64,000 bases of DNA, taken from a virus. The DNA is taken from positions 5,868 to 69,867 of the IMG/VR virus record IMGVR_UViG_3300031643_000106; one strand, written 5' to 3'. The notes beneath the pieces are model-generated. The model searched no databases. It saw nothing but the letters and a program-made list of their open reading frames with translations, and was not told the origin of the DNA. The stretch's first letter is position 1. Each line of letters starts with the position of its first letter. Of this stretch, positions 1-64,000 are shown piece by piece. The position numbers and the translations under genes are program-made.

Positions 1-1
1 T

Positions 2-1138
2 ATATATGCCGAGACAAAAGATAACCCCTTCTCGCATTACGACTTTGCAGTTCAGGCTTTTGCGTTCATGTCAGAAGCCGAGCGCATTGTGCGGCTTACG
101 GGCAGGCTTATTGGCTATAGCCGCCTGTGTTGGTTTGACCAAGTTATGTTAGAGAAGATAGATACCTACCTTCGTGAGAATCCCGATGTAGCTACGCCTG
201 AGTATGGCACATTACGCGCTGATGTAGATGACCCTGCTCCAGAGGATATATATTTCGTGCCTTCAGCTATGCAGGACTTTCCTGACAAGCCACGCGGGAA
301 CTGGATAATCAAGATATGGGAACACCCAATGGACAGGAATCAACTAGACCGACCTCGATACTACGTGGGTTGCGATAGTAGCGAAGGTACGGCAGGTGGC
401 GATTATACTGCCGCTTATGTAAAAAAAGAAAATAGGGAAGTAGTTGCATGTCTATATGGGCATATTACGGAAATCGAATTAGCCCGTCAGCTATGGCTAT
501 TAGGGCATTACTACGCTGACGCTGATGGCAAACCTGCGCTGATGGCAATTGAGGTAAATGCTGGTGCAGGGAGTGTAACATGCAAATTTCTCTTGACAGG
601 ACACGCAGAACTTGGTATAAATAAGTATGACGGTACGCGTATTTATAAGCGTCCTGAAGAGAAAGACCTTCAGCGCGGGTTTAACTATATAGGCACAACC
701 CCCGGATGGTTTACCAGCCCGCGCACACGCAGGCATTTGCTGACTGACATGCGGGAAGATATAGGCGCAACCTATGAAGCCATAGGTAAGATGCCTCCTG
801 ATCCACCTGTTATACCCGACAGGGTGTTTATGGAGGAGGCACGACGCTTTATACTACAGCCTGACGGCAAGAAGTACGCTGCTACATCAGGCGTGAGTAA
901 TGACGACTGTTTGATAGCAAGTGCGATTTGCGATGAAGCAATTAAGCAAGGGTCTTATTCAGTTCCTAAACACGAACAGCGACAAAAGGCTAAGAAGTTG
1001 CCTAATATGTATTATGACCCTGATAAGCCAGAAAGCAATGAAATTATATTAAATATTGATGGCTACCTAAAAGACCTACAGGAACGGCGGAAGGTAAACG
1101 CTTTTCGTGAAAAGATGAATGTTAGAAGGAGGAAATGA
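2..1138 (+). CDS. terL: Terminase large subunit, C-terminal nuclease part (5'-truncated by the window)
   Basis: Frame is open from position 2 (IYAETKDNPF...). RNase H-like terminase motifs YYVGCDSSEG..DYTA, MAIEVN and NDDCLIASAI. Lies upstream of the portal. Confidence 0.85.
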   Translation: MYAETKDNPFSHYDFAVQAFAFMSEAERIVRLTGRLIGYSRLCWFDQVMLEKIDTYLRENPDVATPEYGTLRADVDDPAPEDIYFVPSAMQDFPDKPRGNWIIKIWEHPMDRNQLDRPRYYVGCDSSEGTAGGDYTAAYVKKENREVVACLYGHITEIELARQLWLLGHYYADADGKPALMAIEVNAGAGSVTCKFLLTGHAELGINKYDGTRIYKRPEEKDLQRGFNYIGTTPGWFTSPRTRRHLLTDMREDIGATYEAIGKMPPDPPVIPDRVFMEEARRFILQPDGKKYAATSGVSNDDCLIASAICDEAIKQGSYSVPKHEQRQKAKKLPNMYYDPDKPESNEIILNIDGYLKDLQERRKVNAFREKMNVRRRK

Positions 1139-1563
1139 TGGCAATACCGGAAATGCAGATAGCCGAAGATGCTTTACAAAATGTCTTTGCCGAGCGCAAG
1201 GCATATAGAGATCAACTGGACATCGCTAGAAACGAAATAGATGCTATGCAACGCAAGATAGACGCACAGCAAGCCGACCTTGAGGCGTTAGAGCCATTCA
1301 GGTCGATTGCCATGAAGCCACTACTTTCCATGCCTGTGTACTTAGGCGATAAGCAGGTAATAGATATGCTGCGTGGAGCGTTAGTTAAGGCATTTGGTCG
1401 GCAGTATGATATTGGTGGCATAGAAAAAGGCGATACCGTTGCAAAGAAGATAGCGCGTGACAAGATGGCTGACTTTGTGCAGGCATGTATCTATGACACA
1501 ATAAAGTTTCATTATAATAACACTATGTCGCGACACTTCCCAGAGGCAGATTTTAGACGATGA
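1135..1563 (+). CDS. Hypothetical protein with N-terminal coiled coil
   Basis: SD AGGAGG; overlaps both neighbours (ATGA coupling). Confidence 0.7.
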   Translation: MMAIPEMQIAEDALQNVFAERKAYRDQLDIARNEIDAMQRKIDAQQADLEALEPFRSIAMKPLLSMPVYLGDKQVIDMLRGALVKAFGRQYDIGGIEKGDTVAKKIARDKMADFVQACIYDTIKFHYNNTMSRHFPEADFRR

Positions 1564-3488
1564 AAACCGATAAGTGGTACTCAGTAGATAGGTTAGAAGC
1601 CATGTATGATGAGGTGGATACACACCCGTCATACAAGCGGTATATAGGCGAGTTTCAGCGCGCTATGAAGTTCTATCGCGGCGACGGCTGGTGGGAAATG
1701 GATGAGGACTATGACGATGTTTTGATTGACGACAGGATACCAGTCTACAAAGAAAATGAAATCAACCGCGCTGTTAATGACGCTAATTCAATTCTACTAA
1801 AGAATAAGCCTATTGTTCATACTCACCCAATGCTAAGTGCCGATAGTGATTTATCAAATGATATGGATCAGATACTATACGCCTCATGGAAGACATCTAA
1901 TACACAGCATACGGCAAGAACGATGTTGAAAATGAGTCAGATCGGTGGACTGGCTATTGGGAAGACTTACTGGAATAAGTCAGAAACCGCCAAGCATCCC
2001 GACGGCGAAGTAGGATTGGTGTATATTGCGCCTACTATGATACGCGTTGACCCGGTTGCGCCTAATGACAAGCGAGGTCGTGGGGCGAGATATATTATTC
2101 ATTCTACAATGCGGACGCCAGAAGAAATAGCCGTGCGCTATGGCACTGAAGGGCTGGCGGCAATGGGTATACGCAACATACGCGGCAGGTCTACTACGCA
2201 TCTAATGGATTACTATGACGAGTTAAAGCAACTAGAATACCAGAATAAAAAAGACGAAGATGCTGAGGTTGATAAGCGCATCGAAGTCCGCGAATACTGG
2301 CTGTTCCCCACCACTGATGATACATTCTATTTAGTAACAGGCATCGACCCGACTATTGGCAAATACAAGTATGGCGCAGTAGTTACGCTGATTAAGAACG
2401 CCGTAGTTCGTATAGACCCTAATCCCTTTAACACGCGTCGCACGATGAAAGGCGAGGGTTTTGATAAACCCAAGTCCGAAGAAGCTGGACATAAGATGCA
2501 CCCATTCGTTTTCTGGTACTGGAAGCGCGATGCTAATGAAGATGGAGATAACGGTATATACGAATGCGAAGGTATGGTCAAGCAAATGGAATCCACACAG
2601 GTAGCGGCTGATGCACTTGGTAGGAACATTCACCAGAATGCTTCTTCTACTGCCAATGCTGGATTGGATATTATAGAAGATGCACTTGTTACTCCATTAA
2701 ATGAAATATTTATGCTACCGGGCGAGATTTTACGGTTCAACGCCGCTTATGGCGGAAACTTAGATAATGTCAGGAAATGGAGAGCAGGCAATCCACTACC
2801 TGCTTTTGTCATGGACTTATGGCGCGAGAAGAAAAGGAATATACCGCTGCTTGGTGGCGTACAGCCGGGCATGACAGGATTATCGCCAGAGGGTACTTCA
2901 CACTTGCCCACTGGCGCAGTAGCGGCACTGCAAGAGGCGTCATTCACGCCCATGTGGTCGCCTACTGATGAACTAGAAGCCGCTATCGAAGACATTGCCA
3001 TCAGGTACTTAGGCATGATACAGCAGTATTATAAGCCCGATAGGTATGTTGATATAAGCGATGTTGGAGAGGCACGTTATTTACAGATACAGGGCAAGCA
3101 CATCACGTCTCGCTTCAATCTATTCGTCGTAGCCGGTACAACTACGCCGCTATATGATATTGAACGCGATACGCGGTTAAGTGCTATACAGGAGCGGGTG
3201 GATAATTCCATAGCCGCATCACTTGCTATGGGTAGTAGTGTACCCATGCAAAGTTGCCTTATATACCTTCGCAACCTGCGCTATCCTTATGCCTACGACT
3301 GGATACAACTTCTACGACAGCAAATAGATATATTAGAAAGCCGTATGCAGGATCAGATGCTACAGGAACAGGAAGTAGCGCAAATGCAGGAACAGCAGCC
3401 GCAAGAGGAGATTGATTATTCTGCCCTTGAGGAATTAGCTGGCGAAGGACAAACACCAGATGATATACTAGCAGCACTAGAGAGCTAG
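1560..3488 (+). CDS. Portal protein (P22/podovirus-like)
   Basis: 642 aa after terL; FYRGDGW, N.INRAVN and IRVDP motifs; Q/E-rich C-terminal tail. Confidence 0.8.
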   Translation: MKTDKWYSVDRLEAMYDEVDTHPSYKRYIGEFQRAMKFYRGDGWWEMDEDYDDVLIDDRIPVYKENEINRAVNDANSILLKNKPIVHTHPMLSADSDLSNDMDQILYASWKTSNTQHTARTMLKMSQIGGLAIGKTYWNKSETAKHPDGEVGLVYIAPTMIRVDPVAPNDKRGRGARYIIHSTMRTPEEIAVRYGTEGLAAMGIRNIRGRSTTHLMDYYDELKQLEYQNKKDEDAEVDKRIEVREYWLFPTTDDTFYLVTGIDPTIGKYKYGAVVTLIKNAVVRIDPNPFNTRRTMKGEGFDKPKSEEAGHKMHPFVFWYWKRDANEDGDNGIYECEGMVKQMESTQVAADALGRNIHQNASSTANAGLDIIEDALVTPLNEIFMLPGEILRFNAAYGGNLDNVRKWRAGNPLPAFVMDLWREKKRNIPLLGGVQPGMTGLSPEGTSHLPTGAVAALQEASFTPMWSPTDELEAAIEDIAIRYLGMIQQYYKPDRYVDISDVGEARYLQIQGKHITSRFNLFVVAGTTTPLYDIERDTRLSAIQERVDNSIAASLAMGSSVPMQSCLIYLRNLRYPYAYDWIQLLRQQIDILESRMQDQMLQEQEVAQMQEQQPQEEIDYSALEELAGEGQTPDDILAALES

Positions 3489-3532
3489 GCTAAATGTCGG
3501 CCACTGTCGGTCGGCATATTTAGGAGGATGAA

Positions 3533-4525
3533 ATGGCAGAAGTATTAGATACGACTTCCAAAGAAACGCAGGCTAGTGAATCTGAAAAGACATTGGCTGG
3601 CGCAGGGAGTACCGAATCGCAACCCGGCGGGACAATAGCTTTCAATGCGAAGGCTATGTACCAGAATCCCTTGAATCCAGAAGAAGAAATAACAGGCGCA
3701 CAGTTACAGCAAATAGTCAACAGAGGAACATTGTTTGACAAAGCACAGTCACAGCGCGATAAGGAACGTTCTGAAAGAGAAAGGCTTGCGGTTGACAACG
3801 AGAATTTGAAGATAGCGAAAGAAAAAGCCGAAGCCGAGCTAGCACAGCAAACAGAAAAAGGACGAATTGCCGAGACTATCCGTGACATGGGTATTGGCGC
3901 AAAGGCGCAGGTTAGTGACTGGGACGATGACGACGATAAGCCAACTATGACGCCAGAAGAGATCACCCGCCGTGTGGAAGAAATAGCTGAAAGGCGTGTG
4001 GCTGCTGCGGTTGAAGCATTGGAGAAAAAAAACGTAGATAACCAGACGCAGTATCTTAACTCACTTAAACAAGAACAGGAGACTGAACGTATTGTTAGCG
4101 ATACTATGAGTAGCGCAAGGCGTGTAGCGTTACAGACGCAACAGGCGAATTTACCTGATATTGCTGCTACGGATATTGAGGCAGCATTGGATATGCAGAC
4201 ATTAGCATCTCTGCGAGATGACGAAGCGCGTGAGGCTTTAAGAAACCGCGATACCGACACTTTTCAGGTAAAGTTGTTTGAAGCTGAGGAACTACGCACA
4301 AAGGCTGTTGATACAATGGCACAACTGCGGCTTCAGCAGGCTACCAAAACCGCTGAGAAGGAACGCGCAACGGAAATTGAATTCATGTCTGGTGGTACAC
4401 GTCCGCCAGAGCTATCTGATATTAAGCCTACTGTTAATAAGGCAAAGGCGCGGGCAAATCAGCGGAAGCGCGTAGAGATAGCTACACGTCATAGTCTTGC
4501 GCGTGAGAAGCGCAATAATCGTTAA
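3533..4525 (+). CDS. Capsid scaffolding protein (putative)
   Basis: Acidic, helical/coiled-coil, basic C-terminus; lies between portal and capsid; SD AGGAGG. Confidence 0.65.
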   Translation: MAEVLDTTSKETQASESEKTLAGAGSTESQPGGTIAFNAKAMYQNPLNPEEEITGAQLQQIVNRGTLFDKAQSQRDKERSERERLAVDNENLKIAKEKAEAELAQQTEKGRIAETIRDMGIGAKAQVSDWDDDDDKPTMTPEEITRRVEEIAERRVAAAVEALEKKNVDNQTQYLNSLKQEQETERIVSDTMSSARRVALQTQQANLPDIAATDIEAALDMQTLASLRDDEAREALRNRDTDTFQVKLFEAEELRTKAVDTMAQLRLQQATKTAEKERATEIEFMSGGTRPPELSDIKPTVNKAKARANQRKRVEIATRHSLAREKRNNR

Positions 4526-4548
4526 GTCACCCGAAGGAGTGACATATA

Positions 4549-5721
4549 ATGGCTTATACAGACCCTACATTTGACGCCGGGAGTTGGATAACCGAAAACA
4601 TTGCGGATATTAGACTCGTAATGGAAGGTATCTACGACATCCATCAGGACGCTTCGCCTACGTTACAGATACTTATGGCGAATTCCATGTCTGAGGAAGT
4701 CGGCCCTGCGCGTCAGATACACACTAAAATAAGACACGGACTATACGATGTTCGTGTAGCACCAAACTCGAAGATACGCTTTGAGACACCAGACATCGAC
4801 CCGTTCCATCAAGCGACATGGGATATGAAGCGGTGGTATGCGTCTGCTGGTACTGACTATGAAGAGATGATGCTTTATGGTCGTGGCAACCGCAGCCGCA
4901 TAAAGTTGGTCGAAGAAAAAGTGGAAATAGTTCGGCAGAGTTTGGCGATAAAGATGAACTACTCAATATTCTCTGACTGGATGGAGACAATCACTGGTGG
5001 TTCATTCAGCCTAGAGGATGAGTTATCGGAAAATCCTGTTCCGCCTAGTATGAATATAAGCGGTATGGGGTCTACTCATACAAATCGTATATTCTCGCTA
5101 CCGATGTTTACCCGCACTCATGCTACAGGGCATACAATGGGTAACATCAGTTCAGCTAACGCCTACTGGAAGACGACTTCTACGCTAGGCACAGGTAGCG
5201 ATGCCGCCCGCGCGACAACTGGCGACAATATAGACATCTGCAATAACGGTGGGTCGATGACGACCTTCGAGAACTTGACTGTTGCCGCTATCCGCACTCA
5301 CTTAAACAAAGTACAGCGCGGCGCAGGAACGGAATTGCTATGCGCTACTCCAGCAGACTTATATGACGTACTGGAGGATTACTTGCTATCCGAGCGTAGG
5401 CGTGGTGCGAATGACTCTGATAATGCCAGTCCTATCATGGACTTGGGCATTAACGCCGTAATTCGCATGATTAGTCGCAACTGCACGTTCTACGTGGATA
5501 ACATGATGACCGACCTGTGGCCTAATAGCTTGTTCTTCTGGTCAACTGACCACTTGAAGCTGCAATTAGACCCAGGCATGGGGCCGTGGCTTGTGCCATT
5601 CGAGCGCATACCGGGCGGAAACATGTACGCGATGGGGGCGGTCTACTTGGGTAATCTCATTATCCCAGACGGCGGAAGTCGCCGGGCGTTATCTGAAATG
5701 CACGGTTACGATGCACCATAG
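4549..5721 (+). CDS. Major capsid protein (putative, HK97 fold)
   Basis: 390 aa after the scaffold; SPTL, RIKLVEEKVE..QSLAIKMNYSIF and C-terminal YLGNLI pattern typical of phage capsid proteins. Confidence 0.75.
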   Translation: MAYTDPTFDAGSWITENIADIRLVMEGIYDIHQDASPTLQILMANSMSEEVGPARQIHTKIRHGLYDVRVAPNSKIRFETPDIDPFHQATWDMKRWYASAGTDYEEMMLYGRGNRSRIKLVEEKVEIVRQSLAIKMNYSIFSDWMETITGGSFSLEDELSENPVPPSMNISGMGSTHTNRIFSLPMFTRTHATGHTMGNISSANAYWKTTSTLGTGSDAARATTGDNIDICNNGGSMTTFENLTVAAIRTHLNKVQRGAGTELLCATPADLYDVLEDYLLSERRRGANDSDNASPIMDLGINAVIRMISRNCTFYVDNMMTDLWPNSLFFWSTDHLKLQLDPGMGPWLVPFERIPGGNMYAMGAVYLGNLIIPDGGSRRALSEMHGYDAP

Positions 5722-5733
5722 CACCATAAGGAG

Positions 5734-6225
5734 GTGTTACGAATGGATTATATGAATGTTGATCTAGATAAAATATACACCAGTCAGGACTTCCCTCTTG
5801 GTGCGCGGTATGCAGATAACGACGGTCGTGTGTTTCGGTTCGTGAAGTATAACGATGGCGATGGCGAGGTCGTTGGTGTTGCTGGTCAATTGGTTATCGG
5901 CCTTGATAGTGCCTATCCCGATGGCGAAGTGACTATGGATTATAGTTCTGCAACGATAAAGGCTATCGCCAATGACGCTCGTGGCTTCTTGCAGGCTGCA
6001 CTGACCGATGGAGCATACGGTTGGGTGCAGACGTGGGGAAGAAACCGCAAGGCGGCATTGACTGGCACAGGTATTGACGCACAGGGCGAACAGGTGATGA
6101 AACACGCTACTACCGACGGTGCTATTGACACATGGACAGCCGGCGAAGTCCTCGGTACAGCACTGGAAGTTGACGCTACGGCAGCACAGGCTGTTGGTAC
6201 TTTGCAAATAAAGATAGCATCATAA
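5734..6225 (+). CDS. Capsid decoration/cement-like protein
   Basis: Follows the capsid gene; FPLGARY..DGRVFRFVK and YGWVQTWG motifs; Gly/Ala/Thr-rich. Confidence 0.6.
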   Translation: MLRMDYMNVDLDKIYTSQDFPLGARYADNDGRVFRFVKYNDGDGEVVGVAGQLVIGLDSAYPDGEVTMDYSSATIKAIANDARGFLQAALTDGAYGWVQTWGRNRKAALTGTGIDAQGEQVMKHATTDGAIDTWTAGEVLGTALEVDATAAQAVGTLQIKIAS

Positions 6226-6256
6226 CTATCTCGTATAGTACCCTAGCATAACAGGA

Positions 6257-6280
6257 CAGGGGCGGCGCAAGTCGCCCCTG
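6257..6280 (+). terminator. GC-rich hairpin after the head genes (terminator-like or stability hairpin)
   Basis: CAGGGGCGGC-GCAA-GTCGCCCCTG with a GNRA loop; the U-tract is poor. Confidence 0.45.
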
Positions 6281-6286
6281 ATTACT

Positions 6287-6490
6287 ATGTCAAAATTCGA
6301 GAAGGCACTGGCAGACGCACTAGCAGAAAAGGTACGCAGGGAAGAACTAATGCGTAATCCGCAGTATAGTGCTGATATAAAGAGTATCAAGGAGTTTATA
6401 AATGCCAACACAGGCTTTCGATTGGCTACCATCTCAGTAGAGAAGGGTGATATTACTATTATAAAGCTAAGAGCAAAGGAGCAATATTGA
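6287..6490 (+). CDS. Small hypothetical protein
   Basis: 67-aa ORF whose stop overlaps the start of the next gene. Confidence 0.5.
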   Translation: MSKFEKALADALAEKVRREELMRNPQYSADIKSIKEFINANTGFRLATISVEKGDITIIKLRAKEQY

Positions 6491-8277
6491 ACATCTTCCC
6501 TCCTATTGGAATCTACCAGCCGTGGCATATTGGCGATAATGTTCTTATTGAGCCAATAGCCAGAAAATTTGCTGAGTTATTTAGCCAGAAAATTTACGTT
6601 CTTTCCAAATATCCCGAACTATATAACGAACACCCTGATATAATTTCCACATACTTAGATGCGCGCGGCTGCCATGCTGATATGCGCGTAATAGACCTAA
6701 CTGCGAGCATCGCCAGCGTAGGAGAAAGCAATGGTCGTAGATATTCTCTTGGCGGCAAGATGCAGCGTATGTGGGACAAGGCTGGCTTGCAATTCGAGTT
6801 ATTAAAGCCGAAGTTATACTTATCATCGGCAGAGAAAAATCAGGCAATTAACGTCAAGCATCTATTTGATGTACCATGCGCTGGAATTGCCATTACCAGC
6901 AGGGCGAAACTAAAGCATTATCCATATATCATGTCCGTAATTAACGGTATGCAGAAAGCGGGATGTGCGGTCTTCCTATTTAGTGATGCGCTACCTCGCA
7001 TGTATGCCAATATGGGAACGTATAATATCATTAACCGTCCGTTGCGGGAAGTCATGATGTATCTCTCAGTAATGGATGTTGTGATCGGGCCGGATACTGG
7101 ATTGCTGCATATAGCTGGTGCGCTAGATAGAAGCATAGTTCCAATCACGCGGGCGTTCTGGGAGGATATATACGATTCTTATGATAAATGCCATGTAATA
7201 GCAACGCCATATTCCAGTCGTTATGCCCTATGGTCGATACCGCCATCTAAGCCCATTAAAGCCGCAAAAGAAGTATTGGAGAGTAGTGCTAATACTGTCG
7301 TGCATAAGCCTATCAAATATGATAAAGATAATATTGCATTATTCCGCTTGGACGGTCTTGGTGGAACAGTGACTTTGATAGACCAAGCGAAGAAAATCTA
7401 TGACATAACTGGCAACAAAGTCGTTTTAATAGTACGCGGCTATGGAGATGCCTTTAATGGTGTTCCGTACATAAAGGGCGTTATAGAAGTAGGGCATGTA
7501 AAGTGGCATGAATGTATTGCTGATATGCGAGAGCAGTTCGATACTATAGCTGAAATACGATTTGGACTTGGACTGTGGCATCAAAACGGGAAGAAGATAT
7601 TCGAGCAGGACTTTGAGCCGATGCGTGGTATATTTGATAGATTTCCACTTGACTTAATGAAACTAGAGATACACGGTATGCACCATATACTGACTACGGA
7701 TATGTCTTTAGGCTTGCCGTATAATGCAATAGAAGGCGAGATATGCAACTACGCTCCAGTAGAAGTACCACTTCCAGAATGCTATTTAGTAGTAAATAAC
7801 GGTGTTGACGTGCAGCATAAAGGCATGAAGCAGACTAAATGTTGGGATGGATGGGATGACTTGCATAAGCTAATAGACATAGATATAGTGCAGGTAGGAA
7901 CGCCACATGATGCCGTTATCAAAGGCGCAATAGACTTTCGTGGCAAGACCAATATGGCACAGTTATTTTCTATATTACGTGATGCAGATGCCGTGCTTTG
8001 TGGCGAAGGGGGTATAATGCACCTCGCACATTTCGTTGGTGCAAAGAATACCTTAGTAGTGCGCGGGCCGACGCGTGGGAAGTTGTTTGAATATCCTAAC
8101 CAGACTATGATTGATTCATATATATGCGAGCCGTGTTGCGGCGATACAGCCGACTGGTATATGAATTGTCCTTTGAGTATAGATGCTGTGTGCATGAAGT
8201 CAATAACACCAGAAAGAGTTGCATTTAATATAACGGAGGTGCTTAATGAAGATTTGGTTACGGCTGCACGGATATGA
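6487..8277 (+). CDS. Tandem GT9 (ADP-heptose heptosyltransferase-like) glycosyltransferase
   Basis: Two GT9-like units: HIGDNVL...IGPDTGLLHIAGAL and DGLGGTV...DFRGKT..CGEGGIMHLAH; Cys-rich end C..CC......C..C. Confidence 0.75.
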   Translation: MNIFPPIGIYQPWHIGDNVLIEPIARKFAELFSQKIYVLSKYPELYNEHPDIISTYLDARGCHADMRVIDLTASIASVGESNGRRYSLGGKMQRMWDKAGLQFELLKPKLYLSSAEKNQAINVKHLFDVPCAGIAITSRAKLKHYPYIMSVINGMQKAGCAVFLFSDALPRMYANMGTYNIINRPLREVMMYLSVMDVVIGPDTGLLHIAGALDRSIVPITRAFWEDIYDSYDKCHVIATPYSSRYALWSIPPSKPIKAAKEVLESSANTVVHKPIKYDKDNIALFRLDGLGGTVTLIDQAKKIYDITGNKVVLIVRGYGDAFNGVPYIKGVIEVGHVKWHECIADMREQFDTIAEIRFGLGLWHQNGKKIFEQDFEPMRGIFDRFPLDLMKLEIHGMHHILTTDMSLGLPYNAIEGEICNYAPVEVPLPECYLVVNNGVDVQHKGMKQTKCWDGWDDLHKLIDIDIVQVGTPHDAVIKGAIDFRGKTNMAQLFSILRDADAVLCGEGGIMHLAHFVGAKNTLVVRGPTRGKLFEYPNQTMIDSYICEPCCGDTADWYMNCPLSIDAVCMKSITPERVAFNITEVLNEDLVTAARI

Positions 8278-9277
8278 GCCTTGTTCATGGACTACTGTCT
8301 GGGAGGCATTACGGGAAGCGTTTCTTGCCGACGGTGACGAGATATGTGATGTAATAGAGCCAGAGGAGCCAGAAGAGTATATAGAACTCTGGTGGGGCGA
8401 CCCGCAGTTCTGGTCGTGGGACAGAAAGCCAGTAAAGGCGCGTATAGCACTTGCGCTTTCTGAAGCTAATTCCATTCGTGCCGAAGGTAGGCAGAATGTA
8501 ATACGAAACCTGTGCAACGCAGATGCTATTATATGCCCATCTGTCTTTGCTACTACGGCTTTCCGTGAAGCACCAATAGACAGACGGATTTATGTTGCAC
8601 AATTTGGCGTGAATCCAACAGAGTTTACATACATAAAGCGCGACTGGTCTGGCGATATTGTCTTTCTACATGCTGGCGTTACGCAGTTCAGGAAGGGTAG
8701 TTGGATGGTAGCAGAGGCGTTTATAGATGCCTTTAAGGACGTAGACAAGGTTAAACTTATAATAGCCTCGCCACGACCTTCGCCTATGTATACGCAGATG
8801 AAGATGGAATACGGGAAGCACCCTAACATAGACTTCCTTTGCGAAAGAGAAGATTCCACTAGAGAGTTATATCGTCAAAGCCACATCTATGTGTCTCCAC
8901 ACTTGTCAGAGGGGTTTGGTCTTATGCCATTAGAGGCGATGGCGACTGGCATGGCTGGTATAATAGCTAGATGTTCTGCGCCGCGTGAATATTTTTCTAA
9001 AGACTATGGTTGGTGGATTGAGATGTCTGAGAACTATGCGCCTATATCGTCATGTCTGCCAAATACGGCAGGATTCTGGAGGCTACCTGACATCCAATCT
9101 CTTTCTGCGTCTATGCGTGAGGCGTATGAACGTAGAGACGAACTTGAAAACATAGGCAAGAAATCCTCGGAATTTGTCCTGAAGAATATGACTTGGCATC
9201 ATACCGCAACAAAGATAAAGACCATTATCAAGGAGGTTATAGATGAGAAAGATTTCGGCAATACTAACAGTATATAA
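8246..9277 (+). CDS. GT4-family (GT-B) glycosyltransferase
   Basis: RKG motif and SEGFGLMPLEAMATG (EX7E). Confidence 0.85.
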   Translation: MKIWLRLHGYEPCSWTTVWEALREAFLADGDEICDVIEPEEPEEYIELWWGDPQFWSWDRKPVKARIALALSEANSIRAEGRQNVIRNLCNADAIICPSVFATTAFREAPIDRRIYVAQFGVNPTEFTYIKRDWSGDIVFLHAGVTQFRKGSWMVAEAFIDAFKDVDKVKLIIASPRPSPMYTQMKMEYGKHPNIDFLCEREDSTRELYRQSHIYVSPHLSEGFGLMPLEAMATGMAGIIARCSAPREYFSKDYGWWIEMSENYAPISSCLPNTAGFWRLPDIQSLSASMREAYERRDELENIGKKSSEFVLKNMTWHHTATKIKTIIKEVIDEKDFGNTNSI

Positions 9278-10100
9278 CGAAGAGCAGCTTCTACCGATTT
9301 TGCTGAAAAACATCGAAGAGCATGTAGATGAAATAGTTGTAGTAGATGGTAGTGCAAACGGAGAATCCACTGACGCTACGGCGGAGATAGCTAAAGGCAA
9401 TAGTAAGGTAATCTACAAGAGTGGAATATTCCGCGCTGCTAATGGTTCGTGGGATTGCGGAATGCAGAAGAACGCTGCGATTACGGCGGCAGATGGAGAT
9501 ATATTCGTTATCTTATCAGCCGACATGGTGTTTTATAACCTAGACAGGTTGATTGCTGCCATACGGAAATTCTCTGAGCATAAACTATTCTTCGCATCAA
9601 CTATAGAGTTCTGGTTAGACACCGAACATATCAGGTTGTATTCGGCAAACGAGGATGCTAAGACTGTATCTGGTGGAATACTACAGGCTGTGGCAGTAGA
9701 TAGTTCTATAAAGCCATACTTTGACGATAATGGTAATCTTGCTATATCAGATGTATCAATAGAGGATAGGGTGCTTGTTCCTGATTGCATTAAATACCAC
9801 ATGGGTTGGATAAGGGATTTCCAGAAGCAGGTGGATAAACACATGATGCATGTCCGTCAGCTTCGATGGGGCGAGCATGGCGATAAGTTGTTAGCAGAAG
9901 GTGACAGGGCAGTTGAGCAATGGGCGATCATACATACGCTATCATATCCGCAGATACCATCTGTATGCTATGGTGGAGAATTGCCTAGTGTTATAGCAGA
10001 GGCGGCGAGGATGAAGTATAATGATGGCTACAAGGACGTGTTAGGCGTTTTTGAGTCCAAACATGGATTTAGTGCATTCAAGGCACGACAGTCATGGTAA
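9243..10100 (+). CDS. GT2-family (GT-A) glycosyltransferase
   Basis: ISAILTVYNEE...DEIVVVDG..STD; SADM in place of the DxD motif. Confidence 0.8.
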   Translation: MRKISAILTVYNEEQLLPILLKNIEEHVDEIVVVDGSANGESTDATAEIAKGNSKVIYKSGIFRAANGSWDCGMQKNAAITAADGDIFVILSADMVFYNLDRLIAAIRKFSEHKLFFASTIEFWLDTEHIRLYSANEDAKTVSGGILQAVAVDSSIKPYFDDNGNLAISDVSIEDRVLVPDCIKYHMGWIRDFQKQVDKHMMHVRQLRWGEHGDKLLAEGDRAVEQWAIIHTLSYPQIPSVCYGGELPSVIAEAARMKYNDGYKDVLGVFESKHGFSAFKARQSW

Positions 10101-10112
10101 CAGGAGGCATAA

Positions 10113-11369
10113 ATGCTATCGGTATGTATAATAGCTCAGGATGAAGAAGAGTGTATAGGTAGAGTTATAGAATCCGTGCCGTCTGCTGATGAAATTATTG
10201 TGCTTGATGGCGGTAGTATAGATAATACTATGCAGATAGCGAGCAGTTATCCTAAAGTCAAGGTCTATGAGAACAAGTTTGATGGCGACTTCGGTAAGCA
10301 AAAGAATCTATGCAACTCGTATGCTACTGGTGACTGGATACTGAGTTTGGATTGCGACGAATACTTAGAGCCAGAGCAGGAAGCAAAGCTTTCCGCACTC
10401 ATAGCCGACGAAACTGTAGATGCCTATGAAGTTATTATAAAGACCTATTTGGATGGTATCTTTGTGGGAGATTCAGACCCACGACCGCGCAGGTTGTTTC
10501 GTCGCAGGAATGACATTAAGTGGGAAAAGCGTTTGCACGAAGAGTTGGTAAGTCCTAGTTTCGTACTATGCGATTTAGTTATAACACATTCCAAAACAGG
10601 CGCGATGCAGGAAATAGACAATAAGCGATATTGGAGTCTAGGGCAGATCCCTGACAGGTATGCCATAAAGACTGAGAAGCAATGGTACAGACGCGAGGTG
10701 GATAACTTCTCTGTGCCAATCGCCTGCTTTCATAAGGTAGGTTATTATCCTGATTCTACTGTTGCCGTTACTATTGATGAGTTCAAGCAATGGATTATTG
10801 ACAAGCTAGAAGCAGATTATAACTTCGTCTTGCTGGAAGACATATACGAGCATAGATGTGGTGGAAAGACGCTACCGCAAAAGCCAATTGTCTTGACTAT
10901 TGATGATGGTTATATCTGTCTATATGAAAATGTATATCCTGTACTGTGTAGGTATAAGATACATGCCAATGCCTTTATCATAACCGACGCAGTTGGTAAG
11001 TGGAACAACTGGGATTCGCCACCTGAAAGATTATGTCAGCATGTTACATGGAAGCAAATAGATGAAATGAAGAGCCTTATATCGTTTCAATCGCATTCGG
11101 TTTCGCATAGGAACTTAACACAGATTGATGAGATTAACATACGGCGTGAACTGAATCTCTCACGGACGGCAATAGAGACCAGTTTGCATTCGCCAGTAAG
11201 GTTCTTCAGTTATCCTTATGGTTCTTATGATAGGTTTATTAAGTCTATGGTAATTAAGTCTGGTTATATTGGTGCAGTAACATTAGGGAACGAAGTCAAT
11301 AATATTGACTCAGAGATGTATGCACTTACGCGTTATAATATGACAAGTAAGGATATGGGGATTATCTAA
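10113..11369 (+). CDS. GT2 glycosyltransferase fused to a NodB-type polysaccharide deacetylase
   Basis: N-terminal LSVCIIAQDEE..VLDGGSID..LDCDE..LHE; C-terminal LTIDDGY, QSHSVSH and FSYPYG. Confidence 0.85.
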   Translation: MLSVCIIAQDEEECIGRVIESVPSADEIIVLDGGSIDNTMQIASSYPKVKVYENKFDGDFGKQKNLCNSYATGDWILSLDCDEYLEPEQEAKLSALIADETVDAYEVIIKTYLDGIFVGDSDPRPRRLFRRRNDIKWEKRLHEELVSPSFVLCDLVITHSKTGAMQEIDNKRYWSLGQIPDRYAIKTEKQWYRREVDNFSVPIACFHKVGYYPDSTVAVTIDEFKQWIIDKLEADYNFVLLEDIYEHRCGGKTLPQKPIVLTIDDGYICLYENVYPVLCRYKIHANAFIITDAVGKWNNWDSPPERLCQHVTWKQIDEMKSLISFQSHSVSHRNLTQIDEINIRRELNLSRTAIETSLHSPVRFFSYPYGSYDRFIKSMVIKSGYIGAVTLGNEVNNIDSEMYALTRYNMTSKDMGII

Positions 11370-11956
11370 TGGATGAAAGAATTCTAAATATAGGCGGTTG
11401 GATGCACGAAAAAGAACTTGCATAGTTGTATGAAATGGCAAAGTCTATTCCAGAAGGCAAGGTTATCGTAGAGATTGGCGCATGGATGGGTCGTAGTTCG
11501 GCTGCAATATATACTGGCGCAGCAGGCAAAAATCCTGTAATTTCAATAGACACATGGTTAGGGAGTCCTGACGAGCCAGAACATGATGTCGCCAAGACGC
11601 AGGATATATTCAGCCAGTATCTACAGAACATGAAAGAATTAGGTATAGAGATGATGCAGTTTGAATCATTCGATAGGTTAGAAAATAGACCTTATTATCT
11701 AATGCGTGATTCGCTGGATGCTGCAACTATCTTTCCAGATAAGTCTATATACTGGATATTCCTCGATGGACGACATACCCAAACAGCGCGGGATATTGAT
11801 GCGTATTTGCCCAAGATGGATGATTATGGTATATTTACTGGACATGATTACTTCTGCTTTTACGAACATATCCAGCAGGAGATACATAAGCGATTCTACA
11901 TCAATGAAATAATCCACTCAATATGGGTAAAGCATCTATCACTAAATGAATCATGA
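11369..11956 (+). pseudogene. Class I SAM methyltransferase (Methyltransf_24-like) with an in-frame TAG at codon 19
   Basis: ATG at 11369 is coupled to the upstream stop (TAATG). It reads MDERILNIGGWMHEKELA*LYEMAK, then VEIGAWMGRS, IDTW, IFLDGRH and GHDY. Confidence 0.6.
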
Positions 11957-11973
11957 TTATTTGAGGAAATATA

Positions 11974-12798
11974 ATGAAAATTCCAAATCTACTGCAAATA
12001 GAATCCTCTACCGCCTGCAATGCCAGATGCGTATTCTGCCCACATCCCAAAATGAAGCGCAAGCATGGCACAATGACTGATGAACTATTTTGTAAGATAC
12101 TAGACGAGGCTGATGAGCTAGGGATAACAATGGTTCTTTTGTTCCTTAATGGTGAACCATTCGCGTTTCCGCGGATATTTGACTGGATGGAGAAATTGCG
12201 GGAACGCGGGTTATTGACTGTTATATTCACTAATGCCGCTCTTATGACGGAGGAAAAGTCTATAGCACTTTTGTCTTTTTCAGACATAATACAGGATATA
12301 GTATTCAGCATAGCAGGAGTTGACAAGGAAAGTCTTGCTAATATCATGGGGTTAGATTACGATGTTGTGGTTTCTAACGTGCGTAGATTCTATACATTAA
12401 ACAACGGGACAATACCAACAAAGATACACATGCCGCGCTTTTCCATGACCGATAGTTTCGTTACGGAGTGGCAAGAACAGTGGGCGGACATAGAGCCAAG
12501 AACAGGAGCAACGCATCTATATAACTTTGCGGGGTTGATCCATGATGACATGGAATTACGCGAATCTTCTACACATAAGTATGCCCCATGCAAAAGATTA
12601 AATCACTTGGCAATACTATGGGATGGGCGCGTATGCTTATGTTGCATGGATGCAGAGGGGCAAGTTATCTTAGGCGATGCCAACACTCAGTCGCTTTCAA
12701 GTATATTTAATGGAGAAATATACGAACATTATAGGAAATTGCATTCCGAAGAACGCTATTCAGAATTACCGCTATGCAAGGACTGTAATATGCACTAG
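11974..12798 (+). CDS. Radical SAM/SPASM domain protein
   Basis: CNARCVFC (CX3CX2C), GEP, and SPASM-like C..L..WDG.V.LCC.D..LGD...C..C. Confidence 0.88.
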   Translation: MKIPNLLQIESSTACNARCVFCPHPKMKRKHGTMTDELFCKILDEADELGITMVLLFLNGEPFAFPRIFDWMEKLRERGLLTVIFTNAALMTEEKSIALLSFSDIIQDIVFSIAGVDKESLANIMGLDYDVVVSNVRRFYTLNNGTIPTKIHMPRFSMTDSFVTEWQEQWADIEPRTGATHLYNFAGLIHDDMELRESSTHKYAPCKRLNHLAILWDGRVCLCCMDAEGQVILGDANTQSLSSIFNGEIYEHYRKLHSEERYSELPLCKDCNMH

Positions 12799-12816
12799 TG
12801 ATATGGAAAAAAAGAA

Positions 12817-13776
12817 ATGAAAATATGGCTTCGTACTCTTAATAGCCTTTCTGCGAAGATGGATATTTGCTCAACTGCGGTAGAGATGGTTTTCTATCAC
12901 CTCTATGCGGCTATGAAGAACCTGAATCTACCAGTAGTCCTTGAAGACCCACACGAAAGATGTGTAGAGCTATGGCATGGGTGGGACTTCCAACCTAAAG
13001 GTGGAAACATAAATATAGTAATAACTACTGGTGGGCATGAGATTACTCGTTGGGTGAGATGGCAGGAAATAGATTGTATCTTTGTAAGTTCACAACAAGG
13101 AATGAATATAATTGGCGATTGTAGCAAGCCGGTATATATTTGGCATCACAGAGCGGTTGACCCTGAAATCTTTCACGTCCTAGAGCGCGCTGATGAACCA
13201 TTTATTTTCGTCCATTCGGTGTTTCCACAAGAGCATAAAGGTAGTAATATGTTGTGCAAGGTATTTAATGAAACCTTTGGTGGAATAGATAATGCGTTTC
13301 TCTATATAAATCATCCGCGTTCTACGCAATATGGTTTGCTGGAATTTATAGATAAATACAAAAGCGGAAAAATTATCTTTACGGCACAGACATACAATAG
13401 CAGGAAAGAGGCATGGAAGTTATATAACGGAAACTGCTACGTCTATCCTACGTTATTAGATTCCGCGGCTAACACGGTATGCGAGGCATTAAGTACTGGC
13501 ATACCTGCTATCGTTTCTGATATACCGCTTTTTAGAGAACTATTAGATGATGATTGTGTCTGGTGGATCGAGATGAATAGTGATGTGGGAAGGCATGGGT
13601 GTGGTAGTCCTAGTATAGCATCAATTAGAGAACAAATGCTCTATGCTTATGAACACCGATTAGAAGCAAGGCAAAAGGGTAAATATGGGGCGCAGTTTAT
13701 ACGGGCTAAGTATACATGGGAAGGTTGTATCATCAGGGAGTTTCTACCCATCATGCGTGAGAAAGGATATTTATGA
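12817..13776 (+). CDS. GT4-like glycosyltransferase (paralog of 8246..9277)
   Basis: Starts MKIWLR; HKG; EALSTGIPAIVSD; WWIEM. Confidence 0.75.
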   Translation: MKIWLRTLNSLSAKMDICSTAVEMVFYHLYAAMKNLNLPVVLEDPHERCVELWHGWDFQPKGGNINIVITTGGHEITRWVRWQEIDCIFVSSQQGMNIIGDCSKPVYIWHHRAVDPEIFHVLERADEPFIFVHSVFPQEHKGSNMLCKVFNETFGGIDNAFLYINHPRSTQYGLLEFIDKYKSGKIIFTAQTYNSRKEAWKLYNGNCYVYPTLLDSAANTVCEALSTGIPAIVSDIPLFRELLDDDCVWWIEMNSDVGRHGCGSPSIASIREQMLYAYEHRLEARQKGKYGAQFIRAKYTWEGCIIREFLPIMREKGYL

Positions 13777-14693
13777 AAGTATCACTTTATATGAACGTCT
13801 ATAACGAAGCAATATGTCTTCCGTACATGGAAAGCATACTTCCATATTTCGACGAGATAGTTATTGCCGAAGGTAGCCCCATAGGTCTATCTATAGACGA
13901 TACTGCAAACATAATACGTGAGTATCAAAAGAAATACCCGATAAAGTTCTTTCAGGATACCTTCAGGCGTGAAAGTGATGGTGGATATGACTCTGCCCGA
14001 ATGCGTAATCTTCTCCTAGATGAATGCACTGGAGACTTTGTGGTATATCATCATGCAGACATGGTATATGATGCTAAATCAATTGAGATATTCAGAGAAG
14101 TAATAGACAAGAATCCAACGTGCGACCTTATATATCACGACTATATACAGTTCTATCATGACATGAAGCATCTACATTTGTTTGATACAAGTTTTGAAGA
14201 CAGCTTAAAGAAACTTGCATCTGGAGATACGTTGGCATATAACGTCAATCTAGGACTAAAGTATGTCGATAGACCGAGAATTGGGTTAAACATGACAGTT
14301 AAGATGCCGTCTGAATTTACACAATTATATGTACCGCAAGTTACCAAGTATCATCTGGCATTTGTAATGCCATACGCCTATCAGGTAGAGAAGCACGTCA
14401 GGCGCATGACGCAACGCGAGTGGGATGCGTATGGCGAGACATACTTGCTGGATAGCTTTGAGGCAGTATTCCAGCGAGCTATTAAAGAAGCCGAAGACTA
14501 TAAGGAAATATCTTTAGGTACATATCCATACTGCGGATATTTCCCCGATGAATTACGAGACAAAAATTACTGTTCTTTTGATGGCAGGGAAGAGTTCTAC
14601 GATAATATTGATAAGTATAGAGAAAGGTTTTCTTTGTATTATGATTACGACTATTACCACTCAGACAAATTTGAAGCATGGAAAGGAATATAA
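13773..14693 (+). CDS. GT2-like glycosyltransferase (paralog of 9243..10100)
   Basis: VYNEA..DEIVIAEG..SIDDT; HADM; shares the KYH....QV.KH..Q..W motif. Confidence 0.75.
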   Translation: MKVSLYMNVYNEAICLPYMESILPYFDEIVIAEGSPIGLSIDDTANIIREYQKKYPIKFFQDTFRRESDGGYDSARMRNLLLDECTGDFVVYHHADMVYDAKSIEIFREVIDKNPTCDLIYHDYIQFYHDMKHLHLFDTSFEDSLKKLASGDTLAYNVNLGLKYVDRPRIGLNMTVKMPSEFTQLYVPQVTKYHLAFVMPYAYQVEKHVRRMTQREWDAYGETYLLDSFEAVFQRAIKEAEDYKEISLGTYPYCGYFPDELRDKNYCSFDGREEFYDNIDKYRERFSLYYDYDYYHSDKFEAWKGI

Positions 14694-14694
14694 C

Positions 14695-15573
14695 ATGAAA
14701 ATACTTGTTACTGGCGGCAGTGGATTTATTGGTAGCCATGTGGTTCAGGAGCTAGAATCGCGCAATTACGATGTAGTTATATATGACCAACAACCACCTA
14801 GATACATAACTAGCGCAGAATATATAATGGGTAACATAGGAAACTGTATAATGCTCCCTAACCCCAGAATGTTTTCTGCTGTGTTTCATTGTGCTGGCAT
14901 TTTAGGTACAAGCAAGTTGTTTGATACCATGATAGATGCTATTAAAGTTAATGTGTTGGGAAGTGTCAATATCTTTAGGTGGGCGGTAGGAAATGAAGAC
15001 GATAACCACGACAGTCCTGTAGTTATTCAGCCCAATCTCTTAGGTACATGGCTTAATCCATATATGCTTACAAAGAATGAAGCTGAAAGGTGGGGCTTTA
15101 TGTTCGCTCAAGAGTATGGATTAAGGTACATAAGTGTGAAGCCTACTGATGTATACGGCCCGCGACAGAGTTGGCATCAAGGCAAGGCATCATCTGATTT
15201 TATTACTAAAGCCTTACGCAATGAGATGATTCCAATACACGGCGATGGCACAGCATGGGTAAACTATATCTATGTGAAGGATGTCGCTAGGTTGCTAGTC
15301 AAGGCGTATGAAAAGATGGCAGTAGGGCAGGTTCTACCATTTTCGCACCCAGAAAATGACATGGGGATAGAGAAATTTGCAAGACTAATAATCAACCTAA
15401 CAGACAGCAAAAGCGAGATTGGTTACGTTCCAATGCGTACTGGGCAACCATATAAATGTCCTAAGATAGAACATAACTTATCTACTACATGGAAATATAT
15501 TGACGCTGCTACTTTAATGCCGCTGCAAGACGGCTTGCTTAAAACTATAGACTACTACAGGGGATTGATGTAA
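14695..15573 (+). CDS. NAD-dependent nucleotide-sugar epimerase/dehydratase (extended SDR)
   Basis: MKILVTGGSGFIG, YMLTK (YxxxK), VYGPRQ and GDG...YIYVKD. Start moved to the ATG at 14695, downstream of an SD. Confidence 0.88.
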   Translation: MKILVTGGSGFIGSHVVQELESRNYDVVIYDQQPPRYITSAEYIMGNIGNCIMLPNPRMFSAVFHCAGILGTSKLFDTMIDAIKVNVLGSVNIFRWAVGNEDDNHDSPVVIQPNLLGTWLNPYMLTKNEAERWGFMFAQEYGLRYISVKPTDVYGPRQSWHQGKASSDFITKALRNEMIPIHGDGTAWVNYIYVKDVARLLVKAYEKMAVGQVLPFSHPENDMGIEKFARLIINLTDSKSEIGYVPMRTGQPYKCPKIEHNLSTTWKYIDAATLMPLQDGLLKTIDYYRGLM

Positions 15574-15597
15574 AAAATACGAAGGTGGGGTATATCA

Positions 15598-16371
15598 ATG
15601 TATACAGCCAAAGAACGCAAAGCATATTATAATGAGGCTTATCATACGACTTACAGTGGCTATGTTGCGAGTGACGGAACTCCGCGTTCTAGTACCGAAG
15701 TTGCCATAGAATGTGCTAGGATTTTTCATGAGTTCTTTAGTCCGAGTTCTATGTTGGGTTGCGGCTGTTCTACTGGCTTGTTATTGCATGGCATGATCAA
15801 TATAGACAATAATATAAAGGTAGCTGGATTCGATATTTCTGAATTCGTTGTCAATCACGTTTATCCCGATATAAGAGACAAAGTTATTGTATGGGATATT
15901 TCCAAAGATTTCCCCTATCAAGACGAAGAATTTGACTTAGTGTCTTGCTTAGATGTTCTGGAGCATTTGAATAATTATGAAGAAATTTGTACTGCCGTAG
16001 AGAATATATGTCGAGTGTCTAATAAGTGGATCATCGTGCGTACTCCATTGGTTAATTTTACAATAACAGGTGATAAAGAAATCAACGATTGGTTAGAGAC
16101 TCTTAATGTTCTACCGCATTTAGCGAGAATTACATTATCAGAAATATCTAAAGAGATAGTACAACTGTCACCAGACAATGAGGCATTGGAACATCCAAAC
16201 GAGCATCCAAGAAAATTCTGGATTGCGTTATTTAATGCCTATGGCTATTATGAAGAGCAACTAACCGAAGAAATATATCACATGCCTAACCCATTACACA
16301 TTAACTCATTTAATACGTTAGTGTTCAGGAAATCAAACGGGAGGATTGATGAAAGCACTGTTCGTAGTTGA
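15598..16371 (+). CDS. Class I SAM-dependent methyltransferase
   Basis: GCGCSTG, GFDIS and FDLVSCLDVLEHL. Confidence 0.8.
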   Translation: MYTAKERKAYYNEAYHTTYSGYVASDGTPRSSTEVAIECARIFHEFFSPSSMLGCGCSTGLLLHGMINIDNNIKVAGFDISEFVVNHVYPDIRDKVIVWDISKDFPYQDEEFDLVSCLDVLEHLNNYEEICTAVENICRVSNKWIIVRTPLVNFTITGDKEINDWLETLNVLPHLARITLSEISKEIVQLSPDNEALEHPNEHPRKFWIALFNAYGYYEEQLTEEIYHMPNPLHINSFNTLVFRKSNGRIDESTVRS

Positions 16372-17665
16372 ACCATATATCATTGACCCGCTAGGAATCG
16401 CCTACCTTAGCAGTTACTTGAAGGCGGCTGGACACTCAGTAGGTATCTATTCTCCGGGCAAACCTACTGATGGCCTAGCCGCCGACATGCTGTGCTATTC
16501 CATAACTACTGGCAAACATATAAAGTATATGGAAATCAACAAGCGCATGAAAAAAATCTTTCCAGACGCTATATCGGTATTTGGTGGATCGCATGTCACA
16601 TTCTTTCCTGAGTTTGCTAATGCGGATGGTGTAGATGTAGCAGTAGCAGGCGAAGGCTTTGATGCTATTGTAGATGTTGCCAATGCCGTAGAGCGCGGTG
16701 ACGGATTTTCGCACATTGATAATGTCGTACATGACGGCAAATTTACGTTGCGCCCGATGCGAGATAAGGCGACGTTGCTGCATCCAGACAGGGAGTTAAT
16801 ATATTCCAATCCACGGAATTATAATAATCCAATAAAGAATGTGATGTGTAGCTGGCTATGCGTCTTCAACTGCCCATACTGCTACAACGGTCAGTATAAG
16901 AAATTGTATAATATTCGTCGTGCAGTTATCCGCCCAGTTGCAGACATCATGGAAGAAATCGTAGAGCTACAAAGATACCCCCTGCAACTCCTGTTCTTCC
17001 AAGATGACATCTTTCCGCTATATGACCATAGGTGGTTGGATAGATTCTGCGAGGAATATGCAAGCCTTCATATTCCATTTCATATACAGACGCGTGTAGA
17101 GTATATAAACGAAAGTGTGATTAAGCAACTAAAGGAAGTCGGCTTACATGGAGTAACCTTTGCCATAGAGTCCGGTAACACTACCTTACGCAATGAAGTC
17201 TTACGTCGCAGGATGAGTGATGCTACTATCATTGCCAGTGCTGATATACTGCATAAGCATGGAATAAACCTACGCACTGAAAATATGATAGGCATACCAC
17301 ATGAGACGCCCAAGACAGCGATGCAGACATTGAAGTTGAATGTTGCCTGTAAGCCTACTATTGCATGGGCATCTGTGTTCCAGCCATATCCCGGAACAGA
17401 CTTGGGCGATATGTGTCTGGAAGAAGGATTATTTGATGGAGATATTGACTCATTCAGCGAGTCATTCTTCGAGACATACCGCCTTAAAGTCAAGCATGGG
17501 AAATATTATGTTAGGCTTCAACATCTGTTCTCTCTTGCTGCTAGTTCTCGTTTAGTAAGATTCCTTTTGCCCATTTTACTAAAGTTATCTTTGACAAAAC
17601 TATATAAAATCGTTTATAATAGAACTAAGAAAAGGTTATATGGACGTTTATACAAAGTTGGGTGA
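16349..17665 (+). CDS. Cobalamin-binding (class B) radical SAM protein
   Basis: PLGIAYLSSYLK, VFGGSHVT, GEG, CVFNCPYC, FQDD, IESG and PYPGT. Confidence 0.88.
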   Translation: MKALFVVEPYIIDPLGIAYLSSYLKAAGHSVGIYSPGKPTDGLAADMLCYSITTGKHIKYMEINKRMKKIFPDAISVFGGSHVTFFPEFANADGVDVAVAGEGFDAIVDVANAVERGDGFSHIDNVVHDGKFTLRPMRDKATLLHPDRELIYSNPRNYNNPIKNVMCSWLCVFNCPYCYNGQYKKLYNIRRAVIRPVADIMEEIVELQRYPLQLLFFQDDIFPLYDHRWLDRFCEEYASLHIPFHIQTRVEYINESVIKQLKEVGLHGVTFAIESGNTTLRNEVLRRRMSDATIIASADILHKHGINLRTENMIGIPHETPKTAMQTLKLNVACKPTIAWASVFQPYPGTDLGDMCLEEGLFDGDIDSFSESFFETYRLKVKHGKYYVRLQHLFSLAASSRLVRFLLPILLKLSLTKLYKIVYNRTKKRLYGRLYKVG

Positions 17666-17820
17666 AGTATGGATTTCGTATTTACAGTCATTGCAAAAAT
17701 GTGTAGTATATATATGCTTCTACATGGACGACTTGCTATCTGGACGCGTGAGCCTGCACAGCCAGCATTGACGTTAGGCTATGGGCATACCGTAGATGAC
17801 GAATACAAGTAGGTATTATT

Positions 17821-19320
17821 ATGGCATGGAATAGATTAGGCTTAGAGTACAGGATAAAAGACGAACTTGGAATAGAGCGTAGCGTTGATGATGGAAATTT
17901 AACCAACACAATGATATACGATGCAATAGGCGATACGCTGAAGATAGTTGCCGATGATTGCCACTTGTTTCCTGTCAGACGACGTATTGCCATGATTGCC
18001 GACCAGTGGGAGTACCCCGTACCCGACGATGTAGGGAAGATAATAAGCATCTGGTATATAGACAGTAACGGAACACGCCTGCCAGTTCGCTATCTTAGTC
18101 CTCAGCAGTTCATGAACAACCTCGACCCTGACGACACTGGTAGTGAGCCAATATACTTCTGCTATCCTTACTTTCAAGCACCCATCATTCAGATATATGT
18201 CAACGCCCCGCCTGTTTATGATTATATCTCTAAGTCGTATGTGACTACTGGGTCTATAAGGACGGTTATAGATTCAGGTGCTAACTTCGGCCTTACGCTT
18301 GATGGTACTCGTATTGAGCCGGGATTTGTTGTGCATAACCTCACTGACGACAGCTATGGATACGTTGAAGGGCTAGATATTACAACCAACAAGGTAACAG
18401 GCACGGCTGATCCTAGTACAGATTCTAATACATTAGTAGATGCAGCAGGCGACTTTGTAAATAATGGTGTTGCTGTTGGTGATATTATCTGCACACCGTC
18501 AAGTGGCGTGGTTACTAGCTATGGCTTTGTTACTGCTGTTACTGCTACGCAGTTGACTTATGAGAAAATACAGGGCGATGCCTCTATGTTTGCTAGTACC
18601 GATACATATAAGGTAGGTATAGCTACTGAGATTCGCCTATCAACAGCTACACCACATCCCGGTCTGCGTTCTGGAGCGACAAACGACTTTACCGTGGGTG
18701 ACGCAAAGGCGTCAATAACAGGCACTACGTTTACCGCCACTACTGTTACTGGTAGTAGTACATCAGGTGCAGAAGCAGACGATATTGCAATTGCGTCAGG
18801 CGGCTCGCATGGTTTGATTACTGACGTAGATGACAATGAACTGACTGTCAACATGTGGATAGGTGGACAGCCTACTGACGCTGAGACTGTTACGGTGAAA
18901 GAATGTGACCAATACCAGATTGAGAATAAGTTCAGGACGCAGAAGGTGCTATGGATAAACCCACCTGTCGAGAATAGTGATGATGTAGGGTCAGAGAGTT
19001 TAGAAATTCTCTTTAGTGGCTATCCCATGTTGCCTGACGAGGACGATGACCCTATTGAAATACCCGAAATGCCATATTCGCCTGCTATCATGAAGTGCTT
19101 GTTCTGGCAGTGCCTAAAGAAGAAAGGTAACGCATCTCAGGCTGAGGTTATAGCGGCAGAGACAATCTATAGGCAGGGCGTTAAGCCCTTTATGCAGGAC
19201 ATCAATGCTCCACCGTCTACTGGCAAGCTAACGGCACTAAACAATAGGCGTGGTAGGTCAGGTAGGATAGGTTACAAGGATCAAGGCCCAAGTGGTGCTT
19301 TGTGGAATCTTGAAGTATAG
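17821..19320 (+). CDS. Head-tail adaptor-like virion protein with a large Thr/Gly-rich beta insertion
   Basis: N-terminal EYPVPDD and C-terminal WINPP...DDPIEIP resemble podovirus adaptors and flank a beta-rich insert. Confidence 0.45.
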   Translation: MAWNRLGLEYRIKDELGIERSVDDGNLTNTMIYDAIGDTLKIVADDCHLFPVRRRIAMIADQWEYPVPDDVGKIISIWYIDSNGTRLPVRYLSPQQFMNNLDPDDTGSEPIYFCYPYFQAPIIQIYVNAPPVYDYISKSYVTTGSIRTVIDSGANFGLTLDGTRIEPGFVVHNLTDDSYGYVEGLDITTNKVTGTADPSTDSNTLVDAAGDFVNNGVAVGDIICTPSSGVVTSYGFVTAVTATQLTYEKIQGDASMFASTDTYKVGIATEIRLSTATPHPGLRSGATNDFTVGDAKASITGTTFTATTVTGSSTSGAEADDIAIASGGSHGLITDVDDNELTVNMWIGGQPTDAETVTVKECDQYQIENKFRTQKVLWINPPVENSDDVGSESLEILFSGYPMLPDEDDDPIEIPEMPYSPAIMKCLFWQCLKKKGNASQAEVIAAETIYRQGVKPFMQDINAPPSTGKLTALNNRRGRSGRIGYKDQGPSGALWNLEV

Positions 19321-19437
19321 TTGAGAAGGGCGATTGCCCCTAGACCGTGTGGCGGTCTAGTAACGAGGCGCGTAGTTGCATTTGGCTACGCATAAGGATG
19401 GGACAGAATACGCGTCCCTGAAACGGAGGAACAACAA

Positions 19438-20238
19438 ATGTCTAAGTTCGATTCACGACATCCAATATTAACTGCAATGCGGCGATATTTTTATAACATC
19501 AGACGACCAGCCGACCCCAAAGGCGTAATAAGAGTAGATACCGGCGCACCAAATACAAGCGTCTGGGACTATATACCAACACAGCCAGCATTATCGCTGG
19601 ATGGCATCCAGCCGCACCTATGGCTATTCCGCGACCCTACCGATATTGTCACTGACCAAGTAGAAGCCACTACCTATAAGTGGAAAGAAACATCCTCTGG
19701 ATCGGGTACGCCGTTAGCAGTTCAGGACGAACAAGGTGGCGTTGCCAAGAGTCTTAACGGCGCAGGTGACAATAATTTCTACTTCTACGAATCAGCGAAT
19801 GAACTCGTTGTACCAACATCAGGTAAGAACATCTGGTTTGAGTGCGAATTCAAAGTATCAGACGCCACTCAATCAGATTGGTTTATCGGTCTATGCGCAA
19901 GACTAGCCACTGGAAACTTGTTTGATGATAGGCTAGATTCTGCTGGCTTCAAGAGTGAAGATGGCGATGCCTATGTGGACTGTGAGAATGGCGTAGCCGG
20001 AGACGCACGTATTTCTACAGAGGAATACACTATGCTAGATAATACGTGGACTAAGATGGGTTTCCGGTATAACGGTAGTCAGTTCTTCTACTTCATTGGG
20101 GATACTGACACATACAAAGCTGTCCATACATCAAAGATACCAACAACCGAGATGTGTGTATCATTCGGTTGTCGTAATGGAGAAGCTGTTGCGAAATCTA
20201 TCTCTGTCAGAAAGATATTCTTAGGCATAGAGCCATAG
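19438..20238 (+). CDS. Virion protein, beta-sandwich (lectin/ConA-like) candidate
   Basis: Aromatic- and Gly-rich beta pattern; strong SD GGAGG; sits in the structural module. Confidence 0.45.
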   Translation: MSKFDSRHPILTAMRRYFYNIRRPADPKGVIRVDTGAPNTSVWDYIPTQPALSLDGIQPHLWLFRDPTDIVTDQVEATTYKWKETSSGSGTPLAVQDEQGGVAKSLNGAGDNNFYFYESANELVVPTSGKNIWFECEFKVSDATQSDWFIGLCARLATGNLFDDRLDSAGFKSEDGDAYVDCENGVAGDARISTEEYTMLDNTWTKMGFRYNGSQFFYFIGDTDTYKAVHTSKIPTTEMCVSFGCRNGEAVAKSISVRKIFLGIEP

Positions 20239-20250
20239 GGGGTGATTTAA

Positions 20251-20668
20251 GTGGCTAAAAGTAAAAAGGGATTTGATACTTCGTATAAGGACAAGTCGGC
20301 TAGATTCAATCCGACGGTGAAGTCCAAAGGTACGAAAGTACCGAAGATTAAGTTGAAGGGCGACATGACTATCAACGCAACCACCGATACGAGGTTCAGA
20401 CCTAAATAACTAACAACAGGGAGGGGCGTTATGCCCCTCAAACAATATATGTCAAAGACAAAGAAAAAGCGCAAGATGAAGTACATACGCCGCAAGAGGC
20501 AAAGACGGCGTGAGAAGGAAGCGACATGGAATGCCAGCAAAGAAGTTAAAGCAATCTGCACGAAAGGCGGGGCTGAAGACAGGGAGTAAGCGATTCAATG
20601 CCTACGTCTATGGCACTGAGCATAAAATCAAGAAGCGACGTGCGGCAAAGCGCAAGCGGAAAAAGTAA
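20251..20668 (+). other. Three very basic micro-ORFs (20251-20409, 20431-20589, 20531-20668)
   Basis: Translated by hand: MAKSKKGFD..., MPLKQYMSKTKKKRKMKYIRRKRQRRR..., MPAKKLKQSARKAG...KKRRAAKRKRKK. The first two have SDs. Confidence 0.5.
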
Positions 20669-20676
20669 ATAATCTA

Positions 20677-20735
20677 TGGGCGGTGGGATGCGAAAGCATC
20701 CACCCTAAGCACCGCCCACCAACTACTTAGGGGGT
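20677..20735 (+). ncRNA. Pseudoknot leader, copy A
   Basis: P1 TGGGCGGTG/CACCGCCCA; inner hairpin GGATGC-GAAA-GCATCC; CCCTAAG (20703-09) is complementary to CTTAGGG (20726-32), which overlaps the SD. Confidence 0.7.
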
Positions 20736-20743
20736 TGGTTCAT

Positions 20744-21127
20744 GTGGAAGTACAGAGAATACCCGGACAGTCTAATTTATGTAACAAGAATGGTGTCCTT
20801 AATGTTCCTCGTTATCTTAGAGTACCATACTGTTTGTTGAATTCAGAATCATTCTTGTTGTTATCGCCGTTGGCGGTTAAAATATATTTCATGATTCTAC
20901 GACAATGGAAAACAAATGAATCTGACAAACCAGTTGAAATATCTATTGCAAAGATGAGAACATATTGCCCAAGTCCGACGAAGCCAGATAGTTTGATTGG
21001 ACGCAACCAAATCGCCGATGCTATAAAACAGTTAATGAAATATGGTTTTATACATAAAGTTAATCAATATAAGAAATGCAATAAGTATTATATTGAGCAA
21101 AGACGATTCACTGGCGAATACCGTTAG
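20744..21127 (+). CDS. Winged helix-turn-helix protein (replication-initiator N-terminal-like), paralog A
   Basis: YLRVPYCLLNSESF..LSPLAVKIY ... AIKQLMKYGFI; GTG start after the SD. Confidence 0.6.
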   Translation: MEVQRIPGQSNLCNKNGVLNVPRYLRVPYCLLNSESFLLLSPLAVKIYFMILRQWKTNESDKPVEISIAKMRTYCPSPTKPDSLIGRNQIADAIKQLMKYGFIHKVNQYKKCNKYYIEQRRFTGEYR

Positions 21128-21147
21128 ATGGTATATTATATAAAACA

Positions 21148-21281
21148 GTATCAAGTTGATACTCAGAAACCTAACATAGAACCGCATTTCATGGTCGAGC
21201 CTAGTATCAGATTGGTACTAGGTGGTGAGAAAAGTAAATAGGAATATCAATTAGGTACTAGACCTAGTATCAGATTGATAC
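21148..21281. repeat. Four imperfect 15-bp palindromic repeats, RTATCA-N3-WGRTAC
   Basis: gtatcaagttgatac 21148, gtatcagattggtac 21204, atatcaattaggtac 21244, gtatcagattgatac 21267. Confidence 0.8.
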
Positions 21282-21287
21282 CAGAAA

Positions 21288-23708
21288 ATGCCAGAACTCA
21301 GGTTAGACAATTTTACTCCCGGAATGAAAAGGGATAGGAGCCTGCGAGAAGCAGGTATGCTATCACTACGCACGTTAAAGAATATGGAGATTATCTATAC
21401 TGATGGTCGCTTGCGTATGCGGAAAGGCTACACACGGTGGAACACAGGACAGATAGCTGCACCTGCTACGCAACTATTCTGGTATCAGCCTATTGATACA
21501 TCAGAAGACGGCAATCTCTTTGGTATTTATAATGGCTACTGGTATCAAATCAGCGAGACAAGCGCACACAAGCAACTTAGTTCGGTAGCAGCAACAGCAC
21601 GGCGTCCTATTATTCAGTTTGGAAACAGGGTATTCTTCGGCACTGATGAAGGATGGCGGTGGACAGATAGCGATTTGCTTATCGGGTCTACATACTCGTA
21701 TGATGCTGGATTAAGCAAGCCAACAAGCGCACCGACTATTACACTACGAGCCGCGATTGGGCATTGGTCTAGCGTACATAACAAAATGGATACCTCTTCA
21801 TTATTAAATGCTACAACCACTCGCAAGTTGGCAATGGCATTTACTGTGCCTGCTGATACAGAATGGACGTTTAGCCATATAAGGGTATTGATGTATTTAG
21901 TAGCAGATGCCACTGTCGTTGGTACGATGTGGGCGGAGATAAGGGAAAATGATGGTGGTGAACCAGAAGCAGATGCAGTAAGTAATGGCACATCGTTTAA
22001 TGTTGCCGTATCTAGTGTAGATACAAGTGCAGAATGGATTGATTTTGTGTTGACTGATGTAGTAACGCTAACGGCAGGACAGTATTGGATTGTAATAGAT
22101 ACAGATGATGATTACAGAGACAACTTCTATGACGTTTCTAATTACGTTGCTATCAGGGGCGATGCGCTTAACGGACATCCTGTACTAGAAACAAATTCTT
22201 TGCGCTTGATTGCTGGCGTTCCTAATGTATGGACTGGGACTACAATGGAGTTTAATTTCCAGATAGGCGGAATTTTTTCAGAAGACACAGGGACACAATG
22301 GTTTGATTATGTGTATACATATGTAGACACTACCTATGATATAGAGTCACGACCTAGCGAAAACACTAGAATTGAGACTGAATCATATAAACGAGCAACG
22401 CAATTAGATGGATATACGACACCACCAGCTACCGAGCGTGTAGATAAAATACGATTATACCGTAGAAAAGTAGATAATTTTGATACAGAAGAGACATCTA
22501 TTACTGATACATATAAATTCGTAGGTGAACAGGATTATCCTTATGCCTCAGCCCCACATTTAACAGATGCCGTGCTTACAGATTTTCTTGGTGCAGACCT
22601 ACAGACTACTGATCATTACAAGTATTCCGATACAGATGATAGTGGAGACAAGATACGGACGGCAGCATTATTGCCTCATGTTGCTGTTATATGGAAGAAT
22701 AGAGTCTGGTTTGCTGAGGCAAATTCTAATATCCTATATTTCAGTAAAAAACTAGAGCAAGACGGAGCAACAAATTTAGCTAATACTGCTGTGCCTGATT
22801 ATTTCCCGCTAGAAAATAAACTCGAAATGCCTGTCCCAACAGGGATAACTGCATTGGCTACATTAGGCAGCGATTTGCTAGTAGTATACTTTGCTGATGA
22901 AAGTATCTATACAATACGTGGTGGCGATGGTTCGCTGAATCCACCACCGGATATAAATATGCAGGAAGTAGTTGCCGAACATGGTATAATAGCACCTGCG
23001 GCAGTAGGTAGCATGAAGGGTAGATTATATTATCTTTCAAGAGATGGCTTTTACGAGTTCACAGGGTCGCCATTAGCACCGGGCGACATAGTAAGTGAGG
23101 ATAACCAGAGTATATTCGATGCTATTGAGACGACTTATTTAGATGACTCTATTCTTGCCGTATTTGGAAACGAGCTATGGTTGCTGGTAGATGCAGATAA
23201 CGATGGGGCGTTAGAAACAATCTTAATACAGGACATGCAAAGATATATACCCATGCGCGGTCTATACGACCGTCCGTGGCGCATGTATGAATATGACACC
23301 ACGCTAAATGATATTATTGTGAGAAAGACAGGTGCAACGACGCGTACGCTACTTGCCGCTGACGCCGAAAGCAATTATATATTAGAGTTAGAGGATGGAC
23401 TTACTGACAATGGTAAAGCTATAGTAGGTATAGCAGAAACGCATGACCTTATTGTGCGTAATCAGGTGCATCTAAATGAGGTAGAGATAGATGCTAATTT
23501 CTCAACTAATGTTGCTCCATTCTTGGTAACAGTAATCGACAATGCTGGTGTGGAATATAATTTTTCAATAAGTCCCGGAAACATATATGACCCGCGTAGT
23601 TATAGAACCGGATGTAGAGTAACAAGCCTTAATCGTATTCGCATGAAGCTACAACATAGGGCTGTAGCGGCTGATGAATTACTGGCATTATCAGTAAAGT
23701 ATACATAA
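21288..23708 (+). CDS. Tail nozzle / DNA-stabilisation-like virion protein (beta-propeller-like)
   Basis: 806 aa; LKNM...GRLRMRKG N-terminus; WKNRVWFA, LYFSK, GIIAP..V and LYYLSRDGFYEF patterns of podoviral tail proteins. Confidence 0.6.
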   Translation: MPELRLDNFTPGMKRDRSLREAGMLSLRTLKNMEIIYTDGRLRMRKGYTRWNTGQIAAPATQLFWYQPIDTSEDGNLFGIYNGYWYQISETSAHKQLSSVAATARRPIIQFGNRVFFGTDEGWRWTDSDLLIGSTYSYDAGLSKPTSAPTITLRAAIGHWSSVHNKMDTSSLLNATTTRKLAMAFTVPADTEWTFSHIRVLMYLVADATVVGTMWAEIRENDGGEPEADAVSNGTSFNVAVSSVDTSAEWIDFVLTDVVTLTAGQYWIVIDTDDDYRDNFYDVSNYVAIRGDALNGHPVLETNSLRLIAGVPNVWTGTTMEFNFQIGGIFSEDTGTQWFDYVYTYVDTTYDIESRPSENTRIETESYKRATQLDGYTTPPATERVDKIRLYRRKVDNFDTEETSITDTYKFVGEQDYPYASAPHLTDAVLTDFLGADLQTTDHYKYSDTDDSGDKIRTAALLPHVAVIWKNRVWFAEANSNILYFSKKLEQDGATNLANTAVPDYFPLENKLEMPVPTGITALATLGSDLLVVYFADESIYTIRGGDGSLNPPPDINMQEVVAEHGIIAPAAVGSMKGRLYYLSRDGFYEFTGSPLAPGDIVSEDNQSIFDAIETTYLDDSILAVFGNELWLLVDADNDGALETILIQDMQRYIPMRGLYDRPWRMYEYDTTLNDIIVRKTGATTRTLLAADAESNYILELEDGLTDNGKAIVGIAETHDLIVRNQVHLNEVEIDANFSTNVAPFLVTVIDNAGVEYNFSISPGNIYDPRSYRTGCRVTSLNRIRMKLQHRAVAADELLALSVKYT

Positions 23709-24003
23709 ATGGGGGTTGGATGTATATATCCTGCCTTTACCCATTCATTTATAGGAGAATAGGAAATGGCTTTACAAGAATTATATGAGAGTTATGTGGG
23801 TGAAAATACCTTCTGGATGAAAGTCGCAGGGGCTTGTATGGTAGCTGCAATCAATATCGCCGCCTTAGAAGGCACTGGCCCTGCTACATTAGTTAGTCCA
23901 CCTATTTTGTTTTTTGATGTCATAACTCCTTTTGCTGGGTTTATATCTATAAAACCAGCTAAGTCGTTGAACTCAAAAAAACCTTACAAAAAATGGTGAC
24001 GAG

Positions 24004-24309
24004 ATGAAATATGAACGTGGAGATTTTACAGTAGGTGACGTAGGTTGTTCTATTACAATTACTACCGACCAAGACCTAACTGGCCGTAACGTAGATTTCT
24101 ATTTCATAAAGCCGACTGGTGGGTCTATTATTAAAGATTCTACTAGCGTTAGTACATACACTGCAACATATACTTTCGCGTCTGGAGACTTGGATGTTGC
24201 TGGCGACTGGTATGTATATCTGTATGACGCAACAGCAGGATTCTTTTATAATGAAGATGGCACGAACAGGTTTAGAGTTAAGCCAAAACCATTTGCGATG
24301 GCGGTGTGA
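24004..24309 (+). CDS. Small Ig-like virion protein (putative)
   Basis: GDVG...DLTG..F.KP.G...YTFASGDLDVAGDW pattern. Confidence 0.5.
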   Translation: MKYERGDFTVGDVGCSITITTDQDLTGRNVDFYFIKPTGGSIIKDSTSVSTYTATYTFASGDLDVAGDWYVYLYDATAGFFYNEDGTNRFRVKPKPFAMAV

Positions 24310-24521
24310 CAATGTTACGACGCGGGCTACAGGGAGACGATTTAATACAGGAAATAGAAGATAAAGTTCAGCAAAAGGAATTGCGTAAATTCTCTAGTAT
24401 GCCAAGCTATAAGCTACTTAGGAATTATGAAATTGCTCATGTAGAAGTCTCAGGCACACATAATATAATAATTCGTGTTGGGAATAAATTGCTAAAGACC
24501 GGAGATTTGACGGAAGTTTGA
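24306..24521 (+). CDS. Hypothetical protein
   Basis: Coupled ORF in the structural module. Confidence 0.5.
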   Translation: MTMLRRGLQGDDLIQEIEDKVQQKELRKFSSMPSYKLLRNYEIAHVEVSGTHNIIIRVGNKLLKTGDLTEV

Positions 24522-24524
24522 GAG

Positions 24525-25265
24525 GTGAATATAATGGCAGACCCACAGTCGATACTAGCTTTATTACAGTTGGGTGCTGATCAGGCAGGGCGATGGGGAG
24601 AGCATGCTCCCCAGACCGCAAAGTATTTAAGAAGCGGCCAATACGGAGAGGCAGGGAAGAGTTTCATGCGTGGTTACTTGCCACTTGGCATAGGTGAGTC
24701 TATCTTCCCTCAAGAATCGCCAGCGGAAAAGTATGCACGAATGATGTTAGCACAAAGGCAGCAACTAATTAACCAGTTACAACCACAAGCCGCAGGACAA
24801 CCATCGGCAGCTTCGCGTGGGGTAGAGGCAGCCTTGAAGCAGGCTACTAACAGATACATGCAAGCCTATGGAGCGTCAGCGCAACAGCAGGGCATAGCAG
24901 GCACTACAGTAGCGAAGGCACAGCAAGGGCGCATGGCGGCAGGAGTACAGCAGGCGATGGCGCAGGCGCGTGGGCAGTTGGCTACATCAGCGCAACAGCA
25001 AATAGGCGCATTAACGCAGGGTGCAATGCAGACACAGTTATCATTAGAGATGCAGGAACAACAGGCAAAATCTACTTTTTTTAACTCGTTAGGCGAATTA
25101 TTTGGCATGAAGCAAGGCGGCAAACTAGACCCTGAAACACAGAAACGGTATGATGAATTGACTGATATAATGCGCGCACTGGTATACAATACTCAGTCAG
25201 GTAGTGGTCAAGGTACATACGCAAGCCAGATAAAGAACCCGCTTGGAACGGTATCTGCCTTATGA
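24525..25265 (+). CDS. Ejection/pilot-like internal virion protein (Ala/Gln/Gly-rich)
   Basis: Composition and position typical of podovirus DNA-transfer proteins. Confidence 0.55.
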   Translation: MNIMADPQSILALLQLGADQAGRWGEHAPQTAKYLRSGQYGEAGKSFMRGYLPLGIGESIFPQESPAEKYARMMLAQRQQLINQLQPQAAGQPSAASRGVEAALKQATNRYMQAYGASAQQQGIAGTTVAKAQQGRMAAGVQQAMAQARGQLATSAQQQIGALTQGAMQTQLSLEMQEQQAKSTFFNSLGELFGMKQGGKLDPETQKRYDELTDIMRALVYNTQSGSGQGTYASQIKNPLGTVSAL

Positions 25266-25280
25266 TAGGAGTGATATGCT

Positions 25281-26597
25281 ATGTCAAGATATAGTCAACT
25301 AGCACCATTGGCGAGTGGACTATTGGTAATGCAAAAAGCCAAAGAAGCCGGTGATGAGGCAGCATATAAACGTGCCATGAGCGATTATGATGCACAGATA
25401 AAGGGTTTCACAAACATCATGAGCTTGCGTGAGTCCAAGCAGCGCATGGATATTGCGGGGGCGCAGGAGTCTTATAGGAAGAGCATGGAGCCTGTATCGA
25501 GACAGCAAGCGGGTGCAACGGTAGAAGCTACGCAAGCAGGAACAGAAGCTACAAAAGCAGGCACAGAGTTTACTGGTGTGCAATCCACTGGTCTAAAAAC
25601 AGAAATAATGCGGACAGATAAGCAATGGAAACAGCTTCAAGCTGATACCGAAGAGGCAAATAATCTATTGAAAGAATATGGCATAGAGGGTTCTGCCGCC
25701 GCCAGAAATATAGTGAACAGTGTTCTTACCAGTACACTAGACTCAACGGTTGCCCTAGAGGAATTACGTCAGCGCATACCAGAACTTGCTACAGCACTGA
25801 AGGGAACTCAGATAAAAGAAGAGACTAAAACCGTTCCAGAAACCAAGAAAGCAGAGCGCGAAGTTGCAAAAACTACAGTCGCCAAAGCGCAAGAAGAGCG
25901 GGAAGTAATGCGACTAAGGGCAGAGTATGGGATACTGGATGAAGCGGCACAAAATGAGCTAAAGGCGGTACGTCGTGAAAGAGCTAAACTAACTAGTTCG
26001 GAAGTCGAAGAGCAGGCAAAGCAGGGAATGGATTATTATTCCAAAATGCCAAAACTTGTACTTGAACAAATAGCGGCGCAGATTGGTTTAGATAAAGCGC
26101 AGGCATTAGCGGCTGAATTGAAGGGCAAAGGTTCTGAGTATCAGGCACAGGCGATGGAAATAGCGGCGGGAATGATGGGTATATCCATATCTGAGATGGT
26201 AGCGCGGTCGTATATTATAGACAATAAACTTCGCATGAGCGAGCAAGAATATCAGTCACAGATACGGATGTTGAGTACAGCGGCGGCTAACATGAAATCA
26301 ATGGCAACGTCGGCAGAGGTATATGATTCATTAGGTGATGTTCCAGATGAACAACGACAGATGTTTGCGCTATTGGCAGGTTCGTCCACAAGGACTCTAA
26401 GTGAAGCTGACAAAGAACAAGCTATAAAGCGTTTAGATAATCACATGCGTTGGCTTGCTACGCAGGCAGCTAATATATATCCAGATATTGACTGGAATGC
26501 TTTTATTGAAGGTAGCACAGGGGTTCAGCCTATTATGTCAGATGCAGCAAGACGACAGGCAGCAGAGGCTATACGAAAAGCGTTAGGTACGCAATGA
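25281..26597 (+). CDS. Ejection-like internal virion protein (helical)
   Basis: Ala/Glu/Gln-rich helical protein with EATQAGTEATKAGT repeats; second of three consecutive genes of this kind. Confidence 0.5.
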   Translation: MSRYSQLAPLASGLLVMQKAKEAGDEAAYKRAMSDYDAQIKGFTNIMSLRESKQRMDIAGAQESYRKSMEPVSRQQAGATVEATQAGTEATKAGTEFTGVQSTGLKTEIMRTDKQWKQLQADTEEANNLLKEYGIEGSAAARNIVNSVLTSTLDSTVALEELRQRIPELATALKGTQIKEETKTVPETKKAEREVAKTTVAKAQEEREVMRLRAEYGILDEAAQNELKAVRRERAKLTSSEVEEQAKQGMDYYSKMPKLVLEQIAAQIGLDKAQALAAELKGKGSEYQAQAMEIAAGMMGISISEMVARSYIIDNKLRMSEQEYQSQIRMLSTAAANMKSMATSAEVYDSLGDVPDEQRQMFALLAGSSTRTLSEADKEQAIKRLDNHMRWLATQAANIYPDIDWNAFIEGSTGVQPIMSDAARRQAAEAIRKALGTQ

Positions 26598-29500
26598 GCG
26601 AAGTTAAGGAAATAGACGTTAGCGAATACATAGGCAAGATACAGCAGGAGAAAACACCCGCTGACGCTATCAGTGTGTATTACGAAGCCTTTCCTGATCA
26701 GAAAGATAAGTTAGAAGAAGCCCGTAAAATTGTAGGTGACGAAGAATTCCTTAATATACTGAAGGCAGAAATACGGAATAAACAGGTATCCGCTGGATTC
26801 TATGATCGCAAGTCTGAACGTGAACGCATAGCTGAAGAAGAAGCCATCAGACAGCGTAATGCTGAAAGAGCAGAGAAATCTATGCTAGGATATGTTGGAG
26901 AGATGCAGTATCAGGAAACGCTTGGGCTATCTAAGGGTATAGAAGCAGGTGCGAAGAGAGTAGAGCAGGCATGGGAAGATGTGATAGGCGCACCAGCGCG
27001 CAAGCTAGGTGAAACAGTCACACAACCACTTGTGCAGAAGGCAAGGTCGGCATTGGCAGGCGGCGTCAAGGTAGAGGACGTGCGAACTGTGCTAGAGACT
27101 GGGAAAGTACCAGACTCCATGATGCCATCTATCGGGGTCATGGGTATCAGTGCAGATAACGCACGGAATCCGAAGGTTGTTTTAGGAGAATTAGTCAAGC
27201 AAGGCATGATGCCTGATGTTACAGAGATTGGCGAAGAATCCTTACAGCAGATGATATTATCCAAGTCAGTTGGTAAATCCAGAGATGCCTATACGCGGAT
27301 GCTATTCAAGATGTTCTATGACCCTTATGCTAGTGCTGTGAGAAAAGGCGAAGAACCTGCGGGATATAGAAGTAGAACAGAACTGGCAGCAGAACATCCT
27401 ATGCGCTCCATACCAGCTTTATCTGGCGAGGCGGTAATGGAATATCCAGTAGAGCTAATCGAGCATCCCGACCAGATGGCAAAAGTAGCGGCGCAGTTGC
27501 TTGTTGGCAAGTTTATAGTAGCACCAATAGTAGGCAAGGGAATAGAGACAGCCATAGCGAGATCGCCATTAGCCAAGCGTGTCTTTACTATGGATATGGG
27601 GCAGGCGTACCGCCGATGGTTGAAGATGAAGAACATGAAATCATCGCCAGAGGCAGTATATGAATTCTTCCAGAATGCACAGCGTCCTGATGTAGCGCAA
27701 CAGGTGGTAGTGCGTGGAGTACCAAAAGATTCACCAGAGGTTTTATATACTCTGAATAAATTATCTAACCGCGTAGGTCAGATGTCAGCACAAGAGGCAA
27801 GGGCTTTTGTAGAGCAGTTTGCCAGACCTATACGCAATGGTCAGTTCAAGGTGCTTGTGCCACGAAGTATAGTAGGTAAGGTAAGTCTTGCGCCAGAGTT
27901 GAGTGCTATTCCAGAAGCGGCTGTTGGTGTGCCGCCAACTGTAACAGTACCAACACCAACGCCAAGACAAGTTCCGTTGCTCCTTGAATCGCCTGATGTT
28001 ATTCCCCGTATGCCTGCTGGTGCGCCTGTGGGTGCAATGGGCATACCGACTACAGTATACCCGACAGAGGCGATGTACGCTATCAATGCAGATCCTACAG
28101 CGGCAAATACAGGTTACTCGGTAGACGAGGTTATCTTCATGCGGTCTATGGGTATGACAGACCCACAGATAAAGGCGAGGTCGTTAGAGGAATTAAAGCC
28201 ACCAGACATGGCGTGGTTTAGGAGTGAGGCGATTAGCAAGGGTGATGCCGTTATTATGCCAAAATGGAAGACAGCAGGGAAGGTAATAGATGACAGCGAC
28301 CCACAGATGCTAATGGTGCAGATGCGTAATGGGTTAAAGATTAAAGTGGCAAGAGAAGAAGTATTGAATGTTGAGTACGCCGATATACCCACGCGTGTAG
28401 TACCAATAGGACAGATGCCTATAATGGAAGTTCCCAAAGGCTATCAGTCGCATCCAGCGATTATAGATGCAGATGACGAGTTCTTGCCGGGTAGACCCAT
28501 GCAGAGTACAGTAGAGGAAATACCTAAAGAACCAGAAGCTATTGCGTTGCCGGAGCGTGGTGCTATCGCATTGCCAGAGGAACAGCCCCCAGTAGCACCA
28601 GTGGAACAGCCGCCGTTACCACAGCCCGAACAAGTAGCACCGCCAGTGGAACAGCCGCCAGCAAAGCCGCAGGTTGCGCCTACGCCAGCAGAAAAGCCAA
28701 CCCGCGCAGGTCTACGTCGAGAGATAAAGGAAATCCAGAAGCTAACGAAGCAGATGGCGCGTGACTTAGGGATTGACGTACCTAGCGATTCACCTGAAGC
28801 GGCTATCAGCAAGTCAAGGGCAGAGGTTGTTGTCGAGACTAAGAAGGAATTGACTGAATTACAGAAGCAGATTGATAATCTAAAAGGCGAAGAAGGCTTT
28901 ATCTATATACCAAGCGTTACGGAGATAAAGGCGGCAGCGCGACGCGTTGTAGACAGCGTTAGTCAGAAGTTTGATTTCCGTAGGCAGAAAAAGCAGATAG
29001 AGTTTGATAGCTTGATCGCACAGCTTGACGGTATGCGTAATAAGGGTGCTATATACGCAAAGTTTCAGGGCGACAATATGCGAAAGATGGGGTCGCCTAA
29101 AGAAAACAACGAACTAATATCCCGCTACATGGATCAGCCAGACAAATATGCCGCAGATTTCGCAAAGTTACCTAAAGAATCAAGGGCATTGGCTACATTA
29201 CTGCAGGAACTATATGCTCAACTTGGCGCAGCAGCGCAGAAACTAGGCTTTCTTGACCAGCTACGAGAGAATTATATCCTCCACAGTTGGGAAGAAAAGC
29301 CAGAGGCGATAGGTAAGGCATTTGGCGTAGGGACAGGGAAGTTGCATGATAAGCCTAGCTTTGCCATGCCACGCAAGTTCAATACTTTCGATGATGGCGA
29401 AGAGGCTGGACTGACGCCAATACTAGACCCTATTAAACTATATGAATTATACGCATACGAGTTCCACCGAGCGGCGGCAGATAAGCAGTTCATTGATGCG

Positions 29501-31393
29501 GTAAGGCAAATGGTAGACGAGAATGGCAATCCGCTTATCATGGGTCAGCCCAAAGACCCTGCAAAGAAAGCTATCTATGATAACGAGTATGTATACCTCA
29601 ATCTTCCTAGCATAAACAAGTTGATGTCAGAAGGGCAAGTACCTGCAAAGATTCATCCAGCTATTGCGCCATCAATAACGGGATACTTCCAGCAACAATG
29701 GCAAGTGCCGTCTTTCCAGTGGTTAGGCAGAGAAATAGACCTATGGTCTAAGTATAAGGGCTTCAGGGGATTTATCAAGCGAATACATTTCTGGAATCCG
29801 TTGGTACATGGCTGGAACGTCATGTCAAATAATATTCTTATGTCAGTTATTTCATCAAAGAATCCGCTAAAGTGGGCGACTAAGCCGATGACTATGTTCT
29901 TCAAGGGCAAGAAATTATGGGAAAGCCATGATCAGTTAGTCCTTGATATGGCAGAAGCAGGACTACAGGTTGCACATGCGAGAAACATAGCACGTCAGAT
30001 GCAGGAAGAAGTGCAGAACCTTGTGCCTGACTGGAGTGTAAAGAATGTAGCACGTCATCCGTATGCCGCATTAAAGCACTTTAATGATGTGGTATTGTGG
30101 GAGGATATGGTGCGAAATTCACAACTAGCGGCGGCTGATATGCTGCGTAAGATAATGGCAAAGCGAATGCCAGATACAGATCAAAAGACAATTGATAAGA
30201 CAATAGCACACCATCTTAACGATGTATATGGTACACTTCCCGCATACTGGATGTCACGCATGTCGCGTGAACTAGGTGCAGTGGCTTTTCTTGCCCGTAA
30301 CTGGACTATATCTAACATAAATTTGCCAGTAAAGGCGATGACGCTTGGACGTGCAGGGGCAGGGGCTAGGTTTGCGCCCGAAGAAACCAAGAAACAGCTT
30401 GGTAGGCTATATGGAGAGTTCGTTGGTGGAATGTTATTGCTTGGGTTGGTGTCAATAAATCTTATTCAATACGCTTGCATTAAGGCTACGAATAAATTGA
30501 AAAAAGAAGGGAAGATGAACGGCGCATTGGTAGAACCACACCTGACATTCCAGAATGGATGGCGACGTGCGTTAGATGTAGATACTGGCTTTCGCAATGC
30601 GCGCGGACAGCCGCTATATGTCATACCCGGACTGTTTCGTAACATACGAGACTGGAGAGGATGGCTTACTGAACCAACTAAAGTAGCGATGAACAAGCTA
30701 GAGCCGTTCTTAAAGCATAATATAGAGCAGTTAGCTAATTATTCAACATGGAAGCATGAAGATATTGTGCCACAAGGCACGCCAATTCACAAGGCATTGG
30801 AGAAGCGACTTGAATATTTTTCCAATTCTATGAGTCCATTGTCTACTTTCGCTCCAGAAGCAGGCAAAGTCAAACATAAACTAGAGTACATCATGCCGTT
30901 TACAGGTCAGTGGATAAGCAAAGGCGCACCCGGTGGCAGATTAGCGGAGATATACTACGACACTAAGGATAAGATGAAACTAGAGAAAGCGGAGGCCGAT
31001 GCTGAGATTGACGAACTTATACAAAAAGGCGAATGGCAGGCTACAATAGAGAAGATGCTGACTGTTGGCCGCTACAAGACAACAAAGGGCATGGCTGACC
31101 GTATAAAGAAGTTCGTAGCACCATTGAATTATATGTTACAGAACGCTACAAAGGAAGAACTAATGGCGTATGTTGGCGAATTAAAGAAGCATGGCTATAC
31201 TATTAAAGACTTAGAAAACGCCGCAGTTAAAGAGGCAATGATATTACTTGGCAGGCATTACATAGAAACTAATCCGCCAGAAGGCGAAGATGCAGAGCGT
31301 CCGGAGGGGGGTTATCGCGGTAGTAAGATAAGGCGACCAGCTAAAACCAGTGAATTTGTAGTGCCTGATGAATGGTTACAGCAAGCGAGGTGA
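26594..31393 (+). CDS. Large internal virion/ejection protein with a Pro-rich linker
   Basis: 1599 aa with PVEQPP repeats in the linker; third gene of the ejection-like trio. Confidence 0.55.
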   Translation: MSEVKEIDVSEYIGKIQQEKTPADAISVYYEAFPDQKDKLEEARKIVGDEEFLNILKAEIRNKQVSAGFYDRKSERERIAEEEAIRQRNAERAEKSMLGYVGEMQYQETLGLSKGIEAGAKRVEQAWEDVIGAPARKLGETVTQPLVQKARSALAGGVKVEDVRTVLETGKVPDSMMPSIGVMGISADNARNPKVVLGELVKQGMMPDVTEIGEESLQQMILSKSVGKSRDAYTRMLFKMFYDPYASAVRKGEEPAGYRSRTELAAEHPMRSIPALSGEAVMEYPVELIEHPDQMAKVAAQLLVGKFIVAPIVGKGIETAIARSPLAKRVFTMDMGQAYRRWLKMKNMKSSPEAVYEFFQNAQRPDVAQQVVVRGVPKDSPEVLYTLNKLSNRVGQMSAQEARAFVEQFARPIRNGQFKVLVPRSIVGKVSLAPELSAIPEAAVGVPPTVTVPTPTPRQVPLLLESPDVIPRMPAGAPVGAMGIPTTVYPTEAMYAINADPTAANTGYSVDEVIFMRSMGMTDPQIKARSLEELKPPDMAWFRSEAISKGDAVIMPKWKTAGKVIDDSDPQMLMVQMRNGLKIKVAREEVLNVEYADIPTRVVPIGQMPIMEVPKGYQSHPAIIDADDEFLPGRPMQSTVEEIPKEPEAIALPERGAIALPEEQPPVAPVEQPPLPQPEQVAPPVEQPPAKPQVAPTPAEKPTRAGLRREIKEIQKLTKQMARDLGIDVPSDSPEAAISKSRAEVVVETKKELTELQKQIDNLKGEEGFIYIPSVTEIKAAARRVVDSVSQKFDFRRQKKQIEFDSLIAQLDGMRNKGAIYAKFQGDNMRKMGSPKENNELISRYMDQPDKYAADFAKLPKESRALATLLQELYAQLGAAAQKLGFLDQLRENYILHSWEEKPEAIGKAFGVGTGKLHDKPSFAMPRKFNTFDDGEEAGLTPILDPIKLYELYAYEFHRAAADKQFIDAVRQMVDENGNPLIMGQPKDPAKKAIYDNEYVYLNLPSINKLMSEGQVPAKIHPAIAPSITGYFQQQWQVPSFQWLGREIDLWSKYKGFRGFIKRIHFWNPLVHGWNVMSNNILMSVISSKNPLKWATKPMTMFFKGKKLWESHDQLVLDMAEAGLQVAHARNIARQMQEEVQNLVPDWSVKNVARHPYAALKHFNDVVLWEDMVRNSQLAAADMLRKIMAKRMPDTDQKTIDKTIAHHLNDVYGTLPAYWMSRMSRELGAVAFLARNWTISNINLPVKAMTLGRAGAGARFAPEETKKQLGRLYGEFVGGMLLLGLVSINLIQYACIKATNKLKKEGKMNGALVEPHLTFQNGWRRALDVDTGFRNARGQPLYVIPGLFRNIRDWRGWLTEPTKVAMNKLEPFLKHNIEQLANYSTWKHEDIVPQGTPIHKALEKRLEYFSNSMSPLSTFAPEAGKVKHKLEYIMPFTGQWISKGAPGGRLAEIYYDTKDKMKLEKAEADAEIDELIQKGEWQATIEKMLTVGRYKTTKGMADRIKKFVAPLNYMLQNATKEELMAYVGELKKHGYTIKDLENAAVKEAMILLGRHYIETNPPEGEDAERPEGGYRGSKIRRPAKTSEFVVPDEWLQQAR

Positions 31394-31398
31394 AGATA

Positions 31399-31965
31399 AT
31401 GTCTACTATAGCACAAAGGACAGGACATCATGGAAGTGGGCAATTGACTGTTGGGACAAGCGCAAAAGCAATTACCCAGATAGTTAAATCTACAGGCGCA
31501 AGCACAATCTACTCGATTAACTCGGTACTTGATGGGGCGGCATGGGATTTATCTGACGTTGAAGTTGGTGACGTGGTTAAGACAGCGGACGGCTATCGTG
31601 GCGTTGTTACTGCCGTAGATGACGCAAGTGATACATTGTCAATAGCAGGTGGCTGGATGTCTCCAAGTGGACGTGCGCCTAATGTAAACTCGTCAAGAAA
31701 GCCTACTGACACTAATGCAGCAACAGTGTATAGAGTGAATAGATGCAAGCGCATTAAGATTAACGCCGACGCAGGTAATGGTATATCAATATTCGTCAGG
31801 CATGGTGGCTCTGCTCCGGGGGCGGGTGTATACACTGATTACCCACTACCGGCAGGAGTATCACTATCGCTGGAAGCAGAACATGAATATATAGACCTGA
31901 CTACTGTGTGGGTTATAGCGGCTGGTGCAGCTACCGCTAACTGGATTATAGGAGGAGTGAATTGA
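31399..31965 (+). CDS. Virion-associated hypothetical protein
   Basis: SD GAGGTG; beta-rich; precedes the receptor-binding module. Confidence 0.5.
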   Translation: MSTIAQRTGHHGSGQLTVGTSAKAITQIVKSTGASTIYSINSVLDGAAWDLSDVEVGDVVKTADGYRGVVTAVDDASDTLSIAGGWMSPSGRAPNVNSSRKPTDTNAATVYRVNRCKRIKINADAGNGISIFVRHGGSAPGAGVYTDYPLPAGVSLSLEAEHEYIDLTTVWVIAAGAATANWIIGGVN

Positions 31966-31966
31966 A

Positions 31967-32941
31967 ATGCCATATAAACGCAATGTTCAACATCCCGGAC
32001 AGCGCGAGATAAAGAACCTGACGGTAGCGACAGTAATAAAGGCTATACCGGATGGGACTACAACTCCAAGCGTCACAGATGAAATGCACATAGAAATTGA
32101 GAATACTGTAGCAGTTACAATCACTGATTTCATCGGTGTACCGGCTGGCAAAGGGCAGATTCTATACACCCATTTGAAAGATGGGGTAACAAGTTTTGGC
32201 AATGATGGTACAAAGTTAAACATATTGGACATGCCGCCCGGTGTAGATTGGGGGCCGGGGAATTTAGATGAGATATTAAAGTGGTATCATGATGGTACAA
32301 CATGGAATTTAATAGAAGTAAACAAAACTGGTGCAGAAACATATACTATTAAAGACCTAGACGATGGTGATACTACCCCGGATATAACTAACGTTAGCCA
32401 TATAAGGACTAATAACACTACCCCAACGACTATAACAAACTTCACAGGGAAGGGTAGCAAAGGACAGATAGTATATACGCATATAGGAGATGATGAACTT
32501 ACTAGCTTTGGCAATGATCCAACAAAGCTAAAGTTTTTGGACATGCCGCCCGGTGTAGATTGGGGGCCGGGGAATTTTGAAGAGATATTGAAGTGGATAC
32601 ATGACGGAACTAGGTGGGTACTAGCATCAAAGACGCCTACTGCTGCAACAATATCGCCTATAAAAGTAATCGAAGATGGCGAGACTGAGCCTGATGTTAC
32701 TGATGTAACAGATATAGTAATAGAAAACACTGCCCCTACAACCATCACCAATTTTGTCGGAGGTAAAGAAGGCAAAGTTATTTATGTGCATATTGCTGAT
32801 GACCAGAAATCTACCTTTGGTAATGACCCGACAAAGCTAAAGTTCCTTAACATGCCCCCCGGAGTAAACTGGGGGCCGGGCAACATTGATGAGATATTAA
32901 AGTGGCAGCATGACGGGACAAAATGGATTTACGTTGGCTGA
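31967..32941 (+). CDS. Protein of three tandem ~100-aa beta-sandwich repeats
   Basis: Three units DG.T.P.(V/I)T...NT...TITxF.G..G..Y.H..D...FGND.TKL..L.MPPGV.WGPGN..EILKW.HDGT.W. A 41-bp stretch is identical at 32225-32265 and 32537-32577. Confidence 0.85.
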   Translation: MPYKRNVQHPGQREIKNLTVATVIKAIPDGTTTPSVTDEMHIEIENTVAVTITDFIGVPAGKGQILYTHLKDGVTSFGNDGTKLNILDMPPGVDWGPGNLDEILKWYHDGTTWNLIEVNKTGAETYTIKDLDDGDTTPDITNVSHIRTNNTTPTTITNFTGKGSKGQIVYTHIGDDELTSFGNDPTKLKFLDMPPGVDWGPGNFEEILKWIHDGTRWVLASKTPTAATISPIKVIEDGETEPDVTDVTDIVIENTAPTTITNFVGGKEGKVIYVHIADDQKSTFGNDPTKLKFLNMPPGVNWGPGNIDEILKWQHDGTKWIYVG

Positions 32942-32960
32942 ACACCATAAGGAGCGAAAA

Positions 32961-33323
32961 ATGAAATATGCTGGATGTATTATATTGCTATTGATAATAG
33001 CAGGATGTTCTGGTAGCGAGAAAGCTACCATTGTAGAAGATAAGGCATTAACCGTCTTTAGCGATGGTGAAGAGTATCCAAGTGTAGCTTCAGGAAACTA
33101 CTTTGCCACTAATAACAGTGGCTTAACAACCATCAAAGATTTTACAGATGGGTATGATAAAAAGATTATCACCATTATCTTTCGTGATGATAATACTATA
33201 GTGGAAAGCAATGACAGCATAGTATTGATGGGCGAATTGTCATTTGCTACTATAAAAGGCGATGCATTAACATTAGTTAAGTATGATGATACGTGGGAAG
33301 AAGTCAATAGACTTTTGAAATGA
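32961..33323 (+). CDS. Predicted lipoprotein carrying one copy of the same beta-sandwich domain
   Basis: MKYAGCIILLLIIAG-C lipobox; DGEEYPSV...TNNSGLTTIKDFTDG..W matches the upstream repeat. Confidence 0.65.
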   Translation: MKYAGCIILLLIIAGCSGSEKATIVEDKALTVFSDGEEYPSVASGNYFATNNSGLTTIKDFTDGYDKKIITIIFRDDNTIVESNDSIVLMGELSFATIKGDALTLVKYDDTWEEVNRLLK

Positions 33324-33331
33324 GGTATATA

Positions 33332-36300
33332 ATGAAAACGAAGAAGCTAATTACAGTATTATTACTTGTGCTGATTACCAGCATGGCTTATGGAGCATCT
33401 TTGCGCCCTGCTTACTTTGGCGATGGAGTAAACAAAGGTGCTGCCGGGCATGATGTTCGAGCATACGGGGCTACTGGCGATGGCGTAACTGATGACGCCG
33501 CAGCTATACAGGCGGCAGCCGATGCGGTAGCCGTAGTCGGGGGAGTGGTATTCTTGCCACCTGCGACCTATGCTATAGAATCTGGTATCACTATAGCCGC
33601 TGGCGTTCATGTTGAAATGGTTGGAGCCACCCTGCTATATACCGGCACTGCGGAAGAAACAGCATTAACGATTGGCGAACCCGGAGTCAATAATCGGCAC
33701 GTATCCCTAATGGGGTTAAGTGTAGAAAGAGACACCTATAGTGACTGGTCTAATAATGCCAATATCGGTATCAGTATAATCAACGCTGTGGGTTGCGATA
33801 TAAACATTGCCTTAGCGGCCGGGTTTACTATTGGCGTTAAATGCCTCGGACATGGGAAGGGCTGGGTTCATAACAATACACAGCTTGGGCGGATATTATA
33901 TAATAAATATGGCCTTATGCTTTCCAATGATACTTATGCTGGTGCCTATGGCTGGTGTAATGATAACCGGTTCTATGGTGGGCATTTTTCCACCTATTCA
34001 GGACAGTCTACTACAATAGACTGTCATGCTGTCTGGATAACAAGTGATGATGGTGGGTATACCGCCAATAACTCCAACGCCTTTTTTGGGATGGGGATAG
34101 AATTATCCGCCAGAACAGGAGGTGCTTATAGCTATGGGGTATTATTAACACATGGAAATAGTAATGACTTTCATTCGTTACGGATAGAGGGCGTGGATTA
34201 TATCTACAAATCCGAAAACGATTCTGCAAGAAACGTTTTTTGGTTAATTCGTGATATTGATGATGATTTTGTTGAAGATGGTGACAAGCACTCTAATATT
34301 ATTTTTCATCGAGATAAAGTAGAAGAGCGGCCACCACGAGCGATTTTCTTATCAGGGCCTTTGTATAAGAAGGCTGCCTATTATGATGGCGATACAAACG
34401 TTAATGTGCCAAATGTGTTTCTTGCCAAGAATGATGCTGTAACATATTCTAATATGGATAATATAGATATTACAGATGAATATTTACAGTTTACCACCCG
34501 TGGTGTTGGAATTTTCGTCAATACAGAAAATGCCAAAAAGTTTCTGGTAACCAGAGATGCCGTTGCGGGCAACGGTGGAAGATTATATGTCCGTTGCTAT
34601 GACAGCGATGGCGCACTCCTTGATGGCTCCGGGGTCACCACGTATTTATATAGCAGGCGAGCTAGTACCGCTATGTCGTGGAGTGTAAACTACGGCGGTG
34701 CATATATATCTGGTGTAGACAGCGACGTGGCCGTTAGGTTCGAGGTAACCAGCGATGTTAAGACGATTGGTATTATATGCACATCTGGCACAAACCCACT
34801 CAAGATTCGCAGCTTCGCTATATATGAACTTGATGCAGCACGTTCTTATGCTGCTGCTTGCTTTACAGGCTACGAGGAAATAGTACCCGGTGTCAACATT
34901 GGAACCACGTCGCCTACTGCTGGCAAGTACGAGGTTGGCCGACTTGTATATAACGCTACCCCAAGCGAATGGGCTGTAATTGGGTGGCAGTGCGTCAGCC
35001 GTGTTGATAGCCAGATGCGTGTCGGTGCAGTAGCTACCGATACGACTATGGAGATAGACGCCACTGCTGGTATGACTGCCGGGGATATTGTAGGTGTCGT
35101 GCAGGACGATGGCACTACTCACTGGACGACAGTAGCTTCCATTACAGACGGAGATACTCTGGAACTCACTGTTGGGCTGACGGACGACGCGGCAATAGAT
35201 AACGATGTTTACACCTATCGCTTTGTCGCCTTTGGGTCAGTTGGCACGCCGTCTGCTACGCAAGTAATAGACGCAGTTGGCGATGCTATTCTGGCCAATG
35301 CCACGACTATCGTTCTCAATCCTGACGCCGACTATGTTCTGACGAGTACACCGACTATCGCAGACGGCACGACAGGGCAGGTGCTTTATATCACCTGTGC
35401 GAATAACGAAGCGCATACCGTAACCATTCAGGATCAGGATACATTAGCCAGTTCTCATTTGCAACTTTTGGCATCGACTCAGGTAGTTACGGGGAAGAAG
35501 GTTCTTCTCTTACAATTCGATGGCACTGACTGGGTGCAGTTGACGGGGCTGACGGACGCTGATTATGGCGACGTGACGATTTCGGGTGGCGTATGGTCGG
35601 TGGAAGATGATAGCCATTCTCATACAGGAGCAACCTTGTCAGGAATAGATATATCGGCAGATACGAATCTGGCCGCCGGTTCTGGCATTACATTAACAGG
35701 TGATACACTGAGCACCAATATCCCCGGTGGATATTATAGGGAATATGACGATAAATGGCAATATAAAGGCGTAGGTGCGGCGGCTGATAGGTATACATTA
35801 CAGAGCCCAGCAGGATTATTGCTAGATATAGACGGTACGATGTATCGGATAGTCGCACAGACGGATTATGTTCTGTCTGCGGCTGCGACTTGGGATACTC
35901 AAGTAGGAACAGATTACACGGTAGCCGCAAACAGGGCTGGTGTTGACTTTTATATTTATGCTATCCAACCGGCATCGGGAACTGTGCCACTTATTGAGGT
36001 AAGTGACAATAGTAGTGCCCCGGATGGCTATACTACCGCAAATTCCCGCAAGGTCGGCGGCTTCCATTGTCTTTGTGTTGCCGTTGGCACTATTGGCGGC
36101 CATCCACTTACAGATTTTGTTGCAGGCGATATACTTCCTGACAGCGTATGGGATTATGACCATCGCCCTATGGCATCGCCGGAGGGTATGGTATATTCTG
36201 AAGCGGCAAATATCTGGGTAGATATATATCTCGCTTCAGGCACAGGTGCGACAACTGCATCTGTTTATGGTGCTACAATTACCGATACGCGGAACTGGAT

Positions 36301-36880
36301 GGACTTCACGGACGACGGTGCTGCCGTGAAGAAGCGGCTGCTCTGGGATGGCGAATTTCAGAAAATCGCTGCTGGTAGCAACGAAGAAACGAATATTGCT
36401 GGCGGTGCTGACCCTGGTACAACCGGGGGACATAGTGACACCGTAGGCAGGCGGATGATTTCCAACATCGGAGTTGAGGACGGTTGCGGGGTTATGCGGC
36501 AATGGCTACAAGACCAGAGCTATCGCTACGATGCTGGTAACCATACTCATTCTGTAACTGTCACGTACAAGGCCAGCGCAACCGGTTCGCCTGTCTACAA
36601 AGACCAGGCTGAGACGAATTTTAATGGTGTAACTGGCTCAGGAGCGGATGAAACAGTTAATACTTCAAGCGTTGACCCCGATCCTGCTTGGGCGCATCAA
36701 AACCTCGCTGGCGCTAAGGGTAGTCTTTACAGGCAGGGCACATACGGGGATGTGAAGCTGCGGGCGGGTGCGGATTGGAATGACGGGACGGATTCCGGGT
36801 CTCGGGCTCGGTATGCGGATGGCTACCGTTGGTCTGCGAATGCGGCTATCGGTGGCCGCTTCGCTTCGGAGCCGCGATAA
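33332..36880 (+). CDS. DGR target: tailspike/adhesin-like protein (beta-helix N-terminal part, CLec/Mtd-like C-terminus with VR)
   Basis: DVRAYGATGDGVTDDAAAIQAA (pectate-lyase-3-like cap). C-terminal KVGGFH..SVWD..HRP..PEGM..WVDIYL..GVMRQW..AG..W..G..SGSR..R....GRF is typical of Mtd-like DGR targets. Confidence 0.85.
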   Translation: MKTKKLITVLLLVLITSMAYGASLRPAYFGDGVNKGAAGHDVRAYGATGDGVTDDAAAIQAAADAVAVVGGVVFLPPATYAIESGITIAAGVHVEMVGATLLYTGTAEETALTIGEPGVNNRHVSLMGLSVERDTYSDWSNNANIGISIINAVGCDINIALAAGFTIGVKCLGHGKGWVHNNTQLGRILYNKYGLMLSNDTYAGAYGWCNDNRFYGGHFSTYSGQSTTIDCHAVWITSDDGGYTANNSNAFFGMGIELSARTGGAYSYGVLLTHGNSNDFHSLRIEGVDYIYKSENDSARNVFWLIRDIDDDFVEDGDKHSNIIFHRDKVEERPPRAIFLSGPLYKKAAYYDGDTNVNVPNVFLAKNDAVTYSNMDNIDITDEYLQFTTRGVGIFVNTENAKKFLVTRDAVAGNGGRLYVRCYDSDGALLDGSGVTTYLYSRRASTAMSWSVNYGGAYISGVDSDVAVRFEVTSDVKTIGIICTSGTNPLKIRSFAIYELDAARSYAAACFTGYEEIVPGVNIGTTSPTAGKYEVGRLVYNATPSEWAVIGWQCVSRVDSQMRVGAVATDTTMEIDATAGMTAGDIVGVVQDDGTTHWTTVASITDGDTLELTVGLTDDAAIDNDVYTYRFVAFGSVGTPSATQVIDAVGDAILANATTIVLNPDADYVLTSTPTIADGTTGQVLYITCANNEAHTVTIQDQDTLASSHLQLLASTQVVTGKKVLLLQFDGTDWVQLTGLTDADYGDVTISGGVWSVEDDSHSHTGATLSGIDISADTNLAAGSGITLTGDTLSTNIPGGYYREYDDKWQYKGVGAAADRYTLQSPAGLLLDIDGTMYRIVAQTDYVLSAAATWDTQVGTDYTVAANRAGVDFYIYAIQPASGTVPLIEVSDNSSAPDGYTTANSRKVGGFHCLCVAVGTIGGHPLTDFVAGDILPDSVWDYDHRPMASPEGMVYSEAANIWVDIYLASGTGATTASVYGATITDTRNWMDFTDDGAAVKKRLLWDGEFQKIAAGSNEETNIAGGADPGTTGGHSDTVGRRMISNIGVEDGCGVMRQWLQDQSYRYDAGNHTHSVTVTYKASATGSPVYKDQAETNFNGVTGSGADETVNTSSVDPDPAWAHQNLAGAKGSLYRQGTYGDVKLRAGADWNDGTDSGSRARYADGYRWSANAAIGGRFASEPR
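36763..36870 (+). repeat. DGR variable repeat (VR)
   Basis: 108 bp that align without gaps to 36954-37061. 17 mismatches, all at TR adenines (13 A>G, 2 A>T, 2 A>C). Confidence 0.97.
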
Positions 36881-36890
36881 GTAATGAGAA

Positions 36891-36930
36891 AAAGATAAAA
36901 CGAAGAACGCGAAACGCGCGATTTATTTTT
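36891..36930 (+). promoter_or_regulatory. Imperfect hairpin 3' of VR (candidate DGR target-recognition stem-loop)
   Basis: AAAGATAAAACG...CGCG-AAA-CGCG-CGATTTATTTTT; short and bulged. Confidence 0.35.
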
Positions 36931-36953
36931 GGGCTGATAGGTCTGTGGCTGCT

Positions 36954-37061
36954 GGCAGGTGCGAATTGGAATAACGGGACGAATTCCGGGTCTCAGGCTC
37001 GGAATGCGAATAACTACCGTTGGAATACGAATACGAATATCGGTAGCCGCTTCACTTCGGA
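36954..37061 (+). ncRNA. DGR template repeat (TR)
   Basis: Adenine-rich copy of VR with 30 A and ten AAT/AAC codons in the VR frame; lies between the target and the RT. Confidence 0.97.
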
Positions 37062-37176
37062 TACAGGACTGTGAGCTAACTCCTGGCTGGACTTATTGGC
37101 CTTGTCGAAAGGCAAAATACAAAACGGAGGGGCTGGAGGGCTAGTAGCGATTGCGAAAGTCATCCAGCCTATTATC

Positions 37177-38187
37177 ATGAAGCGTCATGGAAATTTATAC
37201 GCCAAAATAGCGAATATTGATAATATTCGTATAGCATATTTGAAGGCTAGAAAAGGTAAGGGCTGGCAGCGCACTATAAAGCGGTTCGATGTCAACCTAA
37301 ATGCGAATCTTGAGGCAATATATAGAATGCTTGCAGACAGAAAATTCAATACATCGCCATATAAAACAAAAATAATAAATGAGCCGAAACGGCGCGAGAT
37401 ATTTATTCTACCATTCGCTCCTGACAGGATTGTGCAGCACGCATTGATGAACGTCGTTGAGCCGATATGGGAAGGCCTATTTATCCACGATTCTTATGCC
37501 TGTAGAGTTGGCAAAGGCATACATGCAGGAAGCAGGCGCACGATGGAGTTCGTGAGGAGAAACAGATATTGCCTGCAATGCGATGTATCAAAATTCTACC
37601 CGTCAATAGACCACGATACCCTATTTTCCATAATTCAGAACAAGATAAAGTGTAGCGACACGCTGGCGATGATAAAAAATATTGTTTACAGCACTGAAGG
37701 GCCGAGAAATGTTCCCATAGGAAATTATACCAGCCAGTGGTTTGGCAACCTGTATTTGAACGAGCTTGATAGTTTTGTCAAGCAGAAATGCCAAATCAAG
37801 GATTACATTCGATATTGTGATGATTTTCTCCTGTTCCATGACGATAAGCGGCATTTGCATGAAATTAAAGATGAACTGAAGGCCTTCGTGGATGCAAGGC
37901 TCAGTCTGAGGCTAAGGAAAGATAGTATATTCCCTGTAAGCCAGGGGGTGGACTTTCTTGGATACCGGCATTTTAGAGGATATATCTTGCTGAGGAAAAG
38001 CACCGCTAAGCGCGTGATAAAGCGGCTGAGGAAAATGCCGGAAATGCTTGCATCCGGTAGGCTTTCTAAGGATAGGGCCAGGGCGTCACTTGCATCGACT
38101 AGGGGCTGGCTAAGATGGGCAAATGCGCACAATCTGTCATTGAGCCTGGAGATGGATAAATTGATGGAGCTGTGCGATGCAGCCTAA
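37177..38187 (+). CDS. DGR reverse transcriptase
   Basis: MKRHGNLY, ARKGK, EPKRREI, DRIVQHA, SYACR.GKG.H, DVSKFYPSIDH, PIGNYTSQ, YIRYCDDF and GVDFLGY. Confidence 0.96.
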   Translation: MKRHGNLYAKIANIDNIRIAYLKARKGKGWQRTIKRFDVNLNANLEAIYRMLADRKFNTSPYKTKIINEPKRREIFILPFAPDRIVQHALMNVVEPIWEGLFIHDSYACRVGKGIHAGSRRTMEFVRRNRYCLQCDVSKFYPSIDHDTLFSIIQNKIKCSDTLAMIKNIVYSTEGPRNVPIGNYTSQWFGNLYLNELDSFVKQKCQIKDYIRYCDDFLLFHDDKRHLHEIKDELKAFVDARLSLRLRKDSIFPVSQGVDFLGYRHFRGYILLRKSTAKRVIKRLRKMPEMLASGRLSKDRARASLASTRGWLRWANAHNLSLSLEMDKLMELCDAA

Positions 38188-38476
38188 GAAATTTGGCGAT
38201 TTCGCCGACGAACCGCCGTTGCTGGAAGGTGAAAAACTAAAAATTGAGCAACTTATAAATAAGGAGATATTGGTTTTAGGGTATCGAATTGCTGATAGCA
38301 AGTATAACGGCGAAAGTCCAAAGAAATACCTGACAATACAATTAAGCATGGAGGACTCCAAACATATTGTTTTCACAGGCTCAAAAGTGCTTCGAGACCA
38401 GATAGAGAAATATAGCAAGGAGATACCCTTCTTTGCTACGATTAAAAAGGTGGATAAATATTACACTTTTACATAA
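38177..38476 (+). CDS. Small RT-coupled protein, candidate non-Avd DGR accessory factor
   Basis: 99 aa overlapping the RT stop; beta-rich pattern (EGEK.KI..L.NKEI.V...SKY...LTIQ..VFTGS.VL.DQ..PF.ATI). Confidence 0.55.
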   Translation: MQPKKFGDFADEPPLLEGEKLKIEQLINKEILVLGYRIADSKYNGESPKKYLTIQLSMEDSKHIVFTGSKVLRDQIEKYSKEIPFFATIKKVDKYYTFT

Positions 38477-38487
38477 GGAGATATGCC

Positions 38488-38895
38488 ATGAAGAGATTTC
38501 TTTTTATAATTGTGCTTCTGACTATTTGTTTCGTTTCTTTCCCCGGCGACGCGGCTAACGGCGGCGATAATATATACAGATTCTATATATCCCGCGCCGC
38601 TGCGAGGTTGCTGGATAATATTTATGACGGTATAGAGTTGGAGGTAACATGTGAAAGAACATCGGTAGATGGAAGGACGGGTGATGCCAAGATAAATTGG
38701 TATATTCAGAAAGATGAATTTTCGACATGGCCACCAAGTAAGCCAGAACTTAAAACAAAGATATTTGCATACCTGAAAGACAAAATAGGAAACAAGCGGC
38801 GCTTGGACAGGATGATTGAGGAGGCCAATAAGCCTGTAATTAGCCATGAGGATATTCCCGCTCTGCTGAAGTGGGAGTTTACTATTACTCAATAG
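38488..38895 (+). CDS. Predicted secreted hypothetical protein
   Basis: MKRFLFIIVLLTICFVSFPGDAA signal-peptide-like N-terminus; SD AAGGAG. Confidence 0.6.
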   Translation: MKRFLFIIVLLTICFVSFPGDAANGGDNIYRFYISRAAARLLDNIYDGIELEVTCERTSVDGRTGDAKINWYIQKDEFSTWPPSKPELKTKIFAYLKDKIGNKRRLDRMIEEANKPVISHEDIPALLKWEFTITQ

Positions 38896-39005
38896 CGGCG
38901 GCGTCAACAGATACGAAAGCGGCGGGATATTGGCCGTTATACCCACAACCATTGAATTAGGGGCATTCCCTATAAAAAAACTAAACTTATAGGGGGTGTC
39001 AAGAA

Positions 39006-39392
39006 ATGTCGGAGGCAGAAACAAAACATAAACCAGTGGCGGAGGACACATTGAATGGTGATGCTGCTATGCCAGAAGATTACGTTACTAGACAAACATG
39101 CACAGCTAATTTCAACAGAGTTATAGAGAAGATTAAAGATCTTAAAGACTCGGTAGATAGAAGCTTGGACAAAATGGATGAATTCGAGAAACGTATTAGT
39201 AATACCGAAACCGATGTAGCCGTAATCAACAAAGGGATTAGAAACGGCAAGGAATCAGACGACAAAGAAGCCAAAGGTAAATACGACAGACGCACATTCC
39301 AATTTAGTTTATGGCGGATAATATTGATGGTAGTGGGTATAATACTGGCATCAAATATACCAGATATTATAAAGTATATCGTACGGTTATAG
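39006..39392 (+). CDS. Coiled-coil protein with a C-terminal TM helix (holin/XhlA-like candidate)
   Basis: YVTRQTC, coiled coil and one hydrophobic helix near the C-terminus; lies at the end of the late operon. Confidence 0.45.
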   Translation: MSEAETKHKPVAEDTLNGDAAMPEDYVTRQTCTANFNRVIEKIKDLKDSVDRSLDKMDEFEKRISNTETDVAVINKGIRNGKESDDKEAKGKYDRRTFQFSLWRIILMVVGIILASNIPDIIKYIVRL

Positions 39393-39400
39393 GAGGATAC

Positions 39401-40231
39401 ATGGGCGAAATCGTTGACAGGAAAAATATATTGACTATATCAAAGGCATACAAGGAGACAGGACATCGCTTTGTCACTACCTGCGGGTGCTTTGATATAC
39501 TACACATAGGCCACAAGAGATTTCTTGAGGCGTGTGCAGCACAAGGCGATGTGTTGGTTGTATTAGTCAACAGCGATAGGTCAGTCCGTGCGCTGAAGGG
39601 CGCAGGTAGACCGTGTGTGCCGGAAGAAGAACGTGCGGAGATTCTATCCGCCTTTAGTTGTGTTGACTATGTATGTATATATGATGAAGATACGCCTGAT
39701 GAAATATTAAAGATTATAGACCCCGACGTGCATTGCAAAGGCAATGAATACAAGTTGGAGGACGTTGGTGAACGCCATGTAGTTCGTCATGTAGAACTTA
39801 TCCCCATTGACAAACTTAATTCTACCACAAAGATTATCAATCAAATTCTTGTGAACAACGGCACTATTGATGTCGAACAGCTACGCAATTCCCCAGACGT
39901 AGTAGTTGACGACAACCACGATTGGGGATTTGAACTCCGCCTTATTAACAACGATTTATACACCGGCAAGTTTTTGGTCTACACTAATAACACCCATGCA
40001 GGTAGCTGTCATTACCACGCAAAAAAGACAGAGACATTCAAGATTATTTCTGGTGAAGTTCTAGTATATAAAGAACCTAATGTTCAGCGAATATTCAAGC
40101 ACGGAGAGGAAATCTTAATACCGCGTGAGTACCGCCACCAGATGCGCGCCGTTACTCCCCGCGCTGTCATCATGGAAGTTAGCACCCACCACGACGATAG
40201 CGACACCTACAGAGTTGAGTCTATTCTATAG
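39401..40231 (+). CDS. hldC: Heptose-1-phosphate nucleotidyltransferase (HldE/RfaE domain II, HldC-type) fused to a cupin
   Basis: GCFDILHIGH, GDVLVVLVNSDRSVRALKG.GRP, ERAEIL, EDTP and STTKII; C-terminal WG.E..HYH.KKTETF..H..EVSTHH cupin. Confidence 0.88.
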   Translation: MGEIVDRKNILTISKAYKETGHRFVTTCGCFDILHIGHKRFLEACAAQGDVLVVLVNSDRSVRALKGAGRPCVPEEERAEILSAFSCVDYVCIYDEDTPDEILKIIDPDVHCKGNEYKLEDVGERHVVRHVELIPIDKLNSTTKIINQILVNNGTIDVEQLRNSPDVVVDDNHDWGFELRLINNDLYTGKFLVYTNNTHAGSCHYHAKKTETFKIISGEVLVYKEPNVQRIFKHGEEILIPREYRHQMRAVTPRAVIMEVSTHHDDSDTYRVESIL

Positions 40232-40425
40232 CACCATCGTCGTAGTTAGGTGGTAAATCGTGCCGTGTTCTTTACCGTCAGTTCTCAGATTGGACATGAG
40301 AACTACTCCATAAGCAACAATCCTTCCGTATTTGACCTGTAAGGCGTTTTCTTTGCACAAAAAACTAAATGCCGAATAAAGTGGCGCAAAAGTTATTTGT
40401 TCTTGACCTTGCCCATGTCTCGCCC

Positions 40426-41046
40426 CTACGATTTTACGCCAGCCCTACCTTCTGCATCGTGTTTGAGAATTATATCCGCCGCAGTAGACAGGTTAGCCGA
40501 AATAATCAGCGGTTTGCCAGTGTAATCATGTATAGGTCTATCGCCTACATAGATTAAATTGGTGATGTCTGTGCGTTCTCCCGCTTGAATGTCAGTCAAC
40601 GAGTCTCCTATCATCCAGCACAAACTACGATCTAGCTGATAACCCATGATTTTTTTCCATAGCATACCGGGCGCAGGCTTGCGACATCCACAATTTATGT
40701 CAGGATGATGTGGACAGAACTGATAGTCCTGTATCTTTATCTTCTGTTGCTCCAACAGATATACCATAAAACCAAAGGTCACTTCCATCTCGGTCAACGT
40801 ACAGAATCCACGCCCTATACACGATTGGTTGCTGACTATAATCAATTTGTAATCTGTTGACTGTAGTTTGTATAACCCCTCGATAGCCTCTGGCAAAAGC
40901 ACCACGTCTTTAGGGTGCATGGTATATGCTTCTGGCACATCAGCCTCCAGTGCTACACTACCATCCTTAATAGCTGGAGGCAGGTCTAAAATTACGCCGT
41001 TCATATCCAGAAAAATAGCTTTACCTAACTCAAACTTTAGTTTCAT
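40426..41046 (-). CDS. gmhB: GmhB-like heptose-1,7-bisphosphate phosphatase (HAD IIIA)
   Basis: AIFLDMNGVI, SNQS, Zn site CPHHP...CGCRKP.PGM and MIGD..TD..AG. Confidence 0.85.
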   Translation of the reverse strand: MKLKFELGKAIFLDMNGVILDLPPAIKDGSVALEADVPEAYTMHPKDVVLLPEAIEGLYKLQSTDYKLIIVSNQSCIGRGFCTLTEMEVTFGFMVYLLEQQKIKIQDYQFCPHHPDINCGCRKPAPGMLWKKIMGYQLDRSLCWMIGDSLTDIQAGERTDITNLIYVGDRPIHDYTGKPLIISANLSTAADIILKHDAEGRAGVKS

Positions 41047-41236
41047 ACGTCACCTCCTATGTTTGTACTCTTGTATCAGATTGGCTATACTATACGGCAT
41101 TGTGGGTTGCTCCTCTACATGCTGATTTGGCAATGATTCTTTGTATCGCAGCCACCGTGCTACCATTTTAGTAGGATAGCTCATGTGTTTCATGCGGTGA
41201 TTGTCTCGCCACCTTTGGATTAGCTTCAACCACAAT

Positions 41237-41614
41237 TTAGCCATGCGTCACCTCCTGTGTTGCATATTTCTTTAGCCTTCGTGTTACAAAATAATTGGTG
41301 ATTAGACCTCCTGCAAGAAACAAAATAGCAAGCATTCCAAATACCCCAACAGATTTCATTTCGCCAATAAAATAACACACTATACTCCCGATCAAAAGTG
41401 GCAACCCTATCATGAATAAGACCATGCTTAAATCAAGATCATTTTTGGCTAGTACCATTTTCCCTAACGGAACATGAAAAGTTCTGATACGCCACAGAGG
41501 GATACGGGATAAAATCCAACAAATAGACAGGTATATCCCGCATATCACTAGGATACAGATAATGCCACCAATTACTTTTATTATAATCAACGCACCGCTC
41601 AATATATCATCCAT
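41237..41614 (-). CDS. Membrane protein with about three TM helices
   Basis: Three long hydrophobic segments; SD GGAGGTGG. Confidence 0.6.
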   Translation of the reverse strand: MDDILSGALIIIKVIGGIICILVICGIYLSICWILSRIPLWRIRTFHVPLGKMVLAKNDLDLSMVLFMIGLPLLIGSIVCYFIGEMKSVGVFGMLAILFLAGGLITNYFVTRRLKKYATQEVTHG

Positions 41615-42163
41615 CTTCCACCTCCTAAGTCCACATAGTAACCTCGTATTGGTTAGATACGTCTTGTATTTTGCAGAGTCCTTTGTCGAATTCAGAGACG
41701 CCTTCCATTATCTGCCATATCGTGCCATCGTGCTTGACATATAAGTCAAGTATATCTGCCTCTTGCGGTGTCAAGTCACGTCGATACTTGTAGCTAAAGA
41801 ACGAAGCATTCTTATATGGCTCCATCTTAACCTCCTATGTGTCCAAATGGGTGCGTACCGCCACCTATGTTCTCGAACAAATACAATATGCGCCCATCAT
41901 TAAAGATAAGATTACAAATATATTCAAGGGAATCATCCCCTTGTATGATTTCCCCCATTTGCGCCGTTATAAATTTCCGCATACCAGTGTGTTTATATGG
42001 CAAACTCTGATATACTACACCAGTTATGTAAATATCATCACCCGCAACTCTAGCAGAAGTTATCTCTACTCCGCCGCAAGGCATTTCCAACTCAAAGGCT
42101 TTTGCGAGTGGACAGCTAAATTCCTCAATGTGCCTACCTCGCTCTCCCCAAATTCTCATCTTA

Positions 42164-42455
42164 ACCCCCATTTCTACTGGTAAGCCCACCTAAATTTTCT
42201 TTTTTATTTTTTTCAGCTACCGTTTTTGTATCTCCACTATTATCATGGGTGGGTCTTTGAGTCGTCCAACAATACGTAATACCAAAATGCCAAAAGAAAA
42301 CTCCGATAACGTGGGCATCTTTCCCGCTACCTAGATAGCCATAATTACGATATATCTTAAAATCCCTCATAAACACCGATGATATGCGATGACGCATAAA
42401 CAATATAATCACCCCCATTTCTACTGGTAAGCCCACCCTCATATCTACGGGTAAG
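42164..42455. repeat. 27-bp perfect direct repeat plus a degenerate third copy
   Basis: acccccatttctactggtaagcccacc at 42164-42190 and 42411-42437; catatctacgggtaag at 42440-42455. Confidence 0.85.
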
Positions 42456-42479
42456 GTTCGGTCATAGTGTCCAATATGG

Positions 42480-43046
42480 TCACGTACAATTATCATGCAA
42501 AAATGAATGACAACGCCCACATAATAATACAACATCACTAAATATATTCTCTTCCCCGTACCTGTCGTAGTGTACATGGTGCAATTCCAAACATTTGTCA
42601 CATCCACATACATAGCATCTGGGATCATCGTCTAATAGCATGTGCTTTAATACCACTTGGTGTTTTCTTTCTTTATTGTTTAGCTTCCTTGCAGGTCTTG
42701 GGGCGGTGGGGATTAGCATTTTAATAAGCCTTAGTTGTCCATGTGTTAATGATCCTATCTTCGGACAACTTACATCAACGGCAAGCTTCATCATGGACTT
42801 ATCACCGCTTGTGTTCCAAACAAAATCCGCACTACGCAACTCTCGTATCGCACGAATCGTGCTAGAGTGTGGCAAACATGAGATTGATTCCATTTGGTCA
42901 TGTGAAATAGTAAAGGTATCGTCATGGCTTGGGTTCTCCCGATGATATACCCATAGTGAAATCAACAGAACTTTTGCTATGTTGGTAAGTTTGTTATATT
43001 TATTTGAGTTAAGTATTTGACATGGGATACAAATATTCTCTTCCAT
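42480..43046 (-). CDS. Winged-HTH paralog D fused to an HNH endonuclease domain
   Basis: ICIPCQILNSNKYNKLTNIAK...AIRELRSADFV, then CYVC..LELHHVHY...LLCGRCH..LH. Confidence 0.75.
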   Translation of the reverse strand: MEENICIPCQILNSNKYNKLTNIAKVLLISLWVYHRENPSHDDTFTISHDQMESISCLPHSSTIRAIRELRSADFVWNTSGDKSMMKLAVDVSCPKIGSLTHGQLRLIKMLIPTAPRPARKLNNKERKHQVVLKHMLLDDDPRCYVCGCDKCLELHHVHYDRYGEENIFSDVVLLCGRCHSFLHDNCT

Positions 43047-43050
43047 TTCT

Positions 43051-43121
43051 TCACCTCTGGTGTTGTAAGGTGGTGATGGTCGCGAACACCATGACTACGG
43101 GAATAGCCAACACGACCACCA
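43051..43121 (-). ncRNA. Pseudoknot leader, copy D
   Basis: On the - strand: P1 TGGTGGTCGTG/CGCGACCATCA; hairpin TGGCTA-TTCCCG-TAGTCA; TGGTGTT pairs with AACACCA directly before the SD GAGGTGA. Confidence 0.7.
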
Positions 43122-43203
43122 CAATAGTTTTAGTGATGCAGACAGGTCATGACTCCGTGTCTACACTACAATTATACTACACTACCAGAGGTAAAGTAAA
43201 GCA

Positions 43204-43338
43204 TTATATCTTGCGTCCACGACCTGTCTTGCTGGTAGTCTTGCAACCACCACGTCCACGATTCAATCGCTTGCCTCCCCCTGAATCGTCGTGCTTGGGT
43301 ACACCTTTCTTGGTTTTCTTAGTCTTTCTTCTGGTCAT
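43204..43338 (-). CDS. Small basic Gly/Lys/Arg-rich protein
   Basis: Translated by hand: MTRRKTKKTKKGVPKHDDSGGGKRLNRGRGGC...; SD GGAGGG. Confidence 0.45.
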   Translation of the reverse strand: MTRRKTKKTKKGVPKHDDSGGGKRLNRGRGGCKTTSKTGRGRKI

Positions 43339-43588
43339 TGCTATCCCTCCTACGTTGGTTATGACGTACATCATTCGTGGGGTACGTTATCCATCCTCTC
43401 CTTTTAACTGAGCCAGAGCTTTGACTGAAAACTCCACCTCCGTAAACACCTTTATTCGCCAATCTCCATGCCGGATAGCTAATTCGCTTACTTGTTCCTC
43501 TATTTCTTTCTCAGACGAAGACTCCAGTTCGAGCCTCCACTCCTTTGCTCCGATACGGTCACCGACATTTCTCATCACGAAATACATT

Positions 43589-44191
43589 TTATAAGCCATC
43601 CCGCCCCTCCTCTCTCAGTATTATCTCCACTGCCTCAAGAAATCCAGACACTTCGTAATCTGCGCTCGTCTTTGGTCTGCGATCCCACGAATGTTTCTTA
43701 GCTATCTCAGGATCGCCATTCACCGCTATGTGAAACTCCGTCTCAGGATACCACAGGTGGATTGTCTTGCACCCCGTAGCTGCGCCTGCCTCGATGTCTG
43801 TCGGCAGATCGCCAATCATCCAGTATTCAACCTCGTCTACCGCCAGCATGTTCTGTATATTTTGTTGCCACTTAATCAACTCGGTCTTTCCAATTACGGC
43901 ATCGCCAAAGACAACGCCAATATCTACCATGCTACTGAGAGCGGCATCAACCCTGTATAGAATTGCGTCATGAATAGCAACAAGCTCCTCTTTGGTTATC
44001 ACCCCCTTTGGTACACAGTTCTGCGTGGTTACACAGAATACAGGAACAGCCGCATCTCTAAGCCGCTTCAATCCCTCAAGTACGCCGGTAAAAAACTGCA
44101 CCTGATTTGGTGCAGTAATGTACCAATAGCCCTGATAACCAGTGCGTATCAAGGTGTCGTCTCTGTCTACGAATACAACCTTCTGCTTCAC
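43589..44191 (-). CDS. Second GmhB-like HAD IIIA phosphatase (no Zn motif)
   Basis: VFVDRDDTLI, TTQ and MIGDLPTDIEAG..GC.TI; GTG start after AGGAGGTG. Confidence 0.75.
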   Translation of the reverse strand: MKQKVVFVDRDDTLIRTGYQGYWYITAPNQVQFFTGVLEGLKRLRDAAVPVFCVTTQNCVPKGVITKEELVAIHDAILYRVDAALSSMVDIGVVFGDAVIGKTELIKWQQNIQNMLAVDEVEYWMIGDLPTDIEAGAATGCKTIHLWYPETEFHIAVNGDPEIAKKHSWDRRPKTSADYEVSGFLEAVEIILREEGRDGL

Positions 44192-44476
44192 GTCACACCT
44201 CCTTTCATGGCAACAAACACAATGCAATGTGGACTTTCCCTACGCCGATATGTAATACAGCATAGTGGAGTCTTATCTCGAAGAAAGACTCTCCGTATCC
44301 TATCGCCATAGCCAATCTCCAAAAGATAACTTCCATTGCATTTGTGCCACGATAAGGCGCATATAATCGCCGTAGGCTAATCATCTTATCCCTCCTCTCA
44401 TTCCTACATAGCGGTGCGGATTCTTATAATCCTTGCCACCGCTTTATTTTGAAAATCCCATCTCACACCTCCCTGC

Positions 44477-44752
44477 TTACCAGCTATTATAAAACCGAAT
44501 TGTTTTGACATGCTTGGGTATTGCCTTTACATCTATTTCATACCCCTCGGATTCAATACCTCCCCATTCTCGGCAATGTTCCTCTAAGTCAATAACCACA
44601 CCAGAGGCATCCGGCTCTTCACCATCGAAGAACGCGTCTACCTCGTCTGGTATTTCTAGGTTTGCCGCTACACAAGTATCGTATACCGCCTTCATCTTTT
44701 TCCATTCTTCATCTGGCGGCACTATCCCTCTTACAAATGTTGACATTGACAT
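44477..44752 (-). CDS. Hypothetical phage protein
   Basis: Compact acidic ORF coupled to the upstream kinase gene. Confidence 0.6.
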   Translation of the reverse strand: MSMSTFVRGIVPPDEEWKKMKAVYDTCVAANLEIPDEVDAFFDGEEPDASGVVIDLEEHCREWGGIESEGYEIDVKAIPKHVKTIRFYNSW

Positions 44753-45670
44753 CTACATCACCTCCCCGCACAGTTCGTCCACCGTGCAATGCGCTATGCC
44801 TTCCTTCTGCACTACTATTGCGCCTGCTTTGTTCGCTAGTTCTGCTGCTGACCGCACATCTTCGGTACGCAAATATTCCATTGTGAAAACGGATAATACC
44901 GTATCTCCTGCGCCAGGCGTTTCCACAGCTTTTACATTGTGTCCATCTAAGGAATAGACCTGCCCTGCTGAATAAACATCAAGCCCGGATGAACCATGAG
45001 TTATTATTCTAGCCTTGCTTGAACGTAGAACATCTTTTAGCACCCCACCCCTAGAGTTAAATTCTTCCCCATTACATTGAAAGACCGTACAGCCAAAGAA
45101 ATGACTGACATCCTTCGCTTTGGAATTGACAAACGTAGGCACATCAAACTCATTGCACACCTTTATTATCGCTTCCGCCTGATGTGGCTGTAATACGCCC
45201 TTGTTGTAGTCAGACAGGACAACAGCGTCATATTTGCGAACATCATCCATAAAACAACCAAGCAGTTCTTCGTCCGCTGACTGAGATGTTGACGTGCTTT
45301 CGCAATCTACCCTTACAATGTGACACCCATTCCCAATTATTCTTAATTTGTGTGGTGTATTGTACCTCCCGTCTTGGTGATAATGGCCGACTATGCCTTT
45401 GTTATGACATTCTACCATTATATCTTTTGCGGCTTTGTCATATCCGCCTACGGTATGAAACCACACATGCGCCCCAAGTCTGCGTAACTGCACAGCAACA
45501 TTCCCTGCGCCACCAAGATTGATAACCTTCTCAGGATTCTCTACCACTGGAACAGGTGCTTCGGGGTTAATCCGTGTCACGCTACCACGCCACCACTCGT
45601 CTTGTATGAAGTCACCAACAACAGCTATCTTCAGCTTGCTATACGCCTCCCGTAGTACATCAGCTTTCAT
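44753..45670 (-). CDS. hldA: Heptose-7-phosphate kinase (HldE/RfaE domain I, HldA-type, PfkB family)
   Basis: VVGDFIQD..W.GSVTRINPEAPVPV, GGAGNVA, LSDYNKGVL and GAGDTV. Confidence 0.9.
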   Translation of the reverse strand: MKADVLREAYSKLKIAVVGDFIQDEWWRGSVTRINPEAPVPVVENPEKVINLGGAGNVAVQLRRLGAHVWFHTVGGYDKAAKDIMVECHNKGIVGHYHQDGRYNTPHKLRIIGNGCHIVRVDCESTSTSQSADEELLGCFMDDVRKYDAVVLSDYNKGVLQPHQAEAIIKVCNEFDVPTFVNSKAKDVSHFFGCTVFQCNGEEFNSRGGVLKDVLRSSKARIITHGSSGLDVYSAGQVYSLDGHNVKAVETPGAGDTVLSVFTMEYLRTEDVRSAAELANKAGAIVVQKEGIAHCTVDELCGEVM

Positions 45671-46526
45671 ATTATCCTCCTAAAATGGGATGTCACTTTC
45701 ACCTTCCGGCTTATCATCCCATGTAACCGGACAGGTAAAGCTACGGCAGTTGAATAGCTCTGCCGCTATGGTAGTGATGGCATTGCAAACAATACTAGCA
45801 TCAATCTTATCTTGTCTCATCTTGCACGTATTAACGTATTCCCAAAAACAATTGTCTGCATCCACCAAACACAACTTCATCATCTCTACATCCTTCATTT
45901 CTCTACCTCCCCTGTGCATACCAGTTCGCCACGCTTGCAGGTGCGTGTGACTTTCACTGAACGAAATTTTCTCGACCTGATTATTTCCAGTTCCAGTTTT
46001 TGTAACTCATATATCTTTTCCGCATCAGACATTTTCTCTATTGCTAATTTCGCATCGTTTCTCTCATCTTCTTCCGTCTGTCCTCTCATTATTCTTCCTC
46101 CTCCCTGTTGCAGCTATTCCTATCACCACCAACACCAGACCAGCCTGCCATGATAATAGCAGGTTAATTATGTGGTTCATGCTCACGCTCCTATAGTAAT
46201 ACTAACATCCACGCGGACTTACAGAGCGGGCATTTGCCCTCCCATATATCGTTCACGTCCGATGTTAGCTCCATCAGATGTCCACAAGAACACCTGAACT
46301 CCATTGTATCCTTTTCAACAGCTACCGCCATCTTCGTCACGCTCCTTTTGTTCACTTTCTACCAAGATTAGCTTCCATTTATTGCCACAATAATCACATA
46401 CACCTGCCCATGTATTTTCATCATTAGCTGGTTCAAGTTCTGCACCGTTAAGACAGGTACAATCAATACAAATCTTATTATCCTCTAGCCACTCTATGTC
46501 ATCGAGTCCCTCTTTCCACGTCAGCC

Positions 46527-47063
46527 TCATCTTACCACCTCCTTCGTTAAGCTAAACTCTGGTTGTTCCTGCTCGCCGCGTATCACATGCCCAAACGCTT
46601 TCCATGATAGCTTCCGCGCCATCGTCTCAAAATTCTTTGTGCGGTTTTTCTCAGTCCGTGATTTTTGCCTGCGTTTAGCATTACGACGCACACGACCACG
46701 CTCGTCTATAATACCTACCCATTTGGGAAGCATGGATGTGTCAACGCAGTCTGAGACGATGTAATACAGGAAATCATAATCATAACTAATCTTAAATTTC
46801 CAGAGCTTGGAACCAATAACCAGACCATCTTCCATTACATAAGGCTTAACACCGCGCCAACCTCGCGGCTTGAAGTCGGAACGCAAATCAGAAGTAGTAT
46901 CTTTAGCTTCAACGATATAAACACCGCCGTCTGCCTTCATTCCTACTGCATCAGGTATACCGCAGAAATGCCATTGAACCTCTGTGGCAAATACGACACA
47001 GCCTGTTTTTTGCACCCACCGCAAGGCTACTTGCTTTAGTAGCTTATGCTTGTGGTTCTCCAT
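46527..47063 (-). CDS. PD-(D/E)XK nuclease-like protein (MmcB-like)
   Basis: EV..IPDAVG...VYIVEAK.T.SDLRSD; YYIV; LPKWVGII. Confidence 0.6.
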   Translation of the reverse strand: MENHKHKLLKQVALRWVQKTGCVVFATEVQWHFCGIPDAVGMKADGGVYIVEAKDTTSDLRSDFKPRGWRGVKPYVMEDGLVIGSKLWKFKISYDYDFLYYIVSDCVDTSMLPKWVGIIDERGRVRRNAKRRQKSRTEKNRTKNFETMARKLSWKAFGHVIRGEQEQPEFSLTKEVVR

Positions 47064-47099
47064 TAAGCACCCCCTCTCTGTATAATTTCTGCTTTGATG

Positions 47100-47546
47100 T
47101 TATCTATCTTGCGTTGCCACTTTCTGTTGTAGCTGTAACGACCTGAGAAACTTTAGCCCCGTTAGGTATCGTGCATCAGTGCATCGCTTCTTTTGGTGGT
47201 GATCTTCAAGTCGCTCTACTAGCTTGTCGATTGTTATGCCCCCTTTCACCGCATGTTCGGCAAGCACAGATTTTACATGGGTGTTCCACTCTACCTTGCG
47301 TTGTTCCTCTATCTGCTCACGCTTGAACCCCCTTGCCTTCTGCCTGAACATCGAGCCTAAGTTCAATAGTTGCAACTTCTGTTTCTCCCGCTCCGCATTT
47401 TCCGCCAAGCACTGCTTCATTACCGCCAATGCCGCAGGATAGCCCTTGTTTTCCCCAAAAGTATAAATAGCATCTTCGTTAAATTTCTTGTGCTTGAAAG
47501 TTAATTGTGCTATTTCTTGCCTTGCTTTTCTCTCTGCATCGTTCAT
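47100..47546 (-). CDS. Hypothetical helical protein directly after the iteron-like array
   Basis: SD AAGGGG and ATG at 47546. Confidence 0.55.
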   Translation of the reverse strand: MNDAERKARQEIAQLTFKHKKFNEDAIYTFGENKGYPAALAVMKQCLAENAEREKQKLQLLNLGSMFRQKARGFKREQIEEQRKVEWNTHVKSVLAEHAVKGGITIDKLVERLEDHHQKKRCTDARYLTGLKFLRSLQLQQKVATQDR

Positions 47547-47561
47547 GTTTGCCCCCTTATT

Positions 47562-47698
47562 GTTACACTTTTGCACCTAATTATTGTTACACTTTTGCTA
47601 CCAATTGCATGAAATCACCATGAATTAGTTACACTTTTGCTACTAATTTCGGGTGCATTTTTGCTACTAATTATTCGATTCCTTGGTTACACTTTTGC
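47562..47698. repeat. Iteron-like array of GTTACACTTTTGC (candidate replication origin)
   Basis: Exact copies at 47562, 47586, 47628 and 47686; degenerate copy at 47652; AT-rich spacers. Confidence 0.8.
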
Positions 47699-48074
47699 TA
47701 CTCTTATTAATATTATTACCATAGGGGTGTCCTTCGCCAGTTAGCCATTCAAGGTTAGGTTTATATTTAGAAGGTATATGCTTGCCCCCTTTATCAATAA
47801 TTATAAACCCTGCGTTATCTAGTTGCTTGAGGCAAGCACTGATTCGCCTGTTATCATACCCCGTTATCTCTTTAATCTCTTCGTATGTAAACGGATAGTA
47901 GTCCTTTATTTTTCCGTTCATGCGCGTAAACTTGGTTAGCAAAACAACATACAACCATCTAGCATGTGTTGATAATTTGTTTAGCTCTGGAGATTGCGTA
48001 GTATAGTGCGGAATTGCAGTAAACGGGGCTTGTAGCTTCTCATAGTAATCGACCCTGCTTTTCCTCTTAGCCAT
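47667..48074 (-). CDS. Winged-HTH replication-initiator-like protein, paralog B
   Basis: FTAIPHYTTQSPELNKLSTHARWLY...FTYEEIKEITG....ISACLKQLDNAGFI; the gene ends inside the repeat array. Confidence 0.65.
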   Translation of the reverse strand: MAKRKSRVDYYEKLQAPFTAIPHYTTQSPELNKLSTHARWLYVVLLTKFTRMNGKIKDYYPFTYEEIKEITGYDNRRISACLKQLDNAGFIIIDKGGKHIPSKYKPNLEWLTGEGHPYGNNINKSSKSVTKESNN

Positions 48075-48864
48075 GACTACCACCGCCTAACGGTAGCTCT
48101 GGCTGTGTTAGCTCAATCTTGATACGCTCTTTCGATATGTCGCAATATTCCTCTGATATATCTATCCCTATATACCGGCGACCTGTTTTGATACTGGCAA
48201 CAGGCGTTGTTCCACTACCAACGAATGGGTCTAATACAATCTCGTCTGGGTATGAATATAATTTTATTATTCGCGCCGGAATTTGGATTGGGAAAGGGGC
48301 AACATGCCCAATAGCAGATGCCTTTTCAGGTGCTATAGACCATACGCTGTTTCGCCATGATTTGAACTCAAATGGTGTCAAGTAATATCCGCTGCGCTTC
48401 TCTCTTTTACCGTATTTTCTTAATACAATAATATACTCATGTTGATCAGCCAGTGCGGGATCAGATGGGTTACAATAACTGCCCCATGCCGTGCCAATCT
48501 GCCCGTAGCCTTTATGCCAGATTATTTCCCCAAGCGGTTCGCATTTCCCAACAGACCATTCATATATTTTAGCTACATTTGTTAGGTACGGTCGACGTTT
48601 TGTGTTTGCCATATTAATTATTAGCTTACACCCGGGCTTGAGGATTCTTAATGCCTCATTCCACACTTGCCATAGATATTCATGGGCTTTATGGAAATTC
48701 TGTGGATGCCAGAGTTCCTCCCAAAACCTAATTACACCGGGATAAGGTGGACTTGTAACAACCAAATCCACAGACTCATCTGGCATTTGCGGCATAACCT
48801 CAAGGTTATCACCACATATAATTTTATTCTCAAAATCTTCTGGAAATTTTAGGTCGGTATTCAT
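48067..48864 (-). CDS. Beta-class N4-C/N6-A DNA methyltransferase
   Basis: VDLVVTSPPY (motif IV) precedes VLDPFVGSGTT (motif I); H.APFP. Confidence 0.92.
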   Translation of the reverse strand: MNTDLKFPEDFENKIICGDNLEVMPQMPDESVDLVVTSPPYPGVIRFWEELWHPQNFHKAHEYLWQVWNEALRILKPGCKLIINMANTKRRPYLTNVAKIYEWSVGKCEPLGEIIWHKGYGQIGTAWGSYCNPSDPALADQHEYIIVLRKYGKREKRSGYYLTPFEFKSWRNSVWSIAPEKASAIGHVAPFPIQIPARIIKLYSYPDEIVLDPFVGSGTTPVASIKTGRRYIGIDISEEYCDISKERIKIELTQPELPLGGGSHG

Positions 48865-48869
48865 AATAA

Positions 48870-48930
48870 CCTCCGGTGAATGAGGTAGGGCGGCGTTTCA
48901 CCGAGCGATACGGGATCGCCACACCGCCCA
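48870..48930 (-). ncRNA. Pseudoknot leader, copy B
   Basis: On the - strand: P1 GGGCGGTGT/ACGCCGCCC; hairpin GCGAT-CCCGT-ATCGC; CGGTGAA pairs with TTCACCG next to the SD GGAGGT. Confidence 0.7.
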
Positions 48931-48979
48931 CCAAGTTTGTCTGCGTCGCGGTAAGCCAGTGTACGGCTGGCTTACTATC

Positions 48980-49007
48980 ATTATATCACAACCCCCTGTA
49001 AAGTCAA
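48980..49007 (-). promoter_or_regulatory. Sigma70-type promoter for the MTase/wHTH-B cassette
   Basis: TTGACT-16-TATAAT with TGn extension. Confidence 0.7.
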
Positions 49008-49704
49008 GGCTTTTGTGCTAGGCGATACCACGGTGAAAAATCTCCGAGTGTTCGGCTTTTTGCTATCTTTTTCTCTGCCAATCCACGTCGCACCAACGCA
49101 TCCAAAGTAGCATTGCTTTCGTTTAGTAACCACTGCATCTGCCATCCAATCTCTAGCTTCCCCAACGCTCTTTCCATTGCCGGTGATAGTTTCATTTATC
49201 TCCTTTACTTGAAATCTTCTTCCTTCCAACCGCTGTTTATCTCAATTATATCTTTCATGCGGGTAGTTGCGTTATCGGCTATGCGTTTATAATTCTTTAC
49301 CTCCATTTCCAAGACGCTTATTGCGTTTTCGTATAACGCAATTAACTTCGTTGAGTTATCATTAACTCTGCTTTCAAAGTAGTGCAGAACCAACAGCAGG
49401 ACTATTATAATAATCAACATCACTATTATACATATCAGTGTTGCTTCAAATGGGTTAAGCATGTCGCCTCCTTTGTGTGTATTACATCGCTACGTCCTCC
49501 AACAACGTAACAACAGTACGCCATGATCGCACATGGATACCCTACAAAGCACACGATCATAGCCGCTATACCATACAGGTGTTCATACCATGTCATATCA
49601 ACGCCTCCTTTCTTTGTGCTTGTCTTTCTCATACGATAGCCATATACTACCAAGAGAGAAGCACATAATAAACAATACGAATATGGTAGCCGCAACTGTT
49701 TTCA

Positions 49705-50781
49705 TTATTCCTCCTTGTCGCTGAGTTCTTTGGCTATGATAATCAGTTCGGTGGTGATAGACTCCGTAGCTCTGGACAGTACCATGATGCGCCTGATAAT
49801 CTCCGCATAGGTAGCCTTATGCCCTATTGCCTCCAGCATTAAGCCAACATCAGGGAAGCCATAGCCTGTCTCTAGCGTCTTCACACCTGCGTTGCTACCG
49901 TATGTCTTTAGTAGGTTGAAGAATCCGTTCTGCCCTACGCCTTTATTAGCACTACGCACCAACGCCGCTACGCCTGCCATGTTAGCACATGCCTGACTCG
50001 TACCCTCTGCTACGGTAAACCTGTGGCGCATCCAGAAGGTAACTGGCTGTGCGCTACCCGGTGCAACGGCGGTTATGTTTTCTCCGTAGTCAGACATGCC
50101 CCACCGTGCGCCAGTAGGGTTAGTACCACCTATTGCCAGTGCGCCACTGGATTCCGCAGGGTACATCATTGACGCCTTGCCACGATTGCCTGATGCCGCC
50201 AGTACAATACAGCCCTTGCTGATGGCGTATGCTATAGCGTCCACTACGGCTGTTGACTGGTATGAATAGCCAACACAGATAGTTATAACATCAGCCTTCA
50301 TGTCAGCGGCACGTTCTATGCCGTCTGCTAATCTCGATGCAGGGCAATTACCGTATCTATCTATGACAACAATAGGCATTAACATAGCATCAGGAGCAAC
50401 GCCTACCATGCCAAAGCCGTCGCACTCAGCAGCTATCGTGCCTGCTAAGTATGTTCCATGCCTGTATTTATCACGCGTAATGGCGTTGTTATCTACGAAA
50501 TTCCAGCCCGGCACAATCTTTGGGTGCTGACCTGACGTTATATCACGCGTCACTACGTCATACAAGCGGTCGTTGTAGGCATCGCTGTTGGCACTGGACA
50601 ATGGAACATTGCCAGACCAGCCTAAATCTTTATGAGAGCCGTCAACCCCACTATCTACTACAGCCACGACCACGCCTGCGCCCGTGGAATAACGCCAAGC
50701 GGCAGGTACGTTTAACAACTTTAGATTCCAACATGAACCGAACATCTCATCCGTAATCTTCGCCGCATCAGCCATTATCAT
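49705..50781 (-). CDS. Subtilisin-like S8 serine protease
   Basis: Catalytic triad motifs VAVVDSG, HGTYLAG and GTSQA; oxyanion AASGN. No signal peptide or prodomain visible. Confidence 0.9.
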   Translation of the reverse strand: MIMADAAKITDEMFGSCWNLKLLNVPAAWRYSTGAGVVVAVVDSGVDGSHKDLGWSGNVPLSSANSDAYNDRLYDVVTRDITSGQHPKIVPGWNFVDNNAITRDKYRHGTYLAGTIAAECDGFGMVGVAPDAMLMPIVVIDRYGNCPASRLADGIERAADMKADVITICVGYSYQSTAVVDAIAYAISKGCIVLAASGNRGKASMMYPAESSGALAIGGTNPTGARWGMSDYGENITAVAPGSAQPVTFWMRHRFTVAEGTSQACANMAGVAALVRSANKGVGQNGFFNLLKTYGSNAGVKTLETGYGFPDVGLMLEAIGHKATYAEIIRRIMVLSRATESITTELIIIAKELSDKEE

Positions 50782-51203
50782 CCTCCCTCTTGGCGTCTTG
50801 CGCCTTGATTATATCATCCAACTCTTGCCGTGTCTTAAAGATACCCTCCTTTGCAAGTTCAACGAGTGGTTTAACCATCCGCCTAGCGTCCAGGTATGCA
50901 GTTGCCATGCCGTGATAATATCTTTCCTTCCTCGACCCTGCTACAACCATGTCTTCCATTCGACCGTGGCTGTAGTCAATTTCGTCACTAAGCCTCGTCA
51001 TGATATTCTTGACTAGCAAGGATATATCTTTCTTCACGACTACATCTTTCTCACACGCTGCACATGAGGTTAGAAATAGTCCCTCGCGTCCCAACTTGTC
51101 CTTAGTAGCCAGTGATAAGCGTATAAATGCCGCACTGTCTACTTCAAGTTCCACGACATATTTCCCTTCATCCTCTTGAAAACTTATCTTAAACCACTGG
51201 TCA

Positions 51204-51494
51204 TCAGCCATTAGCCACCGTACCCCCTTTCTCATCCTGTATCTTGATTTCGTCAGCTAAATTCTGACGACACTTGAAGATACCCTTCTTCTTATATTTT
51301 AATCGCAGGTCAGCCATCCGCTTGTGCCATAGCACGACCTCCTCTAAGTCGAAGCGCAACCGTCCACCGATGTATGTGTGTGGCATACCTTCTTTCACCC
51401 AATTTCTGATAGTGTTCCTATGCACTTGCATCATCAACGCAAGCCACGTTGTATCCAATACTTTAGGATTATCTAGCTTCTTGAATTTTGCCAT
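51204..51494 (-). CDS. Excisionase-like HTH DNA-binding protein
   Basis: LA.MMQVHRNTIRNWVKEGMP...GGRLRFDLEEV..W. Confidence 0.7.
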   Translation of the reverse strand: MAKFKKLDNPKVLDTTWLALMMQVHRNTIRNWVKEGMPHTYIGGRLRFDLEEVVLWHKRMADLRLKYKKKGIFKCRQNLADEIKIQDEKGGTVANG

Positions 51495-51505
51495 GCTGTA
51501 CCTCC

Positions 51506-52510
51506 TCATTCTGGTGGGTTATGGGTCTTACCTGTGCCAAACAAATCTTCCTTCGGTTCGGCAGGAACAGCCTTAGACCACTCTTCGTATGACGCTTTCA
51601 TGTTTTCCATAGTGGATTCATCATTCAACGCACGATTGACATTCAATGTACGCTGACCTGTTGTGCCAAAGCTGGATTGCAGGAAGCTAACTAACTCCTT
51701 GCTATCAATGCCCATTTTGGTAGCCAATTGCCCTACCATGCCATCGTATTGCTTCTTGACTTCGGGTGCGATTACTTCTGCTTTTGGCGTAGCTTTCTTT
51801 GCTGGCTTGGGACGCGCTGATTTGTTGTACCCCATTTCTTTAGTACGCTTGGGGTCAAATGACTTACCTCCTGTGCGGTAGTCGTCCATCCACTTCTGCA
51901 TCAGGTCTTTTGGCAACAACGCCAGTATCACATTACGCATAGCCTTTGATTCTGCTATACTCATGGCGTGTTCTTTCTCGATTACGCCGCCGCGTGTAGC
52001 CAACATCAGTTTTTCCCCATACCATCTACCTATAGTTATATTTGTGTGATGGTCGTGGGCTTCTGCATAGGCCATCCAAATCAACTCTCCGCCTTCTTCT
52101 TTCAATTCAGGACACTTGTCAACAGTAACAGACATCTGCCCATACGCGCGCATTGCCACAAGTGCGCCCTGATAACCAACGCCAGTGACATGAACATGCT
52201 TCTTCCCTTTCTTGCGGTACGAACATCCTTTCCCATAGTTCATGACATCGCACAAATGCCCCCAGTCTACTTTGCCATTCTCGGACGCAAAGGGCTTGTT
52301 ATAGATCACCGACGCATCATAATGTCCTGACAACTGGTCGGTAATTTCCTTCGTCAAGTCACGATCCAAGATGCGGAAGACAACCGCCTTCTCAGTAGCA
52401 TCCATATCTATTTTTTCTATTAAATCGTCAAGGATGCTGTCCTTCTGTTCTACTACCATTCCTTTGACCACCGCTGCTTCTACCTTATCTTTCTCTTGCT
52501 TCTCAGCCAT
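51506..52510 (-). CDS. Hypothetical protein, possibly ssDNA-annealing/recombination
   Basis: AESKAMRNVIL motif and a low-complexity C-terminal tail resemble phage annealing proteins; family not certain. Confidence 0.35.
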   Translation of the reverse strand: MAEKQEKDKVEAAVVKGMVVEQKDSILDDLIEKIDMDATEKAVVFRILDRDLTKEITDQLSGHYDASVIYNKPFASENGKVDWGHLCDVMNYGKGCSYRKKGKKHVHVTGVGYQGALVAMRAYGQMSVTVDKCPELKEEGGELIWMAYAEAHDHHTNITIGRWYGEKLMLATRGGVIEKEHAMSIAESKAMRNVILALLPKDLMQKWMDDYRTGGKSFDPKRTKEMGYNKSARPKPAKKATPKAEVIAPEVKKQYDGMVGQLATKMGIDSKELVSFLQSSFGTTGQRTLNVNRALNDESTMENMKASYEEWSKAVPAEPKEDLFGTGKTHNPPE

Positions 52511-52945
52511 GTTATTCCTCCTTCTTAAATCCTTTCACTACCAAACATTTTACACACTGCCGGTAGCATTTGTTGCGAAAATACCTATTCTTCCATTCGT
52601 GTTCTTCGTTGTTCAGAGTACAGTCGGACACTGTTGAGTATGTGGTGTTCGCCATCCAACGGAACTTCTTTCCACACATTAAACACTTGGCGACCGCTCC
52701 CCCTAATAGCTCGTACTTTGTTTCCCCACAGTACGGACATACGATCTTAGCCGTCATCGAGTGTTCTATCATGCCACTACCTCCAAATACAGCATGTGGA
52801 CGCTTGACATGCTTCCATCGGACATTTCTACTACCAGCCAAGTACAAGGCTTCCCCTCTTTGACAATCGTGCCTACTTGGTCATAGTATTTAGACCACTT
52901 ATTCAGGATTTTCACCTTGTCTCCTGCTTTCATCCTGCACCTCCC

Positions 52946-53203
52946 TTAATGATACTCTGGAATAAAGCATCCCAAAGTCACAACTGCGGTCGGTTTGACG
53001 CTGTGCAAACTCATATATATTTCACGCTTTTTGAGTTTAGCACCACGCAAATGCCAACACTGCTTGGCATACTGACCGTTGTAGTGATTCATCCTGCACC
53101 CGCGACAGAACAATTGTTTGTCGCTGTCTGCTACCTTGCGCCGCTTATCCTTTTCCCATACAGCTATTACATCGTCTTTGTTTCTCACAGCCCCCACCTC
53201 CAT
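52946..53203 (-). CDS. Small Cys-rich protein (paralog 1)
   Basis: FCRGCRMNHYNG....CWHL..A. Confidence 0.55.
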   Translation of the reverse strand: MEVGAVRNKDDVIAVWEKDKRRKVADSDKQLFCRGCRMNHYNGQYAKQCWHLRGAKLKKREIYMSLHSVKPTAVVTLGCFIPEYH

Positions 53204-53262
53204 ATAAGAATCGCTATCGTTACAGCTACCACTATTGTTGATATTGCGTCCATCATGCCCTC

Positions 53263-53496
53263 CTATCGTGTTATATGTGGGTCAACCATTACTGTCTGCC
53301 GCTCATGCTGACAATCTAATACTCGCTCTGCCTTTTGTTTCCACGGCGGTTTCTGCCATAGCCCCACTTTCTTTTTCCATACCACGCGTGCTGTCTTGAG
53401 ATGCCAGCACTCCTTGATGCCATGTGGATTGTTGCCGTTGTAGAAGTTCTCGGTACACTTGACGCAGTATTTACGCCGCTTATCATAGTTCTTCAC
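53263..53496 (-). CDS. Small Cys-rich protein (paralog 2)
   Basis: YCVKCTENFYNG...CWHL..A. Confidence 0.6.
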   Translation of the reverse strand: MKNYDKRRKYCVKCTENFYNGNNPHGIKECWHLKTARVVWKKKVGLWQKPPWKQKAERVLDCQHERQTVMVDPHITR

Positions 53497-54986
53497 ATCA
53501 TACCTCCATCGTTAGTTGTGCCGTCTCTGCCGCTATCCTCTGTCTCGCTATCTCATAGTATTATTCGTCATCAACTGGTGAATATACCTGTAATAACTGC
53601 GGCGTCAGCGGTTTGTTGAACGTCAGCAATGTCAAATAAACTTTGCCTGTAAATAATATCTTTATTCTCTCAAGTATTGAGAATTTCCAGCAACTAGACA
53701 CCGCGCCACTGTCGTCACCATGCTTATATGCTGGTAAAGTTAAATATTCGTCCTGACTTTCGGCATAGTTACAATTACTTCCCTTAAAATCTATTGGTTT
53801 CATCGGTTTTACTCCCTTCGTATTCTTTTCTTTTGTACCATTCTTTTGATCGTCCGGGGAATGGCGAATGCTCTGCAACAAGGTCAACTGGTGTTGGAAA
53901 TTCAGCATCATGTCCACGTAGGATATGAATAACTCTATAGTAGGCGTCTCTTTTGCCCAATCGACGCATATTCCATAAGTCATATCCCTTTTTCCCTTTC
54001 CAGCCATCAGCCGAAGAATATTCGCCATGATATTCTTTGTTGGTTTCTTGGGCTATCAATTCGTGCAGCACATCAATCAAGCTGCCCATTATACACCTCC
54101 TGTACTCTTGTGTGTCCGTAGCTTCCCCACCGATAGCCAAAGCAGACCAGCGATACATAAGACAACCCCGCTACGCATAGCCACATCGGGCATACTTCTT
54201 TCTCTCTTTGCTATAGCCAGATGACTTTCCAACATGCCGATCTTCTTTGTAGATTCAGCATAGCGTTTTTCCACTGCGCGGCAATTAACTTTTCCGTTGC
54301 CCTTTGTATCCCGCATATACTTTGGTGCGGTAAAGTACACAGCCAAGATAGCTACTGCGGTTGCTATTAAGATTATTCGCTGACATTTATTCATCTTTCA
54401 CCTCCGTTCATAACTACCGATTGCGGAAAAGATTGGCTTCCGATTACGGAAATGATAGCCTGTTTAATCTCTTCCGATTTCGGTAGTTGGTATGTTTTTA
54501 TTTCTTTTGCAAACCGTTGCCGTTATTGGCTTTGTGTGACCAGTGCAAATAAAGATTAAACCTCTTGTAAAAGCCTTCGTCTATAAGAATGGTGGCTGTT
54601 GGGTCTATCTTTCCCTTTCTAGCCACGAAGGTTCTAGGTAATACTTATTGCTGTTAAGCTCTAACCCGCCATGTTTGTATTCAATAAACTCTACTGCCGC
54701 CGCTCCTGATCCATCCATCTTCTCATTCCCCTTGCTCAGCCTCCCACCTTGCCGCTTCCCGTGCTGAAACCATGCCGGTAATTACCCCGCACCGCTTATC
54801 TATACGCGAGGCAATTCCACCGACTGTTTTCAGTTCATCCAAGCCCGTTGCATCTGGATTGTCAATATGCTTCCAGATGCTATCTATGCTTTGGCATAGC
54901 TGATCTGCGAGCTTAGCCATGTCAAGCTTTAGCAATTCTTTCTCCTGCTTTATACGCTGCTCAAGTACCATCTTCTCATTCCCCTT

Positions 54987-55184
54987 TCAACGCTTACAGC
55001 GACACCCTCTCTTGGTAGCATGTTTCAGCATCATGCAGTATTTGTCCTCCGCAACCGCCACGTCGCCACGCTCCGACCTCCCTTTAGGCCAGTTATAGTA
55101 GTTATCTCTACAGCCAGCGCACACCGTCTCTCGAAACTCATTACGCTTCTTTAGCATCTTTGCTTTTTCTTTCTTATCCATCAT
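54987..55184 (-). CDS. Small Cys-rich protein (paralog 3)
   Basis: VCAGCRDNYYN...CMML..A; SD GGAGGTG. Confidence 0.55.
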   Translation of the reverse strand: MMDKKEKAKMLKKRNEFRETVCAGCRDNYYNWPKGRSERGDVAVAEDKYCMMLKHATKRGCRCKR

Positions 55185-55357
55185 ACACCTCCGTTTCGTC
55201 ACGCTATTTGGCGGATGTAACACGCCTATTTGGCGGACGTATAATCTATTGTTTCGTTGAAACCATAAACCCGCATGGTTGTTGGCTTTGCGGCACATAA
55301 ATTAGATGTAAACCTTTGTCAGTTTCATACGTCTCTTACTCTGTAGGCTCTGGGGCT

Positions 55358-55687
55358 TCATGCTGTGCCATCCATGTACTTACTAATCATCTGGTAGGTA
55401 GTTCCCCTTTGCCATCTACCACCCGGTTCATAGACAACAACAAATCCATCCTTTCTTAATTCCTTAACGCCGCGCTGTACTGTTCTTAGCGGCAACCCTG
55501 ATTCGTCTACGAGTTCTTTCTGTGTCCACGTTACCTTGCCTGTAGCGGTAGCACCTGTCCGTATATACCTTAATCCCATAGTCAAATAGACTATTCTGGA
55601 ATAGGCTTTCAGCATACGCCATTTCTTAGATTGTAGTGTTGTTTCTGGGATAGCCACATAGTATCCATTGATCCTGTGGTCTGCCAT
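55358..55687 (-). CDS. Winged-HTH protein, paralog C
   Basis: YVAIPETTLQSKKWRML...VY...WTQKELVDESGL..RTVQRGVKEL..DGFV. Confidence 0.7.
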   Translation of the reverse strand: MADHRINGYYVAIPETTLQSKKWRMLKAYSRIVYLTMGLRYIRTGATATGKVTWTQKELVDESGLPLRTVQRGVKELRKDGFVVVYEPGGRWQRGTTYQMISKYMDGTA

Positions 55688-55691
55688 CTTG

Positions 55692-55768
55692 CACCTCCGA
55701 TTCATGTAAGGTGGTAGTGGCTGCGATGAATCGTGATCAACATGGCGTTAATCAGACACAGCCACCAC
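55692..55768 (-). ncRNA. Pseudoknot leader, copy C
   Basis: On the - strand: P1 GTGGTGGCTGTG/CGCAGCCACTAC; hairpin TGATTAAC-GCCAT-GTTGATCA; CGATTCAT pairs with ATGAATCG next to the SD GGAGGTG. Confidence 0.75.
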
Positions 55769-55806
55769 GCATAATTTAGGTTGTTGAGGGAGCTACCCTC
55801 ACCTAT

Positions 55807-55834
55807 ATTATACACCTAACACCGGAGATGTCAA
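55807..55834 (-). promoter_or_regulatory. Consensus sigma70 promoter for cassette C
   Basis: TTGACA-16-TATAAT. Confidence 0.75.
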
Positions 55835-56287
55835 GATGTTATTCCATGTATCACCCCCTAATCTTATCTATGTTAGACTGACATAGCATGATGTTACAAG
55901 CGTTATCAAGAACAGCAACCAAGTCCTCCGCGTCCAATCTTTCCAACGCTACACCCTCTAAGCACGGCAAGTCCAGAGAATATCTGCTGGCATACCCCCT
56001 GATAAACTTCTCATGTGTGTAGAGAGCGGGATTGTTCTTATTTGGTACAGTTAATTTCTTGTGACGCAGTGAAACACTGGCATCCTTATCGGAATCGCGC
56101 CTGTAGTCATTGTATGCCCCCGCGTTCCATTCCTGTTCATCATTCCAGTCTATAGGCTTCATGGCTTTGAGAAATGTACCCATGTGCCTTTGGGCATCAT
56201 TCTCGCTATGGAATATCTGAACCTCTGTCACCGTAGCCATCTTCGTATGAATAAATATCCAAACCTCAATCGTCATTTTATTACCCC

Positions 56288-57064
56288 CTAATCTACAGTA
56301 CCACCATATTTAGCGACGCAACGATCAGCGTAGCCACACCACTTGCGACTACACAGGAAATGCCCACGATTAGGCAACCACACCTCCTTTTCTATGCCGT
56401 TAGCCACAACAGCGATGAGGTTCAGAAAGTAAAGTATCATCGCTGTGTTTATGTCAACAGGGAAGCGCAATACCTCCGGCTTCTTCTTAGCCACAGCATA
56501 TATTAGCTCTGCCTGTGCCGCTACGCCGCTTTCAGACCGTGAGCCTATAGAATAGCCAGTTGTTTGTATTAAATGGTCATGACGGGGTGTTTTAAGCCCC
56601 TTCCCGGTGGTCTTATTCTCTACCACTACCCCGCCGTCTGTTACGACATCAATTATGCCCGTGAATTTCCATGACTTGTTCTCTAACTCAAGGGCAAACT
56701 CACGCTCTGCACACACCGGCTGAATAGTCGGCGCAACAACAGTCTGGTACTCACGCAAAACAGCCACGCCGCTATCCTTCACCTCGCCTTTATCCTCACC
56801 ATCCTGCCACAAGGTATCATGCGCCCGTATGTCATATTCTGTGCTGAATATGTCCAGCACGTCATCAACGGGCAAATCTTCGTGGCTTGCTACCTTCTGG
56901 TCGTAGTTCTTGTATGTTCCCGTATGAAAAGCATTGCCGCGTGTCATTGCGCCACTAGGCGGGACAATCAGTCCTTCACAGTACCTCCAGAAGTATTGTG
57001 CAGGACAGCGCAAATAGATATTGACACTACTGGCGGATAAATGGTCAATCTCCATTGTCATCAC
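56288..57064 (-). CDS. PD-(D/E)XK exonuclease (RecB/Cas4-like, probable Fe-S cluster)
   Basis: HLSASS..YLRCP..YF.RY, GNAFH, GIIDVV..VENKT, Q..GY and CSRKWCGY..RC. Confidence 0.85.
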   Translation of the reverse strand: MMTMEIDHLSASSVNIYLRCPAQYFWRYCEGLIVPPSGAMTRGNAFHTGTYKNYDQKVASHEDLPVDDVLDIFSTEYDIRAHDTLWQDGEDKGEVKDSGVAVLREYQTVVAPTIQPVCAEREFALELENKSWKFTGIIDVVTDGGVVVENKTTGKGLKTPRHDHLIQTTGYSIGSRSESGVAAQAELIYAVAKKKPEVLRFPVDINTAMILYFLNLIAVVANGIEKEVWLPNRGHFLCSRKWCGYADRCVAKYGGTVD

Positions 57065-60000
57065 CTGACCTTAGAGCAGATAGAGCATCCGCCAGTCCGC
57101 ACAGGAAACCAATACTTGCCTCAAACGAAGAAGCCCCTGATTGCAGTTCCCCTAATTCGTTTAGTCCTCCAGTATCGTGTCCCGGCTTAGCAAGAATCCT
57201 TTTGACTCCTTCAAGCCTTCTTATCAAACTATCTGCCTGATCAGTCAACGATTCTTTCTTGTGAATAATTCGGTTCTCTATGAACAGAATTGCCTCCGGC
57301 TTTTCCATCTTTAGCCTCCTTGCAGGATATACACCCATGCGGACACTCATGCGGTGTTATTGCCGCACATACACGACACCAGATACGCGCCGCCTTCTTT
57401 GGTCTAGGGAAGCGGTAACTTGGCTCGTCGTCATTCCCCGGCTTCTGGAATCTGCTAGGCCATAACGCAAACTCGTCGCCACGCTCACTCATTATCATCC
57501 ACCTCTCGTTTCAAGAAATCTACATACCCTTTTCGTCTTTCCTCATCGGCCTGTCCAATTTTCGCCATTTGGGACATAACATTAGCATGTTCCTCGCGCA
57601 GTAGGTGAAGAAGTTCATGCAAGAATCTACCATTTAACCCCCTCACCTTGTGATTTGGTAAGTTATATCGCGTCCTCTCGGCCATATCGTTTATTTTAAC
57701 TTCCCCCTGTTCCGACACGGTATATTTAATTATTAACCATCCCCTAGTATCAAGCGATCCAGCAGGCGGTACGTCTCTTAATTCTACGAGACAGTGATCT
57801 ACCTCCTGCCGATACCTTATTTCCAGCCTACCCACTATCAGCTCCGAGGGAGCATCTTCTAATAGTTTGGATATTTCTCGTAGAATTTCCTCTGCTGTCA
57901 TATCAATCCTCCTTTCCTAATAGTGTGTCTATCTCTGCTTCAATGTGCTTGATAACACGGTCAGCCTTCGCCATGTCGCCCCTGTATCTGGCAAAATCAG
58001 CCGCATTTCTTTCTATAAACTTTTGCCAATCACTCTTGGGCTTAATATTGTCTCGTATGAACTTAATGTCAACTCCCATCTTCCAACGCCTCCTCATGTA
58101 GTGATATAATAGTGTCTGGATATTGTACCCAATACACTATTACTTTACCCAAACTACCATACACAGCACTGCATCTGCTGAATACTATTCCCCCTTCCCC
58201 GTAATGGAGCGACCTCTTGTCGCAACAGATGACAGGTTGTCCAATTCGGAACTTATACTTTCCCTTATCGCCGCTATCTGATCCCATAGTGTAACCAACT
58301 CCTTCTTGAGAGTGTCTATGCGCTCGTTGGCATCGGCAATCTCCCTGTTCTTCTTATGACACAGATTGAACCAGTATTCCTTTCCCATTTCCAATCTGCC
58401 GATTTTCTTGGTGCGCTTCAACGCCAGCTTGCGCCACCTGTCCTTGATTGCCGTCAAGTGGTAAATATCGAACTTAATACCAGTTACTTCCCTTGCGTTG
58501 ATATAGCTATCCTGCGCCAGTTTTTGATTTTTGCGCTTCAATATAGTTATCTCGTCAGCCATTTCCTTATCTGCCATGCTGAAAGACGCATCGTGGAACT
58601 CGTCTAGCGCACGCTTGAGACGTGCGTTCTTGTTGCGTTCCATGCACAAATCTTGTGCCACGTCTCGGACTTCTGAGTCAGATTCCACCGCCTTATTCAT
58701 CCAGTGGTAGACATTAGCCTTCTGCTTGCGTAGCTCGTCGTCTAGCTCCTGTATCTTGCCTAGAGCATGATCGTATACCCTACGGGTTACGGGGTCATGC
58801 CTTGTTATGATTCTTCTCATCACTAACCTCCCTCATACAACTACTGCATATAACCTGTTGATGCCATACCCATAAATCGCTGATCTCGCACACCTCTCCG
58901 CATAGATCACACACTGCCGTCATTCTCCTCTCCTTTCCATAAAAGTTTTGCATACCTCTTTAATATCACGCCTACTTTGCCACCGCCAGCGTCTATCCTC
59001 CATGCCGGTATGTTCTTGCCAACCACGTCATCGCCACGTACCCAACCATAATAAGCACACCCTTCGCTCTGTATGAAATCGCCAACCTCTATCATGCTGT
59101 CAACCTCCTGTCATGCCAATGTCCGACACTTTATGGTCGCACCTTACGCATTATGTCTAACCGACGGCGCGCACGTCCTAGCTGTTGCCTGTAATACCAC
59201 ACACTGCCGCCATCACTACCCCTCCTCGCAACCACTAATTTATTTGTCATACCGCTTATGCCAGTTGTCAGTGATTTGACCATTTCTTTCTCGCGCTCTG
59301 TCATGTTATCTGCACCGCCCTTTTGATATGCGTACCTATAACTGTCTGCGCTATGTCCACATCTGTTTCTTTCACCATCAGCCAGTTTTGCCTCTCTGAT
59401 AATATCAGCCTGAAAGATACCCCTCGTTTTCTTAGGGGCTTATTCACTGCCCGTATCTCGTCGCGTTGTAGACAGAAATGCCAGACATATCCCGCCGCCC
59501 TATGCTTATCAAGCTTACTCATCAAACCAGTGAGTTCCTCTAACCACGTTGTCATCTTCTCCGCTCCTTGTGTAAGTTTTGGCTGCTCTTCATAGCCGCC
59601 CCACCACGGAACGGCGACGCCCCGAAGGGCGTTTCGCTTTATTCGTTGAGTGTTTCAAGGGCTTGCATGAGATCGTGGATAGGGTCGCTATCCGCCTTTA
59701 TCTCATATATCCAATATGTCTTTCCCCCGCGTGTGACCGATTTGCGTTTACGCAAACCGGACGTGATAGCACAGGCCGCGCTGTATAGCCTGTCGATTTT
59801 GTTCCCCAACGTAACTTTACCGTTTTGATTTGTCATTATCCTGTCCTCCTGTGGTGTGTGGGCGACCGATGCCGCCCGGTGGTTATGCCTGAACTAGCCT
59901 CCCTAGCTGATTGCTCCATACTTGACCGCCCCTGAATGACGGGTAATTCCTGACATGAAATGTGTAGCTTTTCATGATGCCTCCCTCATTCCACTATGCC

Positions 60001-61677
60001 AGTTTTTACCGACCGTTCCAATTCCCAGTAAGCGCCCAACAAAACGTAATTTATCCCCTCTTTTGACATCTTACGAGGCATGTTTCCGATCTTGCCCTGC
60101 CACTTATAAGCCAAAGCCGAAAGTTCGGTTTTCTTGATATGCCTGATGCAATGCTCTAATACAACGCGCAACCGCCGCGCCGATGTTACAAGAGGATAAT
60201 CGGTTGACAATGCCTCCAATGCCTCATTTATATCCTCGTTATCTGTTACGGGAACCTCAGAACCGACTTGACTATTCCATGCTATTGTCACGGCTTAACC
60301 TCCTCAATTATTTGTTACCCACTTTATAGCCTCAATCAGCCGCGCATCTGCGTTGTCAAGGTTAAACTCTTTTGCTATAAAATCAATAACACCGGATAAC
60401 TCCCCGCGCTTATATATACTAGCAGTGCGGCGCATTATCTGGGCTTTTCCGCGCATTGACTTGTCAAGATATGTCATCATACCCTCCTCAATATTCGGAC
60501 ATGTATGTTATGTTCTCGCGGTTGATTATCTCTTCAAATTGCTCTTCGGTTATTTCGCCGGTTTTTAAGAAACAGTTGGACTTACACTCACACAAAAACG
60601 GTCTTTTGTCATAGAGTCTCCCGCAATATTGGCAAAACGTTACGGTTCTTATTCTCGTCTCAGTCACACCAAACACCTCCTCAATATTGACTAGCGTATA
60701 CCGCCTCATCTGCCACGCTGCACAAAAACCGCCTGTAATCTGCCGCTCCACACTCGCACGTTGATCGCTTGTTACGTGGATTAGCAGGCCAATAATACAT
60801 GGTATCGCCTTTTTTGATAGGCTTCCCACACGCTGAACACACGCCGTTATACTTTGCCGTCATCTGGTACGGGTCTTTATTCACATAGCGTCTCATAGTA
60901 CAACCTCCCTTATTGACCGTATGCCACACTTTCATCAGAGAATATATAGCAGAACCGCTCCAAAGTTTCATATCGTCGCGCTGTGTTATCCCACTGATGA
61001 AACATTATTATAACTGTCATTTGTTTAGTTATCCATATTCCACTAATAGCGCAACGCAACGCCCCTAAATAATCCAACGACTTATAAACCTCTTCCCAAA
61101 ACATAACTAAACCTCCGTATATACCGCCATAGAATCAGGCATAAGAGACGCGTTCCAATAGCTGTAACTGGCTTCTCTTTTCCGCGCGAATTTCGGCGGT
61201 TTCTACCTCTATACTGTCGATATATCTAATACAGTCCTCTTTTGTAATTTCCGTCAACGTGCGTATACCTTCGCCCGGTTTGCAATACTTATCACCTGTC
61301 AAAGTATAACCTAAAAAGAATCTTTTGTTGTGGTTTGTCAGCCAAAGCTTGCAAACCTTCTTTGCCTCTTTGGTATCTTCTTTTGTATATTCCTTCCCTT
61401 CCCTGTCACGGAGCCAAACCTCTTTGTCAAGGTTTATTATATCTGTGCCGGTCTCGCGCATACCATATAGGAAACAGCCAAACGGATTTTTGCGAAAAAA
61501 CTCTCTGTCGTGTTGCGTGAAATCCGCCGTATAATGCTTGACGTAATCCAGAACCGGCTTTTTTAGCATCATATAATATGTCGGGTGCTTGTTTGGATTC
61601 TTATTACTTGTCTGATTAAACCAGACCGCCCTTAGCCTTCTTTGTTCTGATAATGTGAGAATGTTTACGCTTGACAT
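57045..61677 (-). other. Array of small early hypothetical genes
   Basis: Closely packed - strand ORFs (e.g. 57485-57901, 58185-58823, 59301-59555, 59639-59836, 59986-60291, 61135-61677), most with GGAGG-type SDs. Confidence 0.6.
59581..59637 (-). ncRNA. Type II hammerhead-ribozyme-like RNA (non-canonical core)
   Basis: On the - strand: GC-GAAA-CGCCC-TTCG-GGGCG-TC-GCCGTTCC-GTGGT-GGGGCGGC-TATGAAGA-GC; intergenic. Confidence 0.55.
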
Positions 61678-61689
61678 AACTAACCTCCG

Positions 61690-62346
61690 TGATAATGTTA
61701 TGTAACCAATAACAGCCGCCACAAGGTATAGACATCGTCTATCACAGCACGCGGCCTGCTTCGCTGTTTAACCTCTAAAACATAAGCGATAAACGAGAAC
61801 ACCGGAAAGCCGAAAAAAGCAGAACCACAATAGCACCACTTTGTCAGTCGTTTATCTATACGGTGAAACGGGGAGAACTGCCGTCTTTATAACCGCCTCA
61901 ACGGACATAAGCAAAAGCCCAAGTGTGCTAAACCCAAGTCGATTGCCTATTCCTTGGCTTGTCACCGCTGGATCGTTGTCCTGTCTGCCACTGGAACTCA
62001 GACGTGTCAACAGGTACGTCTCCTGTATAATACTTCCATACATCCCATATAGCATAACGTTTTTTCTATCTAACCTACGCCCGGTATTGTCTTCGCGGTT
62101 GACCGTGTTATTACGGTACTCACTGTTAGTCAATGCTGTTAAACTAACATTATCGAAGGTCTACCGGCAAGAGGACGCCGTTATGTTAGCGTCAGAAAAT
62201 CATATCCAGCCAAAGGTAACATTGACCGTGTTTTCATGTCATATAAAGTCTACGCTTTACTGACTCTGGAAACCTCTTATGTTACCAGTCAACTGTCAAT
62301 TCATTTCCTACAATGTAAAAGAGCAATCGGCTGTATTCCCGCCGAC
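61690..62346 (-). ncRNA. Long structured non-coding leader/ncRNA candidate with boxA
   Basis: No convincing ORF; many inverted repeats; boxA-like TGCTCTTTTACA at 62314-62325 follows a 5' hairpin. Confidence 0.5.
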
Positions 62347-62352
62347 ACCTGT

Positions 62353-62381
62353 ATTCTACCATACCTCAAAAACATAGTCAA
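62353..62381 (-). promoter_or_regulatory. Early sigma70 promoter (leftward)
   Basis: TTGACT-17-TAGAAT with TGn extension and an A-tract upstream. Confidence 0.75.
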
Positions 62382-62499
62382 GGCTTTTTTGCACAAAAGC
62401 AAACAAATATCATACACAAAACACCGTAAACGTAATAATAGCACCGCTTGGCGCCGACGCCGCCTAGCACAACAAAACACCGCCTAAACATCCCGTACC

Positions 62500-62528
62500 T
62501 TGACACGTACCTCCCGATGTGGTAAAAT
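62500..62528 (+). promoter_or_regulatory. Divergent sigma70 promoter (rightward, towards the terS-like gene)
   Basis: TTGACA-17-TAAAAT with TGn extension. Confidence 0.75.
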
Positions 62529-62616
62529 GTATGCATGAATAAAGGCGAATTTCAACACTGTAAAATGCTAATAAACCGACTGCGTAAACTAGCAAAACAG
62601 GAGCATAATAGAATCT

Positions 62617-63126
62617 ATGGAAGCTATAACAGACCTCGCAAACCCTCCCGAGATACAAGACCTCGATGAATTGACCGCATATTATCCCGATTTAGCAAAT
62701 TTAACGCCGATCCGCAGAAGTATACTTTTCGCTCTGTTGGAGAATACTGTATCAGAAGATAGGAAAACAGAGACAGAAATAGCCCTTGACTTAGGAATAA
62801 ACCGCAGGACTATACTTGACGCCCGGAAAAACCCTGTATTCATAGAGTTATTAGGGCGATTAAGTATTGAAATGGTACGCGCCAATGTCGATAAACCCAT
62901 ACAAAACCTCTTTAGCTTAGGAAAAACCAACGTCAAGGCCAATGAAATCCTCGCCCGCATTGCAGAGGTATACCGCCCGACGCAAAGAATACTATCGCAG
63001 AGCATGAATATCAATGCCAGGACGCAGTACACCGACACTGATGATATGATAAGCGCATTTTTGGCTGAATTAAAGGCGCAGGGGTACACAAAAGAGAGAA
63101 TATCCGCTCTGTATGATGCGCTGTAG
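62617..63126 (+). CDS. Terminase small subunit-like HTH protein
   Basis: TETEIALDLGINRRTI...KNPVF HTH followed by helices; first gene of the + arm. Confidence 0.55.
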   Translation: MEAITDLANPPEIQDLDELTAYYPDLANLTPIRRSILFALLENTVSEDRKTETEIALDLGINRRTILDARKNPVFIELLGRLSIEMVRANVDKPIQNLFSLGKTNVKANEILARIAEVYRPTQRILSQSMNINARTQYTDTDDMISAFLAELKAQGYTKERISALYDAL

Positions 63127-63170
63127 GTAGGATATGCCCCCATAGATTAGGACTACAGGGGCATGTTGGG

Positions 63171-63746
63171 CTAATCGTAGATGCAATCAGAGTAGCAGCC
63201 GCTCCGAGAGCGTGCCTTCCAGATAGATGCTATCCCAACGTTAAACTTTAGGGCTAAACGTTCAGCGTTGACGCGTCCGAGGGTTGGTTGGTAGGATAGA
63301 ATCTCTCTGACTTGGGTTACAGTTAACGACCGGCGTTTACCTCTGCGCTCCCGCCACTGGAAGTCGTCCGGTATCACAAACGGCGTATCGGTCTCAACTG
63401 GCTTCGGGTTCTTTTCACCGTTCCGGATCCGGCGCAGATATGCCTCTGTCATCCCAATTTCCTGCGATAGTTGACGTATAGACTCATTACCCTTGATACG
63501 CTCTATCTGTGCCAGCGTGAGCCGTGTCCTACTTCCGACTTTGTGTTCCTGTCGTTCTCTGCGTAAGTGGCAACGATGACACAGCAGAGCCACATTAGAC
63601 GGCGTGTTGTTATGTGTGTCGCCGTCTGCGTGGTGGCGGTGAGCAGCAGGCCGACCACAGTCAAGGCACGCCACACCGTCCAAGCTATAAAGCCGCTTAG
63701 CTTCCAGCCGTCCAATGTCGTAGTATTGCTTCGTTCTCTTATCCAT
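63171..63746 (-). CDS. HNH endonuclease with C-terminal HTH repeats (homing-endonuclease-like)
   Basis: CLDCG...HRHHADGD.HNN..SNV.LLCHRCH; two LT..Q(I/V) HTH units. Confidence 0.8.
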   Translation of the reverse strand: MDKRTKQYYDIGRLEAKRLYSLDGVACLDCGRPAAHRHHADGDTHNNTPSNVALLCHRCHLRRERQEHKVGSRTRLTLAQIERIKGNESIRQLSQEIGMTEAYLRRIRNGEKNPKPVETDTPFVIPDDFQWRERRGKRRSLTVTQVREILSYQPTLGRVNAERLALKFNVGIASIWKARSRSGCYSDCIYD

Positions 63747-63770
63747 TATATCACCTCCTTCCTATTAGGA

Positions 63771-63799
63771 AGTATACCAGATAAGACGCCCCAAGTCAA
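63771..63799 (-). promoter_or_regulatory. Sigma70 promoter of the HNH gene
   Basis: TTGACT-17-TATACT, then SD AAGGAGGTGA. Confidence 0.7.
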
Positions 63800-64000
63800 G
63801 GGTTGATACGGACGGAATATAATGACAGTTATGCAGAGAAAACTAATTGTTTGTTAGCAGTATATCCCCTATCATAGCACGAAAAAACCTGTAATCGCCG
63901 CTGGTATGGTATGTCTGGCAGCTTGACGTTGACCGGACGCAGTACAGATGACACGCATGGGCACACAGATAAAGAATACGCGTACGAACACCCGCAGACC

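Follow-up and report, generated by a model that had tools for sequence, protein, structure and literature searches.

The window analysed here is a 64,000-nucleotide stretch from the 69,867-bp genome of an uncultured salt-marsh phage. It contains four winged helix-turn-helix (wHTH) cassettes, A to D, each headed by a structured leader. The genes and repeats of these cassettes are:

20744-21127, plus strand: wHTH paralogue A, 127 aa, with no Pfam or PHROG hit
21147-21282: four 17-nt palindromic repeats after wHTH A
42480-43046, minus strand: gene B, 188 aa, an N-terminal wHTH and a C-terminal HNH nuclease domain
47559-47702: five 20-nt direct repeats after the wHTH gene of cassette C
47667-48083, minus strand: wHTH paralogue of cassette C, overlapping the end of the methylase gene by 17 nt
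48067-48864, minus strand: gene for an N6/N4 DNA methylase, headed by leader C (Pfam N6_N4_Mtase, 8.5e-38)
55358-55687, minus strand: wHTH D, 109 aa, with relatives that carry HNH or T5orf172/MUG113

As the earlier note had described, leaders A, B and D lie directly before wHTH paralogues, which share 21-24% identity, and leader C lies before a methylase gene coupled to a wHTH gene. The HNH domain of gene B gave a Pfam value of 0.0022, which is under the curated cut-off, and a PHROG HNH endonuclease value of 8.5e-6, and it aligned with HNH-bearing relatives. No nuclease domain was found in A, in D or in the wHTH behind C, B being the only one of the four window genes to have one. Seven relatives of the D family, 181-210 aa long and with an N-terminal match, carried MUG113/T5orf172 (five) or HNH (two). 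wHTH D also resembled the N-terminal domains of plasmid initiators (4pql, 4pt7, 5kbj; E 2e-4, TM 0.6). Because the wHTH family is fused elsewhere to HNH or T5orf172/MUG113, and B itself to HNH, the leader can be tied to the leaders of phage homing endonucleases that sequester the ribosome-binding site (RBS). This link to homing-endonuclease-type genes had been overlooked in the earlier note.

All four leaders were present where they had first been placed, at 20677-20735 (plus) and at 43051-43121, 48870-48930 and 55692-55768 (minus), and the exact segment and complement pairs reported for them (CCCTAAG/CTTAGGG, TGGTGTT/AACACCA, CGGTGAA/TTCACCG and CGATTCAT/ATGAATCG) were all perfect. The shared architecture proposed at that time held for the outer helix (P1), the inner hairpin (P2), the segment (S) and its complement (S'). 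What had been taken for a C/A-rich linker of 7-9 nt is the anti-Shine-Dalgarno (anti-SD) strand of a third helix, P3, which had been overlooked; it pairs with the SD, and S' forms its loop. The elements of the leaders are:

20677-20746, plus strand: copy A leader including the start (fold 20677-20738; GTG start at 20744)
20677-20709, plus strand: copy A helices P1a (20677-20685), P2 hairpin (20686-20701, GAAA loop) and S (20703-20709)
20710-20738, plus strand: remaining copy A helices P1b (20710-20718), P3a (20719-20724), S' (20726-20732) and P3b (20733-20738)
43122-43052, minus strand: copy B leader, ATG start 43046 (43044-43046)
43111-43122, minus strand: copy B P1 5' strand
43092-43109, minus strand: copy B P2 hairpin
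43085-43091, minus strand: copy B S (TGGTGTT), the 3'-side internal loop and 5' strand of the pseudoknot
43073-43084, minus strand: copy B P1 3' strand
43067-43072, minus strand: copy B P3a, the anti-SD strand CACCTT
43058-43064, minus strand: copy B S' (AACACCA), within the P3 loop
43052-43057, minus strand: copy B P3b, the SD GAGGTG
48862-48929, minus strand: copy C leader including the start (fold 48929-48869; ATG 48862-48864)
48888-48929, minus strand: copy C helices P1a (48921-48929), P2 (48904-48920), S (48897-48903) and P1b (48888-48896)
48869-48886, minus strand: remaining copy C helices P3a (48882-48886), S' (48874-48880) and P3b/SD (48869-48873)
55685-55768, minus strand: copy D leader including the start (fold 55768-55692; ATG 55685-55687)
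55714-55768, minus strand: copy D helices P1a (55757-55768), P2 (55734-55754), S (55726-55733) and P1b (55714-55725)
55692-55713, minus strand: remaining copy D helices P3a (55708-55713), S' (55698-55705) and P3b/SD (55692-55697)

For copy D, the ATG within S' is not the start of the open reading frame, which begins at the ATG at 55687, preceded by GGAGG. P3b of copy A contains no canonical SD. Upstream of the leaders of cassettes B, C and D lie sigma-70-type promoters and 5'-terminal hairpins:

43171-43200, minus strand: cassette B promoter, TTTACT-18-TATAAT
43138-43164, minus strand: cassette B 5'-terminal hairpin, at the predicted 5' end of the transcript
48980-49007, minus strand: cassette C promoter, TTGACT-16-TATAAT with TG
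48952-48974, minus strand: cassette C 5'-terminal hairpin
55807-55834, minus strand: cassette D promoter, TTGACA-16-TATAAT
55786-55800, minus strand: cassette D 5'-terminal hairpin GAGGG-UAGCU-CCCUC, kept in D orthologues

The near-consensus promoters and hairpins previously claimed for B and C are there, with 10/12 and 11/12 consensus matches, and the supposedly weak -35 element of D proved to belong to a promoter matching at 12/12 positions. No sigma-70-like promoter of its own was seen near copy A. A scan inside the leaders also returned no sigma-70-like promoter, a consensus that may not be that of this phage's late promoters.

Each of the four copies folds independently into P1 around P2 followed by a second hairpin, with folding z-scores against dinucleotide shuffles of -4.3, -3.3, -2.4 and -3.6 for copies A, B, C and D. 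A strict descriptor (P1 of at least 9 bp, a pseudoknot of at least 7 Watson-Crick pairs, P3 of at least 5 bp and a start codon nearby) found five sites in the 69,867-bp genome, namely the four copies and one site within a coding region; 30 dinucleotide shuffles averaged 0.77 sites (sd 1.05, at most 4). Metagenome contigs provided 14 further leaders with the same fold, 13 of them before wHTH D orthologues and one before a second paralogue. The family as a whole turned up in no more than 18 metagenome loci (13 distinct), all retrieved via one protein family. When folded separately, all 18 leaders, the four of the window and the 14 metagenomic ones, adopted the same minimum-free-energy architecture. 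That the leader accompanies wHTH cassettes, as first proposed, was borne out in 18/18 cases, each preceding a wHTH gene or the methylase-wHTH pair, 13 of these having been retrieved via wHTH D homology and only A, B, C and L037:1752-1841 being independent of that choice. With CM R1 the latter, an untrained copy matched at 1750-1841, scored 39.4 bits (E 2e-5) and copy D 72.4 bits.

Covariation among homologs, which the earlier note had put forward as a check, was found in P1, P2 and P3 and in the pseudoknot. Alignment A6, made with the CM from 16 sequences, has pairing in 93.2% of its P1/P2/P3 cells, compared with 77.8% in shuffles and 41-50% in slid controls. Of its 23 pairs, 16 have both partners changed, a number reached by 0/500 shuffles. 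Across 17 distinct leaders the pseudoknot comprises 16 distinct S sequences, and its pairs are 134 Watson-Crick, 2 G-U and 0 A-C, with the four possible Watson-Crick combinations all represented at each of 7 positions. Complementarity between S and its cognate tail spans 5-10 nt (median 8), whereas 272 non-cognate pairings mostly reach 4-5 nt. Between the D and L040 leaders, identity is 0.92 in P1, 0.75 in P2 and 1.0 in P3 but 0.25 in the pseudoknot. Among non-Watson-Crick pairs in P1, G-U exceeds A-C by 29:2, which indicates selection on the sense RNA and not on the DNA. These analyses demonstrate the leader structure and its covariation, and the claimed structured 5' leader family is real. 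At the gathering threshold, Rfam 15 gave no leader match in the whole window, its sole hit being Hammerhead_II at 59577-59639, and at E <= 10 there was no leader hit in regions 42900-56000 and 20600-20800 or in loci L037, L039, L045 and L051. A full-text literature search returned no description of such a leader. The fold is real and absent from the RNA family catalogue (Rfam 15), and the claim of an unrecognised RNA family stands.

The geometry of the fold places the SD inside it. P3, which sequesters the SD just before the start codon, is present in 18/18 leaders. No nucleotide separates S from P1b in 16/18 leaders or S' from P3b in 18/18, and P3a and S' are 1-2 nt apart in 15/18; since helix boundaries were set by a pairing-maximising script, these flush-junction counts lean towards the model. 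The pseudoknot (PK) and P3 together amount to 11-14 bp in 18/18 leaders, and in 17/18 the end of P3b lies 4-5 nt ahead of the start codon. The PK/P3 junction falls within the SD core, and the leading one or more Gs of the SD often belong to the pseudoknot. In a nested model without the pseudoknot, the unpaired probability of the SD core was 0.02 for B, 0.18 for D and 0.21 for C, against a median of 0.50 over 56 SD-bearing open reading frames of the same phage; a cruder measure over positions -14 to -5 puts B, C and D no higher than ranks 15-25 among the 56. Duplex energies ranged from -2.4 to -15.7 kcal/mol for PK and from +1.6 to -5.9 for P3. Because P3 alone is modest, any strong repression would hinge on the pseudoknot, which is beyond scoring by the energy models used.

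Since the folded state pairs the entire SD, we read the leader as a translational lock. Cassettes B, C and D would each be transcribed from their own sigma-70-type promoter, giving a transcript that opens with the terminal hairpin and a G-poor spacer. The long hairpin formed by P1 around P2 would offer S as a 6-9-nt loop on its 3' side. Directly next to it, the anti-SD strand (CACCUU-like) would pair with the SD (GGAGGUG-like) in the short P3 hairpin, and the P3 loop S', exactly complementary to S, would form the pseudoknot with it. If PK and P3 form simultaneously, as we infer, they would abut without a spacer and hold the whole SD within one stack, 4-5 nt from the start codon. The expected result, and presumably the purpose, would be low translation of downstream homing-endonuclease-type genes despite strong promoters. 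Pairing of the SD itself by PK and P3 points to repression rather than activation. Judged on this structural model, we hold with moderate confidence that the leader acts in cis as a lock on the ribosome-binding site that limits translation of the wHTH and wHTH-nuclease genes.

Comparable leaders occur in T-even phages, where the homing-endonuclease genes I-TevI, I-TevII, I-TevIII, segB and Aeh1 mobE have RBS-sequestering leader hairpins, according to the passages of PMC2988022 drawn on here. As in those passages, stable RNA structure hides an SD placed some 8 nt ahead of the AUG, and selfish phage DNA-binding or nuclease genes lie downstream, the presumed aim being to limit their translation (PMC2988022). 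The T-even leaders are described there as simple hairpins opened by embedded late promoters (PMC2988022), whose transcripts would be missing the inhibitory strand; those studied here are pseudoknot-locked SD hairpins with their own upstream sigma-70-type promoter, and no internal promoter was seen. Unlike the T-even case, most downstream genes here are without a nuclease domain and are of putative homing-endonuclease type, as judged from sequence. A second likeness is to the cobalamin riboswitch, in which, as far as the cited parts of PMC5028336 describe, a loop of the RBS hairpin pairs with a nearby loop of the upstream domain (L5-L13) and docking sequesters the RBS; S:S' provides such a pairing in 18/18 leaders. 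When the kissing loop of the RBS hairpin was made perfectly paired in that riboswitch, expression was close to background whether ligand was present or not (PMC5028336). The pairing here is perfect, 6-9 bp long, and is without the conserved bulged purines to which the riboswitch's ligand dependence is attributed there (PMC5028336). Unlike the riboswitch, the leaders have no four-way-junction aptamer and no Rfam cobalamin hit, their upstream domain being a plain hairpin that contributes an internal loop where the riboswitch, as described there, uses a hairpin loop. By analogy, the leaders would extend the known RBS-sequestering kind by a pseudoknot-locked SD hairpin that is absent from Rfam.

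A third likeness, to the pseudoknot control of repZ/repA in IncI-alpha, IncB and IncL/M plasmids (PMC8053102; PMC10724649), suggests a competing explanation. In the rep plasmids (PMC8053102), as in our leaders, an upstream stem-loop domain makes a long-range pairing with the bases immediately preceding the SD of an initiator or initiator-like gene, except that the upstream partner is an internal loop here and a hairpin loop there. A switch like that of IncI/IncB repZ would allow either PK or P3 but not both: once S:S' forms, the anti-SD strand would be drawn out alongside P1, leaving the SD accessible and translation on, and a trans factor masking S, such as an antisense RNA, would set the off state. 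S' does lie directly 5' of the SD, as is reported for ColIb-P9 (PMC8053102). P1 ranges from 8 to 17 bp against about 13 bp for PK and P3 with 0-nt linkers, so the longest variants (16-17 bp) may preclude coexistence of PK and P3 without fraying, which would favour a switch. The likeness of wHTH D to plasmid initiator N-terminal domains, the iteron-like repeats after each gene and a pseudoknot far more variable among close leaders than P1, P2 and P3, as for a specificity determinant, fit as well. The ColIb-P9 repZ analogy drawn in the earlier note nevertheless holds for topology only. The 17 leaders compared yielded no leader peptide of the repY/repB type and no open reading frame whose start, frame or stop is conserved. 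The rep pseudoknots share the conserved core rCGCC/rGGCG, whereas our S sequences, 16 of them distinct, have no conserved core. An antisense sigma-70-like promoter, as for the antisense RNA gene of the rep plasmids, is not conserved either: by a promoter scan, which is a weak test, 9-10/12 matches occurred at about +108 to +118 in 4/17 leaders and in none of A-D. S' is confined to the P3 loop, where it is flush with P3b and has 1-2 nt on its 5' side, as would be expected if PK stacks on P3 and not if it displaces it; the pseudoknot itself also frequently includes the G or Gs that begin the SD. Finally, the rep pseudoknot activates, whereas in our leaders the SD is covered by P3 and the pseudoknot pairing, suggesting repression. 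We consider a switch of this type improbable.

Nor do we expect the leader to be an operator at which the encoded wHTH, or another phage or host protein, binds and autoregulates translation, as in the T4 gp32 and ribosomal-protein leaders. The constant company of wHTH genes would suit this, and P1 identity of 92% between D and L040, against 53% amino-acid identity of the proteins, hints at sequence-specific contact. Yet the DNA repeats that follow each wHTH gene are its own and bear no relation to S or P1, the wHTH fold is that of double-stranded DNA binders, paralogues of only 21-24% identity share the leader architecture, and leader C precedes a methylase gene. An RNase III-type processing or stability element, such as those in the early leaders of T7 and lambda, is less probable still. 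P1 and P2 provide 15-26 bp broken by a 3'-side asymmetric internal loop that could be cut or could block decay, altering mRNA life or translation, and a 5'-terminal hairpin is present too, but the exact match of S to the P3 loop would be left unexplained. The riboswitch that had been suggested, or a self-cleaving ribozyme, is very unlikely despite a pseudoknotted leader adjoining the SD and a type II hammerhead in the same early region: no unpaired nucleotides are conserved and there is no pocket, P2 loops (GAAA to 9-nt) and junctions vary down to the 0-nt junctions of copy A, which lacks one on the 5' side, the pseudoknot pairing is without irregularities, and Rfam gave no hit at E <= 10. The idea that S and S' are half-sites of a palindromic DNA operator for the cognate wHTH, whose co-evolution could likewise yield sequences that differ between paralogues yet stay perfectly inverted, can be set aside almost entirely, given half-site spacings of 16 to 26 bp, non-Watson-Crick pairs that are G-U and not A-C (2:0 in the pseudoknot, as in P1), four interlocked inverted repeats that fit a single RNA fold, and separate downstream repeats that are the likely DNA sites.

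The proposed translational lock would most likely serve to keep these DNA-binding, homing-endonuclease-type proteins scarce. A further reading, which we regard as speculative and rather unlikely, is that the pseudoknot serves as an address, a hypervariable helix under diversifying selection that makes each lock cassette-specific and co-resident cassettes orthogonal. A matching RNA supplied by the phage itself, by a competing phage or by the host could then act in trans to open or close each lock. If true, this would apply the loop principle of plasmid incompatibility to the translation of mobile phage genes. The leaders form a well-supported structured RNA family missing from the RNA catalogue, with an unusual topology in which a hairpin loop and an internal loop in the adjacent hairpin pair to make a three-helix ring around the ribosome-binding site, and they connect initiator-like wHTH proteins and iteron-like repeats to homing-endonuclease families. 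If the lock model is true, they would constitute a compact, easily re-addressed RNA device that controls selfish DNA-binding and nuclease genes of phages, and one that is possibly transplantable, since consensus matches make its promoters and SD appear compatible with E. coli.

All four leaders claimed in the earlier note (copy A on the plus strand; copies B, C and D on the minus strand) were present in the source record, a single contig of 69,867 bp of which the window covers bases 5868-69867, and their pseudoknot pairings were exact; the observation was confirmed and is extended here. Near-identical DNA is contained in salt-marsh metagenome runs. Each leader opens with a long hairpin in which helix P1 (strands P1a and P1b) encloses the hairpin P2, with a segment S in the internal loop on the 3' side. 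The C/A-rich stretch that follows had been described as a linker. It is not a mere linker, since in each copy folded alone it paired with the Shine-Dalgarno (SD) sequence to form a second hairpin, P3, behind the long P1/P2 hairpin (z-scores of -2.4 to -4.3 for the copies folded singly). The strands of P3, anti-SD (P3a) and SD (P3b), are listed below.

P3 pairing in the four leaders of the window
Copy A (+): ACCAAC-type strand with GUUGGU-type strand
Copy B (-): CACCUU with GAGGUG
Copy C (-): ACCUC with GAGGU
Copy D (-): CACCUU with GAGGUG

The loop of P3 is the complement of S. With P3 in place and this complement, S', as its loop, the order of elements becomes P1a, the P2 hairpin, S in the 3'-side loop, P1b, P3a, 1-2 nt, S', P3b, 4-5 nt and the start codon, and the pseudoknot helix (PK) is S paired with S'.

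Members of the family were found only in metagenome contigs that had been retrieved by way of a single protein family, that of wHTH D, the winged-helix protein behind copy D. This protein had eight homologues in a large protein collection; its closest orthologues, P0002-P0007, are 73-83% identical to it. A metagenome scan with it returned 18 loci, in 17 of which the leader was found upstream of the D orthologue; the remaining locus, L052, matched D only partially and had no leader upstream. Deduplication left 13 distinct orthologue leaders, which together with a second cassette on the contig L037 and copies A-D made a set of 18, 17 of them distinct in the pseudoknot region (L046 and L047 are identical there). 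When folded independently, all 18 gave the same minimum-free-energy architecture. S directly adjoined P1b (0 nt) in 16 of the 18, S' adjoined P3b in all 18 and P1b adjoined P3a in 11; the gap between P3a and S' was 1-2 nt in 15, and the start codon followed the end of P3b by 4-5 nt in 17, the helix boundaries having been chosen by a pairing-maximising script that biases junction lengths towards the model. PK and P3 summed to 11-14 bp in every leader, while P1 ranged from 8 to 17 bp, and the energies spanned -2.4 to -15.7 kcal/mol for the PK duplex and +1.6 to -5.9 kcal/mol for P3. In one orthologue leader (L038:5806-5885), S was matched by a complement in the P3 loop and also by a second, of 9 nt, between the SD and the AUG. 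The window also holds a possible divergent fifth element at 61747-61654 (-), with a 9-bp P1 that includes two G-U pairs; S (ACATAAC) adjoins P1b, the complement GTTATGT covers an ATG behind GGAGG, and no P3 is formed. The 180-aa product of this site had no Pfam match, and its resemblance to the leader may be due to chance.

A strict descriptor of the leader found five sites in the whole genome, namely the four copies and one site within a coding region, against 0.77 +/- 1.05 sites in 30 dinucleotide shuffles. The relatives are stronger evidence against chance than this count. A covariance model trained on 10 leaders (R1) recovered the second cassette of L037 (L037:1750-1841), which was outside the training set, at 39.4 bits; copies A and C were not found by it, even at E <= 10. 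In an alignment of 16 sequences made with the covariance model, and therefore fitted to it, 93.2% of the P1, P2 and P3 cells were paired as compared with 77.8% in shuffles, both sides had changed in 16 of 23 pairs, none of 500 shuffles matched the observed values, and slid controls gave 41-50%. The pseudoknot was out of register in the MAFFT alignments (A1, A4) and in the covariance model, so its pairs were tallied by our own scripts. The tally gave 134 Watson-Crick, two G-U and no A-C pairs. Seventeen leaders contained 16 distinct S sequences, and each of seven positions was occupied by all four Watson-Crick pair types in one leader or another. Complementarity between cognate segments was 5-10 nt (median 8), whereas the 272 non-cognate pairings mostly gave 4-5 nt. 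The covariation about which the earlier note had asked is present among relatives, in the helices and in the pseudoknot alike. Four DNA runs that were compared had no letter differences within three leaders and so contributed no fine-scale covariation. We regard it as nearly certain that the structure is real.

The non-Watson-Crick pairs of P1 comprised 29 G-U and two A-C. Together with the variable spacing between S and S' (16 to 26 bp), this excess indicates selection on the sense RNA rather than on a DNA palindrome. A promoter scan gave no support for an antisense promoter or gene overlapping the leader.

The pseudoknot was also the most changeable part of the element. Among close leaders P1, P2 and P3 were kept while the pseudoknot was near-randomised; between copy D and the leader of L040, for example, identity was 0.92 in P1, 0.75 in P2 and 1.0 in P3, and 0.25 in PK. 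In seven of the eight pairs closest in P1, PK was less conserved than P2. This pattern may reflect neutral drift of the sole sequence-free helix, or it may reflect selection for distinct locks, and the sample of close leaders is too small to separate the two.

Of the mechanisms that can be inferred for the leader, a lock on translation has the best support, and we consider it slightly more probable than not. When folded, the leader would lock the ribosome-binding site: the SD core spans the junction of PK and P3, so that all SD bases are paired in the folded state. The 1-2-nt spacer over the 7-8-bp helix and the flush opposite junction are what stacking of PK on P3 would need under the deep-groove loop rule, which is classical for pseudoknots of the H-type. 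In a nested model lacking the pseudoknot, the probability that the SD core is unpaired was 0.02 for B, 0.18 for D and 0.21 for C, compared with a median of 0.50 over 56 SD-bearing phage ORFs, which argues for the lock. Against it, B, C and D ranked only 15-25 of 56 when a cruder window (-14 to -5) was used, and the longest P1 variants may be incompatible with simultaneous formation of PK and P3. A strand-displacement switch would require S' to overlap a stem, unlike what is found here, where S' is confined to the P3 loop. In the env8HyCbl cobalamin riboswitch, the loop of the ribosome-binding-site hairpin kisses an upstream loop, and perfect pairing of that contact lowered expression to near background with or without ligand (PMC5028336). 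By analogy, the perfect 6-9-bp pairing of S with S' should form constitutively. A riboswitch, which the earlier note had entertained, or a ribozyme is unlikely, since there is no conserved unpaired nucleotide, the loop of P2 differs between leaders (it is GAAA in A) and the pseudoknot is free of irregularities. The analogy drawn there with the IncI repZ pseudoknot reduces to topology, the sole shared feature (PMC8053102), as the leader peptide and the conserved core are absent; regulation through a leader peptide was rejected on this ground.

Among systems already described, this leader comes nearest to the RBS-sequestering hairpins of T-even homing-endonuclease genes (PMC2988022), with which it shares the presumed purpose and probably the gene class. 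It differs in its proposed tertiary lock and in being served by a promoter of its own upstream; none embedded in the leader was seen. No Rfam family matched the leader, as the earlier note had wished to see examined, and a full-text literature search found no description of it. In the early-gene region of the window, a type II hammerhead ribozyme (59577-59639, -) gave a full-length match to Rfam RF02276 at 51.6 bits (gathering score 37).

Further members were sought in IMG/VR and GTDB representative genomes, where none were found with the probes used. The pattern ACCACCTTACAN{7,8}AGGTG returned 33 stretches of IMG/VR, all unrelated coding DNA. The pattern GTGGTGGN{35,60}CCACCTTN{8,12}GAGGTG returned 39 stretches in IMG/VR and at least 120 in GTDB genomes; filtering with R1, which for GTDB covered 80 of the stretches, left weak matches only (16.6-18.4 bits), of which L078 and L138 are coding DNA and L086 scored 16.9 bits. 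Protein-guided searches found no IMG/VR relatives with the wHTH alignment A2, with wHTH D alone or with the D-family alignment A3, and none in GTDB with A3, while a methylase-guided fetch gave one locus, L034 (43% identity), with the motif absent upstream. In 80 IMG/VR loci with T5orf172-type nuclease genes, descriptor matches were at background level (27 on the plus strand when 448 kb were scanned with loose thresholds) with no convincing copy; the descriptor covers this leader design only, and other designs would escape it. A weak R1 match at L048:1543-1625 (20.9 bits, E 0.06), with a GC-rich P1, a P2 and an internal loop carrying the palindrome TTCCGGAA, was left out of the leader count because no S:S' pairing was seen by eye.

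All leaders but A are preceded by a promoter of TTGACA type, which lies about 150 nt before the start codon, and the predicted transcript begins with a hairpin followed by a G-poor spacer. The promoter of copy D matches the consensus at 12 of 12 positions. Across the D orthologues the promoter context (AATAGCCC-TTGACA) is conserved, as are the spacer and the 5' hairpin, whose loop reads U(A/C)GCU. In the two cassettes of L037, promoter, hairpin and spacer (1690-1760 and 2940-2990) are identical and P1, P2 and the pseudoknot are entirely different. Contigs of other salt-marsh samples, each a low-depth single contig, diverge at cassette edges (55698 in run X3, 43211-43254 and 48205-48240), and three joints between 43345 and 46887, likewise in low-depth single contigs, skip 241-876 bp. 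In one low-depth contig of run X3 the D gene is preceded by another leader, with a B-like P1b and an S' unlike that of D, and the joint falls exactly between S' and the SD; the four S bases visible in this contig pair with its own S'. Judging from these breaks and this joint, the cassettes look modular.

The wHTH proteins are mutually distant paralogues. In PHROGs they matched phage initiators of the O-like and DnaD-like kinds, over the wHTH at the N-terminus of these, and the closest structures to a model of wHTH D (pLDDT 74) were the N-terminal domains of plasmid RepA-type initiators (4pql, 4pt7 and 5kbj; E 2e-4, TM 0.6). Iteron-like repeats follow the genes, a separate set behind each. No repeat set was related to the S or pseudoknot sequences, and a link between the two was rejected.

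Iteron-like repeats in the window
21147-21282: after A, four 17-nt palindromes
42164-42461: after B, three direct repeats of 27 nt
47559-47702: after the wHTH gene behind C, five direct repeats of 20 nt
55204-55241: after D, two direct repeats of 16 nt

Gene B encodes an HNH domain at its C-terminus, and a homologue search with B found no relative except B itself. A length-restricted homologue search with D found none among longer proteins; an exhaustive profile search, fused forms included, put the D family at 127 clusters. Domains were scanned in 10 of these, chosen by length (144-214 aa), and seven of the 10 (P0015, P0020, P0024, P0028, P0035, P0021 and P0026; 181-210 aa) fuse the N-terminal wHTH to a nuclease domain, MUG113/T5orf172 in five and HNH in two. 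MUG113 and T5orf172 are members of the GIY-YIG superfamily, and a YFIGN...VKIG motif is visible in the aligned relatives. One DNA-binding module carried on two unrelated nuclease families is the hallmark of free-standing homing endonucleases. The D-type wHTH module is common to two nuclease families, and D, A and the wHTH that lies behind C appear to be members that lack the nuclease.
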